The position numbers were made by a program, and so were the translations under genes. A stretch of 62,938 nt of DNA, counting the filler, from Lenisia limosa (lineage: Eukaryota > Protista > Breviatea), in NCBI GenBank assembly GCA_001655205.1. It is 8 parts of 8 records of this genome, joined end to end, with 100 filler letters (N's around TTAATTAATTAA, not from the genome) between each part and the next. Parts side by side here need not be neighbours in the genome. Positions count along the whole stretch, not along the records: positions 7,333 to 36,464 come from LPNZ01002761.1; 7 more parts are not named here. The stretch is one strand, 5' to 3'. The first letter of the stretch is position 1. Each line of letters starts with the position of its first letter. A model generated the notes under the pieces. The model was not told the origin of the DNA. It ran no database searches and was given only the letters and a program-made list of their open reading frames with translations. This document shows positions 1 through 62,938 of the stretch, one piece after another.

Positions 1-2195
<2,195 letters not shown>

Positions 2196-2295
2196 NNNNN
2201 NNNNNNNNNNNNNNNNNNNNNNNNNNNNNNNNNNNNNNNTTAATTAATTAANNNNNNNNNNNNNNNNNNNNNNNNNNNNNNNNNNNNNNNNNNNN
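2196..2295. other. Artificial scaffold spacer N44-TTAATTAATTAA-N44
   Basis: 12-mer at 2240-2251 with stops in all six frames. Confidence 0.95.
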
Positions 2296-2768
2296 AGGTT
2301 CATGGCTCCACGAAGAGCCTGTTCTGATTTCTGACCCGATAGTATCAAGTACAATGGCAACTTGTTGCTACAATGGTGATGATAGGCTCAGCCAATGCAA
2401 CAAATGTAGCAAATTGAGGAAAATGTTGAGTAATTTATGCCCATCAAACTGTCGACAATCTTACTGAAAACAACATCCAAACATAATATTATACCAAATT
2501 TGGACCATCCCTTACGTTCAGCTCGGCAGCAACTTTCCTGACGTTTCTCACTGCATCTGAGAGGAACTGGATAGATGAGTATATTTTTGGCAGGAAAGCA
2601 CATGGCAAGGATCAGCAAAAAAAGAAAGAAACAGGGTATTGAAGAGGTATGGCAAAAAACGACTTCAAGGATATTTGCACTCATATTATAATGGTCACAG
2701 TATACTTCACCATCGTCTCAATAATTATTAAATATTATTATTTGACAAAATGGAAGACAGTCCCCCAC

Positions 2769-3825
2769 CTCATTGCCACAAGAAGCATTGATTCTGACCA
2801 CATTGACTCCAGCCTTGATTAGATCGCGGATCATATCGGTGGTGTTGGTCCTCTCACCTGGGGGGGGGGGTAAAATTGGAAAATTTAAGAAACAAAAAGA
2901 ACCCAAATCAACTCTGTTGGCTGACACCAGACAAGGGTTGATAACAGCAAAACAAACAGAGCCCAGGCCAGCANNNNNNNNNNNNNNNNNNNNNNNNNNN
3001 NNNNNNNNNNNNNNNCCATCACTATGGGGGCTGACAACACACATAAATCCAATTCAGTTACAATAAAAATCCTCCGATAAACACAGCACCATGTGAAACA
3101 ATAATGGAAAACTCGTATGATATAAACACCGCATGGACAGGCTTCATACTCATCAACACCACCAACACCCCTACTACCATCATCACCATCATTATATTCA
3201 CTCCAATATCATTATCACGAGTAGAAACAAGAGCCAAATCTCAGATCTGTTGAAACTCTTCAGTGTGGTGACTGACCAATGAGATAGATATATTACCTGC
3301 AAGGAAGAATGTTCTAGAACATCTGAGTAAAGCAAGATGTAGTTGCGATTCCACTATGCGTTGTCCAGCCCATCCATGAACAAAGAAATAGATCCACCAA
3401 AGAACAGTACATGAACCGGATCCATTGATCAACAACTACATGGCTATTTAGCGCAGAAATGGGGAAATTCAATTTGGAAAGTTAGTGAAGATGAGTAAGA
3501 AAGACAAAGGTGCCAAAGAGCACACACTGGAATTTCAACATATTGAGACAGCAATGTCCAAAAACACGTGTTCTCCCCATACCGAGGGTGGCAATAATTG
3601 AGGTCATATGCCTCGAAATGGGATCGGAGGTAACATCAAGTGCTGCCAAGTGTTCGAGGCGCGTGTGCTTGGTTTGTGCACTTCTCTGAAAATTTGAGCA
3701 TTTTGAAGGGGAGAAGACCAGGAAAGCCGCTTTAAACGAGAACTTACTTGTTGCTTCTGGGCTTGATGACGTGCAGTGTACGGCCGTCTCACTGTCGGCT
3801 TTGATGATGCCTTGGAAGACAACAT
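2769..3825 (-). CDS. Pyruvate kinase-like protein, 5' part (exons 3825-3748, 3685-3583, 2857-2769; possibly a further exon near 2330-2296)
   Basis: Spliced translation MLSSKASSKPTVRRPYTARHQAQKQQ|RSAQTKHTRLEHLAALDVTSDPISRHMTSIIATL|GERTNTTDMIRDLIKAGVNVVRINASCGNE aligns with the PK N-terminus (LEH..LD....R.T.IICTIGP...GMNVARLNFSHG). Splice phases are consistent. Confidence 0.8.
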
Positions 3826-4983
3826 TGTTCTATCTGAAGGCTGAATTCGAAAAACGATTTGGCCTTATTTGAACAAAAGGACGACAGTATAAGCACCCAG
3901 AGTTGCTTTAAACCAAAAAATGTAAAATAAACCTTGATAAACCCCAAAATCAGAAGCTGCTGAAAGGAAATGTTATTATTAAGGTAATATAAATGGTTAT
4001 ACATCGTAAATTAGCCGGCAACGAGCGTCGTTAATCGGTGTCTCTGACGTCCTGTCCGTCATGCATGCTAAGCACAACCTAAGAAGCCATAATGCTTCGA
4101 AAGGAGTGATATTTTCGATCAAGAAGCGTCGAACACAGCGTCGATGGTGGCGCAATGATAAGAACTCGTCCTTTCTGGAGCTTAACCTCCAGGCTCACTT
4201 CATGGGATACGAAAGATTAGGTATTTTCGGGCCAAGGATTCTGAATATTTGCCTTCCCTTTTGGGTTTCCTTTCAACACTGATTGATCCTCATTTTTATT
4301 ATCGGCAACAATGACAAAGCATATCTCTCTCGGTTCAGTGAAATATTTCCCTTAAAGGTGCTATTTACCTGGTTTTTGGGACAATTAGTAAGGGTCCTTT
4401 CTACACTGGCTGAGCTATTTTTTGTATTCTTGTTCAAGTGCATTTCAACATATCTCTCATTAGAAAGCTTCAAATCCCATCAACCCACTATTGTCAGTAT
4501 TTCTTTTGCTGGATTGTAATCATTATTTCTCTTTGTTGTGAGTATGATCTTGTTCGTGCTCCATTGCCTGCTTTTATTGTTGTTTTTTTGTGTGTTTTGT
4601 TTTTTTGATTTTGACATTTCCTAAACGTTTCAGTACACACCTTGAAGGACGTCCCCCCCGGAGTGCCTCTTTTATGGGTCAATGCGCTACCGCCTTTTCA
4701 ACTGCCCACGTCTCTTTGGTGAGTCTCATGGAATCAACTCAGTCCAAAAATAACCGCGAATTATCGAGGATTGATCCAGAAATTCAGTCTTTTTTTTTTG
4801 GACCGAAGTGAAACTCGTCGTATCATAGGATTTTTGTTGTTTCTGAAATGATAATATCCCAGCAGCTACCCTTATATCGCTGAAACGGAATAACCTGATA
4901 GTTACAAAAAAATTTATCAAATAACAGGACAGCTTTCGAACATGGGGTTAAAGTGATTTTGACGATTTCTCAATTCACAACAG

Positions 4984-6011
4984 TGTCAATTTGGCATACA
5001 AACTACGTGATGAAGTGAAGACAGTTGAACTGCCGAAGCTGTCTCTGCATGTCGCGGCTGGACAGGGCGATAAACCAAACGGTGGGCTGAGTGTTATTGT
5101 GAAATTATGTTGCTATTCATTTCAATTTAGCAGTTATGTTTCAATACATGTCAATTTAGCTGTTATGTTACAATACATGTCAATTTTGTTGTGTACACGC
5201 AAGTCAAAACAAATGATAGATGAAATATTATTTTACCAGTCAATATTTTACAGCATAACGGTGTGGGTGGCTTTGGTCAGATTAATTTTATTGCTCATTT
5301 GTACATATTGTACTCTACATGAGTACTTTCCTGTTGCCATGGTCTACTAACTTGATATGTGGTACTTTCTCTTTGCTTTAGTAACTTGCTTCTAATAATA
5401 CAATACACATGCATGATATATTGACTGTATATAGTATGATGTATTCACTGAATAGTTATGACTTTGTGGCTTTGTTGATTTTAATCATCTTTCAACTGCA
5501 ATAATCATCCCTTCAGAACCAGCAGTCTGTCACGTGTCACACGACAACTTTGACTACCTCGAGCGTCTTGTTGGTGTTTTCCTTCCAAAGTTCAGATCTC
5601 TTGTCTCAGAAGTTGTGCGCAACAAGCAATATGATGGTGGGGTGGAATTAGACATTTGATATGCTTTATGACGGTAGTATTTGGTATGTTGTTGCTTGGT
5701 TTCATTCACCCCAGAATCTCCTCTCATTCACCCCAGAATCTACTTGTATATAACCTTATTCTCCTCAGAATCTATATCCTTCCTCCGAGCCTCGTCGCTG
5801 TTGGGGGGCCAAAGTGTCGGAGCATACTACATCACCCAGGGCGGCACCGATGCCGCTTTCTGCATCGCGTGGAAGGCTGGCAGGGTGGGGGGATTATTGT
5901 AAGCATTCATATCTCTTGATACCACTGAAGACGTGGCAAACTATTGACATCCAGTGCTACATTATCGAAATCATTCCGTTAAGGAATTCCATCATTTTTG
6001 ACTATGAATAA
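4984..6011 (+). CDS. Uncharacterised protein with a C-terminal degenerate SH2-like domain (exons 4984-5081, 5517-5636, 5769-5884, 5931-6011; 5' end unresolved)
   Basis: In-phase exons: ...VVRNKQYD|ESISFLRASSLLGGQSVGAYYITQGGTDAAFCIAWKAGR|TWQTIDIQCYIIEIIPLRNSIIFDYE*. The SH2 resemblance is by eye only. Confidence 0.55.
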
Positions 6012-6340
6012 AATGGTTGACGGGTTCAGGGCGAAATTGACACACGATTTGTGCGAATCAATTTGGACAACCTCGAGGTGTACATCAGCGGAGCCAAGGG
6101 CACGTTTTCCCTTTCGGGCACCTCGTTATCCACTCTTCTTCTTGGTGGGGGTCTTGACCGATTGTTTAGAAGGGAGATATGATTATTTCAGTCAAGACTC
6201 ACACTTGATGGGGTCCTCATATCTAATACAGTCTCCTATGATAACCATTACTGACTGCAAATATCGTATCAAGAAATACAGAGGATTTAGCATCAGTTTT
6301 ATCATGGAATTGGGTTATTATTATTCTTTAACATGCAGAC

Positions 6341-7074
6341 ATGATACCCATGACGGGAACTGAGATTGAGGCTCTGGGCTTTGACCCGTCGCTTCCGGAT
6401 CCGACGGCGGAGGAAGCGGACCAACCCCCTGCTGTCACGTGCCGCGCAACACTCACGTCGCTGGAGGAGGACTTGCGTGTCGTCAAACCGGTACGGGCTG
6501 GGGTGGTGCTATCATTGGCTTTAGGGTTCCGGAAAATACTAAATTTCTCGATAAATCCTAGAGGGTATTTTGGGAAGCCTAGGGGCACCCTTTTGTTTGA
6601 CTTTAGAAAGATTTCTGAGATTCCAATCAACCTTAAATCTGGGAAGGGTAATTGACATTTCCTTACACTATAGTCCAAAGCTTCCCCCGTGGCTCCTGTA
6701 CAAGGCGGCAGAAAAGTGGGGGCCGATGCGATAATGTTTATTCTATTAAGAACAAATGTTTATTTCCTGATATGATATTGAATGTGGAACACAGCTATGC
6801 TGACTTTAGACATGACCTTCGTGATGGTTTTAACCCCCCCCCCCCTTAATAGTAATAAGGAGGATTTCTTGGCACGCAAGATTGTTTGTTCAATATTTGC
6901 TGTTCCGAATCCTGAACCAATTACACTTTTGTAGCCTAGTCATAGACCTAACGTTCAGGGCTGGGCAGACGAGAGCAGTACGAGTCTCACAATGTCGACA
7001 GTGTCGGAACGCCACACTCCTGTAGCGCCTAAGGAATACGAGGCTCCCAAGTGGATCGACAGTCAAAGCGCCCG
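6341..7074 (+). CDS. Uncharacterised gene, 5' part, truncated by scaffold end
   Basis: GC-richer open segments MIPMTGTEIEALGFDPSLPDPTAEEADQPP... and PSHRPNVQGWADESSTSLTMSTVSERHTPVAPKEYEAPKWIDSQSAR followed by a GTATGC donor; no family recognised. Confidence 0.4.
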
Positions 7075-7232
7075 GTATGCAGTGGTTGATGAAGGCTTGG
7101 TTAAATGAAGGGGGTCAGACCTGGTATTTGGGTTTCTAATTAGTTTCTTGCTCTTTTGGATAGCTGGTGGGGTTTGCCATGTGACGAAGATTATGGAGTT
7201 GTGTACTGTATTTGCCCCCCTCCTCAGTGGAC

Positions 7233-7332
7233 NNNNNNNNNNNNNNNNNNNNNNNNNNNNNNNNNNNNNNNNNNNNTTAATTAATTAANNNNNNNNNNNN
7301 NNNNNNNNNNNNNNNNNNNNNNNNNNNNNNNN
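7233..7332. other. Artificial scaffold spacer
   Basis: TTAATTAATTAA at 7277-7288 in a 100 bp N run. Confidence 0.95.
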
Positions 7333-8334
7333 CTCTGCAATACCTAAATTATCGCATACAGCAACAACAAAAGGGACCACAGATACTATCAAAATTAACA
7401 ACGCTGTTGCGTCAACTCTAAGTCGATCTAAATCATCAAAATCTTTCAAAAACGTGTCATAGATCTTGTTGGGAACATGCTTTCTATAAATCATAGTATA
7501 TTCAGAATTTGAAAATTTGCTTATGAAGGCTTTTGTGCCAGTAAGATACTGTTGAGGACAAATTTGTAGAGCGCATTCCCACAATAAATGCCCTGAACTC
7601 ACTTATGTTAAAACAAATCAGCTTACTCCGGGCTCGATCCAAGCTCCTTTAAGTCATAGACGGAAGCATAACCCCAAGACTATCTTAAAATACAAGAGGG
7701 TTTCAGTGAAAAGGGAACTCTGCTTAAAAACCCAAGTTCAGTTCAGTTCAATTCAAAAATTTACGATATTATTCAGAATTGGGACATTTTTGGTATTACT
7801 GTTAGCACTCAGGTGTGTTTGCACTCAGGTGGGTGTTCGCACTCAAGGGGTACGACTTATATATATCGATATGTATATCGATATATATATATAATATATT
7901 ATATACAGTGAGTAACATAAGTAATGGCAAAGATTTTCCTAATAACTTGTCGAATGACAAAATCAAAATATATGCCAAAAATACGAATTTTGGTGCAATT
8001 TACACTTTAAAATATTTTGCGACAAGTTATTAGGATAATATTTTTGCCATTACTTATATAACTCAATGTATTTGTTTTACATTACCATTATATTAATTTT
8101 TATCTTGTGGTTGATTTGTCGATTATGGATGTTCAGTGCTTTTAGAAAGTAGGGAAATCATAACAAGAAGTCAGCCTGATATTATATTACTGGTTTTACG
8201 GTTGTCAGCCTTGGCCAGTATATTGGATTTGAAACGCATTTTTATGAAGGACAAGCGGAAAACAAACGATACAAAACTACCAAGACGAAAGACTAATTAG
8301 GGAATACAGGGGAACGTGACTGCTTATATTCCAG

Positions 8335-10904
8335 GTTTTCTCATTCTTTAATGGGTGCGAGTGCAAGGATGTGGAATGCAGAATGACTGAGGCAGCCAAC
8401 GGCGATCTGTTATGCACTGGAAGCTGTCCAAACTGTAAGTAGTTTCGCTGACTCTATTTTCAATATTTCTTACACTATAGCAACAATATTTACAATCCAA
8501 TGATGATATGGACGAGTTCGGCAAGATAAAACTATTGTATTTAATTGAAATTTGTGAAAATTGAAAATATTTGATTAACTATGAGTTTCTTACAATTTCG
8601 AAATAGAAATACTTTTGTTGATAAAGTTGCAATAGGGAATGAGATGGAAGGCAAGTACATATATACATAGCTATACCTGACTTTAAAAATTGTACCATTT
8701 ATTGATAAACAAGCTTAACTATACAGCTAATGACAGTCATAATAGTATTCACTGCTGTAGCTAGCAACACCAACCCACTATTCTGCGAGCCCATTTTCTC
8801 AGAAGGTCAACTAAAGGAATGCAAATGCCAAGGAGGTAGGTGATTGGTTTGATTAGTTGAAGTATTGGGAATAGCCTGATTGTAGATTCACGAGGAAAAT
8901 ACCATACTTAATGTGAATACAATTTGTTTTGTATTACGTAAGTGAATGTCTTTGAATTAATCCTTAGGTGAGTGTTTTGCCCACTATTCTCCTCCACCGA
9001 CTGGATGGCATTGCGACTTGCCAGATTGCCCTGAACTGGTGCGAGGATTTGAAAATATTTGGTTTGATTATATTTTTACACCAAAATATTCATTAATTTT
9101 CACATTGTTTTAGAATCAAAATTGTACTGCGTTGTACTATGAGAAGGAGGGCAAAAAGCTCTTCAATGGCTGCGACTGCATTGACAAGCCCGATCGTATG
9201 CAAAAAGGGAGCTTAAATATTAGAAATTCAAATAAAATGAAGGGGATATTGTTGTATTATTGAAAATGATTTAAGGATTCCGTCCGGTCCCGTACCAAAT
9301 TTTCTGATGAATTTTCGATAAATATCAATATTTTGCCAGATTTTTGTGCCTTTGATAATCCGTAATGTAATTAATAGTACATTACAAATCGCTAATGCTC
9401 TATCCCAGATAATTGTTTTCATCTTCAGTGGATACTTTGATTGCTCATTGACAGGATTTCTTTGCTCGCTAAAATAGTTCAACAACAGTTTTCTTACTGG
9501 AAATCGTTTATTTCATAGCGTGTCGTATCGAGAATAACGCCTGTCTTGGAACTTGCCCCAATCCTGATGACGTGAGTTGGAAATGGCATACTGGTGAGAT
9601 ATTTTGTACAAAAAATGTCCACGTTAAGTTTTATTAATATCACAAATCATTTTCAATACTATTATACATATTTCATCTCGCTGGGCCTACGTGGAATTCA
9701 GTTTGTGTCCGTGAAATGATTTTTTAAGGAATTTGATATTTTTTTAAAATACCAGTGTCCTATTCTGATTACAATACAATCATTGATGCAGCATTGTGTT
9801 GGCCACTTTGTCAACCACAGACTTGCACATTGCACATGTTGTGAATGCGAACCCCCTTATGACCCATGTGAAAGTTGGACTCGGATCAAACGCTTTTTCT
9901 TCCGTCCCAAAAAACTCTTTAATATTTGAGTAAATACTGTATAATTGAGTGTCAAACACAATTTTCCATCAAGGATTCAGAATTGTTTGAACCTCGATAA
10001 AATACTGATATTCAAATTAATACATAAACGTTTGGAACCGAAAGTAAAGATCTACATAAGACTATTATTAAATCAATAACATGTATGAATGGAATTTTGT
10101 CTGGAGTATGATATTGTTTGATTCTTGATTAGAAATAGCAAAACAATTAGTTGCAAAATTTGAAGTGGGTCCATCTATTTCGGACACTTTAATTTCAGAC
10201 GAACTTAATTGCACGAAGTCGTACTAATGATCTAGAATGCCACCTTGAGTACTACAACAACCATCCCTATTGTACTGGAGACTGTCCTCCAGGATCGCAT
10301 TGTAACCTAGTTCAAGGTTCCAACACCATGTTCTGTGCTTGTGCTGGTATGCCTTATCTAGGGCTTCACTTCGGTTCGAAAACCGACTTTCTTGATAAAT
10401 CCTCAAAAACTATCAATATTGTCCCGATCTTTTTTGAACCGAAGTGAAACCCTAGCCTTATTCCTTCTGTCAAACTCACACTACACTGTCTATGTAACTC
10501 TTCATCACCCCACCCCCCAAATGATATACCGCCTCACTCTAGTAAAATGACTGTATTTCACATAGAATCATCGGTATAATTCGATAGTTTGAATTCCTAA
10601 TCAAACTCAACAAGAACTTTTCAAAATAATAATCGAGAGTTGTATTTGATAATTAAGATTTTCAAATAGAAATTCGGTAGTTAAAAACTGCCTTTTACAT
10701 GTCAAAATATACATTTATATGGGATTCCAAGGCATTCTTAGGAATTCTCTAAATTTCTCTTGTATATATCAAATAAACTATTATATGTAACAAATGGAGT
10801 CCTTTTCAAAAGAATCCAAAGGTATTGACCGGTGTTATTTTAGCAAAACTATAATATTCAATTTATATGTTGTAGCGATCCTTCCTCCTCCCAACGGCCG
10901 GTAA
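8335..10904 (+). CDS. Cys-rich 6-Cys-module protein, paralog 1, 5'-incomplete (exons 8335-8434, 8761-8835, 8968-9038, 9114-9195, 9519-9571, 9792-9873, 10236-10346, 10876-10904)
   Basis: Eight GT-AG exons (603 nt) join in frame: VFSFFNGCECKDVECRMTEAANGDLLCTGSCPNSSNTNPLFCEPIFSEGQLKECKCQGGECFAHYSPPPTGWHCDLPDCPELNQNCTALYYEKEGKKLFNGCDCIDKPDPCRIENNACLGTCPNPDDHCVGHFVNHRLAHCTCCECEPPYDPCEKCHLEYYNNHPYCTGDCPPGSHCNLVQGSNTMFCACAAILPPPNGR*. Exon sizes match paralog 2. Confidence 0.88.
10360..10453. mobile_element. MITE family 1 copy in a paralog 1 intron; further full or partial copies near 747, 1415, 4775, 6520, 12580, 20790, 28575, 28845, 29686, 42433, 42880, 46516, 54686
   Basis: agggcttcacttcggttcgaaaaaccgactttcttgataaatcctc...gaaccgaagtgaaaccct; the core aaattcagtcttttt and tcgataaatcctcga recurs at the listed sites. 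Confidence 0.8.
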
Positions 10905-11144
10905 CTCAAAGAAAGTGATGCTCATTCCAAGCTGACCTCTGTTGACATTATACTCTTTAACTCTTCAGTTATTATATCGTCTTATTATTGCTAATATATA
11001 TTGTTTGTTACCGCTCTTTTAGGATCAGCTGAATCCCAGAATGGAAATTCGGAGTGTCACTATTATCCCATTTGGGGTACAGATTATGGATTTTGGATTA
11101 ACTTGACGTGAGTTCATTTATTTAATGCTCGGTTGAGATTACCT

Positions 11145-11288
11145 CTCTACGGCGCATGGACTTGGGATTCCCTATGATATGGGAGTTTCATAAATATCTT
11201 CAAATTTCCAGAAGTTTCCATGGATTTCCCATGTAAAATTTGGAAATTCCAACGTTTTCACAAGAATCCCAAGTCCGTTGTGCTAAAT
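11145..11288. mobile_element. MITE family 2 (~135 bp, TIR c(a/t)ctacggcgcat(g/c)gacttgggattc); other copies 16226-16364, ~23420-23515, 24831-24964
   Basis: Shared internal sequence (ttcccatgtaaaat.tgg.a.ttccaacgttttcacaagaatcccaagtc) and inverted termini; the 24831 copy begins CACTAC and ends GTAGTG. Confidence 0.75.
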
Positions 11289-12058
11289 AATGAGCTAATA
11301 GAGTCAGACAATTCAAAATAAATTATCAATACCAATTCCACCACTGTAAAGTTCGCTTATGTTAATGTAGAGTAAAAAACTAGAAAGCCAGAAATTAATT
11401 GTGCGAAGGAATACATAACAGCAGATGGGAAAATGATGCATTTATATGCAAATTTACAGTTTTTTTGACAAACTTAGAAACATTCTTCTAGAAATAATGA
11501 CTTAACCTTAGAAATAAATAATCAAACAATACAATAGTATCAATATAGTTTTACCTTATTTATCTATTTCTAAATGTTGTCACTGTAATAAATATTTGAT
11601 CAATTATTGATATCGAGTATTGTTCGAAACTTTTTCGAAAGTAGCATTTCTGAGAATTGTCGAAAACTATCAAGAATTGTCGAACACTTACTGGGATTTA
11701 GGTTGTTGCTAAAACTGAGTCAATAATCGTTTGTCATTGATTTTGATGAGTATATCTGCAGGTTTGATGATATTTTAAACATTCGATTAACAAAATTGAA
11801 ACTGAAAATGAGGACTTTCCATATCAGGAAAGTAGCCTTTTTTCAGATTTCATATTGAATTTTTCAGACTACAAACAATTACATCAAATATATTGAGACC
11901 CGTGATTGTGTGATATTATAGTGAAATATATTAAGTGAATTTTCAGGAGTAATACATCGCAAAATCCTTCCCCAAATTGAATTTGAAATTGGTTTCAACT
12001 TTTTCCACATTGTGTCCTTCTTGTACAGCTCAAACCATTTTTGCTCAAATAATAAACT

Positions 12059-15000
12059 ATGTTACCTTCCAAGTTTTGGGTGTTTCTCTTGTTCATCGTT
12101 CCTGCAGTTTTTGGTAAGCCCAAGTGGATTCGTACAGTTGTATTCGAGTGTTCAAATGGTAATATCTAGTAATTACCTCTGGTACAAATGTAATCGATGT
12201 TGAATTATAATCTCACATCCCCTCATATGATAATAAATAATTGACGGATAAGTCTCAATAATACTCTACACTCGGGATTAACTCGCCTGTTTTCTCCATT
12301 TATTATTTCAACTCGAAATTCAGATATGATAGGAAGTAAAATATCACCTTGGTGAAATATGTTAATATGACAAAATCAGTAAATTATGTTTTGAAAACAT
12401 AATTGTGTAAAAGTTAATGAGCAACATTGATATAAATTGATCACCATTATATAAATAATATCAATTAAAGTGTGTGAATATATTAAAAAACGCTCTGGAA
12501 ACTTTTTTTGCTTTTGCGTGGTGATTAACTTGTTATTTCAAAGAGATCAAGTTGTATAAATAATAATAATTATTGCTTCACTTTCGGTTTATCGAGATGT
12601 ATCCAGAGATCATTCGTTTTTTGAACCAATTGAAAAGTTTTAAACCTATTAAACCAGATGCGAGTCCTATATAACCATGATATATAACCTACATAGCTTA
12701 TCTACTATTTTCAAACTCTGATATTATATGTTTTGCACACTTACATTTTAGCGCAGTGCAAGATTGTGGTAGAAGATGGTGTCAAGACTTGTCAAGGTAG
12801 TGGAGTGTTTAATCCTCAGTTATATGCTTTGAGTACATTAATATATCAATTAAGTTATTCAGGTCCATGCAGAGCAAGAACCGACAAATGTTTGCCTACA
12901 TTTGATGACGTTGGAGACTTAATCGAATGCAAATGCGCAGATCCTGTATGTAAGGGTGTGAGAGTATTGTAATCTGAGTGTCAGAAAAACTTGTGTTGAC
13001 GCATTTCCACAAGTTATATGATTATATGACAAACTTTCAAAGATAACATGATTGTCATCCCGAGTGTATCAGGGTATCATTGAGACTTGTTGGTCATATA
13101 TAATACGAGTTGATATGAGGCATCATCAAATAACTAGTGTTTCAAAAAGTGGTATTATTTAATATACTTATGGTATACAGTAACCAAATCGGTTAAGACT
13201 TACCGGGTCACTGAATATATTCATTCAAGTCGTGGGAATAAAATGATCAGCCGGATAGAACCTTTTATTATTCTTATCTCTCTTTCAATATACAAGAATA
13301 CACATAATTTCAACAGGGCGTGGACTGCTATCCAGACTGGGGTAAGGATACTGGATGGTCGTGCAAGGGTGACTGTGACACTGATACTTTGGATTGCGTT
13401 CCCGCTTTCGGTACAAAAGTCTTGGATAATGGACAGGTTTGCTTTTTCAGTAACGTCTTTTTAAAACTAGGTTCATATATCAATACTCTGCTGTTGAATG
13501 TACACTAAAGAAATCACCATTTAATACTTAGTAAATAGTACTCATGCAATTTTAGCTGGTTTAGGGACAGTTTACTAGAGCTACAGGCATTAATTATAAA
13601 TTCCTTCCTTCATGTTGATGAAATTGTATAATTTTATATATAGCTTATATGTATAGTCAAAGCTCCGGACATCATTCAAAATTCCCGGACACATCAAAAC
13701 TCCCGGACAGCTTGAGTTTTTCCCTACAAAATCACCATAAACCACCCAAAAACCCTATTTCCCTTTTGTTTTCGAAAGTAATCTCAATCTTAATTAAAGC
13801 ATGAAACCCCAATTTAACATATTGTCGGGTCAAAACCAAATTAAGTCCCTGAGCTCTCTGTTAATGGTCCAAATACTGTCAAAAACAAGCAAAAACCGTT
13901 ATAAGGCCACATTCAAGGAATAAATGGCAACTACCCTTGTAGACAGTGCTATTTTGAGCAATTTTCTCTCAAAATTCACCATTACATAGCCAAAGTAAAG
14001 TGGAACCCGGAACCAAATACTCCGAGGGGTGCAAATTTTTGTTTCTTAACACTTAAAGAGGGTAAGATTCAGAAAAAAATCCTGTGAAAAGGCAAAAGGG
14101 GGACCCCCGGGAGACCAAATTCACGGATTTTTGACGTTTGCTCAAAATTGAAAAAAAAAGTTAGGGAACATTAGGAGGACCATTTCTCTTTGTATCTGTC
14201 GAAACAGATTTTCAAAAAACACTAGCAATGGCCTATACAAGGCATTAACTTCAAGCTGTCCGGGAGTTTTGATGTGTCCGGGAATTTTGAATGGTGTCCG
14301 GAGCTTTGAGGACCCACATATATATTATATCCCTTAACATTAAAGATACAGAAGACTGTTTATTCATCAACACAATCTTGCAGATTATTTCCTTCAACAC
14401 AAATAACAAATAATATTTCAGATTATTTCCTTCTTCAAAGGATGCGAGTGCACAGATGCACACTGCAGAATGACAGAGGCTGATAACGGTCAACTGTTCT
14501 GCACAGGTCACTGTCCACTATGTGGGAAGCTAGGAATTATATTGTTTTATGATAACTTTCTTAGGTGTTTTTCATTCTTGGAGGTTGTTATAAATAATTA
14601 TGTTCTTAGTGATTACTTCCTTTATCCTCTAAGGTTTTTGATAATTATCATCTTGTGATACTATTTATTTATGTTGATAACTTTCTTTGTCCTAACGGTG
14701 AAATGATTTTGTGAACAATATTTCCATAAGCATGATGGTGTGGATGGCTTTGGCCAGATACAACCTTTTTTGTTTGTCATCTTTATCCACGAAATGAGTA
14801 TGATATAACTATCTAGCAACTCCTACGAACAGGCAATTCTGTGAGCCGATTTTCTCAGAAGGACATCTGAAGGAATGCAAATGCCAAGGAGGTCGGTGGC
14901 ATTGATTGTATTTAAAGCATCTCTGCATTCAAATCTTCGTTTTCATATTAAATATTTTTTAAAAAGCATGTATTCAACTTTTTTTAGCATTTTAAATGTA

Positions 15001-17471
15001 ATTGTCCAACGCAATCAGAGGAAAATCAACAATTTCACGAATTTCTGAAAGTTTAAACATTTTATTGGAGAAATAGATTTTCTTGTGCCTAGTTTTTTTT
15101 AAAAACAAGTCAAACTAATAAATATATCGATATATCATATATCTCACCCCCGACCCCATGCCCCATGGGTGTATATATTGTGTNNNNNNNNNNNNNNNNN
15201 NNNNNNNNNNNNNNNNNNNNNNNNNNNNNNNNNNNCTCCCTAGTGCACACCTGTATTGAAAAAAACTAATGTTAAGCACACTTCTGCATCTAAAACTATT
15301 TTTTGTCGAATATATAATTTCAACCATTTGTCATTCAAACCATTGGTTTGAGAAAACCTTTAATTGAACCTTTAATATGATTAAATATGATCCAGGCACG
15401 TGCTTTGCTCATTATTCTCCGATGCCGTTTGGATGGCATTGCGACCTTCCGGATTGCCCTGATCCGGTGAGGGGATTTGAAACTTACGTATTGTTGATCG
15501 AGGTTTCTTTCCTATCTAAATTGTCATATTAGTGTGGAATTAAGCTTAGACTGAATCGATTGATGGTATTAAACTTGTAGATTGTTTACTCACAATTAAT
15601 ATTACTCGATGCTTCAAAATTGACTCCATTGAGGGTAAATGTTTCATTTTTCAAGTTATACAAAATATAAATATTTATATATAGCTCTATGTAGGTACAA
15701 CTAGAATTAATGTTGTCGCATGTTTCTGGAGTTGAATTATCACACTAATACTTTCGACATTTTGACGGCTTCGGTCAGTTCCCTCTTGACATCATGTATA
15801 ACGGGATTGTTCCACCAAATTATTTATATCGCTTGTACTTGATACTATAACAATCAGCCTATTGTATTCAATGATCACCAAAATATTAGATATCGATATG
15901 TATTTCTAGTTTAAATGTTAAAATAATTGTATTAATTACAGTTTTTAGAATCAGAATTGCACTGCGTTGTACTATGAGAGGGAAGGTAAAAAGTTCTTCA
16001 ATGGCTGTGACTGCATTGATAAACCTGATCGTAAGTTGACTTGATTACAATAGAATCTAGATAATAATAAGAAATTCGTTTATTTCTTAGCATGCCGTAT
16101 CGAGAAGAATGCCTGTACTGGAACCTGCCCTAATCCAGATGACGTGAGCTGGAAATTTGATAAAGATGTGATTGTGGAATGTATTAGAACTGGACTCGGT
16201 GGTGTTAGCTGAATATTCCTCGGACTACTACGGCGCATGGACTTAGGATTTCCTTGTATGACATGACAAATTTCTTCGAATTTCTATCAAATTTCATGGG
16301 ATTCCCATGTCAAATATGGTAGTTCCAACGTTTTCAAAAGTATCCCAAGTCGATGTGCCATGTATATGTTTTGTCCAATTAATCCGAAAGGACATATTAA
16401 TCAAAATTCTCAATACTCCCCAAGGTAAATGTAGATTTTTATAATTCACAAAACACTGAAATATCAACAAACAAGGAACCGACCAACACGGTGATTCATT
16501 CATGAAAATCTATTTCAAACAATCACTAAAATCACAAATTTAGCATTGTGTTGGTCACTTTGTGAACAACAGACTTGCTCATTGCACATGTTGCGAATGC
16601 GAACCACCTATTGGCCCGTGTGAAAGTTGGGCTTGGTTCTTAAATATGAACAGGATACTTGACCTATTAGTATTTTGTTTTCCCTTGTAATTTGGTTATG
16701 ATTTATCACAGTCTGTGTATGAAATATATGTATGATATAGTATATACATGTAATATACTATATAGATTTTTGAAAATTGTTAAGAATTGGAAGAAATATT
16801 TGTTTTGGATCAGGAGAGAATTGACCAGTCCGAACACAGTTATAAATAGTTCATTGAGATTTGCGTTGTTTTGCTTAGCAATATTCAAGAATCATGTATT
16901 TTACACCAAATCATATAATTTGTGAAGCTAATATGAGACTACCTCTCTTACAAGCATGATGTTGTTGACTTCTTCGGTTTGAGTTATTTTCCGTCTCATT
17001 TTTTCCTAGTTTGTCACCTCGAATTCTATAACAACCGTCCACTTTGTGTTGGTGAATGCCCCCCTGGAACCGACTGTAACCTTGTGAAGGCGAACGACAC
17101 AATGACTTGTCGTTGTGGAGGTAAGCCTCCATCAGATATCAGTGCTGTAATCCAAGCTGATTGAAAAGTGTAATAAACTTTCCTACCACATGATTGCACA
17201 TTTAGAGTGATTGTGTTATTTTGATTTGTTGATATTATAATAATGCTTTACTCGGTCTAAAAATATATTTTAGTATACTATGATATAAATACCGTTGATT
17301 TATCGAGAAATTCTGTCATTTTCTGGATCGGAGTAAACACATATCATAGCCATATGAATATGATAATCTAAATTCTTGGTAATATTTTTTGTTTTTCCCC
17401 TGCCATTTTTTGATACATTTTTCAATTTCTTACTCTTTCCAGCAATTTTCGACACTCCTGACGGAAATTAA
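12059..17471 (+). CDS. Secreted Cys-rich 6-Cys-module protein, paralog 2, complete, 12 exons, 301 aa
   Basis: Exons 12059-12113, 12752-12796, 12863-12945, 13317-13436, 14422-14521, 14817-14891, 15396-15466, 15949-16030, 16091-16143, 16544-16625, 17010-17120, 17443-17471 (906 nt). Signal peptide MLPSKFWVFLLFIVPAVFA, then six modules from QCKIVVEDGVKTCQGPCRARTDKCLPTFDDVGDLIECKC to CHLEFYNNRPLCVGECPPGTDCNLVKANDTMTCRC, ending GAIFDTPDGN*. Confidence 0.92.
13654..14309. mobile_element. Non-autonomous TIR element family 3 (~650 bp, ~55 bp TIRs with internal ccggac subrepeats); other copies ~47664-48183 and 58414-58656 (left part only)
   Basis: Left caaagctccggacatcattcaaaattcccggacacatcaaaactcccggacagcttga; the right end is its reverse complement. 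Internal sequence is near-identical among the three copies. Confidence 0.85.
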
Positions 17472-18248
17472 TTTCCCACTCTGACAGAAACTATTGGCGA
17501 TTGTTCCTATTTGACTCAAACCCCATATTCTAAACTGTTCCATTATTATGTCGTTCTATAATTGTTAATATATTGCTCTTATCAATTACCAGTTTTCAGT
17601 ATTTTATTTTAAACATGAACCAAATGATGACAGGGGTTTTGATGCTATTGTCTTTCCAAAGATTTAAGTTTCGCCTGGTTCCAACAAATATGAACTAGTC
17701 TGTAAAGTTTATGGTCTATAGTTGCTGTCATCGTACTTACAACATTACTTGCCAATCGTAGTCCCAGGAATATATTTTGCTATCATTAAATCACTAATAA
17801 TAAGTTTGTGGACAATTTGTGGATCACTTGTGGAACTTTTTAGCAATATGAGAAGAAGATATTTTTTTATTGACACTAATTCTCTGCTAATGAGTGATGC
17901 ATCCTGTAATTTGAAATGAGTGAGAACTTACCACATAAGGAAAGTTGCAGATTTCAGTCACTGCGCAAATTGCTAGAATTCGCCCCATAATATCATTCAT
18001 ATTCACATAGTCACTATTTTGAGTGATTCTGTAATAGTGATAGTATTTTAGTGAATTTAAACAAACTTCCACCGGCTAAACATCACTCCTCACTTTCCTC
18101 AAATTACTGTTCCAGATTTGAAGATTTGTTAAAAATCTTTAACTTCTCTTCTTTCTTCTCAGCTACTTCTTCCTCTTGTTAATTCCATCACAACCATCCA
18201 CAGATCAAATTAAACTGCAGAATATATCAATTTACTTGATAAATTGCA

Positions 18249-21200
18249 ATGTTTACTGCCAAGTTCTGGGTTTTCCTTTTGTTCATCATTCCAACAGTTT
18301 TTTGTAAGTGTGGATTTGGAATCTCGTTTATTCATTAACTAAATTCTCACTAAATCCTTCATTTGTAAAATTATGAAATATTACTATTTGAATGTGAAAT
18401 ACCTTCACGTGTATTGTTGACATTTGTGGTTGTTTATTTGAGGTAGAGGCTCAGACTTAGTAGTATATCGTTAAGTCATCACATTACTATGTGGCATCAA
18501 CATTTCTTCTTATATATAGTATTATTTTTGTCTAATATATAAAATAAATATTTAAGCTACAAATATAGTACATATTTTCACTAATCTTGAAGTTAATTAT
18601 AAACATTTTAACTAATCCCACAGCCGCATGTAAACTGTTTAATAAAAAAGGAGTTAAATTCTGTCAAGGTACGTAAAAAGGTTTAAGCATAAAGAATATT
18701 TTGACAATTTCCGTTTCGTAGTAAAACTGAAAACACAACACTATTTAGAATAGCATATAATATGATTCTCTATAAGATTTATCACGTATCCTCCTCATAA
18801 GAAATCACATTTTCTGGAGGTGAAATGTGAACTTTGAGTGGGTAGTATGTAATAATTAAAAATAAGAGAAATGTAAAAACTGTCTGGGTAACAATCTGTG
18901 TCTTGATTTGTTGCAATGATTGTAAAGCGGCACTTTCAATGAAAAACCACTGAATGTCTGTAGGAGGCTGTCCTGGAGGTAATGGCAAATGTGTACCTAT
19001 CTTCGATAATGTTGGCGATGTTCGAAGCTGTATATGCACGGCACCGGTGAGTGGAGTAAGAATGGGAAATACATAAATATAAACGTGGGATAGGAAATAA
19101 ACATAGTGCATATTACAACAAAAAAAGAAAAAACTAAAATAGAGAGAGAATGAGTGTGAACTCTTATGTTGTATATTCTAAGGCGCATTGACTTCAAACA
19201 CTCGTATTGTTTGAATATTACAACTTGTATAAAATGTAGAATTCTACATATGGAAATAAGTCTAAATTATATTATACTATGTACATAATAACCAGATCAG
19301 CAAATAATTGCAAATACTGGTGGTACTTAGAGCAAAGTTTTACTTAGGCAATCATAGTTGTTGCTATTCAAGTGAATCAAGAGCATCTATGGGATGAGCG
19401 ATTTTGTTTTTCCTGTAGCATTTTGTATGTATTCATATTTCATTATATGTTTCAGTTTCTTTGTATCAAAAGAGTCCCTAAAACTGACGCTCCGCAGGGT
19501 GTCGTGTGCTACCCATCCTTCAAGCAAAACTCTGGGTGGTCGTGCATGGGTGATTGTGGCAGCCCAAGCAGGGATTGTGAACCAGAATTTGGCAAGCGCT
19601 TTCTGCCAAATGGAGAGGTATGTTCGTGTTTTGTCGATTACTATTATCAATCCAATATCTCTATATGCGTGATGGTGATGACGGCTTTGGCCAGATACAT
19701 TCTTATTTTTTATTTCCCATTGCCATATATATATATGGATAGGTGCTGTAATATATTTCAAATTATAATGTATTTGAATTGGAGTATTTTGATTGTTTCA
19801 GATTACTAGTAAATACGAAATGGAGATGTACTGGTTTATTTGTCTAGATAACATACTATTTTGCTTCCCAATGTCCCACATATATAATATTCTTGATAAA
19901 TAATAATACTGTATTCTTGATAAGTCCTCTAACAAAATCGATACTCAACCGATCTTGTTCGGACTGCAAGGAAGTTTTAATTATTATTCTTGAAATGGAC
20001 AGGTCCCTCTCTTTTGTTTATCTTATGACAATTCAGGTTATCTCTTTCTTCAAGGGGTGTAAATGTACAAACGCAGAGTGTAAAATGACTCAAGCCGATA
20101 ACGGACAAAAGATTTGTGCTGGACACTGTCCAAATTGTGAGTATTTAGATAACTTTGGCTTATTTTGTTCTACAAATAATGAGGTTTGACAAGTGAGAAC
20201 GTCCAGTCGCGAACTTGTTTTTCGCGAATGTTCTTAACTAGCTCTTTCCTATGGTAGAAAAAGCAGTGGAAATATCGATATACTAATTGACGATTATTGA
20301 ATAATTCCTTAATTACTCGTAGTACGAAAGCCTTATTGATAACCCTCTGCTGCCAAGAACCTAATATTTTAGCAAGTCCCAGTAATACCGAATTCTGCGA
20401 GCCCATTTTCTCCAAAGGTCAATTGAGGGACTGCAAATGCCAAGGCGGTAGGAGGGATTAGACTGAGCGTAGCTGATTTGATATCAAGATGACATACAAA
20501 TGTAATATTTAGAGTACACCGAACTCTACTTCAACTTAATTCTTGTATAATTTTGGATATACATGTACGTGAAACATTTTTTCTCTTATAACCTAAAACT
20601 TGAGGAGATAATGAAACTAGTATCCAACATGTTGCATTGTGATGCGAAACATTCGAGTGAATTTACTAAGAACATACCAGAATCAGAAAAGGACCCCTGT
20701 AATTCCATTCCTAAACTCCTAACTATGACTACATACTTTGAAAGGGTTATGGTCCTCACTTTGGTTCCAAAATAGCAGTGTTATCGAGGATTTATCGATA
20801 CATTTAGTCGTGTTTCGAACTGATATAAAGCCCTTTTTATATGTTTTGTTAAACGCCCTCACTATTTAGGCACGTGCTTTGCGCACTATTCTCCGCTGCC
20901 TTTTGGATGGCATTGTGACTTGCAAGATTGTAACAATGACGTTTGCTTTTAGTCTTTATCTTGCTTTTAATGAAAAATAGAAACCTTAGTTTTTTATTTT
21001 ATTCTATAAAAATGACAAATTCAAAAACACTTGTTTATATCCAAATGGAAAATCACTCTTAATCAATATAACTTGTAATTGCTCCAGAGTTTATCTAATT
21101 GAAATACTCTTGTTATGGACTGAATTGAATGTAAGCAAATATTTAATTGTTTAGAAGCAGGAGTGCAAAGAGCTATACTACGTCAAAGATGGGAAAAGAG

Positions 21201-24200
21201 TCTTCAACGGCTGTGATTGTATTGACAAACCCAATAGTGAGAAAAATGAATATGTGTTACAATGTTGAGATTCATAATATAATTGGGCTAATATCTATAA
21301 TTCAAACAAAATTCTCTTACTGTGTCAGACGCAGTGTGAAGAAATAGAAGACTTAATTTACTCTATAGATTGTCGAAAAGAAAACAATATGTGTGTTGGA
21401 CAGTGCCCAAATTGTAGGTGATGAATGCATCACAGTTCCAATGGTTTCATCAAGGTTACAAAAGTAATAGCCAATGCTAACTAATCCTAAAATTTGTTAA
21501 TTAACTTATCGTAGTGAACTTTTCACGGACCAATAAATAATTCTCCAAGCTTTAACACAATTTCTATACATTTAAATTTACTTTTGCTTTCTATATTATA
21601 ATTATTAATCATAGTATATTGTTTCACATTTTATATAATTTGTATAATATATAATGTTGTTATAATGTCACGCTAATATGATCAATACATTAATGTGATA
21701 TTAAATGCTGTTTATTACAATAATTTTAGCAAGCCCCAGAAATCCTCAGTATTGTGAGGCCATTTTCTCCAATGGTCAACTACGTGACTGCCAATGCCAG
21801 GGCGGTAATGTGATATTTTTGAAAGTAGTTTATTTGATTAGTTCCAACGTTTTATTCAAATACTCGTATAAGGGCTTGATTCAGTGTTTTATTTAAACAG
21901 ATATAGGTTCCAATTTTGTAACATCATCTCACATTTTGGATCATTTTCACATACTACTCCTTGAATTATCGAAGGGATATGATACCTCATATACATAAAA
22001 ATGACAATTCCAACAAGTCACAATGATACTCTGATATATTCATTCCTTAACTTGGTCCATCATGTTGACTTGAATACCAGTCACGGTATATCGTTTTATA
22101 TCAATAGAAGATGTGGGCTAACATTTGCATGCAACATACTTGAACTAATTATGATGTCACACAAAATGCACATATCTAGAACTTTTTTGAGAACTCAAGG
22201 AATCCCTAATCACCACTTTAGGAACCTGCTTTGCCCACTACTCTAAGGAGTTGTCGGGATGGCATTGTGACTTACCGGAATGCCCAAACGGAGTATGTTA
22301 ACTTTTCAGACGAGTTTTTATTGTCATCTCAAGGCACCATCGATTTGTAATTCCCATGTGTAATTTGGTTATCCAATACATTTCTTTTGATTTTGATATC
22401 GATATATTATTACGATTGTCTTGTAAATTATGGTAATCCACCTTTTCATAAGAACACCAAGTCAAATCACGATAACGATGTTGTAGGAACAGGTTTGTAA
22501 AGAACAGTACCATGTGAAGAACGGAAAGAGGCTATTCAATGGCTGTGATTGTATTGACAAACCCAATCGTAAGTAAAAGGGAATATTTTTGGTGAAATAA
22601 ATATGTGGCCAATCTTGAAAATATTGTAAAAATGAATTTGGGTAATATTGCTATAATATACATATATTTTTATTAGAAGGCATAAGTCCCCGTGTGAGTG
22701 CGACCGCAAGTATGAGTGTGATAACAGAGCTGCCTACTTGTGACGCAAAATTCCTCTTTCGGCAAAAAATCAATAACAATTCCTAAAAAACGAGAATTTT
22801 GTATGATATATAATCATTTATATATTTTGAATTTTTATTTGTTCTTCTCTACATTCTAAAGGATCAACTTGATTTACAACTTAGCTTGTCGAAAAGAAAA
22901 CAATATGTGTGTTGGACAATGCCCAAATTGTAAGCGAGACAAATTTCAAAGTAATTACTAGATTATTCATTGGAAATAATTTCTTTAAAAATAATTTCCA
23001 CCCATCCCACACATCATATTTGGGGGGGGGGAGTTGATGGGGTTATTTGAATAAATATTGACATCAACTATTTTCAATTATGTTAAATTTCGCAATAGAA
23101 TTGACTAGGCATGGTTTGAACCTTGTCATTTACAACTTCTTCTGGACTTGATTATTCATAAACTTCCCTTCTTTATTTTTACAATTTAAATTTTGTGACA
23201 GTTTGTAGCAACTTTACTTACGTCAAAAAGAAGTACCAAATTTGGTTGTCAAACTAAGCTCTAATGCAGATTTTTCACATCATTCAATTTGTAGCAAGCC
23301 CCAGCAATCCCCAATTTTGTGAACCCATTTTCTCCGATGGCCAACTTCGGGACTGCAAGTGCCAGGGCGGTAGGCGGAATTAGTTTTGAGATAAATGATG
23401 TACATTTCACATTATTAGGGAAGCAAATAAACTTCTTTAAATTTCCATAAGATTCCCATGTAAAATATGGGAATTCCATTGTTTCACAAGAATCTTAAGT
23501 CAATGTGTGCCACAGTACTTTTTCACAAATGCGTGTTTTCTTTTGTTGATCGTGTCGGCACTTAACGGCAACTGTCTATACTGTACCTTTCAAGCTGAGA
23601 ATATTTTATGTATAAAGGCTTTTCCCTGAGCTTTAAATTATCATGAATGTAAAACTCCAATTGATGTTGTTAGGTACTTGTATTGCCCATTACTCTCAGA
23701 AGCTTGGATGGCATTGCGACTTGCCTAATTGCCCTAAGGAGGTTTGTTTATTCTATTTGAGAATAAGATAATACTTCACAGGTTGTTTTTGTAATCATGT
23801 AATTATTTATATTGCACTTCGTATTAGTGTGATAAAATATGATAACATTACAATCAACATCTAAATTTAACGATGTTAACCTACAGTGAATTATAGTCAC
23901 TAAATATTCGCAAGCATTTTACTAATATATGTACATGTATATGTACTCAACATTACGATTTTGTAAAAACGATGTAGATTCATAAGTCTATTTCATATTG
24001 TAGAACAAGGAATGTAAAGAGCTATTTCACGTGAAGAACGGGAAGAGGCTTTTCAATGGCTGTGACTGTATTGACAAACCCAATCGTAAGTAAAAGGAAA
24101 TATTATTTTGGTGAAATAGTTATGTGGCCAAGCTTGAAAATTTTATGAAAAGAGAGTTTGTGTTATATTGCTTTAATTCATATTAATATTACACTTGGGC

Positions 24201-27200
24201 ATATTATTTAAACATTTTGAATATTTATTTTGTTCTTTTCTAAATTTTAAATGTTATGTCAAGTTGATTTACAACTTAGTTTGTCGAAAAGAAAACAATA
24301 TGTGTGTTGGACAATGCCCGAATTGTAAGCGCGAAATATTTCCAATAGCACACCTCCCTCCAACCCCAGCAACATAATTGTGGCCGGTGGAAGGGGATGG
24401 TAGTTGACGGGGTTACTTGTATATATAGTGACCGGGATAAGTTTTTGTCCTAATTTCCTTGGTAAATCAGAGAGCAAATCGGTTAAGAACTATCCCGGTC
24501 ACTGTATATTGACATCATTTATTCTCCATTTATTTAAATTTCGCCATGGATCCCACTAATGATACCTTGTCTCATCTGGAACTTCTGGACTTGATTATAC
24601 ATAAAAACCCCATTAACTGAAATATGGGTGTGGGTGTTGGCAACTTTACTTATGTCAAAATGAAGTACAACAGCTCTAATGCAGATTTTCTATTTACACA
24701 AAAATTATTCTATTTCTAGCAAGCCCCAGCAATCTCCAATATTGTGAGCCCATTTTCTCCGATGGTCAACTTCGAGACTGCAAATGCCAGGGCGGTAAGG
24801 GGAATTACTTTGGGGGATTTTGTGGTTGAACACTACTTGGGCTTCTTGTGAAAATGTTGGTGTTCCCATATATTACAAGGAGATTCCATGAAATTTTATC
24901 AAAATTTGAGAAAATTCACGGGTTTTCCAAAAAAACGGGAATCCCAAGTCGATGCGCCGTAGTGAAGAGACTGTGGATATGGATATAATAAATATGAAGT
25001 AGTGGTGGTGAGTTTTCTTTGCTTTCTTACAAATGTCTGTTTTCTTTAGTTTACCGTGTAAGTATAACTGCACTTTGATACTTCAGCTTTCAATCAGAGA
25101 ATATCTTGTGTAATGTAAAACTCAAAGCTCTTGACAAAATCTTGAAATGAGTTACAGAAACAATCACCAATATTAGGTACTTGTATTGCCAATTACTCTC
25201 AGAAGCTTGGATGGCATTGCGACCTGCCTAATTGCCCTATGGAGGTTTGTTCATTCTGTTTGAGAATAAGATAATATTTCACAGGTTGTTTTTGAAACCA
25301 TGTAATTATTTATATTGCATTTCGTATTGTCTGATGATATTGTACACCATTACAATCAACGATATTCACTTTTGGTGAATTATTGTCACTAAATATTCGC
25401 AAAATCGTATAACCTATGTGAAGTCATAAGTAATCTACTCTTAATATTTCTCTACAAATTTCATGTTATATAAAATATAATAAAACATACATGTACATAC
25501 ATGTATATACCCAGCTCTATTTCATAGTGTAGAACCAGGAATGTAAAGAGTTATTTCACGTGAAGAACGGGAAGAGGCTTTTCAATGGCTGTGATTGTAT
25601 TGACAAACCCAGTCGTAGGCAAACTAAAGGAGAAGAATATTAATTCATGGGTTTAAAATACCTCTGAACTATTGCGCACTTCAAGTGATTCTTATGCTAC
25701 AATCTTAACAAAAGAAATGAAGGATATCTGTTAAATTTGGAAACTATAATACTGTTATAAATTCTCATGTTGATATGATAAACAAATTCGTTGTGGAAAA
25801 ACTATTAACGATTCGTTTAAAAGAACTTCTATGATTTTAATTGATAAAACTGAAATTATAACATGATTTATTTTAGCTTGTCGAAAAGAAAACAACATCT
25901 GTGTTGGAACTTGCCCTGATTCTGATGAGGTAAAATGGGATATATTTCCTTATTTAGTTTGTATTTTATCTGTTTAGAATTGCATTGGGCACTATCTTAA
26001 TAGCAAGCTCGACGTATGCAGATGTTGCGAATGTGATCCCCCTCCAGAACCGGGTTTGTGGCAAGTATTTATCAGAATGGGACTGTTTTTAGGGCTTTAT
26101 TTCAGTGAAAAAATATCAATGAAATAGCAGTATTGGTCGAAATGTATCGTTAACTCAGTCACTTTTGTAACTATGGAGACGCTTGAATAATAAATAATAC
26201 TATGAGACACAAATGTCTATGACAAAAGGTGCATGCTGGGGAGGCACGCAGAAAGCTGTGTGCACAGAGTTGTAAAGCAAATGCTTGGGTGAATTAATAT
26301 TATTTTATAATCCAATATCTCTTATTAGCGTGATGATTTGGACGGCTTTGGCCAGATACATCCTTATTTGTTATTTCTCATTGCTGTATATTATAAAAGT
26401 TAAAGTCCATAATTTATCCATTTATGATAACACAACAGAATATTGCCCCCAAAATATCATATGATACTCATAATTCAACTGGAAGACTTTCCTCAAACTT
26501 ATATTTTTTTCTCCTAAATCAGCCATTTACAAAAATACATAAACCAAAACTTCAGAAGAATCCCCTCCATTTCAATTTGTATTCCATATCTTTCCCTTAA
26601 ATCAACCATTTATGTTTCCCCTAATTCAACCAGAAGATTGTCATCTTGAGTTCGCCAATAGGGTACCGAAATGTGTTGGGCAGTGCCCAGGTACATCCAG
26701 ATGCAGACTCCTTTCTGGAACGGCCTTGTTTTGCGCGTGTACTGGTTAGTGTATTTAAGAAAATAGTAATGTTTGTGTCATATGGAGCGCTTCCATCTGG
26801 CCTGGATTATAATTTATACCTATAAAATATTGATATTTATTGAAGGTATTTCAATATTCAGTTGTATTTTGTCATTGACCCGAAGCGGTAATCGTGGTGT
26901 ATTTAACAGATGAAATTTCTTAATGTATCATTAAGATTCCAATCAGGACATTCCCTCCACCATATTCAATACATGTGGTCTGTGAGATGATTTCGTGTAA
27001 TTATTTAAAACATTAATTTTGAAGGAAACAAATATAACAAGACAAATTTACAACCATGGTACTAATTATTTTGATAGAATTATAGGATACCTTCCAATTA
27101 GTTTTATGAAATCAATTTTGAAATTTAAGTGTCTAAAATAGAGTTTCTTTGACTGTATTTCTCACTTCAAGTTTAATTGAATATTTCAATTAATTGCACA

Positions 27201-27268
27201 GATTTTTAAAAATTATATCTTATACGACTACGCCTCACTCTCCAGCGATTCTCCCTGGAGACTTGTAA
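18249..27268 (+). CDS. Secreted Cys-rich 6-Cys-module protein, paralog 3, complete, 24 exons, about 568 aa, four internal exon cassettes (12 modules)
   Basis: Exons 18249-18303, 18624-18668, 18964-19046, 19498-19617, 20037-20136; cassettes [20373-20447, 20870-20940, 21155-21236, 21369-21413], [21730-21804, 22222-22292, 22487-22568, 22885-22929], [23295-23369, 23674-23741, 24004-24085, 24280-24324], [24720-24794, 25177-25244, 25533-25614, 25877-25929]; then 25978-26053, 26634-26744 (NAGNAG acceptor), 27246-27268. Signal peptide MFTAKFWVFLLFIIPTVFS; ends CACTAILPGDL*. Confidence 0.9.
24426..24504. mobile_element. MITE family 5 (79 bp, TIR agtgaccgggata, TA flanks)
   Basis: tagtgaccgggataag...ctatcccggtcactg flanked by TA; absent from the homologous intron at ~23040-23065; a remnant lies at 13177-13214. 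Confidence 0.75.
26244..26395 (+). repeat. Non-TIR dispersed repeat (~150 bp); other copies 14728-14765, 19640-19740, 29105-29250(-), 46690-46744, 55075-55160, 61222-61297, start at 37344-37312(-)
   Basis: gcacgcagaaagctgtgtgcacagagttgtaa.gcaaatg.ttgggtgaattaatatt...agcgtgatggtgtggacggctttggccagataca; no inverted termini seen. Confidence 0.8.
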
Positions 27269-28284
27269 TGCCAAGTCGCACGCTTTTGTAGGGTTTCTTA
27301 TATTGACATAAGTTTATGATTCCGATTGGTTTGATTCTTGACTTCATATTATTTTCACTTCTTTTTTGTTTTGTTATTGTCTATTTCTACTGTTCAAATA
27401 CATTACATAGAAAGCAATTTATTCGTCGTTAAAGGATATAGGGTCACTAGATTAGCTTCCCCGATCCGGGATCATTGACCTCGGCACGACCTATAATAGA
27501 CGTTCTGTTTTAAAGCAGGTCTCAAATTATAAGAAAGACGGATGGGACACCACTGATATTAGGAAAATGTCCGCTTGCGAGTAGACGAGTTCCATTGGCT
27601 CACCCTTAGGTTATGTGATATGGATTTTGAAACTGGTAAAAAAAACCAATAATATTGACATGTGATACCCACAAACGAAGTACAATTAGGTGACATGCAC
27701 ATCGTTGACACGGAAGATCCTGATGTATATTTGTCACTACCTCTGTGCTACCTCTTGTGGAATGTAATCATTATGTAACCCATTGTCTAATTTCGTAAAA
27801 ATTTTTTTTTGTACTTTCGGTTTGCTAAACCCCCAGAATCTGAATATTCTTTATTTACCACTTTGACTTGTGGATAGATGAGGGTATTATTGTCGCAAAT
27901 AAAAGTATTTTATGAATTCAGTCATTCAGTCATTCAGTCATATCAATATAGTTCATAAAGACGATGATTCTAGTCTTGGAGGTTGCAGAAGAAGAATCCT
28001 TCTATAACTTGCCTTATCGGGAAAGTTGCCTTTTAAAAAATTGGCCTGGTTTCTTGACTTGTTGCTGCATGTGTGTGACAATAATAGCCTATTTAGTCTA
28101 GTGTAGTTAGATAAATATAATAGTGATAATATTGTAGTGATGGTAGATCACTGTTTCCTTTACATGAGCTTGTTTCGTTACGTTCCCCGAATTGAAGTTG
28201 CCTTTTTCATTTTGCAGTTTTAAAGCTTCTTTGTCATCCCTCTTCATTCTAACCTTTTAAATTATCCTTTGCTCTGTAAATACG

Positions 28285-31200
28285 ATGTTATTTTCCAAGT
28301 TTTGGGTTCTCCTATTGTTCATCGTGCCTGCTGTTCTGTGTTAGCCGGGAGTTGCTTCACATTTTTTAAAATGTCAATTAGTATTATTTTACTTGTATTT
28401 TGGAATCAAAACAAAATTTAAACTCTGTTGGAGAAGGATAACTTTTGGTTCGAAAAGACGTGTAAAGTCATGAAATTTTTCAAATATACTCGAAATACAT
28501 TATCGATTATTCTTCCATCATTGTGTACCCCTATTACAACCATGCAATCCTTTTCCCAATCATCTATTCTGAGCGTCACTTTCGGTTTTAAAAAAGACTG
28601 AATTCTCGATAAACCCTCTATAAATATCGATATTTTACAGGTGTTTCGGAACAGAAAGTGAAGCTCTAATCCATTCACTTTCTAGCGGCATGTAAACTGG
28701 TCAACAAGGATGGGGTCAAGTCTTGCCAAGGTAAGGGTTTCAGTTTCAGAGTCAATTAATGACTTTTTGTGAAAAGAGAGATAACATACACATTAGAAAT
28801 TTTGACAAATAAATACACATGGATACCATAAAAACATAAATAGGGCTTCATTTCGGGTCGAAAAAAGACGGGATTTCTCGATAAATCTTCGAAAGTTATC
28901 GATATTTTACCTATTTTTCCCCCTACACATAGCCATACTATCAAGCGTTTCGGTTTCACAGCTTGATTGAGTAGGTACATGTCCTGGCCGAAATGACAAA
29001 TGTCTACCCACTTTTGGCAGTACCGGAGATCTGATCGAATGCAAATGCGCTGACCCGGTCGGTGGTGTTTGATATCAGGGAGCGGTAGCTGGGACTCTCT
29101 GATTATATATAGCAATGAAAAATGAAAAATAAAGATGTATCTGGCCGAAGCCATCCACAACATCACGCTTATAAGAGATATTGAATTATAGTATAATATT
29201 AATTCACCCAATTATTTGCCTTTAAAATCTGTGCACACAGCTTTCTATGTGCCACTCTGTGATTGTTTGTTGGAGTTGACTGTATATTTGTTCTCAAACA
29301 CACCTCGAGACAAGCGATCATTTTAACTTTGACATTATTGTGTATTTGATTTTTAAACAAGAAAATAATAAAAAATAAATATGAAAGAAATTTTTTAGAG
29401 GAATAGCAAGGTGTGTGCCAGGAAGTATATTTGGGGAACTTTGAAAGGAGAAGGCTGTCTACTGGAATTGATTGACGGTTTCGATTGCATATTAATTGAT
29501 TATTGAATAATACTAATACTGCTTAAAATAACTTATTCTAGGGTGTGGATTGTTACCCAGCATGGAGATCCCAGACCGGGTGGACATGCAAGGGTGATTG
29601 CGACAGTGCCTCTTTAGATTGCGTCCCGGCTTTTGGCCAATACACCGACTCTAATGGACAGGTTTGATTTTGAGACTTGTTGTGCAGGGCTTCACTGGTT
29701 CAAAAGTGACCGGTAAAGTATCGATAAGTTTCGAGGATTTATCGAGAAATTCAGTCTTTTTCCAACCAAAGTGAGGGCCTACTTATGTGGCTTGTCTGAG
29801 ATTTTTGAAGCAATGTTAGGCGAGTTTTTGGCGATGGTTTTGGGTTAAGGGAGAGGCGTGTCCCTACGTATGTATTGGAACAATCAAAGTTCAAATTACC
29901 TCCTTTCAATGCTAGTCTAAATTCCTTCCGTCAGGGGTAGTCCGTATTCGCTCTTTTAACAATGACATTAAAGCGGGAGTCCCACTAAATTTGTGTAACC
30001 TAGTTCATAGATTTGGGGCCTATACAATTTGACCAATATTACAATTTGACCAATATTTCAGGAAAATAAATTCAAAACGACAAAATAATGTTTTCCTATT
30101 CTCTTTGATTTTGTCTCAGAAAAGTGTGCATGTTTCTTGTAATATGCCATGGAAAAGCGGGAGAAATTCCAAAAAATATTGTTTTCGCAGTTTAATTGGA
30201 CTTTAACAATTTCATCATCAGAATTGAATATTCTAGGTTCTCTCCTTCTTCAATGGCTGTGAATGTTCAGACTCGCAATGCAAAATGGGCGAGGCAGACA
30301 ATGGTCAAAAGTTCTGTGTCGGTCGCTGTCCAAACTGTAGGTGCTATTTGCAACCTTTTCAGTGATTTTTTCTACTTTGAAATTTTTGGGATTTTTTATT
30401 CTACGGCTAAAATGATTTTTTAAAGTGCTATTTGTCTATAATCAGGACTATTGTAGTTAAATTTTGTAGCCAGTCCCACTAATCCCGAATTCTGTGAGCC
30501 CATTTTCGCTGATGGCAATCTCCGGGACTGCCAATGCCAAGACGGTTAGTAGACATATTATCTTCATATGCGGTACATATAATTTTGTTAAATTGGCACA
30601 AATAAGACGACTGTGGATATTACAAAAACTAACTTGTAATTTACAATTGAAACTATTGATCGGTGCCACTAGCAGGCTAATTTCTAATTTCAATTGGTAC
30701 ATACCAGAAATATAATTAATTTGAAAATTTGCCATTTTACATGATATATGTAATAGTTCTCTTTATATGGACAATGATATAATACTTTGTAATCAGCTGC
30801 CATTTACACACTACTGTTGCTTTTCACAACAACACTTCGAGTGATTTAACCACAATGCATCGAATGTTTGGATGTAGTATATCGTACAATTCATATTATG
30901 AGGAATCTGATAAATTTGAAAAAGTAACATAAAAGACTGGGTACATGAAAAATCACTTTAAAATTAATTGTACCAAGTCAATGCTCTAATTAGGGCTCCA
31001 GTTTGAAAAAAGACCGATATAATATTGGTAGTTAACTAGTATTTTTCGAAGTGGCGCTAATGCATTTAGGACCCTGCTTTGCCCATTATTCGCCACAGCC
31101 GTTTGGATGGCATTGTGACCTGCCTGATTGCCCCGATCCAGTTGGTGGGGATTGTATTTCACAGTTGGTAGGGATTTCGCTATTTTGAGTTGGTGGAAGT

Positions 31201-33645
31201 TTCAATATTTTGGGTTTCACAGTTGAAGAATTTAATATTTTGAGTATAAGTGTTCCTGTATTCTCTCATATCGTGCTTCTATGTGTATTACCTCATTCAA
31301 ATATTTGAGTTTGACAAAAACACTAAGTGGCTTAGAAGGGTTTCTTCGATTCATGATTATTTGTATATTTACCCAAATGTTAAAGAAATTTCCTTTGCTA
31401 AAAAGCCCCGTTCACCCTCATTGCTGTGGGGTGGAGATCGGGAAATGTGACAATGTATATTAAATTTTTGTCATTTTTGAGGCTTCACATTAGATCCTGC
31501 TTCATCAATTTGGTGAAAGTGAAATAACAAAAACGACCAAATTTGAAATATATATACGAAGTTGGTGGGCCAACTTTGGCTAATTTTGTGGAGAAATTTA
31601 CTAAAATATCAATGTGTCATCAGCTTCGATTTGATATTACTTCCTTGTCATATGGCACAATTTCACATGTAGGAACACGAGTGCAGAGCGCTATACCACA
31701 CAACTGGAACTAATAAACTCTTCAATGGCTGCGACTGTGTTGGCAAGCCGGATCGTAAGCAAAGGGAGATGCTTTAACACTTAGATTTATTTAAAGCATG
31801 CAAAACCCCCATATTTTGAGAGCAGTGACTCTATGATTCTACAAATTGATATGTTACAAATCTATATTCAAATTCCTATTTCCCTGCAAAAAAGACATTG
31901 TATTTATTACGGGAACTGTATATGATATGTAGTGATGAAAAGTCACGCATTTGTAAGTGCTTTTGCAATATAAACAAAAGCAACCATCTAAAACTGTGGA
32001 TATTCGATAAATTTTGAGTATAAATAACCTCATAGCATGTCGCATTGAGGACAACGTCTGTCTAGGTACATGCCCTGACTCTGATGATGTAGGCGGTCTT
32101 TGAAGGAACGATAATATGACTCACCTAAAAGCTGGGTAGTTTTGCATGTAAACTTCTATGAACAAAATTCAAAAATAAGTCAATTATCGATATGGAAGGC
32201 ACTTAATTGACTGTAGCATTTCGTCGGGGTGCGAGTGGTATTATACAAATATTGAAAAATTCAACGACTATTTTTGCAAAAAGACCACAGCTTTTGTGTA
32301 AAATTATCAAGTGAAAGGTCGAGTATTACCTGATATGGAATCCCACTGATATATGTAGCATTGTGTCGGACACTTTGTCAACAAGAAGCTAAAAGAATGC
32401 AGTTGTTGCGACTGTGAACCCCCCGAAGATCAATGTACCGGTACGGCTATTATTAAAATGTAAAAAAATAGTCAACAACTTGATTTTGACGGTTTAAATT
32501 CAAGCGTTCACATTGAGTTGTTTTATATCTCTTTCTGATGTCACAAACTTGATTAAAACAAATAATCGCCTTCGTTTTCATATTGGTTGCTATGTAAAAT
32601 ACTCAAGATATACAAGTCTTGACCGATTGTCTTGGGAAGTCATCAAGACTTATCTCGGATGTATATTGTCTTGTTATCACCTGTCCCATATACATATGTA
32701 TATTCTGGTAATCCCAACTTAATAAGAATCCAAAGTCAGGGAGTGTTTAGTTAACTCCTTATACTGTCTTTGAGATTTATAATAGATGCATTTTACTCAT
32801 GTTTCTGAATACAAATAACTCTCAAGATTGTCACATTGAGTTCTATGATGGAGTACCACTCTGTGCGGGAGTTTGTCCAGGCTCATCAGTCTGTAAACTT
32901 GTTCAGGGAACTGCCTTGTTCTGCGCTTGCACCGGTAGGCACCAGGGACACAGGGTTTAATTTAGGGCCTCTATTTGATCCAAGAAATACGAAAAAAGAT
33001 AATAGTTTTCTTGAATATATCAAAAAAAAATTAGTCTAGTTTAGGACCAAAGTGAAGTATTCTGTTTTCTATTAGGACTCCGTGCGAATAGTTATTGACA
33101 AAATTGCAAACTGAAGAGAGTGAAATGTTACGACTACAATATTCCTGGTAGTTCTGTTATTATCTTTCACTGACCGCATGTTTATGAAGTTTTCAGGGCA
33201 TAAAGATGTATATATTCAAGCTAATCACCGAATTTATCAGATCATGCAGGATTTTGAATTAAACTACGGTCATATGGTATTAGTAGAATGGTTTGAACTA
33301 GAGAGCTTCCATACAATTCCAAAAACACCGAATTTCTCAAGAAACTTTTCGATCATTTCGAAATTTAAAAGACTTTTTCGGACTGGAGGTTCCCAAAACA
33401 AATTTGGAAGTCGACTCCGCAAAGCTCGGTGTACTTGACCTATGTATACTTTTCATTGTTTTGAATTTTGATGATACCATGTTTTGTGTTCAAAAATTAA
33501 ACCGGTCTTGTCAACTTTAGAGCGCACTTGTCTATTATTGAGGGATCCCTTCTGACTTACCTCTGAAAATTCAAATTAAAAGAACATACTCGGCTTTTGG
33601 ATTGTAGTATCTCACTTTCTAGCAACTATTCCAGGCAGCGTATAA
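28285..33645 (+). CDS. Secreted Cys-rich 6-Cys-module protein, paralog 4, complete, 12 exons, 298 aa
   Basis: Exons 28285-28339, 28686-28730, 28975-29057, 29542-29661, 30237-30336, 30470-30544, 31070-31140, 31673-31754, 32036-32088, 32359-32440, 32827-32934, 33623-33645 (897 nt). Signal peptide MLFSKFWVLLLFIVPAVLS. Terminal exon ATIPGSV* was chosen by similarity to paralog 3 AILPGDL*. Confidence 0.9.
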
Positions 33646-33938
33646 CTTCGTCTAGTTGTTTCGTGGTATTTTGACAAATCTTGTTTCTTGACTTTGAAGC
33701 CAACCTATGTTATTATTTGTTGACAATACATTTCAACTGTCTTGCATTCTCCCTGTGCTTCATTTCAGCCACAATAAAACTAGAAAAGAGTGAATTTCTC
33801 AATAAATACTTGATATCCGGGATTCATGGAACATTGTAATATCACCACCACCACCACCACCACCATCATCATCACTACAACCTTCATCACCACAACTATA
33901 ATCAGTTTGATGCAAAAACGTACATAATACAAGTACAT

Positions 33939-36232
33939 TTATTCGTAGAAATGGAAAACCTTCTCGTCCTTTTCGCACACCTTCTTGTACCTACATCAAT
34001 TAACGGTATTGCGCAAATTTAACACCTATAATAAGTATACCCCCCCCCCCCTCTGGCATAAATCACATTGATGCTTAATGGAGATTTTAAGGAATTTCTC
34101 TTCAAACCCCATCAGATCACTGTAAGATAGTCAAAGCTGTTGTTCAACTAAATAAGAGAAGCAGAGAGGAAGAGAGAGAGGACTTAATACTGCTCTACCT
34201 TATTTTCTACCCTTAACTATCTCTTTTTCTTCATCTACACAAGCTGGCACTGGTTAAGAGAAAAAAAAAAAAAAACAGCAGGAAAATTTATCAATTTGGT
34301 CTTCATCGTATACAATTAAGAAAAATTAAGCAGACTCACTTTTAATGTCATATCACATCGATATTATTAATCCAAAACAAGAAACTGTCATATCATAGTA
34401 TCATACCTTAACCCCCCCTCCCCATATTTTTGGGATCGTATGCAAGCCCTACTTTCCCTATCCACAGCTACAGAAAGCACCTTCAACATCTCTTTAGATT
34501 TGAAGATGGACACCCCTCCCCCCCAAGTGTCTGTGACTGTAATTGCTTCGAATTAGCACTCTGTTTTGCAACCAACTTTCAGATCAAGAGTGATTCAGAG
34601 TAACCACAGACAGTTTAACCCCCCTCACGCCACGTCCATATCGGCAGGGATGATTACGTAACGGTTCTTACGGACNNNNNNNNNNNNNNNNNNNNNNNNN
34701 NNNNNNNNNNNNNNNNNNNNNNNNNNNNNNNNNNNNNNNNNNNNNNNNNNNNNNNNNNNNNNNNNNNNNNNNNNNNNNNNNNNNNNNNNNNNATATTGAT
34801 TTTTGTATGAAAAAAATAAAATAGGGGGGCGGGGTGTTTAGATAAGAATATATATCGATATAAATATAAAGGAAATATGATACTATATATCATAATACAT
34901 GTATATCATATAATATGTATGTATGTATGTTGGGGGAGGGTGAATAAAATTGCTGAAATACCTGCGACACTGAGCATATCGGGCAAGCCACTGTCGTTGT
35001 AGGTAAATGATGGAATTATGATTGTCAGTGTATGTCATATCAATATAATTATACATCATAGCATTGCTCAGACACACATAGTGTATGTCATATCAATATA
35101 TTAAACATCACATTAAAGACTTGCCAAGAAAACAAACATACCCATCATATAACAGCCAGAGAAAACATACCATAGTCTTCCAAGTCAATTTCGTCTGAAA
35201 GGTTCATTTTGGCGGTACACACCTGGAACACCAGGCGCTTCTGCCGTCTAAGGGGGTAATGAGGGAGGGAAAGAGTGTGTAAAATAAAAAAAAGAGAGAG
35301 AGAGAGAGAGAAATAATAATAAAAATAATAATAATCACAAATCAACTCAGTTGGCTGACAACACACGAGGGTTGATACTAACAAAACAAACAAAGCCAGA
35401 GGGGCGAGGGGGGGGGGGCANNNNNNNNNNNNNNNNNNNNNNNNNNNNNNNNNNNNNNNNNNNNNNNNNNNNNNNNNNNNNNNNNNNNNNNNNNNNNNNN
35501 NNNNNNNNNNNNNNNNNNNNNNNNNNNNNNNNNNNNNNNNNNNNNNNNNTCTTCCAGGCCTATGGGGTCAGACAAAATATTTGAAGAAGTAGACTGCAGT
35601 ATAACTACTGACTGACACGTGTTTCTGCGGTATTTATTGAGAGATTTGGTCTTTTTTGGGACCACAGGAAAGCCTCATTGTTGATGTAGCAAAAGCCTTG
35701 AAGAAGGTTGAATTATTCTCTATTTAACTTTTTGGCATGGAATGAAAACACACGTATCACTTAATGAGAGAGAATAAAGAAAAAGGTAGAAGAAATGTAC
35801 CAAGTGTGAGAAAGCAATTGAAGGAGCTTAAAGAGCATCATCAATACAACACTCATCAAAAATACCTCAAGCGATCAGCAATAAACACAACACCATCATC
35901 AAGTTGTTTAACTAGTAATTATCTACACCAAACCCCACCATCACCAACTCACACCTTATTATCACCAAACTCAAACCTTATTATCATCAACTCAAACCTT
36001 ATTATCATCAACTCAAACCTTATTATCATCAACTCAAACCTCATCATCAACATCAACAAGTTGTTTAATTTGTAACCACAAACCTCATTTAACCATCATC
36101 AAAATCCACAACCAACCTCATTAACGCGGCATCAAGGGTATCGGGGCGGTTGGTAGCCATAATGACCTTGACGTTCACACTCGGGTCAAAGCCGTCCATT
36201 TGATTAAGGAGCTCAATAAGAACGCGTTGAAC
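33939..36232 (-). CDS. RPT3: 26S proteasome AAA-ATPase subunit RPT3 (PSMC4), 3' part; gaps hide some exons
   Basis: Exons 36232-36117 [39 protein letters not shown], 35559-35550 PGR, 35247-35171 [25 protein letters not shown], micro-exon 34990-34962, ..34675-34629 [16 protein letters not shown], 33990-33939 [23 protein letters not shown] and the FY-ending C-terminus fit RPT3. Confidence 0.9.
35946..36050. repeat. 21 bp tandem repeat (aactcaaaccttattatcatc) x~5 in an RPT3 intron
   Basis: Read directly from the sequence. Confidence 0.85.
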
Positions 36233-36385
36233 CTGGAGGGGGTGTAAATTGGACAATTTATGAAACAAAAAAAATCCCAAAATCAACTCTGCTGGCTGAC
36301 AACACACACGGGTTGGTAACAACAAAACACAAAAAGCCAGGCCAGTCGCTTCTGGAGCACAATATCCCATAACTCCAGCGTATGT
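36233..36385 (-). repeat. Intron 3'-end repeat; other copies 2858-2973(-), 35340-35400(-), 37522-37575(-), 44588-44769(+), 48695-48762(+), 49185-49255(+)
   Basis: Conserved core aagcgactggcc..gctttgtttgttttgttgttatcaaccctcgtgtgttgtcagccaacagagttgattttggg, followed by a T tract and usually a C-rich tract leading to the acceptor AG. Confidence 0.85.
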
Positions 36386-36464
36386 TGACAGTAGAAAATA
36401 TGCGAAACAAAATTCCAGCAAAAATAAACACCACCAATCCAATTATTAAAAAAAAAAAAAAAAA

Positions 36465-36564
36465 NNNNNNNNNNNNNNNNNNNNNNNNNNNNNNNNNNNN
36501 NNNNNNNNTTAATTAATTAANNNNNNNNNNNNNNNNNNNNNNNNNNNNNNNNNNNNNNNNNNNN
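36465..36564. other. Artificial scaffold spacer
   Basis: TTAATTAATTAA at 36509-36520. Confidence 0.95.
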
Positions 36565-37099
36565 GGGGTGTGAGGGGTGTAATACCACTTGGATTTGTTG
36601 ATCTGGGGGTGTGAGGGGTGTAATTATTGAATATTTATAAAAAGCCAGAGTGCCCAGAATCAACTCTACTAAGCATTTGGAAACTAATGAAACAAAAAGG
36701 GATTTACGATATGATATGCATGCCTATATACCACATATAATATACCATCAAAAAGATATCGCGGGGCGTCTGTTGTTTCCCTGGCACTTCCTAATGGTTA
36801 GAACTCCACTCTGTTCCACACGGTAATATCGATGTCATAGAATATCGACAGTCAAATATTAATACAATCTCGAATGCTCACTGAAACAACCAGGCTACCT
36901 TGGCGCGAGCGACAGAGGTAGTAAGACCTGGACGGCTCAGAGAGCCTCGAATGGTCTCTGACGTATTTTTTTTTGCTATTTTCTAGGTTCCTCTGTTATA
37001 TTATAGCTATTATAGTACATTTAATTGAAACTGTTAATATGAATGAATACATTAAATAGAAGAAAGTCGGAAACAAGCGAAACTGGGGGGCAAACAAGG

Positions 37100-37378
37100 C
37101 TAGATGAGGCAGCTAGTACGGAGCGAGGTTTTGTCCAACTGAAGGGTGAGGAGAAATGTAATATTTAAATTTAGGAAACAAAAAAAAAGCCCAAACACTA
37201 CTCTGTTGGCTGAAAACAAACATGGATTGAGAGCAACAAAACAAACAAAGCCCAGACCAGTCGCTTCTGCTGCATCGCTGATAAAACGAAGGAAATTTCG
37301 ATGGTAAAACTTGCACACAGCTTTCTGCGTGCCCCCCCCCCCACCTCAACGTCCAGAATCAAGGTTATTTCAGCTCGT
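37100..37378 (-). CDS. 3' end of an uncharacterised gene (..RAEITLILDVE|LDKTSLRTSCLI*)
   Basis: Two in-frame segments flank a GT..AG intron at 37344-37139 that consists of the intronic repeat family. Confidence 0.45.
37139..37344 (-). repeat. Complete 206 bp intron made of the intronic repeat family (5' half plus 3' half)
   Basis: Sense reading: GTgggggggggg-cacgcagaaagctgtgtgcaag...atcgaaatttccttcgtttta...aagcgactggtctgggctttgtttgttttgttg...tcagccaacagagt...cccttcAG. Confidence 0.7.
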
Positions 37379-37906
37379 NNNNNNNNNNNNNNNNNNNNNN
37401 NNNNNNNNNNNNNNNNNNNNNNNNNNNNNNNNNNNNNNNNNNNNNNNNNNNNNNNNNNNNNNNNNNNNNNNNNNNNNNNNNNNNNNNNNNNNNNNNNNNN
37501 NNNNNNNNNNNNNNNNNNNNNAAAACAGAAAAAAAAAGGCCAAAATCAACTCTGTCGGCTGATAACACACGAGATTACCCTTCCTCTTTTAAGTTTTCTT
37601 TTAAAGGCTCTCTTCTCACCTTTTAACTCTTTTCCCCACATTGTCATGTAATACAAGCTTACTGCTCACTCACCACTGACAGCCTGCTTGATGCCCTCAG
37701 TGGCTCCGGATTCGGCGGTCCACCATCACATACAAATTAACTGTATAAATCGTGGAGAACAAGGTGAAGCTGGAACCTTATTTGTAGGCATCGTTTCACT
37801 TTCACTAACATGTTCTTAGTGTTATATATTACACCCTGCGAAGAGAAACCGGACTTTGTTGTTGCTTTGAACGTCCAGATGCAACCGGACTTTGTTGTTG
37901 CTTTGA

Positions 37907-38006
37907 NNNNNNNNNNNNNNNNNNNNNNNNNNNNNNNNNNNNNNNNNNNNTTAATTAATTAANNNNNNNNNNNNNNNNNNNNNNNNNNNNNNNNNNNNNN
38001 NNNNNN
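37907..38006. other. Artificial scaffold spacer
   Basis: TTAATTAATTAA at 37951-37962. Confidence 0.95.
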
Positions 38007-38467
38007 AATCGACAGTTTCGAGAAAATTGAAGAAAAAAAAAAGGCTTTCACCACCTCGGCGTCACTTCCTTTTCATTCCCGTTTGATACATTTCTGAAGA
38101 ACTTCACTTTGGATTCCAAAGAACACAAAACACAACCTCTTACCCCTCACTTCTCTCACTTTTTAGGAAGCGTTAAGAACTCAAAGAAGGAATGCAAAGC
38201 GTGGGTTCGGAACGATAAGATGTCGTATTCAGATTTTGCCATAACTTTGAAGTGATCCTAATAATACTTGCTTTTTTTGTTATCGTCAATATTATAGAAA
38301 CCTTTAAATGATCCTCATTTCACCAAGCACATGTTACTTATGGTGGGAGAAATGTTTCGCATTGTTAATCACATAAATTATTTTCTCATAGTCAAATATA
38401 AACGCTATGGACAGCTTTGGCCAGATCCTCCAGTTGCATACCTTCCCATTCTTCCACTCACTCCTCA

Positions 38468-40850
38468 GGCTTCCTGGCACGTCTGATTCCCGCCCACCTT
38501 GTCCCGTCTTTAGTCAAAAAGGGCTCTGTGGTCCTCGACCTTCCTAAGCCAATCGCCGTCCTTCAGGTTGGGCATCTTAGAGAGGATATGCTTTTCTGAA
38601 TGTTTATTGGGTTCCTGAAGGAGGGGGGGGGGGTGAAGCAGCTTGGACCGTTTTCCTCGAAATGCCAAGCGCTGTGTTTACTCCAAAACAAACAACTCTC
38701 ACCATCATAGTCTGACCTGGTGGGCTTCACTGCGTTATCACGGCACATTTCAGCCGAAGACCTCTTTAAGCTACTCAATTCCCTCGTTCTTGCGATGGAC
38801 GCTGCTGCCAGACAAAACAGTGGGTCAAGGCTTCTATTCAAAATAAACTATTAAATAGAAATTGTTAACGATTTATCCAACTATACTTGGGATGTCTTGG
38901 GGTGTCTTGGTGTTTTAAAGCATTTTGTGACTTTGTGTTCAACCTGTCGATTTGCTGGTATATTGACCTCTTCAGAGATCTACAGAATTTATACCATTGG
39001 AGATGCCTGGGTGGTAGGAAGGGAGGGGTCTTCATAAATCCTCAATAAATATCAATATTGTCAACGTCTATTCTACAGGGTGGTAGGAGGGGAGGGGGGT
39101 CTCCATAAATCCTCAATAAATATCAATATTGTCAACGTCTATTCTACAGGGTGGTAGGAGGGGAGGGGTCTCCATAAATCCTCAATAAATATCAATATTG
39201 CCAACGTCTATTCTACAGGGTGGTAGGAGGGGAGGGGAATATAAAGATTTCTCTGGTAGTCTTTTTTGTGTGGAGGGAAGCTAACAAAGAGGGGTATTAC
39301 TTGAGCTCTTTAGTCTCTAAACAAACCTGTGAAATGGAGGGTTTTGAAGTTGTTTTATCCAGACATGTTACACATCAGGGTATAGCCGGCATCAAAGGCA
39401 CAAGTGCTACCCCTGCACTCAGCATCTTCAAGACTGCTCTCACATTCCCGGCAGTTGTGGCAAATATCAAAGCGGTTGGCTCAAAATGCCCTATCGTAAT
39501 GCAATACCTCTTATCGGCTTGATGGTGTGGACGGCTTCGGCCAAAGTTGTTTTTTTTTTTTATTCTCATTTCATTTCTACATCTGATATGTTTGGGTCTC
39601 CCTAATGTCTCAAAAAGACAGAAATTATTGGCATATCCTCATAATTATTTATTAATTACTTTTTGTATTATTTTTTATTTTCTTTTTTCTTTGAAACCAT
39701 TAGCATGCCTGAGTAGTAAGGCTTCTTAACTGTTAATCCTCTTGCTTTTTCTCAAGCTGAAATCCACACCACCACCACCAGGTTGTTTCTATCTTTATCT
39801 CCCCCATCTACTCACTTCTTTCTTACATACCTCAGGCCCTCACTGGTAACTCAGACATGATGGTCCGCATTGGTGTGTCCTACTCCCGTGCCGTGGCAGG
39901 TGTTGTCGGTTCCTCACGTCCAAGACTACTGATGGTGGGGGTGATACACAAAGCTTGATCAAGACGTATTCGTAGTGATGATCAGATGAGACACTCCCTC
40001 TGACCATGTAGTGGGGTTCAGCCGTGAAGGAGGCTGCCGCTTGTGAACAGGCTGCTCCGTCGGGAACTATTGTGGCCACTCATAACATTGTCAAGACCCT
40101 CGCCAAAGCAAATGAAACCACCNNNNNNNNNNNNNNNNNNNNNNNNNNNNNNNNNNNNNNNNNNNNNNNNNNNNNNNNNNNNNNNNNNNNNNNNNNNNNN
40201 NNNNNNNNNNNNNNNNNNNNNNNNNNNNNNNNNNNNNNNNNNNNNNNNNNNNNNNNNNNNNNNNNNNNNNNNNNNCCCGTTGACGCTGCTTTCACCACGG
40301 GTAGGAATCCTGGTGTGATGTAAAACAGCTGTTGTGTTGGCCTCGTAGTTTATATTTAAGGCTTCTGTTCATCTTCTAAATCATGTATTTATGGGACGGG
40401 ATGACGGTTTCGGCCGGATATCCTGTTGATGACATGATATATTATGTACATATCGTGGATGGTTTTGGACGGCTGCGTGATGTGTTTGCTTTTATCCCTC
40501 TCACCACTTCCTCCACTGACTTCGTAGGAGCAACTGTTAAGAAGGTCTCTGTTTCTTTGCAGTCGGAGAGTGTGTCTCTTGTTCCTCTCAGGTATGAGCC
40601 GAACACCATATAAGTCCAGTTTAGTTCTATACTTACATCATAGTGTGACAAATGGGAAGGTTGACAGCTCCTGTTCTCATGAAGGTTGGCGACTTTTTTT
40701 TTTTTTGTCTTATTGCACTTCCAGTTGCTAACCAACAAAGTGTTTTGTTTCATTCTTCCATCACACCCCAGGCCTGGTATTCCGACATGATTTGGTGGAG
40801 TCGTGCCTTGCCCTCACCCCAGCATATTTGGTCGTATAAGGTATTGTGTG
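38468..40850 (+). CDS. Uncharacterised multi-exon coding region
   Basis: GC-richer segments bounded by splice signals: GFLARLIPAHLVPSLVKKGSVVLDLPKPIAVLQ; GIAGIKGTSATPALSIFKTALTFPAVVANIKAVGSKCPI; ALTGNSDMMVRIGVSYSRAVAGVVGSSRPRLLM; AVKEAAACEQAAPSGTIVATHNIVKTLAKANETT. Family not recognised and exon chain not fully resolved. Confidence 0.45.
39008..39235 (+). repeat. Minisatellite, ~70 bp unit x3.3
   Basis: Unit gggtggtaggaggggaggggtctccataaatcctcaataaatatcaatattgtcaacgtctattctaca. Confidence 0.9.
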
Positions 40851-41959
40851 TAGTTATGTTGAAGGTATTTAATAGGTAGCTAGGTATGTTAGATATTTAC
40901 ACTATTGAGAGTAATGCAAAGTGTATATTATAATTAGAGTCTTCTGAAACTGTTTTTATTACGATTGTTGAGGATAAGGATATTCGTTTGAGACCCCCCC
41001 GGAAACTCTAAATAAATCAATAGTACCCAATACAAAACGTTTTAAAACACCAATAAACCCAAGACTATTAACAAAAGTGACACGGTCAAGGAAGCTGAAG
41101 CACCGCCGTAACCATCATCCTAAACTATTAGTATTAACGAACTAACATCTATTGTAAAGTGGAATCATACCGTATGAACCTTAACCCCAAAAGTCATCAT
41201 ACAAAAAATAAAATAAATATTTTACAAATGAACCCCTTTAAGTTGACGTTTCCATTCCATTCTGTGATTTGCAGCCCAAATACCGCAATTGGTGGTTCGG
41301 GTGGAGTCACCACAGTCATTCTGTAATGTCAGTAAAGTATGGAACCGGGAACTACCAAACAACAGTGTATTCCCGGTAGGAATCCGGTTGACAGAAGTAT
41401 CAGACTAATAATAGAGACGAATCAGACTAACATTTAGAGAAGTGGTTGAATGGTCTTATAACCCCCTCACCCCCTCCAAACATATCTGAGAAGAAAGACC
41501 CCCCCTCCACCTTGACACCAAATCGCCAATGATGTCGACAACGGATATGACTGTGTCCTTATTGGAGCGATACGTCCAGTCGTGGATGCCAAGAACAATG
41601 CTCACAGACTGGCCTGGTGGAAGATGGTCAATGATCAGCATAACAATACCATGTGATAGATACTGAGAGAGAAGGGAAAGTCAACAAAAGACGTATCTAG
41701 TCGACCATCATAACGTTTTTTAGGGGATATTGGTACAGTAAGTACATACATATGTGTTATTTCAGCCAGTCATTTCGCATATTATATAAAAATATAACAT
41801 ACTATACATATAGCAATATATACAGTATAGTATAGTATATGATATGAGATAGTATACATATACTATATGATATTATATATAATATAGCTATGTTACATGT
41901 ATGTATATATATATATATATACTATACATAGTATATACAGCATTATCTACTAAACTATA

Positions 41960-42059
41960 NNNNNNNNNNNNNNNNNNNNNNNNNNNNNNNNNNNNNNNNN
42001 NNNTTAATTAATTAANNNNNNNNNNNNNNNNNNNNNNNNNNNNNNNNNNNNNNNNNNNN
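41960..42059. other. Artificial scaffold spacer
   Basis: TTAATTAATTAA at 42004-42015. Confidence 0.95.
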
Positions 42060-42184
42060 CAACAAACTCTCCATCCACATAGTCCACCTCCTCGAAGCTC
42101 TCGGAAAACATCTATAGGGTGGGGGGGGGGGCTATTAAAGCTTCCAGATAAAATGAATTTCTCGAACAATCCTTCATAAATAGC

Positions 42185-42321
42185 AGGGCTCCGTGTAATT
42201 ACTTTTTTGAGGAAATTAATTGAAAAAATTAGAAATTAAAGTGACTGGAATAGGGTTCTCGTTACAATATGCCCGACTCCAAATTTTGCAATTAATTTGT
42301 CAATTAATTGCACGGAGTCCT
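42185..42321. mobile_element. MITE family 4 (~135 bp, TIR aggrctccgtgyaatta); inverted copy ~48182-48312, fragments near 10140-10220, 27110-27200, 33073-33118
   Basis: agggctccgtgtaatta...taattgcacggagtcct; internal aatagggttctcgttacaatatg matches the reverse complement at 48230-48255. Confidence 0.75.
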
Positions 42322-43027
42322 AATAAATATTCATATTATTTCATGAACAATTCAAGATAAATATTCATATTATCATGGCCGTTTCGGACGGAGGGGGAGG
42401 GGAGGGACTTCGTCACTAAGAAACACCTATTGGGCTTCACTTCAGTTCAAAAAAAGACTGAATGTCTCGAAACTATCGATATTTGTTGGTCTTTTTTAAA
42501 CCGAAGTGACGCCCTAACCTTATATCATCAAATGACGTATCAACAGAGTATAATAAATAGCGAAGAGAAATAAAAAACAAGAATGTGTATCTGATATAAT
42601 ATAAAGAGATAGGAAATAAAACAATGAAAATCACATCCCCCCCCCCCCNNNNNNNNNNNNNNNNNNNNNNNNNNNNNNNNNNNNNNNNNNNNNNNNNNNN
42701 NNNNNNNNNNNNNNNNNNNNNNNNNNNNNNNNNNNNNNNNNNNNNNNNNNNACGGAGAGTCTCAGTCCTGATTCCGAGGCGTGGAAAACCTGGTCATCAC
42801 GTACTTGCCGCCCCTAGGATAGTAACAAGGGAAAATGATGAAACACCTGTTAACAATATATGACTTGGAGGGTTAAAAAGTCTTTTCGACCGAAGTGAAG
42901 CCCAGTAAATAATGTAAAGTATAATACATCAACATATATGCGACCCAAATGCACATGTATTACTGAATACCAGTCGAAATGATGGATGAATATAACAAGA
43001 ATATAATACGAGGGTTCACCCCCAAGT

Positions 43028-43125
43028 AGGGTTTCACTTCGGCTCGAAAAATACTGGTAAAATATCGATAGCTTTCGAGGATTTATCGAGAAATTCAGTC
43101 TTTTTTCGAACCGAAGTGAAGCCCT
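43028..43125. mobile_element. MITE family 1 (~98 bp, ~25 bp TIR, 10 bp TSD), type copy
   Basis: agggtttcacttcggctcgaaaaa...ttttttcgaaccgaagtgaagccct flanked by a perfect acccccaagt at 43018-43027 and 43126-43135. Confidence 0.9.
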
Positions 43126-43998
43126 ACCCCCAAGTGTGTCTATTGAGGCTTGTCGGAATTATCATCCGGGTGGACACATGTCGACATGTAGAAAATGAGA
43201 GTTCATACTTAAAATGACTCACAAAATGATTCAAAAGTGATATGATAGTTCACACTCATGACTGTGGCGGACAAAAGTGAATATGTAACAAAATGAGAGA
43301 GAAATAATGAATTATTATTCCACTTAGTTAAAATAATGAATAATTTACCCTTCAACTTTCAAGGGAGTAATTCACTTTAATTGTAAATAAGATTGGACCG
43401 CCAATCAGATAGAAGAAGGGTCTTTCAATCTATTGTTCAGCCTTGCTGTTTGGTGTTCAAATAAAGACATCTTCTCATTATTTCTGGTACTTTATGCCTA
43501 ATAACAATCTTATTATCATTTGTATTATATTTCAAACTCGATAGATATACTAGAGGCAGAAAAATCGAGATCTGATAGGACCAAGAAACAGATTTGGGTA
43601 GTAGCAAGGGGGAGGGAAGCCAATCATACGCGGATGACTCTTGAAACATCAAAGTCGGTTCCAAAGCCTTCACGACGCAGTTGGATGCCGAAGGCTGCTG
43701 AAGGGTGATAAGGAACCGGAAGATCTTACCTGGCAAAGCAAGAGACAAAACACTGCTTAGCAGCAATATCTTTATTATCATCATTACTGCTCTCTAACCT
43801 AGTTTTTACAGTGTGGTTTTTTTTATTTTTGAAACGCCTCTTATACCCGATAATTTATCGATAAAGTTTTCGATATAATTTTGAGAAATCTCAAACCACA
43901 AAATAAGAAAACAGTGCAGTATGCCAATTAAAATTATATCAATATAAAAAAATGGCAGATCGATGCCCGATTGACTGAAGTTTCGACTTGTGTTCACA

Positions 43999-46460
43999 AT
44001 GCCGCGCCCTGTGGCCCCTCAGGCCACCTTCAAGGACCCCATCGCACGGTAGGAAAGCAGTTTAATCATAATAGTGATGTGTAAGAGAACAAACCTGTTA
44101 TTCCCTCGTTGGGTTAATGTTCTCGACAATTTGTGACGGTTGTTGTTGTGTTTTGGGTATCAAGTGAAAGAAACAGCTATTTTCAGCTTTTTCCGTTGTT
44201 AAAATCTGGTAGCAAAGATGTTTATGGTGATATCATTCGTATAACTGAAAAGGTTATAAATTCAAATGTTGTTGTTTAATGGTGTTTATAAGGTCTTTAA
44301 GGTTAATGGGTCTTAACTGGTCTTTATTAATAGACCTCTGAATGGCATTCAATGTAAAAATTTGGGCTTCTAGGGGTGGGGCTATGTCCAAAATGTTCAA
44401 AGTTGACAAGAATTTGAAACACATTTTTTAAAGAAATGGAAAACTATCAGTGAAAGCTTTGGTAAGAAAGTCCAGATAATCTTATAATTTCTAAACTGAA
44501 TGCCGAAATGGTTTGAGTTTTATTTCCTCAATTTAACCTAATCCTTGACCCCCCTCGCATTTTTCTATTAATTCAAAAACAGCGTTAATCGAAATTTCCT
44601 TCGTTTTACTCCTCCCCCCATCCACGATGATGCGGTGCGGCGTAAGCGACTGGACTGGGCTTTACTTGTTTTCTAATTATCAACTCTCGTGTGTTGTCAG
44701 TCAACAGAGTTGATTTTGGGCTTTTTTTCTTGCATAAGTGTCACAATTTTACCTCACCTCACCCACCAGGATTCTGACAGCGAACGGGCATCTACAAATG
44801 CCGCGTATGAGCTGGGAAGAAGTGTCGCGTCAAGAAGCACTGATTCTCTCTGGTGGGAGAGCGGTCATCTAGTATATACAATACATCTTATACTATATGT
44901 ACATGTATATATGCATACATGTATCTAGGTATTCTATATAATAATATAATTATATATAATACATATATATACCGGTATATATAGCTATGTATGATAGTCG
45001 TATATAATATATATAATATAAATATATGCATTGTCTATAATATTGCGATATGTGTAAATGGTGTCATATTAAGAAAAAAAATATATCTATAATGGTTATT
45101 TGTTTAATAATTGAGTTATGGCATCAATACTATATTGCAAATAGCCGGTATCAGTAATCACCAGCTGTAATAACAACGCTATAGGGAAGCTGTAATAACA
45201 ACCCTTACCATATAGGGAAGCTCAGCGGTTGGCAGCCCCCCGAAACCCCCTTGAACGATGACTTTTCGATTTTCACGAACACAATTTCGCCGCCAATGAC
45301 GTCACCAACTTACCTTCCGACAAGGGTTCCGTCATTCAAGCCACCAAAGGGGCCTAGGAGGAAGAAGCGCGCCCCCAGGTTCGGATTATTTAAATAATCT
45401 ACTGCTACAACCTTGTTTTTTTCTTTTCTATTATATATAATATCTACATACACTGACTTCAAGTTGACCACTAACATATGCTTTATTTTTAGTAGGGTTT
45501 CCCAATGGTCCAAAAAAGACCAGTAAAATATCGATATTTATCGAGGATTTATCGAGAAATTCAGTATTTTTTGAAACCATAGGGAAGCCTTAATCTTTAG
45601 TCAATCATGTCAGGACTAGGGTTTCACTTCGGCTCAAAAAAGACCGGCAAAATATCGATAGTTTTCAAGGATTTATCGTGAAATTCAGTCTTTTTTCGAA
45701 CCGGAGTGAAGCCCTTGTCATGACTCAGTCTTCGTTTACACTCAATGCTAGTTCCGCCCTTATCCTTTACAGGACAAATAGAGTGACGGTCCCACGACCT
45801 TCAGCAGAACAAGGTGATACTAGTGCTCTGGCCCGAGTCCCTTTTATGTCCTCCGGGGTAGTGGCCGTGATAAAACCGCCTCAAAAGGTGCGTGTGTGTG
45901 GGGGGTCTCAAATCAAAGGAGAGAGGAGATTTAACAATCAAGGGAGAGGGAAGAACCAACAATCAAGAGGGATTGTCCATTTTGCTTTCTCGATATCACA
46001 AACAGGAGATTTTGTTCAAAAAAAAAAACACCGTTTTTTGAGACCCCCCCCCCCCCTAAATATAATAATAATAAAAAAAATCTCAGAATCAATACCATCT
46101 AGGTGATTATATTTCTGAATCAGTCTGATTATGATGTTTTGTAAGTATATTCCTGAATAGTAGTTATGATTTTGAAGACTGTAAGTATCTTTTTATATCA
46201 TATACTCAGCCGAATCGGAATTTCAATATCAGATATATTCCATCTTGTGATTCTGGTGTGATTATATGATACTATGGCTCTTATCCTGAATATATACCCA
46301 CCCGAATTGGAATTTCAATTATCTTATTTCGAATATGTTCCTGACTCTACAGTCTCCCATCAAGGTACAGAGACCGAAGAAAAGAGCACCACGAACTCGA
46401 CCAGTTGTCGTCCCTCATACTGCTGTGAAAATACCCGGGGATTCAAACTGTTGGCACCCC
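43999..46460 (+). CDS. Uncharacterised Pro/Arg/Lys-rich protein, 5' part
   Basis: Phase-consistent exons from ATG 43999: MPRPVAPQATFKDPIAR|ILTANGHLQMPRMSWEEVSRQEALILS|GKLSGWQPPETPLNDDFSIFTNTISPPMTSPTYLPTRVPSFKPPKGPRRKKRAPR|TNRVTVPRPSAEQG...KPPQK|SPIKVQRPKKRAPRTRP. Confidence 0.6.
45618..45715. mobile_element. MITE family 1 copy; a variant copy (TIR agggtttcccaatggt) lies just upstream at ~45493-45590
   Basis: Same TIRs; flanks tgtcaggact and tgtcatgact (9/10 TSD match). Confidence 0.88.
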
Positions 46461-47094
46461 CACCTTTTATTATTTGTATTTTATTACTTCGTTAAGTTGC
46501 ATTTAGTATTTCTAGGAGGGCTTCACTTCGGTTCAAAAAAAAAAACACCAGTTAATTTTCGAATATTATCGAGAAATTCAGTGTTTTTTGAACCGAAGAG
46601 AAGCTCGATAAGTGTTTCATTACCTGGAACCTCCCATGAATAAAAGACAACGCAAATCAGAATAACAGTATTTGTATTATACTCACAGATTTAGTATCGG
46701 TGAATTAATATTTTACTATCATCCAATATCTCTTATAAGCGTGANNNNNNNNNNNNNNNNNNNNNNNNNNNNNNNNNNNNNNNNNNNNNNNNNNNNNNNN
46801 NNNAACAATGCTTTTGTCTCCCCCACGTTTATATTCCCCCTCGTAAGCGGTGGCTTGGTTGGGTTAACACTTTAATCCCCCCTTTCTGCAGAAGCGACGG
46901 CTTTATTTGTTTTGTATAAATCTTTTTTAAACCTTGTAATTTCAGTAAGGCGTTGATTTTATTTCACTGAATTGCAGCGTGCCTTCTCTTCTCCCGGATT
47001 CGCTTGGACAGGATAGAGTCTTGTGGGGGGTTTTGTTTTTGGGGGGAGTATGAGTAACGTGGGGGGTGATATAGATATTGTGTGGTGGTGGTAG

Positions 47095-47192
47095 GGATGG
47101 TAGTGATGAGGATGATGTTGGTGGTGATGATAATGATAGTGATGATGATAGTGATGATGATAGTGATGATGATAGTGATGATGATAGTGATG
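47095..47192. repeat. Simple repeat (gatgatgatagt)n
   Basis: About five 12-mers plus degenerate flanks. Confidence 0.85.
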
Positions 47193-49255
47193 TCATTTTT
47201 TTTTATTGTTTTAATGTTTCATTATTGTTATTATGTGTTTTGATTTTCATTTCGTGTTTTTACTACTTTTTATTAGCTTCCTCCTTTCCCCCCAGCCCTA
47301 TCCTCACATCTTGATTTTTTATCACAGTTTCCCTTCCCACCCAACTTCTAACCCGCATTGTAACCCCGCATCAGGTCGAGTCCCCTCATTGTGCGCTACG
47401 ACCCAATTTCGATGTTTAATACCGGAATTCTGACTTCAGCACCCTCGTGGTCATTGAATGATGATGGTGGGGTAGTGAGTGGTGCTTGCATCATATGAAA
47501 GACTTTCGAGTCGAAATTATGAATGATGATAACACGAGGGTTAATCCCGAGTGTAGATAGATCAAATCATATTGCTCTATTAATATGATTAGGCCTTCCC
47601 CGTAGGGAAGCCCTAAATATGAAATAAACGATTCTCCTTGTAACTTGTAAATATACTGTATGTCTCCAGACATTATTCAAAATTCACCGGACACATCAAA
47701 ACTCCCGGACAACTTGAGTTTTTAATATAAAATCATCATAAACACTATTTCCCTTTTGTTTTCGAAAGTATTTTCAATCTTAATCAAAGGATTAAACGCC
47801 TACTTCATAAAAGGCACATTCAATGAATAAATGGCAACTATTCGGGAAAGTTGTTCACTCTTGTAGACAGTGCTACTAAAATTCACTATTACATAGCCAA
47901 AGCAAAGGGGAACCCGGAACCAATTACTCCAATGGGTGCAAATTTTTATTTGTTAACACTAAAAGAGGGTAAGATTCAGAAAACATTCCTGTGAAAAGGC
48001 AAAAGGGGGACACCCGAGAGACCAAATTCACGGATTTTTGATATGCTCCAAATTGAAAAAAAAAGTTGGGGAACATTAGGAGGTCCATTTCTCTGTGTGT
48101 CTGTCGAAGCAGTTTTTCATAAAACACTCACATTGGCCAATATAAGGTGTCAACTTCAAGCCCGGTGAATTTTAATTGATGTCCTCCGTGCAATTAATTA
48201 ACAAAATTAATTGCAAAATTTGAAGTCGGACATATTGTAACGAGAACCCTATTCCAGACACTTGAATTTCTAATTGTGTCATTTAATTTATTCACAAAAT
48301 TAATTGCACACAGCCAGAATTTATCTTTTATTATTTCAAAAAAAAAAAATCAATAAAATATGATATCATATCATATTATTGTATTCTATAACATTTCTAT
48401 TTTATCTATTTGGTTCCTGCGTACCCATGCTGACCCATTGTAACGTTCTAGATTCTCTCCCTGGACTTCATGGTAAATCAGCAACTGTAGGGGTGTCTTA
48501 GTTTTGTTTTTCTCTTTTGCCCAAGAGGCGTAATTCTTCTTTGTATTGTTTAAGCATAAGATCCCCCCCCCCCCCCNNNNNNNNNNNNNNNNNNNNNNNN
48601 NNNNNNNNNNNNNNNNNNNNNNNNNNNNNNNNNNNNNNNNNNNNNNNNNNNNNNNNNNNNNNNNNNNNNNNNNNNNNNNNNNNNNNNNNNNNNNTGATTT
48701 TGGGCTTTTTTTGTTTCATAATTTCCAGTCCCCTCCCCTGCTACCCTAATTTACTCCTTTAGCCAACAATACATTTTGAGCCGAAGCCGCCCCCTGCTCA
48801 AACGTTTGCTAGAAAGGGGTTATTCTCCCAGCTCTGTAAAAAAAAAAAAATTCTATCCCCTTTCTCTGTGAAGTAAAAATTAATTTTTCTTTTGTTATCA
48901 ACAAAATCCCATTTTTTTCTACACTTCTGTAGAAATTAAATCATATCATCTCTTACCGAGCTCAATTGTAACAAGTTAATCCAATATCTTTAGAACCCAC
49001 GCCCAACATGAGCCGATCGTGAGCCAGCAGCCTCTCTCAAGGTTACAAGGTATGTGTGGGGGTTACGAGCCCCCCACTCCCCCCTCTCTCTAGTTTTACG
49101 CTTACCCAAGTTTCCCATAAATTTTCCAATTGTACTCCTCTCCCCAGTTGACAGCCAACTGAGTTTTCTTTCATATAAATTTTCCAATTTTACGCGCTGG
49201 AGTGATGGGATGTGGTGCTGCATAAGCGACTGGCCTGGGCTTGTTTGTTTTGTTG

Positions 49256-49355
49256 NNNNNNNNNNNNNNNNNNNNNNNNNNNNNNNNNNNNNNNNNNNNT
49301 TAATTAATTAANNNNNNNNNNNNNNNNNNNNNNNNNNNNNNNNNNNNNNNNNNNN
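49256..49355. other. Artificial scaffold spacer
   Basis: TTAATTAATTAA at 49300-49311. Confidence 0.95.
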
Positions 49356-49504
49356 TTATGCATGTCCACCTACATATAGATATAGATATACACAATCTAA
49401 CATTCCATTAATAGTAAGGATTAAGACAAATGAACTGATATACATTTATATATCATACATAATATATCGATATGTTTTGGTTAACAATATAAACGCTGGG
49501 TTAC

Positions 49505-50496
49505 CTTGTTCTTGAAAAGGATAGACTTTTGGAACTCAAGCTCAATTGTAAAACTCTAAAGTCCATAAGTCTATACTAAAAATCATTCTGTTGCAAAAAC
49601 GCGATTCGGTATGATCCAAATATAATAAATATAATAACATTCAATCGTTATGAGGAAAGAGACACAAGGAAATAAAACAATGGACAAGAGCCAACTCACG
49701 CATCCATCATCATGAAGAAAGCCACGGACGTCACTGACCAACGCAAGAGCCATGATATCAGTTTCAGAAGTTAAGAAATTGCGCATCTAAGTCACTTAGA
49801 CAAGGCTCAGTGAAACACATCAATCACTATGCATACCGAGGAGTTAAGAAGGATGGCTGTCCAGAAACCAGGCACCCCATTGTCTTCGTTTGACAGGTTG
49901 TCGTTGGTGGCCTCGTCTTCGGCTTCGAGAGAGTCATCCACTTCTGTGGTACCGTCGATGATAGCTTGGCGCTGGAAGGTGAATTCTCATTACAATGATA
50001 TACTTCATACAACCTGTGACAAACCTTCTTCATCAGCTCTTGAATTTTCTGGTCATACTCGTAATCAATCTTCAAAAACTGGGTTTGGGTCTCGAGGGAG
50101 AGTTGGCGGAACTGCTCCTAGAAGGGTTATTTCTTGCTTTCCCTTCTTCAAGCAATCTTCATAAAGTGAACCTCACCAAGATCCTGCAAATCTCCCTGAT
50201 AAACAACAAACACCCAAGTACCTTCTTACAGTTATTCCGTTATCTTCCTACCTCATGACTTTGAAGGGCACGAATTCTGCCTTGAACAGCCTTGGGGAGG
50301 GTCTCAATGTAACCTGAGCTGCCGTTTGCAACGAGGTTCTGGAGCTGAGTCCATTAAACCTTTTCAACATTAATGACCTTACCTTCTTGAGCTGCTCAGG
50401 GTCCTTAAGCATTTCTTCGATGTTCATTTTGAGATCTTTGGGAAAAGGTTGGACTTCTTGTTTCCTACCAAGTGAGCTTCCGAGCTTTCCGACTAT
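49505..50496 (-). CDS. NAP1: Nucleosome assembly protein 1 (NAP1/SET family), partial
   Basis: Spliced ..MNIEEMLKDPEQLKK|LQNLVANGSSGYIETLPKAVQGRIRALQSHE|EQFRQLSLETQTQFLKIDYEYDQKIQELMKK|RQAIIDGT...NGVPGFWTAILLNSS|MRNFLTSETDIMALALVSDVRG..|SFTIELEFQKSILFKNK matches the NAP1 motifs (SGYIESLP, GIPxFW, F.LEF.F....F.N). Confidence 0.85.
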
Positions 50497-51189
50497 CTGA
50501 TTAGAAGGAAAAGAAGAAAAAAATGAAGAAAAAAAACTGGGAAAATACAAAAACGCCTTAATCAAAAGTAATCACGTTTTAGGTTTGGTTTTTTTGAACC
50601 TGACCCTTTATCACCAAAGAAAAGGCCGCGCTATAAGGTGAAAACCTGATCAGTAACTCTCTATCACCAATTATATTGTTTTGATGGTGGCAAACTAGAA
50701 GATACCGTTGTTATTTTTGAGTGGCGAAACTTCTGGAATCAAGAGATGTTACTTTGGGAGCGCCTTTGTGCAGTTTAGTCCAATTTTTGATCAGCTAAGC
50801 AGAATGTGAGAAGAAACTAGTCTCGGCCGTTCTAGGATGCCAATCCGCGCCGAACAACTTGCTGACAATGTTCATCTCAACGATGAGCACTCCCAAGAGG
50901 GTTTGTGTGGCTTTAATCGAGATTAATTTGTGAGAGAGATGGTTTGAATCTTGTTCTCATTCCCGAAATGGATCGATTTGCATATTTTGAATGTTCCATC
51001 GTTTTGTTATATGTTGACTTCGATTTTTTGAATCACTGGTATATTTGTACAAAGAGATATTCTTCGTCTCAAGAACTTTTTGGAAGCATGAGTAGGGATT
51101 AGTCAAGGTGGTGGTGTCTTGTTTTCTCTTGACGAGGGGGGGGGGTAACTTTGGGCCTATTCCTTGCAGACGTGTATTGATCATAATAA

Positions 51190-54100
51190 ATGCTACATTC
51201 TTTCAACTGTCCCTTAAGCAAGCCACATTACCTTCAGCTTACAATAACTTGCACTCCCTCTAGGCGTGATAGTTTTTCAGAGCCCATTTTTCTGATCCCT
51301 TCAGACTCGATGCTTGCCGAGGCCATGTTTGAGCATTGGCGTATCAAACACACGACAGAGCAGGGTAGATATCACGTCTTTGGCCTTGCTCTATTCTCGG
51401 TCTTATTTTTATGTATGTGGCGTACTCCTGTCGTTTAAATCCTGTATTGGCATTTCATAGTAGATGAATGTGCCTTTTGTCCATTTTTACCTTGTAGTGG
51501 TCCCTCCTCTTCACGGTGTGCTAGAGTCAGCAGTGTCGGTCTTCAGTTTCTTAATGTTTATCGGGATGATGATACTCATTTTCTTCCTGACGTTCACGGC
51601 TCAAACAAGCACACGGTGTCAGTATCTCAGCGCTGTTCTTAAGGAGTCCAAGTCTGTGGAGTGTTACGGTGCTTTTGTTCATTGCGTCTCAACAGAGCAT
51701 ATTTTGGGATAAATTAACCTTTTAGTTCTCGTGATGACACTAGTACTCTTCTTTCTTCGCCAAGCTTGGGTGGTGAGGGTGGCTGTTGCAGTATATATTT
51801 TGACTTCGTCTGGACAAAAAACCAAGCTGAGAATATCGCGTCTTTCACGGTTATAGAATCTTGGTGGTTTGATCGTACTACAACAGCAATTTGGTTCTGC
51901 AGCTCTGGTTTTTTTGGATTGGGTTGGGGGAGAGGGTTATTTCAGTGTTGTCTTTTTTTTTCCTCTTAATTTCTCTTAATTTATTTTCCTTTTTTTATAT
52001 TCTCATTGCTTTTTTAGGTATTTACTACACCCAAGTTTTCTCCCATACTGCCGATTTCCCTGCAGCAGCAGTGGTCTTCTTCTGTGGTTTCTATAGTAAT
52101 TAGGAGAGCACTTTTCTCTTATTTTCTATCTTTGTTTACTCATACTGTAGCATTTTTTTCGAGTAGTGAAATGCAACCTGCTGTTTGTCTCCCTGCACTT
52201 GTAAGAGCCCTCCCTGACTGCTTGCTGACCATCTTTTCTGTGAAATATTGTTGTGATCCTTTTAGACTGGGTTCTTGTTTTTTGCAGAGTTCCACTTTAT
52301 TCGTTGGAGCTACATGGTAGTGTCCATTGTGATTGCCTATGTTCTTGGAAGAAAGGTGGGGGGGGGGGGGTNNNNNNNNNNNNNNNNNNNNNNNNNNNNN
52401 NNNNNNNNNNNNNNNNNNNNNNNNNNNNNNNNNNNNNNNNNNNNNNNNNNNTGCCTGGACAAAACAGATAATCGATGCCACCATTCGGCTGGAGAGGGAG
52501 ACTGAAGATATGAGTATGTTAGAAATAACTTACCAAAGCATTCTGGGTGGATGGGTTTATGTTATGAGCTATTTATGTTTTACCAAGATGATACTGTCTG
52601 GCTAAAATCACAAATTTAGATTCACTTTCTGCTGCACTTCTGCCAACAACACTCTCCAATGATCTCCAGCTTGGTGTTCCCATGACGTCTCTTGCGCGAG
52701 AGTACGCAAACGTCACCGTGATTGCAATCAGAGTAGGGAGGGAGTTCAACTTCACATATGATAGTATAAAACGTACATACTGGTATGAAATAGTATGATG
52801 TGGTATGGTATAATTTTTTGGGAAATATTTTTCTCATACGCTCAGATCTGCATTGAAGGCTCCAATGGGGATAGTGAAACAGTGGCAGTGCTTCATGGCA
52901 TCTCAAGCGCTTTCGACAAAGTTCTCCACTCACATGGATTGTTTGAGGGATTAAGTAAACACATGATATGAACTTTGCCATGAGAAAAGGACAGCATGAT
53001 ATGAGCTTTGACATGAGAAAAGGACAGTATGATATGAGCTTTGCCATGAGCTTTGACATGAGAAAAAGAGTAGTAGTATTAACCATCCAGGAGCAAACTG
53101 GAGCAGCAAGGCCTGACATATACTGTTCTTGTAGGTGCACCGCAACCTCGCCAAAGCCATGCAAAATTCTCTCTTGAGGTGGAGAGGGGGGAGGGAAATA
53201 AAATTGTTAAATGTCAGTTGTAATCAAGTATCTTAAGTCCTAAAGATATATTCTGCTTTGTTCTTCTGAACCATGACTATTCAGGTTGCTTCTGAGCTCA
53301 ATGAAATTGTCAATGCACTCGTGAGTTATTTTGTTGATTGTAGTGCTGAAATTATACCAAAATTTACATCCATTAGCATTTTATTACAATTCAGTTTTCG
53401 AAGCGCAGCAATTCAGCCAATTCCTACTCCACAAAGACAACACGTGAGTTTCAAGATATCTGACTTGGGTTGCCATTTTCACTTTTCAGAAACGGAGGCA
53501 TTACCCCAAAACGAGTACATTCCTGTAAGCGAGCATCATTACATAACTGTGTCATTGGATTTTACTTTGATGATGTTCTCCTGATTGACCCTCATCATAG
53601 CTCCATAAACATATCATATATAATTATCCCAACATCTCATAGTATGTCATAATCTTTTGATATCATATGCTATATATCATGATATAATACAATGAGAATT
53701 TTTGATACAACATATGTATGGAGAGATTGGGTGAGAGGATTGTGCCCCCGCAAGTAACTTACATTGCAGCGCTCAGAAACCGAAACCGCGTACTACTCCG
53801 CCAAAGACGCCATTACAGAAGCTGCTTCGAATCTAATGCAACATGGGGGTAAAGCCTCCCTCAAAATTGGAATTGCTTCAGGTAAAACTGCTCTTCTCTT
53901 GTTACTCTTTGTTTCGTTTTCTTTCTATACTTGCCTACTTCGTTATGCCATGCATAATATGTGAAAGATTCTCTCTACCAAGTCTTCTTGTTTACCAAAA
54001 ACCATGTTTTGTTCATTGACCGTCACAATCTACTGTTTTAATCACCCCAAGGTGACGTGATTGGAGGTATTCTCGGTCGAGTATCGCCCCATTTCGGTGT

Positions 54101-57100
54101 TGTTGGCTTTCCCGTGAATGAGGCTCTCCAAGCGTCTGAAGTAGCACCAAAATCAGCCATTGTGGTTAGAGGCTTTTGAATGGTTCATTGACATGAACTT
54201 GGTGCTTGCATTACACCTTCGCAGGTGACACCCTCGACAGTGCAGGTCATTGAAGCAGACTCAGGACTGGTGGTACTGTCTGCAATGAGTAACTTCTCTG
54301 AAACAATGTCCTTTGTCCAATCTGTAACTGATGGGTTGGATGGGCGCTCTTCAAGGTTTTAATGTATTAATTGTTTCTGTTTTTTAGAGTTCTCACGGTT
54401 TGCTTTTCGTCATAAGAAGTCTTTGATTTCACCAATTTAGCTTATTCCCACTGGCTCAGTCTTCAGCTACTCTGTATGCCTTTGTTCATATTTCTCAAGC
54501 AGTGAATAGTACAGGTTACTGTGAGGATCAACACATTCATAAGTAACAGAATGAGGATAGTAATGGGCACCAATGTGCGCAAGCTTATTATAAACTGAAT
54601 AGCAATTCTCTGATTCATTCTTTCCTCAGAACGAGTTCCGAAGATTCAGGTTCCACTCGCCACTTGCCAAGTATGTGTGTTACCTAGGGCTTCCCTACTG
54701 TCCCAAAAAAGACTGAATTTCTCACTACATTCTCTGGAAGCCCTAGTGTTACCCTTCTTTGACGGGCTTAATCTTGACTCGACCTTTTCCTTTCGGTTAC
54801 AATGAATTGTTGTGGTTGCACCTCCTCCCCACATCCCACATGCGAAGTTTATNNNNNNNNNNNNNNNNNNNNNNNNNNNNNNNNNNNNNNNNNNNNNNNN
54901 NNNNNNNNNNNNNNNNNNNNNNNNNNNNNNNNNNNNNNNNNNNNCCTCTTCTACCACCCGCGCCACCCTTTAAAATACAGCCCTCTCTGATCAATGCAGG
55001 TCGGGAGTGGTTGGGTTCCCTTTTTGAATTTACTATAAATCCCACAATGATATGTAACATAGTATATTGGTATGCTGGGGAGTGACAGAAAGTTGTGTGT
55101 TCAGAGTTGTAAGGCAAATGGTTGGGTGAATTACTATTAGCGTGATATTTCTCATCTCTGTATTATTATAATATATCGTATCGATATACATACATAGTAT
55201 AGTATGCATCATATAGCATGTTTTGCAAGCAAAACTCACACACGTTTTAGACCCACCTTCCCCAGTCACAGAGGNNNNNNNNNNNNNNNNNNNNNNNNNN
55301 NNNNNNNNNNNNNNNNNNNNNNNNNNNNNNNNNNNNNNNNNNNNNNNNNNNNNNNNNNNNNNNNNNNNNNNNNNNNNNNNNNNNNNNNNNNNNNNNNNNN
55401 NNNNNNNTCACTCACCTTGCACTTGTTCCCTTTGGAAGTAGAATCCTGAAGGGTTGTGGTGAGGGGGTATTTTACGCATTGGAATGAAGATGTTGGTTGC
55501 TGAGATGCTTGTATAGGGACTCTGATAGGGACATATAACCTAACTTTCTAGGGTTAAGACGGATATTTCTTGTCCGTCCTTCTCCTGGAGGAAGGCGGTT
55601 ACACGAAGTGGTGGGGGGGGGGGGGNNNNNNNNNNNNNNNNNNNNNNNNNNNNNNNNNNNNNNNNNNNNNNNNNNNNNNNNNNNNNNNNNNNNNNNNNNN
55701 NNNNNNNNNTAATGCTGCATTGATCTTGGTACCATATCAGAGCTCATATCAGAGCTAATGGTATCAGAGCTAATCCCTCGTTGATCTTGGTGACATCACC
55801 TAAGCAGATTTCTTTCTATTTTAAGTTAAATTAAGTCCTCATCTGTCGGGTCAGATTAACCCATGGTTTAGCCTATGAATTTGAGGTCATTCCGCTCATC
55901 CGCTTGGGCTGCCCTGCAACAAGCCACTATTATCCACAGTAACGAACGAACCATTCAACAGGCTGCTCTAAGTGCGTGGATAGTGAGGTGAAAGCAAACT
56001 TTCTTCGATTTTATCGAATATCGTATTCAGTCTACTCTCTGAAACCCTCATCACCCTACAGAACACGTACGAAACCGTCCTGACCCGCCTATGTTTCAAC
56101 CCTCCTTCCCAACCTTGCCGTCTTCTGCAACTTCTCAGGGTCACGTATGTGGGGAAGGAATGGATAGGAGAAGGGCCTGTAGGTCTCAACACTTGCGTAA
56201 ATTGTGAACTGAGGGAGAGTCAAAAATGTTTAGGTATTGGAAATATTCGTGTTTTACTTATCCCTTATCAATTTCAATCAGGATTACCTCTCACTCATGT
56301 GTCATCTTTTCATTCTTCTGTAGTCTGAAGGCTCACTGGGGCTACGTAAGTACTTCAACGGAAGTACTGATAGTTTGGACAGTCATTCCTACGATTCAGG
56401 GTCGCTAAATAACACTTTTTTCGTGCATGGATATGTGAGCTTTTCCTGGGGTGCTTTTTTAATTTGGTCAAAGATCGTTTCAAATGTTAGATTACTTAAA
56501 ACTTGGTGCTATTTGATTCGAAAAAGGCTGAAAGGTTCCATTCACTGTTTAGCCCGTCTACAGAAACATTGTTCTGATGTTCGCGGCAGTTTACTTTCCT
56601 CTTTCGCTTCTTTTCTTCATAGCCGACGACAAAGATGTTGTCACAAAGGTAATCACAGAGATTGTATTATTGTTCTTACCTTTTTCAGACCCGAGCTTAC
56701 GTTTTCCTGATTATTGCGATTGTCTCGTCTCTCCTTTACCATGCACACACCATCCTCAATGAGACAGCTCTCAGGTACATTTCCCTCTGCTACCAAGGTA
56801 TGTACCAAAGGCGTTTTGTATTATTATGTGAAGCTATTCCATCTTACTGTTTGTGATTTTTGCCACATTAAATACTTTTATTATACCATCTCTCTCTCGA
56901 TATGATACAGTATAATATAATATAATATAATATACTACTTTTACATGATACATCATTACTAGTACCAATCATTTTACCCCCCCCCCNNNNNNNNNNNNNN
57001 NNNNNNNNNNNNNNNNNNNNNNNNNNNNNNNNNNNNNNNNNNNNNNNNNNNNNNNNNNNNNNNNNNNNNNNNNNNNNNNNNNNNNNNNNNNNNNNNNNAG

Positions 57101-58290
57101 CACACCCATTCGACTTGGATGAAGAACCACAGCAAGGCTTCATTTGCTTTGTCCTCTTGTTTCTTACAATTGCGTACACCAATGCTGGGTTTCCACCAAA
57201 GTGAGAGTTGAGAGAATTCACTACTTATAGCATTTTTCGAAGAACAGTTCGTCCCCCTTGTTCACACTTTATATATACATCATATACATATCAAATATGA
57301 TATATATATATATATGTGTGAATATAAAGTATATATATCATATATGATATATACTACTAATATATAATAGACAGTACATCTTCACTTTCACACTTTATTT
57401 TAACGACTCATAATTCAGTTATTGTGCCCTCGGGATATGCTGGATGACCCTTCTCGTAGCTGCTTGGAGTGTCACTGGTTTCGACCTTTCTCTTTCATTG
57501 AGGTGAGCACTCCTTTCAGTGTTGATACTACCTCTTATTACCCATATTGAATACATTTATCACCGCCCCACCCCGTAGAGTTGTTTTCCTTGGTATGGCC
57601 ACTTTGGTTAGTCTGATTCTCGCCCGTAATCAGTTTGAAGATTTCCTTATTATCCATAAAACCCAGGTTTGTTGGGCAATGTTTTGAATTATATTAATGC
57701 TGTGTAAGCAAGATATTCATGGGATCAGACCCTACTCCTATCTCGTCTCCTTTATGCTTTCAGATTATCCGAGCAAGGCAACACTCAATTTCAGAACGCC
57801 TGATCCAGAACATTGTTCCTGAGCATATGGTGATTCCCCTTCTCTTGGTATGTGGACTGTTTTTGTTTTGATTTTGGGTTGATAATTCCATGATTTACGA
57901 TCCTATTAGTGAGTTCTGTTTTTTATAATAGCAAAACCCTCGTGTCCGCCTGACCGCGTAGCTGCGACATGAAAGGTGTGTCAATTCAATCACAGATCGC
58001 CTGCAGTCTGCTATCACTGTTGTTCACTCAAATATCGACGATTTCACCAAGGTTTGCCTTTCGTTAACTTGATATGAAAGATGTTTTGGGGGATATGGTG
58101 AGGGGGGGTGTCCAATACCCCTCCGTATCACAATCACCTCCCCCCTCCACCCAACCTTGCTAAAATGGTGCTTTGACATTCCCTTATTATCCCTCTCCAG
58201 ATGGCTGCGAACCTTTCAGCTTCAGATGTCTTCTCTGTACTATATAACATCTTTGAGACTCTTGATGACACCGCACATGCACTTCAAGGA
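51190..58290 (+). CDS. Membrane class III nucleotide cyclase-like protein (TM-C1-TM-C2), degenerate active-site motifs; 3' part of C2 missing
   Basis: Hydrophobic exons at 51.2-52.4 kb. C1: NSLSAALLPTTLSNDLQLGVPMTSLAREYANVTVIAIR|ICIEG..VAVLHGISSAFDKVLHSHGL|SKLEQQGLTYTVLVGAPQPRQSHAKFSLE|..SLKIGIASG|DVIGGILGRVSPHFGVVGFPVNEALQASE. A second hydrophobic block at 56-57.6 kb. C2: ISERLIQNIVPEHM|LRHERCVNSITDRLQSAITVVHSNIDDFTK|MAANLSASDVFSVLYNIFETLDDTAHALQG. Start codon is tentative. Confidence 0.8.
52965..53070. repeat. ~33 bp tandem repeat in a cyclase intron
   Basis: atgatatgarctttgmcatgagaaaaggacagy repeated about three times. Confidence 0.75.
53553..53640 (+). mobile_element. Short fragment of the same Penelope-like RT (motif C, FYFDDVLLIDPHHS) inside a cyclase intron
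   Basis: Nucleotide match to 60575-60630 (gattgaycctcatcatagctyc...atcccaacatct) with an extra ~15 nt encoding DDVLL. Confidence 0.6.
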
Positions 58291-58656
58291 AGGCGAATTT
58301 ATACTCACGGTGGGAAATTTTTGATATGGTATCATATAGTATAGTACGTGTTGTATATCGATATATATTATATCATACTATAGTAAACATGCGTTAAGTA
58401 AAAAATATATGTATAGTCAAAGCTCCGGACATCATTCAAAATTCCCGGACACATCAAAACTCCCGGACAGCTTGAGTTTTTCATACAAAATCACCATAAA
58501 CCACCTAGAAACCCTATTTCCCTTCTGTTTTTGAAAGTAATCTCAATCTTAATCAAATAATGAAACCCCAATTTAACATATTATCGGGTCAAAAACCAAA
58601 TTAAGTCCCTAAGCTCTCTATTTACGGTCCAAAAACGGTCAAAAACAAGCAAAAAC

Positions 58657-61000
58657 ACATAGAGCAAGGAAGTGAAAAATATATACGTGGGTCGAACCAT
58701 AAACACAGCTTGGGACCGCTTTACACATTACCAATCTAAAGCACGTAACGATAGAGGACATGATTTACCTCTCTACCCATTTATGAATCGACATGGCAGA
58801 TCCATTTTTATATCATTCCACTTGAACTGATTGATACGAAATTCCCGGTAGCCAAAGCTAACTCCAGAGAACTTCGCTCGGCCAGGCGTCAGCAACCGTC
58901 AGTTGAAGGGCAAATGGAAGCGACTACAAACCGCATCTACGCGTTTCGACATTGGCAGCGACGTCTTCAGGTCCTTATCACATATATGCGCCATCACAAT
59001 TCTACTATCCCTCATCCATACTTCCTCCCATACTGCCGGTCCAATCTACAACAAATGCTTGGGCATGCAATATGTGAAGGCATAGAGGGGGCGTCAGTGG
59101 AGGAGACGCATGCTGTTTCGGCGACTATTGGACTCTTCCTTCCCGCTGACTACCATCCTCCTCCCACAATCAAAGATAGTCGTTCGGATTCCATTAATAT
59201 TAGGTTTTGACAATTCTCTCATAAATTAGTTAATATTCGCAACGCCATTAAATGTTCCGTAGATTTATTGCCTGATAACTGTCCGTTCGACCTTCAAAGT
59301 CTCTCTGTTCAATATAAATGTAATGTTCCTGTATCTAGACGCATCCTTTATCATATTAAAGTAGCTGAGTAGTTGGAAGCGCCAAACCTCTTGGAGGCTG
59401 AAAATTGTCCATGTCAGCTTAATCCTGATTATATGTCTATTTCCCCTTCTGATTGTCCTACTTCCCACTGTAATCATGTTTTAACGGGAAATCTTGCTTG
59501 TATGAAGAATAGTAACCTCAGTACACTAAGTTGGTTGGGTCGTCGTTACCGTTCCGATGATGATGGTGATCTACCTGCTGAAGTGGAAGAAAAACTCGCT
59601 TGTTACATCAGAAATAAGGTTGCGGCTCTGGAATTCGGGATATTGTCCTCCCTTCTTTGCGTTTGCCGACTTTATTGACCAAGTCAACACCAATGTGAGG
59701 ACCCAAATGGCTTCTTCCTGCCCCAGTGATAGACCAGCACTGCGGAAAAATGACCTCAAGGCGCTGTCAAGAATCCAGCAAGCCTTTGTCATCGTTCCAG
59801 TAGATAAAGCGAGTGATAATTTCATCATTTTTTGTCGTGAACACTATAACCTTATTATTTGGAATGAACTTCACAATTATACTCTCACAGCCGAGCCGCT
59901 TGCTAATATTGAATGCAATTTACGCAATAGTGGGGGAAAGTAGGGTAACCTAGCTGACGGTACCCTTCCTTACCTCTACGCACTCCCTAAAATGCATAAA
60001 TCCCCAATAAGCTTCAGATTCATCGCCGGCGGTAAAGATGTAATCGCTTCTGTACCTTCTAAGCTTTTATGCTCCATGCTTACCGATATTGAGAGTACAC
60101 TATGGCTTCATCTGGCCAACGCCGTCATATTATAACCCATTCTGCTAAGCAGGCTGCACAACAAATTAATCATATTGGGACTGCCCATTCGCTACATATG
60201 ATTTCTCAACACTTTATACCAAGTTCATACAGTCAGACCTCATAAATGATGTTAATAGCTTAGTTCACTCATATTTCTGAAGAGGATAACATCTCTATCG
60301 ACAATCTGAAATTATGTCTCAAACCTTGATTCGTTCAACGCCATCATGGAACCAATAGTGTCCTGTCTAAATCTGATATCTATGATATACTTCACTGGGT
60401 TGTTTCTAATACGTATGTTCATAATGGTGATCTCACCTTTCATCAAACGGTCGGCCTACCCATGGGTACCAATGCAGCTCCTCTGCTCGCTAACCTTGGG
60501 CTGTATCGCCACGAAAGGGGCTTTGTCTTGAGTCATCAGGACGACACAGTGATATCAACCTTCAACAACGCCAGAAGGTTTTTGATTGATCCTCATCATA
60601 GCTTCGATAAAAATATTATCCAACATCTGATGATATTGACCCTATCTACTCACCCTATCTGCAATTATCACAAACATCCGCTTCCACAACTGAAGTGGGT
60701 TATCTTGGTATACAGGTTAACATTCACGATAAACGCAGGGATTTTTGTTTTAAAGTCAATCAATATCCACATATCCATTCCACTATTCCGAAACATATTG
60801 TAAAAAGTGTCTTGAACGGGCAACTCACGCGATATGGTCGATTGTGTTCTCAACCGAGATACTTCGCCTACAACGCTGCTCGTCTCATCCGAACCCTTAA
60901 TACCAATGGATATCATCTTGCATTCCTCAAGAAATTAACTATGTCGTCCATCTTCAGGTTCAAGTTTGCATTTATGACACCCCATCGAAAAAAAAACTGA
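58657..61000 (+). mobile_element. Decayed Penelope-like retroelement with N-terminal GIY-YIG endonuclease, CxC linker and C-terminal RT (Naiad/Chlamys type)
   Basis: KNIYVGRT..AWDRFTHY..LYPFMNRHG..FYIIPLE..NSRE (GIY-YIG core); ENCPCQ..HVLTGNL..NSNLSTLSWLGRRYR (CxC linker); VIVPVDKASDNF; LPYLYALPKMHK; TYDFSTLYT; GLPMGTNAAPLLANLGLY; YLGIQV..HDKRRDF..YPHIHSTIP..GQLTRYGRLC. Several stops and frameshifts. Confidence 0.88.
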
Positions 61001-61297
61001 GGGCGCTTCGCCTAAGCAACCTCACTGGCCTCATAGACTAGGGGATCTCTCCACCTGAGACCTAGTCCTACTATTGAACCACTTATAATCTGTTCTCCTT
61101 TGAGGACGTTATCAATATTAACGATAATATTATTCTATAAAGCCTTTGATGTCTGCAATTCTAACTCTCTGGCACCTCCTGAGTGGCATAAGACGGATTT
61201 AGGAGGGCCTACCTGGGTTATTATGCACGCAGAAAGCTTTGTGCAGATGTAAGGCAAATGATTGGGTGAATTAATATAATACTAAGCGTGATGGTGT

Positions 61298-61397
61298 NNN
61301 NNNNNNNNNNNNNNNNNNNNNNNNNNNNNNNNNNNNNNNNNTTAATTAATTAANNNNNNNNNNNNNNNNNNNNNNNNNNNNNNNNNNNNNNNNNNNN
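61298..61397. other. Artificial scaffold spacer
   Basis: TTAATTAATTAA at 61342-61353. Confidence 0.95.
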
Positions 61398-61730
61398 AGG
61401 CGATTTCAAGTCTTTCAACGGACAGTTGGCACCTCTCGGCCTAAAGCTTCGTGACATGATCGGAGATGGCAACTGCCTTTTTAGGTTTGCCATACTGCTT
61501 TTCGCCTCCGGCTTTCTGTAGAGAATAGTCTTTTTTATCTCGAAAAAGAGCCATAAGTGATTAAAATTCCTTACTGCTTCTTGATAAAAACCTTGAAAAC
61601 CATCGACCGAAAAACCCGAAGCTGCTCACGAAACAACATATATCATATGTACAACCTTATTTTTTATTTCTCATTGCTCTTAGGTCTGCAGCTGATCAGC
61701 TGATCGGAAACGCCCATCAACATAGCGAGT
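61398..61730 (+). CDS. OTU-family deubiquitinase, internal fragment
   Basis: GQLAPLGLKLRDMIGDGNCLFR|SAADQLIGNAHQHSE across intron 61485-61683; GDGNCLFR..ADQL is the OTU catalytic Cys motif. Confidence 0.8.
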
Positions 61731-62938
61731 ACGTTGGTGATGCTTTTGGTGGAAATGTTGACNNNNNNNNNNNNNNNNNNNNNNNNNNNNNNNNNNNNNN
61801 NNNNNNNNNNNNNNTTTCTTTATTTCTCTGTTATTTTTTTATTGTAATTATTACTTTTTCAACCTTGGCAATTACAGTCCAAGTTTTTAATCCGAACTTT
61901 TTTGAACTTTCTCGCAATTTCTTCAAAGGAATAACAGCAAACGTGGACTTCGGAGTGACATCAGCATTAAATACTGGGAAATAAGACCAAAATGTTATTA
62001 AAACCATTAATACATGCTCCCCATTAATACAGCACTATGCTCAAACCATTAATACAGCATCATACTCCAAAAAAAAACACATACGATATTGAGTCCTGTT
62101 GCTTAATGCGCTTCTTTCGAGTTGATAATGCATAGGGGAATGTGGTGATATATCGTTCGAAGAGAGGTCACAAAGTCCAGCCTTGATGAGACCTGACTTT
62201 GAAGTTGGATATTTTCAAAAAATTACTCTGTTCAATAATAATTTTTAAAGATAGCCTTTTCCTGGTTTTTTCAGTATTAAACAGAGCAAATATTCTTTCC
62301 ATATCTACGAGCGGACTCAACTCTTGAGTCGCTTCAGCTCTTGACTGGTTGAGTCGAGGTCTTGTTGGTATTGCCTTTTCAGGTCTCGTCCCATCAAGGT
62401 CATTTTGAGGACACACTAAATATGTGGTGATAAAGTGAGAAAACAAATAAGGTGAGTACATTTTAAAAATAAGGCAGTAGTGCAAAAACAAAACAAAGGG
62501 CAACGAAATGTATTTGGAAAGGTCTAGAAGGGGGAGAAAGTGTTTAAAGGGAGGAATAGTAGTAGAGTTTGAAAGACAATTATTCACTTTAGTAAAGTTG
62601 TCTTCATTACTTGTTTATATAAATGGAAAAATCACCTTACTCACACACCTCCAACCTGATAGTTTGATCTCATCAGCATTGAGAGACCCTCGAGTCAGAA
62701 AACACGAATCAAGGTTTCGCCGAATTTGGCCATTGATCCCGTTGGCAAAAATCACTGTCTTCGCCCTTTCTACTTGTGATCAAAACGACAAAACTCAAAC
62801 AAAAGTTCTCAAAATGTAGAAAATTAGCTGACAGAACAGTTTGGAAAAGATAAACTGATGCCTTTTTTGCCAATCTCATTTATTCGCTGCTATGTGAACT
62901 ATTCTTCTGTGTCAGAGATGGAGTTAGAGGATATTGCC

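Follow-up and report, generated by a model that had tools for sequence, protein, structure and literature searches.

The window, by which we mean the whole stretch of 62,938 nucleotides analysed from the AT-rich eukaryote Lenisia limosa, contains four adjacent many-exon genes (A, B, C and D) that lie head-to-tail on the + strand as paralogs (Table 1). In a self-comparison of its stop-free pieces they appear as four colinear + strand exon series, with NQNCTALYYE peptides at 9114 and 15949. There are 52 short exons in the cluster (7 in A, 11 in B, 23 in C and 11 in D). Every intron is GT..AG, and the exon boundaries are conserved between the paralogs, which have in common exon sizes of 55, 45, 83, 120, 100, 75, 71, 82, 53 and 76 nt plus a last exon; the shared exons have identical phases and the reading frames are open. 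An earlier sequence-only reading had held that genes are hidden here by the shortness of their exons, and the colinear homology, canonical splice sites and open frames indicate that these genes are real. It had counted 56 exons, of which 52 are borne out; the other four, extra 3′ mini-exons, show no conservation between paralogs and have no RNA support. Its four head-to-tail paralogs of equal exon sizes and phases stand by colinearity, except that gene C, with four block copies, is no plain copy.

Table 1. Features of the gene cluster (positions counted from the first letter of the window)
Feature	Position	Strand	Basis or remark
Gene A, 5′-incomplete paralog, exon 5 to last exon	8335..10447	+	colinear homology to B, C, D
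Gene A exons	8335-8434, 8761-8835, 8968-9038, 9114-9195, 9519-9571, 9792-9873, 10236-10447	+	
Gene B, 304 aa, 38 Cys, signal peptide + 6 modules	12059..17164	+	gene model + RNA contig
Gene B exons 1-6	12059-12113, 12752-12796, 12863-12945, 13317-13436, 14422-14521, 14817-14891	+	
Gene B exons 7-11	15396-15466, 15949-16030, 16091-16143, 16544-16619, 17010-17164	+	
Repeat-derived cryptic exon, in-frame TGA	14247..14293	+	gene B intron 4
Assembly gap (N)	15184..15235	.	inside gene B intron 6, between exons 6 and 7
Gene C, 562 aa, 74 Cys, signal peptide + 12 modules, 23 exons	18249..26749	+	homology-based gene model
Gene C exons 1-5	18249-18303, 18624-18668, 18964-19046, 19498-19617, 20037-20136	+	
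Fourfold tandem duplication in gene C	20373..25929	+	unit [E6,E7,E8,E9′], period ~1.4-1.5 kb
Gene C block 1	20373-20447, 20870-20940, 21155-21236, 21369-21413	+	
Gene C block 2	21730-21804, 22222-22292, 22487-22568, 22885-22929	+	
Gene C block 3	23295-23369, 23674-23741, 24004-24085, 24280-24324	+	
Gene C block 4	24720-24794, 25177-25244, 25533-25614, 25877-25929	+	
Gene C last two exons	25978-26053, 26634-26749	+	
Gene D, 297 aa, 38 Cys, signal peptide + 6 modules	28285..32960	+	homology-based gene model
Gene D exons 1-6	28285-28339, 28686-28730, 28975-29057, 29542-29661, 30237-30336, 30470-30544	+	
Gene D exons 7-11	31070-31140, 31673-31754, 32036-32088, 32359-32434, 32827-32960	+	
Module 6 of gene D	32829..32936	+	the one module type that a single exon encodes in full
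Module 6 counterparts	10238-10348 (A), 17012-17122 (B), 26639-26746 (C)	+	
Putative 23-nt terminal exon of gene D (sequence-only reading)	33623..33645	+	among numerous short ORFs that could start at an AG

Gene B at least is transcribed, and is spliced as predicted at five joints. A polyA RNA contig (649 nt, depth 16) carries the joints 14521>14817, 14891>15396, 15466>15949 and 16030>16091, and at a fifth joint it leaves at 16143 and runs on into the first bases of exon 10. The RNA evidence extends over exons 5-10 of gene B in one contig, and its source is one very small run (46 Mb of contigs). Since the joint 14891>15396 (GT..AG) runs across the assembly gap, the gap is intronic; in a DNA contig from the same data it is closed, with 12 additional letters. 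The RNA contig reaches exon 5 from the cryptic exon, not from exon 4: a loose 46 nt of it map to 14247-14292 with a GT donor directly after, in the right arm of an inverted repeat (13646-13715 / 14251-14320). No RNA contig of that small run covers the exons of gene D.

The product of gene A is a 224-aa 3′ part with an open frame from exon 5, AG/GT splice sites and phases as in the paralogs; no equivalents of exons 1-4 were found in the 1 kb upstream (7333-8334). In exon 9792-9873, an alternative donor at 9867 would create a stop. The tail of gene A beyond 10348 enters an interspersed repeat. The candidate 3′ ends of the genes are not fixed by conservation; the mini-exons of the sequence-only reading have no counterpart between paralogs, and for the putative terminal exon of gene D none is conserved in A, B or C. 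A donor-like G/GT[AT][ATG]G stands immediately past the last module in all four last exons.

The block duplication gives gene C 12 modules, against six in B and D, and creates hybrids in which the N-half of module 5 is joined to the C-half of module 3. Between the block copies dS ranges from 0.22 to 1.8 and dN/dS from 0.07 to 0.25. Their E9′ exons share the ending CPN/C with exon 5, which suggests that exons 5 and 9 recombined by unequal crossing-over. Module number probably grows in this manner, through unequal crossing-over between homologous half-module exons, with gene C as the example.

B, C and D fit the classical secretory pathway, as predicted from a sequence motif and hydrophobicity on models whose 3′ ends are uncertain. 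The motif KFWV[FL]LLFI[VI]P lies at 12071, 18261 and 28297, so that the three near-identical signal peptides reported earlier are confirmed; the N-termini read M-x3-KFWV[FL]LLFI[VI]P[AT]V, with a small residue (A or S) at -1 and Val at -3. This is the only hydrophobic stretch in each predicted protein, in agreement with the claim that transmembrane segments and a hydrophobic GPI-type tail are lacking. After cleavage of the signal peptide, the mature protein would consist directly of six (B, D) or 12 (C) modules. The mature chains are 13-14% Cys, and the linkers between modules are 4-9 residues long.

The proteins are almost wholly made of modules of 34-47 residues with six cysteines in the order C1..C2-x-G-x-C3..C4..C5-x-C6; module 5 has eight. 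Every module fits C-x6-12-C-x3-4-C-x5-10-C-x9-20-C-x-C, just as the sequence-only reading had it, and all 28 end in CxC. A central Gly is found in 21 of the 21 modules with a 3-residue C2-C3 spacing and in none of the seven with a 4-residue spacing; its restriction to the shorter spacing is what a tight knot ring requires. The database scans used single-exon pieces rather than full-length spliced proteins. Pfam gave no family at E <= 10, cystine-knot families included, for 10 such pieces (whole module 6 among them), and neither NCBIfam nor Pfam holds a model for the module. [quoted passage not shown] We regard it as a new sequence family and architecture and not evidently a new fold; the fold is probably a known one.

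Each module most likely folds alone into a miniature knot of the growth-factor type, with two beta-hairpin "fingers". An eight-membered ring would be closed by C2-C5 and C3-C6 (CxGxC plus CxC) and the C1-C4 disulfide would thread through it, making three disulfides per module in the topology I-IV, II-V, III-VI. If so, the whole protein would act outside the cell as an extended row of rigid beads resistant to proteases. Since there is no catalytic part, and no dibasic processing site in the linkers, the predicted proteins suggest a structural, adhesive or multivalent binding role there; a wall, cyst, scale, coat or adhesive protein had been proposed in the sequence-only reading.

The proteins could instead be multi-headed inhibitors or binders of proteases or signalling ligands, each knot presenting a loop as in multi-Kazal proteins or DAN-type antagonists. 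Multi-domain inhibitors typically have this layout, a signal peptide and then a series of small disulfide modules separated by short linkers; among cystine-knot proteins, DAN, Gremlin and sclerostin act as ligand antagonists; and one bacterial relative (P0006/P0007, see below) pairs these modules with three Kazal domains. We consider this function doubtful, as the scanned exon pieces gave no reactive-site motif and no known inhibitor family, and each of the six module types is conserved from paralog to paralog (dN/dS 0.09-0.16), with no hypervariable arms-race loops.

The knot itself is the best reading of the module that the structural models offer. Module 6, which also served as the query for the profile and homology searches, gave an AlphaFold2 model of two hairpins with a pLDDT of 93.6, and a bacterial two-module piece gave one with a pLDDT of 95.2 and a pTM of 0.82; both were built on shallow alignments (4 and 13 rows) and may merely echo the CxGxC/CxC pattern, a kind of prediction inconsistency against which a conotoxin paper warns (PMC12203953). 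Foldseek found no significant match for the module models. In a Foldseek-independent scan of the module 6 model against 48,161 PDB chains, all 25 matches listed, the best 25 of 26 with Z >= 2, were cystine-knot growth factors, as were 16 of the 17 with Z >= 2 in a second scan. They include PDGF, VEGF, TGF-beta, glycoprotein hormones, DAN, Norrin and GDNF, over 35-46 residues at an rmsd of 2-3 Å, with Z scores of at most 3.7, below the level that the notes of the tool call trustworthy. The disulfide knot proposed by the sequence-only reading is therefore favored by the ring signature and, weakly, by these models; of the modelling check that went with it, the confident model was obtained and the Foldseek match was not.

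The modules resemble the GFCK superfamily in having six cysteines in the same order, CxGxC plus CxC and two predicted beta-hairpin fingers, and in that only its members align with the AlphaFold models from end to end. They differ in size (34-47 against ~90-110 aa), in having no heel helix, dimerisation cysteine or propeptide, in standing 6-12 in tandem per chain instead of singly, and in matching no Pfam family and reaching a structural Z of only 3-3.7. That such a knot can exist at 41 aa is known from conotoxin sigmaS-GVIIIA, of the framework VIII conopeptides, a miniature with CXGXC plus CXC whose GFCK fold was shown by NMR (PMC12203953). It differs in its ten cysteines and in being a single-domain venom peptide from a propeptide precursor, not a tandem array.

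A second view of the fold takes the modules for EGF/FOLN/CREMP-like hairpins, with C2-C4 and C3-C5 pairing and an extra C1-C6 disulfide, in EGF-like tandem-repeat matrix proteins. The segment P-x-C-x3-4-C-P-x-G-x-x-C-x-[LM] matches avian CREMP 2-disulfide modules (PDB 9pgb) at E 0.004-0.06, which are EGF-like with C1-C3/C2-C4 pairing. The best Foldseek match, a non-significant one, is the follistatin-like domain of SPARC, and the Atlas feature matches include, at low scores, TILa/FOLN and Dickkopf_N/DPY clusters. CREMP, Dumpy DPY and other EGF-like tandem-repeat structural proteins (PDB 9pgb; bioRxiv 10.1101/2025.09.16.676614) are secreted too, and likewise string together numerous small disulfide modules on short linkers, and CREMP has the local C-x3-4-C-P-x-G-x-x-C hairpin motif in common with the window modules (E 0.004); they have, however, four cysteines per module paired C1-C3/C2-C4, no CxC and no knot. 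This view seems to us rather unlikely. In EGF a sixth Cys stands 8 or more residues beyond CxC; the window protein starts at C1 and ends right past CxC, and exon 11 holds exactly C1..C6, so that the EGF pattern is excluded by protein start, protein end and exon 11. An EGF-type fold would give no reason for the strict link between Gly and ring size, Pfam shows no EGF, FOLN or TIL match to the scanned exon pieces even at E 10, and none of the 25 structural matches listed with Z >= 2 is an EGF domain, though these abound in the PDB. The earlier statement that the spacing is not that of EGF, pacifastin or TIL accords with this.

The six-cysteine module has relatives in bacteria. When 1.84 billion proteins were searched with a profile, the only matches were giant, cysteine-rich secreted proteins of Phycisphaerae in which the module recurs in tandem (P0001, E 4.7e-22; P0002, E 1.3e-16; also P0006), and the idea of a lineage-specific family is thereby set aside for the last module. 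The giants come from Phycisphaerae/Planctomycetota MAGs (P0001, P0002, P0008-P0041; NCBI MHC5110197.1 = P0007) and share CH[VIL]E[FY]..P.C.G.CP.G..C.L..C.C, a tandem arrangement with 5-7-residue linkers, and a mixture of two kinds of ring, 3-residue with Gly and 4-residue without it; the central Gly is in 68 of their 75 3-residue rings and in none of 51 4-residue rings. They differ in being bacterial, intron-less and 1200-2400 aa long, in carrying additional CC-rich repeats and dockerin or Kazal domains, and in having a DxDGDG loop within finger 2. Their full-length sequences, too, match no Pfam cystine-knot family. Bacterial modules are 40-51% identical to module 6 and share with it H2, E4, P11 and L25 beyond the Cys/Gly/Pro frame. 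An HMM of the bacterial modules gives module 6 a score of 12-29 bits, whereas cysteine-fixed shuffles reach no more than 2 bits for A and stay below 0 for B, C and D, and in a tree module 6 groups with them (split support 100/100). Module 6 of the window genes is alone in being significantly similar: modules 1-5 showed no significant likeness to bacterial modules, and module 4 did not rise above shuffles against the bacterial x4-ring type. By its sequence, then, module 6 belongs to the tandem 6-Cys module family of Phycisphaerae, a family that would be common to a bacterial phylum and L. limosa.

Convergence on a tiny disulfide frame, in place of common descent, would explain why, among such short modules, only module 6 scores clearly, and why the bacterial copies have a DxDGDG loop that is absent from the window genes. 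We think it unlikely, since the shared positions include residues other than cysteine (H2, E4, P11 and L25, an aromatic residue at position 5, a P following C3 and a G two positions further on), module 6 scores 8 to 34 bits over the best of 200 cysteine-fixed shuffles per protein, and both sets have the same tandem layout, in which 3- and 4-residue rings are mixed.

The family is old and under purifying selection, as the sequence-only reading supposed. Synonymous divergence between paralogs is saturated (dS above 1.3), with dN/dS of 0.09-0.16. Exons are 57-88% identical in nucleotides and introns 43-64% over aligned columns, around the shuffled control of 46%, in keeping with the claim that exons are conserved and introns not alignable. 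That some or all copies are pseudogenes or non-coding loci with exon-like relics, as the lack of exons 1-4 and the repeat in the tail of gene A, the stop-bearing repeat-derived exon in the sole gene B contig and the lack of RNA for gene D might suggest, is highly improbable: frames stay open despite the saturated divergence and a dN/dS of 0.09-0.16, splice sites are canonical, phases identical and every cysteine kept in all 52 exons, five gene B junctions are used in polyA RNA, and missing RNA means little because the run is so small.

In closing, the locus holds four old eukaryotic paralogs in tandem, one of which, A, is incomplete at its 5′ side, and we lean to the view that they encode secreted chains of mini-knot modules. 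More tentatively, and with somewhat less than even confidence, we propose that uncatalogued miniature GFCK-type knots (34-47 aa) in tandem arrays are common to Phycisphaerae and this eukaryotic cluster. To our knowledge, the growth-factor cystine knot has long been held to be eukaryote-only. If the proposal is true, the knot exists as a repeat module in bacteria and has either crossed domains or predates their split; the eukaryote would since have gained introns inside the module and expanded it by half-module exon duplication.

Exons in piece 7333-36464 (30-38% G+C, with three runs of N at 15184-15235, 34676-34792 and 35421-35549) were sought by comparing six-frame stop-free pieces all against all, and then anchoring on conserved peptides. 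The self-comparison yielded four colinear series of short conserved pieces, all on the + strand. All pieces lie between AG and GT, at a codon phase that does not differ among copies, and joining them produces open reading frames in four paralogous genes, A, B, C and D (see the table). The paralogs have identical exon sizes in common (55, 45, 83, 120, 100, 75, 71, 82, 53 and 76 nt, and the last exon). The sequence-only reading had described four paralogs of 56 exons. On the + strand, its signal-peptide motif was located at 12071, 18261 and 28297 and its two quoted peptides at 9114 and 15949, and 52 exons could be assembled. The extra mini-exon that it gave each gene was not confirmed: comparison of DNA and peptides 3' of the four last exons found no conserved terminal mini-exon.

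Coordinates and content of the four genes for six-cysteine-module proteins
Gene	Position	Strand	Exons	Protein	Cysteines
A	8335-10447	+	7	224 aa from the exon-5 equivalent	29
B	12059-17164	+	11	304 aa	38
C	18249-26749	+	23	562 aa	74
D	28285-32960	+	11	297 aa	38

No equivalents of exons 1-4 of gene A were found in the 1 kb upstream (7333-8334); the gene either is a 5'-truncated copy or runs off the edge of the piece. At the 3' side, a donor-like G/GT[AT][ATG]G immediately follows the last module in all four last exons. The read-through tail of gene A past its last module (10350-10547) resembles two copies of an interspersed repeat (28844-28963 and 29654-29782), so the sequence just after the last module is transposon-derived, which favors an intron or UTR there over a coding tail. 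Given the donor-like site and the repeat in the gene A tail, a further 3' exon beyond the last module is possible in the four genes. Exon 10 has two candidate phase-1 donors 6 nt apart (9857-9873 in A, 16609-16625 in B and 32424-32440 in D). With the upstream donor the number of cysteines is even in B and D, but gene A runs into a stop codon; with the downstream donor, module 5 gains a ninth cysteine. Only the upstream type is present in gene C. A tiny 'KCAC' exon, placed in gene D between exon 4 and exon 5, was rejected, since exon 4 meets exon 5 in phase, completing module 2.

A polyA RNA contig of 649 nt (depth 16) covers gene B from exon 5 to the start of exon 10. Its joints (14521>14817, 14891>15396, 15466>15949 and 16030>16091) fall precisely where paralog conservation had placed the exon boundaries, and it exits exon 9 at 16143 to continue in the first bases of exon 10. 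The joint 14891>15396, with GT..AG ends, splices over the assembly gap at 15184-15235, which sits between exon 6 and exon 7. Written as 52 N, this gap is bridged in the same data by a DNA contig of 6.3 kb that has 12 letters more. The gap is intronic, is about 64 nt long and conceals no exon. Over gene D, the only RNA in the one small run is on high-copy repeats of its introns.

What precedes exon 5 in the same contig is 46 nt at 14247-14292 rather than exon 4. These 46 nt are followed by a GT donor, introduce an in-frame TGA and lie within one arm of an inverted repeat in intron 4. The repeat (13646-13715 / 14251-14320; 70 nt, 91% complementary, 535 nt apart) contains in each arm an 18-nt unit repeated about 2.8 times. 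Its right arm yields a cryptic RNA exon (14247-14293), spliced to exon 5 in the sole RNA contig, in which the in-frame TGA is followed by an ATG at the junction. This exon may be an alternative start or a poison exon, or it may reflect noise in splicing. Short interspersed repeats also occur in introns of the four genes (28600-28640, 29125-29250, 29729-29762 and 14702-14768, with related pieces at 19580-19740 and 26276-26461). In the DNA run their word depth sums to 20,000-100,000, against about 34 for single-copy sequence, and the RNA run has contigs on them too; the element looks MITE- or SINE-like, with thousands of copies. Rfam found no RNA family in the piece.

The downstream neighbor of the cluster is a convergent AAA ATPase gene, present as fragments on the minus strand (35145-36442; Pfam AAA, E 1.7e-7 at 36089-36442) and interrupted by two N gaps. 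Judged by eye, it resembles a 26S proteasome Rpt subunit. A tandem repeat at 35940-36049 (21-nt unit, 5.2 copies, 93% match), one frame of which reads NSNLIII repeatedly, is probably within an intron of this gene.

In B, C and D, the N-terminal signal peptide is the sole hydrophobic stretch, and its likely cleavage site is one residue short of the first cysteine. The mature chains are 13-14% cysteine, with about 80-86% of residues within modules, of which B and D have six each, C twelve, and A four plus the end of a fifth. The cysteine spacing proposed earlier fits every module, and the pattern can be written C1-x6-12-C2-x-G-x-C3-x5-10-C4-x9-20-C5-x-C6. The central glycine is found in 21/21 modules of these genes with three-residue C2-C3 spacing; with four-residue spacing, 0/7 have any glycine there. 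The register of the module is fixed by the mature chain beginning at C1, by gene C ending two residues past C6 and by exon 11 containing exactly one module. An EGF register, with the module counted from C2, was rejected on the same chain start and end.

Modeled by AlphaFold2 from an alignment of module 6 of the four genes, the module forms two beta-hairpins (pLDDT 93.6). A Foldseek-independent scan of 48,161 PDB chains returned 26 matches with Z >= 2, and all 25 of those listed are cystine-knot growth factors or antagonists, among them PDGF-B (Z 3.7), TGF-beta2, TSH/LH/FSH, NBL1, Gremlin, Norrin, VEGF, GDNF and sclerostin. In these, 35-36 of 36 residues align with an rmsd of 2-3 A, at low Z values. 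Foldseek (PDB, Swiss-Prot AFDB and AFDB clusters) and an ESM Atlas shape search gave no significant match, and an Atlas feature search gave scores of at most 0.77, leads only. As the alignments are shallow, the model may lean on the cysteine motif itself. In view of the low Z values, the non-significant Foldseek result and the shallow alignments, we regard a growth-factor-type cystine knot as the probable fold. It is conceivable that the pairing is instead EGF/FOLN-like, closed by C1-C6, as avian CREMP, whose modules are EGF-like and have two disulfides, is matched by the module profile over P.C...CP.G..C.[LM] (E 0.004-0.06). Such pairing, however, leaves the rule linking glycine to ring size unexplained, and EGF domains are absent from the listed structural matches. 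The module had been put forward as unrecognized, and Pfam indeed has no match at E <= 10 for ten exon pieces, the whole of module 6 included.

A module 6 profile searched against 1.84 billion representative proteins gave six matches, of which three are real: P0001 (2111 aa, E 4.7e-22), P0002 (2180 aa, E 1.3e-16) and P0006 (593 aa). The other three (P0003-P0005) were rejected as unrelated repeat proteins, and no eukaryotic protein, including any from this genome, was found among these representatives. P0002 lies on an intron-less contig of bacterial type, and P0006 shares its cluster with NCBI MHC5110197.1, a protein of a Planctomycetota MAG. In a further search, 36 giant proteins (1186-2429 aa) came up, many with dockerin repeats; the four with taxon-specific source names are all from Phycisphaerae or Phycisphaerales MAGs. 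Metagenome scans with the module 6 alignment and a degenerate FNGCDCIDKP pattern, and a GTDB genome scan with a P0001 segment, found nothing.

The bacterial giants have up to 16 tandem modules, in which two types alternate: C-x8-C-x4-C-P..C..C-x-C (type 1) and CH[VIL]E[FY]..P.C.G.CP.G..C.L..DxDGDG..C.C (type 2). The calcium-site-like DxDGDG of their finger-2 loops is absent from the eukaryotic modules. The glycine rule is common to both sets, holding in 68/75 bacterial modules with three-residue spacing vs. 0/51 with four-residue spacing. Module 6 is 40-51% identical to type 2, with H2, E4, P11 and L25 in common beyond the Cys/Gly/Pro frame. A bacterial-module HMM scores module 6 of A, B, C and D at 22, 29, 13 and 12 bits, respectively; the best of 200 cysteine-fixed shuffles scores 2 bits in A and is negative in B, C and D. 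Module 4, compared with the bacterial four-residue-ring type, did not rise above shuffles. In a tree of modules, module 6 and the bacterial modules lie on one side of a 100/100 split, apart from the other 17 modules of the window, and the tree gives no direction. A bacterial two-module segment was modeled with pLDDT 95.2 and pTM 0.82, and 16 of its 17 structural matches are cystine-knot growth factors (Z <= 3.1). Pfam and NCBIfam have no model for the module in the bacterial relatives and find only Kazal domains, in P0006. In the giants (P0001, P0002 and P0008-P0012; positions 5001-11543 of L001), the N-terminal region holds a long array of another repeat, which contains CC (CC..D/G..C...P.CC...GG), and the conserved C-terminal part ends in a cysteine cluster; no Pfam model was found for either.

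Between the paralogs, amino acid identity is 58-73%, dN 0.18-0.31 and dS 1.3 to saturated. The dN/dS of 0.09-0.16 agrees with the purifying selection proposed from sequence. Exon DNA identity is 57-88%, to be read with the caveat that conservation was how the exons were found. Introns are as unalike as they had seemed by eye (43-64% identity in aligned columns, a range about the 46% that a shuffled control gives). Judged by these rates, A-D are old duplicates under purifying selection. The four internal block copies of gene C have a dS of 0.22-1.8 and a dN/dS of 0.07-0.25. Introns interrupt module 1 inside CxGxC, modules 3, 4 and 5 after C3 and module 2 in finger 2; module 6 has none. In gene C the extra modules are hybrid, with the N-half of module 5 joined to the C-half of module 3, and the exon-9 counterparts (E9') finish in the manner of exon 5, which suggests that the extra modules arose by unequal crossing-over of exon 5 with exon 9.

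B, C and D have a signal peptide, no anchor and no catalytic domain, their linkers are short (4-9 residues) and without dibasic sites, and each module type is kept between paralogs. These features, with modules that would be rigid, suggest that the secreted chain is an extracellular string of stable disulfide beads, which may have a structural, adhesive or multivalent binding role. The main rival is a multi-headed inhibitor or ligand binder, and one bacterial relative does join these modules to Kazal domains. A precursor processed to many peptides was rejected: dibasic sites are absent from the linkers, and where gene C has KR/RK pairs they are inside modules.

The fold is probably known already; what is new is a sequence family with a very small module, an architecture of tandem arrays and a distribution across bacteria and eukaryotes. 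The locus shows how genes of 45-120-nt exons slip past ORF-based and prokaryote-style gene calling, and gene C is a clean example of growth in domain number, half-module exons crossing over unequally to make hybrid modules. For practical purposes the module offers a compact scaffold that is probably very stable. If the knot topology is right, these would be the smallest repeat-forming members of the growth-factor cystine knots and the first in long tandem arrays. With its clear relatives in bacteria, the family bears on the statement, in a 2025 paper, that cystine knots have never been described in bacterial proteins (PMC12038028).

Follow-up and report, generated by a model that had tools for sequence, protein, structure and literature searches.

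Exon structure of paralog 3

The window, by which we mean the whole 62,938-nucleotide stretch of Lenisia limosa DNA analysed here (assembly GCA_001655205.1), contains four neighbouring paralogs, the third of which (paralog 3) spans positions 18249-26749 on the plus strand together with all of the exons described below. After re-deriving the coordinates from the sequence, we obtained 23 exons with AG/GT borders in all cases, which join in phase into one uninterrupted frame of 562 codons that includes 74 cysteines and is closed by a single stop at codon 563. The predicted product is a 562-residue, putatively secreted protein composed of twelve small six-cysteine modules, and the three neighbouring paralogs encode six modules each (~290 residues).

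Exon 1 (18249-18303, 55 nt, ending in phase 1) carries the start codon and a predicted signal peptide and ends at a GT donor; its hydrophobic N-terminus is kept in paralogs 2 and 4, and the signal-peptide exon as such in paralogs 2-4. Exon U1 (18624-18668, 45 nt, phase 1-1), which has AG/GT borders and tblastn matches in paralogs 2 and 4, encodes cysteine C1 and the C2-x-G of knot 1 (we number the modules as candidate knots), and exon U2 (18964-19046, 83 nt, phase 1-0) encodes C3-P, C4 and C5-x-C6 of the same module. Exon X (19498-19617, 120 nt, phase 0-0) covers knot 2 as far as C4, with CMGDC as its CxGxC motif, and is 50% identical to the aligned sequence of paralogs 2 and 4. Next comes an exon of 100 nt (20037-20136, phase 0-1), equal in size and borders in all four paralogs, which encodes the CxC of knot 2 and the stretch of knot 3 from C1 to CxGxC-P-N.

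The repeated part is built from four types of exon, A, B, C and D, with phases 1-1, 1-0, 0-1 and 1-1 respectively. Cassette copy 1 (20373-21413) comprises exons A1 (20373-20447), B1 (20870-20940), C1 (21155-21236) and D1 (21369-21413); copy 2 (21730-22929) comprises A2 (21730-21804), B2 (22222-22292), C2 (22487-22568) and D2 (22885-22929); and copy 3 (23295-24324) comprises A3 (23295-23369), B3 (23674-23741), C3 (24004-24085, a hybrid exon) and D3 (24280-24324). A fourth A-B-C triplet (24720-25614), made of A4 (24720-24794), B4 (25177-25244) and C4 (25533-25614), shares 92-96% exon identity with copy 3 and is followed by the ancestral 53-nt exon (25877-25929, phase 1-0), whose size is equal in all four paralogs. 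No internal stop was found in any of the repeated exons or in the 53-nt exon. After an intron of only 48 nt, exon Y (25978-26053, 76 nt, phase 0-1), with tblastn matches in all four paralogs, supplies C4 and C5-x-C6 to knot 5, along with two additional cysteines, and the last exon, Z (26634-26749, 116 nt including the stop codon), encodes by alignment one complete six-cysteine module.

The initial annotation had described a block of 75+71/68+82+45 nt occurring four times. This holds for the A-B-C triplet, but the 45-nt exon D is present three times, its place at the end of the fourth block being taken by the ancestral 53-nt exon. The remainder of that description was recovered from the re-derived coordinates: the three added cassettes amount to six added modules (12 versus 6), the 45-nt exon is private to paralog 3 and absent from the other three paralogs, and the blocks start and end in phase 1, with coding lengths of 273, 273 and 270 nt for cassettes 1, 2 and 3. 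The units are arranged head-to-tail with the same whole-exon set and a period of 1.33-1.6 kb, and the repeat lies far above chance (blastn E-values from 1e-9 to 1e-100). Among the four neighbouring paralogs, extra cassettes were found in paralog 3 only. The amplification is real, keeps the reading frame and is specific to this gene.

Cystine-knot signature of the modules and search for relatives

In each module the cysteines follow the ring pattern typical of growth-factor cystine knots, C..CxGxC..C..CxC, or a version of it with Cx4C. The exon Z module reads C-x10-CxGxC-x5-C-x10-CxC, and the same framework was found in U1+U2, in the 100-nt exon joined to A, in D+A and in the 53-nt exon joined to Y, with Cx4C in the B+C modules and C[MK]GDC in exon X. 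Most modules are split over two exons, so that a cassette A-B-C-D comprises the second half of one knot, all of the following knot and the first half of a third, the cassette border lying inside a knot between C3 and C4. As in PDGF/VEGF, TGF-beta, DAN/gremlin/sclerostin, the glycoprotein hormones and norrin, the six cysteines and the CxGxC and CxC ring motifs follow the order proper to a growth-factor-type knot. Unlike in these proteins, the modules are only ~38-48 residues long with very short loops, 6 or 12 of them stand in tandem in each chain, and they have no Pfam or PDB sequence match.

We compared an AlphaFold model of module Z (pLDDT 92) with 48,161 representative solved chains using VIA-align. 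The top 24 rows were all cystine-knot growth factors or antagonists, with weak Z-scores of 2-4 (maximum 4.0), 37/38 residues superposed, an rmsd of 2.0-3.0 angstrom and 22-30% identity. The confidently predicted model of this last module thus matches growth-factor cystine knots only, and weakly so, and the modules may have a knot fold. A Foldseek search of the same 38-residue model against the PDB returned no match at an E-value below 1, and an Atlas shape search with it was uninformative.

Searching Pfam exon by exon with E-values up to 10 returned no family (TGF-beta, PDGF, DAN, CTCK or hormone), and PDB sequence profile searches returned nothing significant; because the exons are short, both results are weak negative evidence. 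A weak CPxGxxC likeness to an eggshell-membrane protein was seen in the PDB profile search. The ESM Atlas feature search gave no match for exon X and, for exon Z, only generic small disulfide-rich peptides at 0.85, which are at most a lead. With an exon X profile, HMMER was run against a collection of 1.84 billion representatives that is without this genome's own gene products, and we discarded its sole hit, a low-complexity repeat protein matching 'LDCVPA', as spurious. Metagenome contigs scanned with an exon C profile and with the core of a dispersed repeat yielded no match, and no other assembly of the paralog 3 locus was found in the HMMER collection or the metagenome contigs. The protein family thus appears to be without detectable relatives in the collections searched. 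In the literature, the lead obtained was Pinhead (Pnhd), a secreted chordate protein described with multiple cystine-knot domains, which is alike by description only, in being secreted and in having several cystine-knot motifs per chain (PMC8188501); this lead aside, no described family of tandem mini knots was found.

Divergence, recombination and use of the cassette copies

Pairwise dN/dS between cassette copies ranged from 0.03 to 0.17, which denotes strong purifying selection. Synonymous difference (pS) reached 0.72-0.79 when copy 1, the oldest, was compared with the rest and 0.52-0.58 when copy 2 was compared with copies 3 and 4, and fell to 0.17 between copies 3 and 4; the older copies are saturated or near a dS of 1, and the youngest pair (copies 3 and 4) has a dS of ~0.2. 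The tree c1,(c2,(c3,c4)) was obtained with supports of 91 and 87, the former for copy 2 as sister to copies 3 and 4, and the four cassettes were split from the other paralogs with a support of 70; an alternative tree joining copy 1 with paralog 4 was not rejected (AU test, p 0.11). The three 45-nt exons (D1-D3) evolve in concert.

As had been reported from first inspection, introns of the later copies can still be aligned and those of copy 1 fail to align. The four similar pairs are C2-D2 with C3-D3, D2-A3 with D3-A4, A3-B3 with A4-B4, and B3-C3 with B4-C4 (z 19-51 versus shuffles). The accompanying proposal that further crossovers amplified the cassette found direct support in exon C3, a hybrid that demonstrates recombination between copies: its 5' part and upstream intron are C4-like, its last bases and downstream intron are C2-like, and informative sites place the switch point between exon positions 48 and 80. 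Introns resemble each other only where such a hybrid predicts it, with z of 51 for B3-C3 with B4-C4 and 19 for C2-D2 with C3-D3, against 0.9 for B2-C2 with B3-C3 and -1.4 for C3-D3 with the intron between C4 and the 53-nt exon. The youngest duplication has a clear junction within the 82-nt exon (C).

The assembly is a draft with N gaps elsewhere, and the extra cassettes might accordingly be an assembly artefact, or else a recent unstable expansion that varies between individuals. Yet the interval of 18.2-26.8 kb is free of N and its longest exact repeat measures 43 nt, exons differ by 6-27% between copies, and overall identity is only 73% even between the youngest units, which differ by numerous indels and a private transposon-like insertion; the oldest copy is saturated at synonymous sites. 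Since the copies are old and under strong purifying selection, they are neither assembly artefacts nor decaying pseudo-exons, and we hold either form of this explanation to be highly improbable. The divergence between copies likewise makes copy-number variation between strains look unlikely for the old copies. Another competitor concerns how the array is used. Tandemly duplicated exons are often alternatively spliced, and in paralog 3 the 100-nt exon and D1-D3 all have phase-1 donors and every A has a phase-1 acceptor, so that any skip from such a donor to such an acceptor keeps the frame. Skipping or choice of cassettes could then produce isoforms of 6, 8, 10 or 12 modules, that is, length variation by splicing and not a fixed longer protein. 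The strong purifying selection on every copy, however, fits constitutive use at least equally well, and we regard alternative use as conceivable but doubtful. Dscam-type genes contain tandem duplicated exon clusters with mutually exclusive splicing; paralog 3 is similar in having tandem homologous same-phase exon units within one gene, but its unit consists of four exons and a transcript with every copy would encode a sensible repeat protein. Constitutive inclusion, which would produce a longer multivalent secreted knot array, is the most likely outcome of splicing.

Origin of the 45-nt exon and growth of the array

The 45-nt exon had been described as resembling the 53-nt exon at its 5' side and the 100-nt exon at its 3' end, and mismatch counts reproduce this mosaic. 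Over its first 32 nt, D departs from the 53-nt exon at 2-3 positions and from the 100-nt exon at 14-15, and over its last 13 nt at 5 and 2-3 positions respectively, an unevenness that reaches nominal significance (Fisher p 0.015-0.034), its 3' signal resting on 13 nt. These counts suggest that D may be a chimera, with the 53-nt exon as donor of the 5' 32 nt and the 100-nt exon as donor of the 3' end. The initial annotation attributed it to unequal crossover at the CxGxCP motif. The mosaic agrees with this, but the patch shared at the motif extends over ~28 nt with 68% identity and contains no run of identical bases longer than 4-5, so that the first event looks like a microhomology or homeologous in-register exchange and not like a classical homologous crossover. 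The introns flanking D showed no consistent similarity to those of either candidate source, being too diverged, and two isolated values of p = 0.008 among 24 tests were taken as noise.

D could also have arisen by intron-to-intron tandem duplication of the whole 53-nt exon, followed by the appearance of a new GT donor 8 nt upstream (ATTCT to ATTGT), which would move the end of the exon from phase 0 to phase 1 and restore the frame. The cysteine codon in the 100-nt-like end of D is in fact 53-nt-like, as it reads TGC, as in all four 53-nt exons, and all four 100-nt exons have TGT; the 53-nt exons of paralogs 1 and 2 likewise have asparagine (AAT) after CP; and the lack of a signal for either source in the adjacent introns, together with a 100-nt-like signal carried by only 13 exonic bases, is compatible with such a shift of the donor. 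Against this, 5-6 changes in 13-15 nt would be required, versus 2 for a chimera, the mismatches of D to the 53-nt exon are unevenly spread, and until the new donor appeared the initial product would have been frameshifted. We judge a shifted donor unlikely and retain the chimeric origin of D in what follows.

On balance, we consider it probable that paralog 3 is an intact 23-exon gene for a secreted knot array that grew through in-register unequal exchanges, with a chimeric exon D, purifying selection and probably constitutive inclusion. At least three successive in-register unequal exchanges, all with junctions in exons, would be involved. In the earliest, the 53-nt exon, with the front of knot 5, and the 100-nt exon, with the front of knot 3, would have recombined within the CxGxC motif, generating the 45-nt hybrid exon and, simultaneously, an in-frame duplication of two knots. 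A second duplication would have given rise to copy 2 and to the ancestor of copies 3 and 4, and the youngest event, a recombination in the conserved FNGCDCIDKP stretch of the 82-nt exon, would have produced the hybrid C3. Every copy has since been retained by purifying selection.

Internal exon duplication by unequal exchange is textbook knowledge, and intragenic tandem duplications of exon cassettes by this route are found in the Hp2 allele of haptoglobin and in the two-exon kringle IV-2 cassette of apolipoprotein(a). Paralog 3 shares with these systems the head-to-tail blocks of whole exons, the phase-symmetric borders, the lengthening by whole modules and the derivation of later copies from recombination of earlier ones, but its junctions lie inside exons (the hybrid C3 and the probable hybrid D) and not in introns, and its copies are old and diverged and not near-identical. 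Patthy's rule describes exon shuffling of phase 1-1 modules. In agreement with it, phase-1 introns lie on both sides of the cassette, whose multiplication or removal leaves the frame intact; in contrast to it, the phase-1 border is out of step with the domain borders, the unit being half a knot, a whole knot and another half. This offset between amplified unit and structural domain shows that the process requires phase symmetry and not domain borders.

New here are the cystine-knot signature of the modules, the position of the cassette border inside a knot and the concerted evolution of the three 45-nt exons. Paralog 3 is a clean but ordinary case of gene growth via unequal recombination that changes no general principle. 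It is at the same time a natural and well-preserved illustration of growth in a modular secreted protein: the junctions of three successive duplications can still be read or inferred, and they fall in conserved exons, where alone old repeats have kept homology. More speculatively, and with considerable doubt on our part, the four genes could form an undescribed secreted family of tandem miniature growth-factor-type knots, possibly extracellular ligand binders of the kind of DAN-family antagonists or Pinhead, whose module number would be tuned by in-register exchanges within the ring motif, with a possible skipping ladder of 6, 8, 10 or 12 knots in paralog 3. Should the family prove real and be expressed, its characterisation may be worthwhile.

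Gene family and predicted cystine knots

Four tandem, intron-rich paralogs were located on the + strand of the piece at 7333-36464 (LPNZ01002761.1, G+C about 34%) by a motif scan and exon-wise tblastn; paralog 1 is incomplete, running off the left end of the piece. The paralogs have a common exon set with identical borders and sizes, comprising a signal-peptide exon (55 nt), U1 (45 nt), U2 (83 nt), X (120 nt), a 100-nt exon, A (75 nt), B (71 nt), C (82 nt), a 53-nt exon, Y (76 nt) and the last exon, Z. The first exon is hydrophobic and conserved, indicating that the products are predicted secreted proteins.

An exon-by-exon Pfam search returned no family. Exon Z codes for one complete module (C-x10-CxGxC-x5-C-x10-CxC), for which AlphaFold, with the four paralogs as input, predicted two beta hairpins (pLDDT 92). 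Foldseek found no match to this model. We then compared it with all representative solved chains (VIA-align, 'pdb_via_wide'), and the top 24 rows held growth-factor cystine-knot proteins only: PDGF-B was best (Z 4.0, rmsd 2.3 angstrom over 37 residues), followed by NBL1, TGF-beta2, thyrotropin, VEGF-B, gremlin, norrin, sclerostin and GDNF, with scores that are low, as expected at 38 residues, yet consistent. The growth-factor cystine-knot fold has CxGxC together with CxC as its ring signature, and the model suggests that the modules are growth-factor-type cystine knots. The predicted ancestral knots 1 to 6 are then U1 with U2, X with the start of the 100-nt exon, the remainder of that exon with A, B with C (ring motif Cx4C), the 53-nt exon with Y, and Z. 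Paralog 3 (18249-26749) would have twelve, covering 72 of its 74 cysteines.

A profile of exon X was used in an exhaustive HMMER search, whose single match, a repeat protein, we rejected as spurious. Metagenome scans returned no relatives and Atlas searches were blank or gave generic matches, an absence that is weak since the queries were exon-sized. The products of this genome are missing from the collections searched. Tandem mini cystine-knot-like secreted proteins of this kind apparently form an undescribed family. Pinhead, a secreted protein described with multiple cystine-knot domains (PMC8188501), is a candidate lead.

Elsewhere in the piece, the intron that separates Y from the 53-nt exon (25930-25977) is just 48 nt long in paralog 3, against about 220-400 nt in the other three paralogs. 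GTTTG replaces GTRAG at conserved donors 20941, 23742, 25245 and 26054 and at the X-exon donors of paralogs 2 and 4, which may be a feature of host splice signals. At the right end of the piece, an open frame (36089-36442, - strand) that the edge truncates resembles a 26S proteasome AAA ATPase exon (Rpt1/PSMC2-like).

Cassette amplification in paralog 3

We re-derived each exon of paralog 3 from the sequence. The A-B-C triplet occurs four times, as the initial annotation had it for the whole block; the 45-nt exon, D, occurs three times, after triplets 1-3, and the ancestral 53-nt exon (25877-25929) follows triplet 4. Three cassettes, equal to six modules, were thus added. Every exon is bordered by AG/GT. 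Within a cassette the phases are 1-1, 1-0, 0-1 and 1-1, and the three units are 273, 273 and 270 nt long, in line with the phase-1 ends and 273/270-nt totals previously annotated; D was also said to be exclusive to this gene, and we found no occurrence outside paralog 3 throughout the piece. An exon-by-exon walk with carried bases gave 563 codons, one terminal stop and 74 cysteines, in a region with no N and a longest exact internal repeat of 43 nt. By its phases, cassette skipping would keep the frame.

Introns were compared pairwise against shuffles. Strong similarity was limited to four pairs, C2-D2 with C3-D3 (z 19), D2-A3 with D3-A4 (z 32), A3-B3 with A4-B4 (z 21) and B3-C3 with B4-C4 (z 51), upholding the claim that introns of the later copies are still alignable; B2-C2 did not resemble B3-C3, nor C3-D3 the intron between C4 and the 53-nt exon. 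The duplicated unit therefore has both its ends in exon C. Exon C3 equals C4 at all informative sites to position 48, and C2 at position 80 and in the downstream intron, switching within a 31-nt stretch coding FNGCDCIDKP that is near-identical across the three exons. Judged from these sites, the switch directly records an unequal homologous exchange between copies of the cassette. The youngest two units have since diverged to an overall identity of only 73% and differ by numerous insertions and deletions.

By the Nei-Gojobori method, pooling the in-frame portions of exons A, B and C, dN/dS was 0.03-0.17 across all pairs of copies, with a synonymous difference (pS) of 0.72-0.79 (saturated) for copy 1 against the others, 0.52-0.58 for copy 2 against copies 3 and 4, and 0.17 for copy 3 against copy 4. 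The four copies have therefore long been retained as coding sequence, which excludes both mis-assembly and decaying pseudo-exons. The suggestion that copy number varies between strains gains no support from these divergences; such variation is unlikely at present, and copies 3 and 4 could still undergo unequal exchange. A maximum-likelihood tree of the alignment columns of A, B and C had the topology c1,(c2,(c3,c4)) with supports of 91 and 87, and 70 for the split of the cassettes from paralogs 1, 2 and 4; grouping copy 1 with paralog 4 was not rejected (AU p 0.11).

Intron D3-A4 contains a short transposon-like insertion (24421-24509), whose inverted ends of 19 nt are 95% complementary and separated by 51 nt; the homologous D2-A3 intron lacks it. 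About 120 nt of C2-D2 (22664-22784), G+C-richer and reading 'CECDRKYECDN' in one frame, are missing from C3-D3. A dispersed repeat of about 95-150 nt (14716-14774, 19637-19735, 26243-26395 and, reversed, 29102-29253; 81-86% identity) is found in intronic or flanking sequence of paralogs 2, 3 and 4, and its conserved core had no match in metagenome contigs. A second (11144-11283, 16227-16358, 23430-23507 and, reversed, 24835-24965) has opposite orientations in A3-B3 and A4-B4 and is also intergenic. In paralog 2, the intron from X to the 100-nt exon holds a 70-nt inverted repeat (13646-13715 / 14251-14320; 91% complementary, 535 nt apart).

Origin and concerted evolution of exon D

We aligned D to the 53-nt and 100-nt exons, anchored on the CxGxCP motif. 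Its first 32 nt have 2-3 mismatches to the 53-nt exon versus 14-15 to the 100-nt exon, and its last 13 nt have 5 versus 2-3, an uneven spread that is nominally significant (Fisher p 0.015-0.034). This pattern agrees with the mosaic described in the initial annotation; a clean single exchange is at odds with the cysteine codon, which in D is TGC as in all 53-nt exons and TGT in all 100-nt exons. That codon would fit descent of D from the 53-nt exon alone with a newly created donor; taking the other paralogs as outgroups, this route needs about 6 changes over the final 15 nt and a chimera needs 2 later changes. Introns beside D carried no informative signal on either source exon. On the pattern of mismatches, D is probably a chimera of the 53-nt and 100-nt exons. 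These are homologous here over only about 28 nt at 68% identity, and this first exchange would therefore have been guided by short, imperfect homology. It would have joined ancient internal repeats inside the ring motif of two predicted same-subtype knots, for which reason the hybrid would be expected to fold. U1 (18624-18668) is also 45 nt and phase 1-1 like D, yet ends after C-x-G; its border therefore cuts through CxGxC, in another register than that of D.

The three D exons (21369-21413, 22885-22929, 24280-24324) are 93-96% identical versus 73-80% for the other cassette exons, and D1 and D2 differ at 2 of 45 sites versus 27% in A, B and C of the same cassettes (Fisher p 0.0004). Between paralogous genes the 53-nt exon diverges at an ordinary rate (17-32%), so the likeness of D is not a general constraint on this exon type. 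The similarity continues for about 18 nt into the sequence preceding D1, D2, D3 and the 53-nt exon (25877). That the D exons evolve in concert is a new observation, and its simplest reading is gene conversion, or exchanges that recurred at D and at the 53-nt exon. Consequently, the original junction may no longer be preserved in present D, so that any fine mapping of the first exchange is less secure.

The phase-1 cassette border (CPN/SPS) falls between the third and fourth cysteines of a predicted knot. The cassette amplification is real, well preserved and an ordinary kind of event; it is instructive in that its junctions lie within exons and the amplified unit is out of step with the structural domain.
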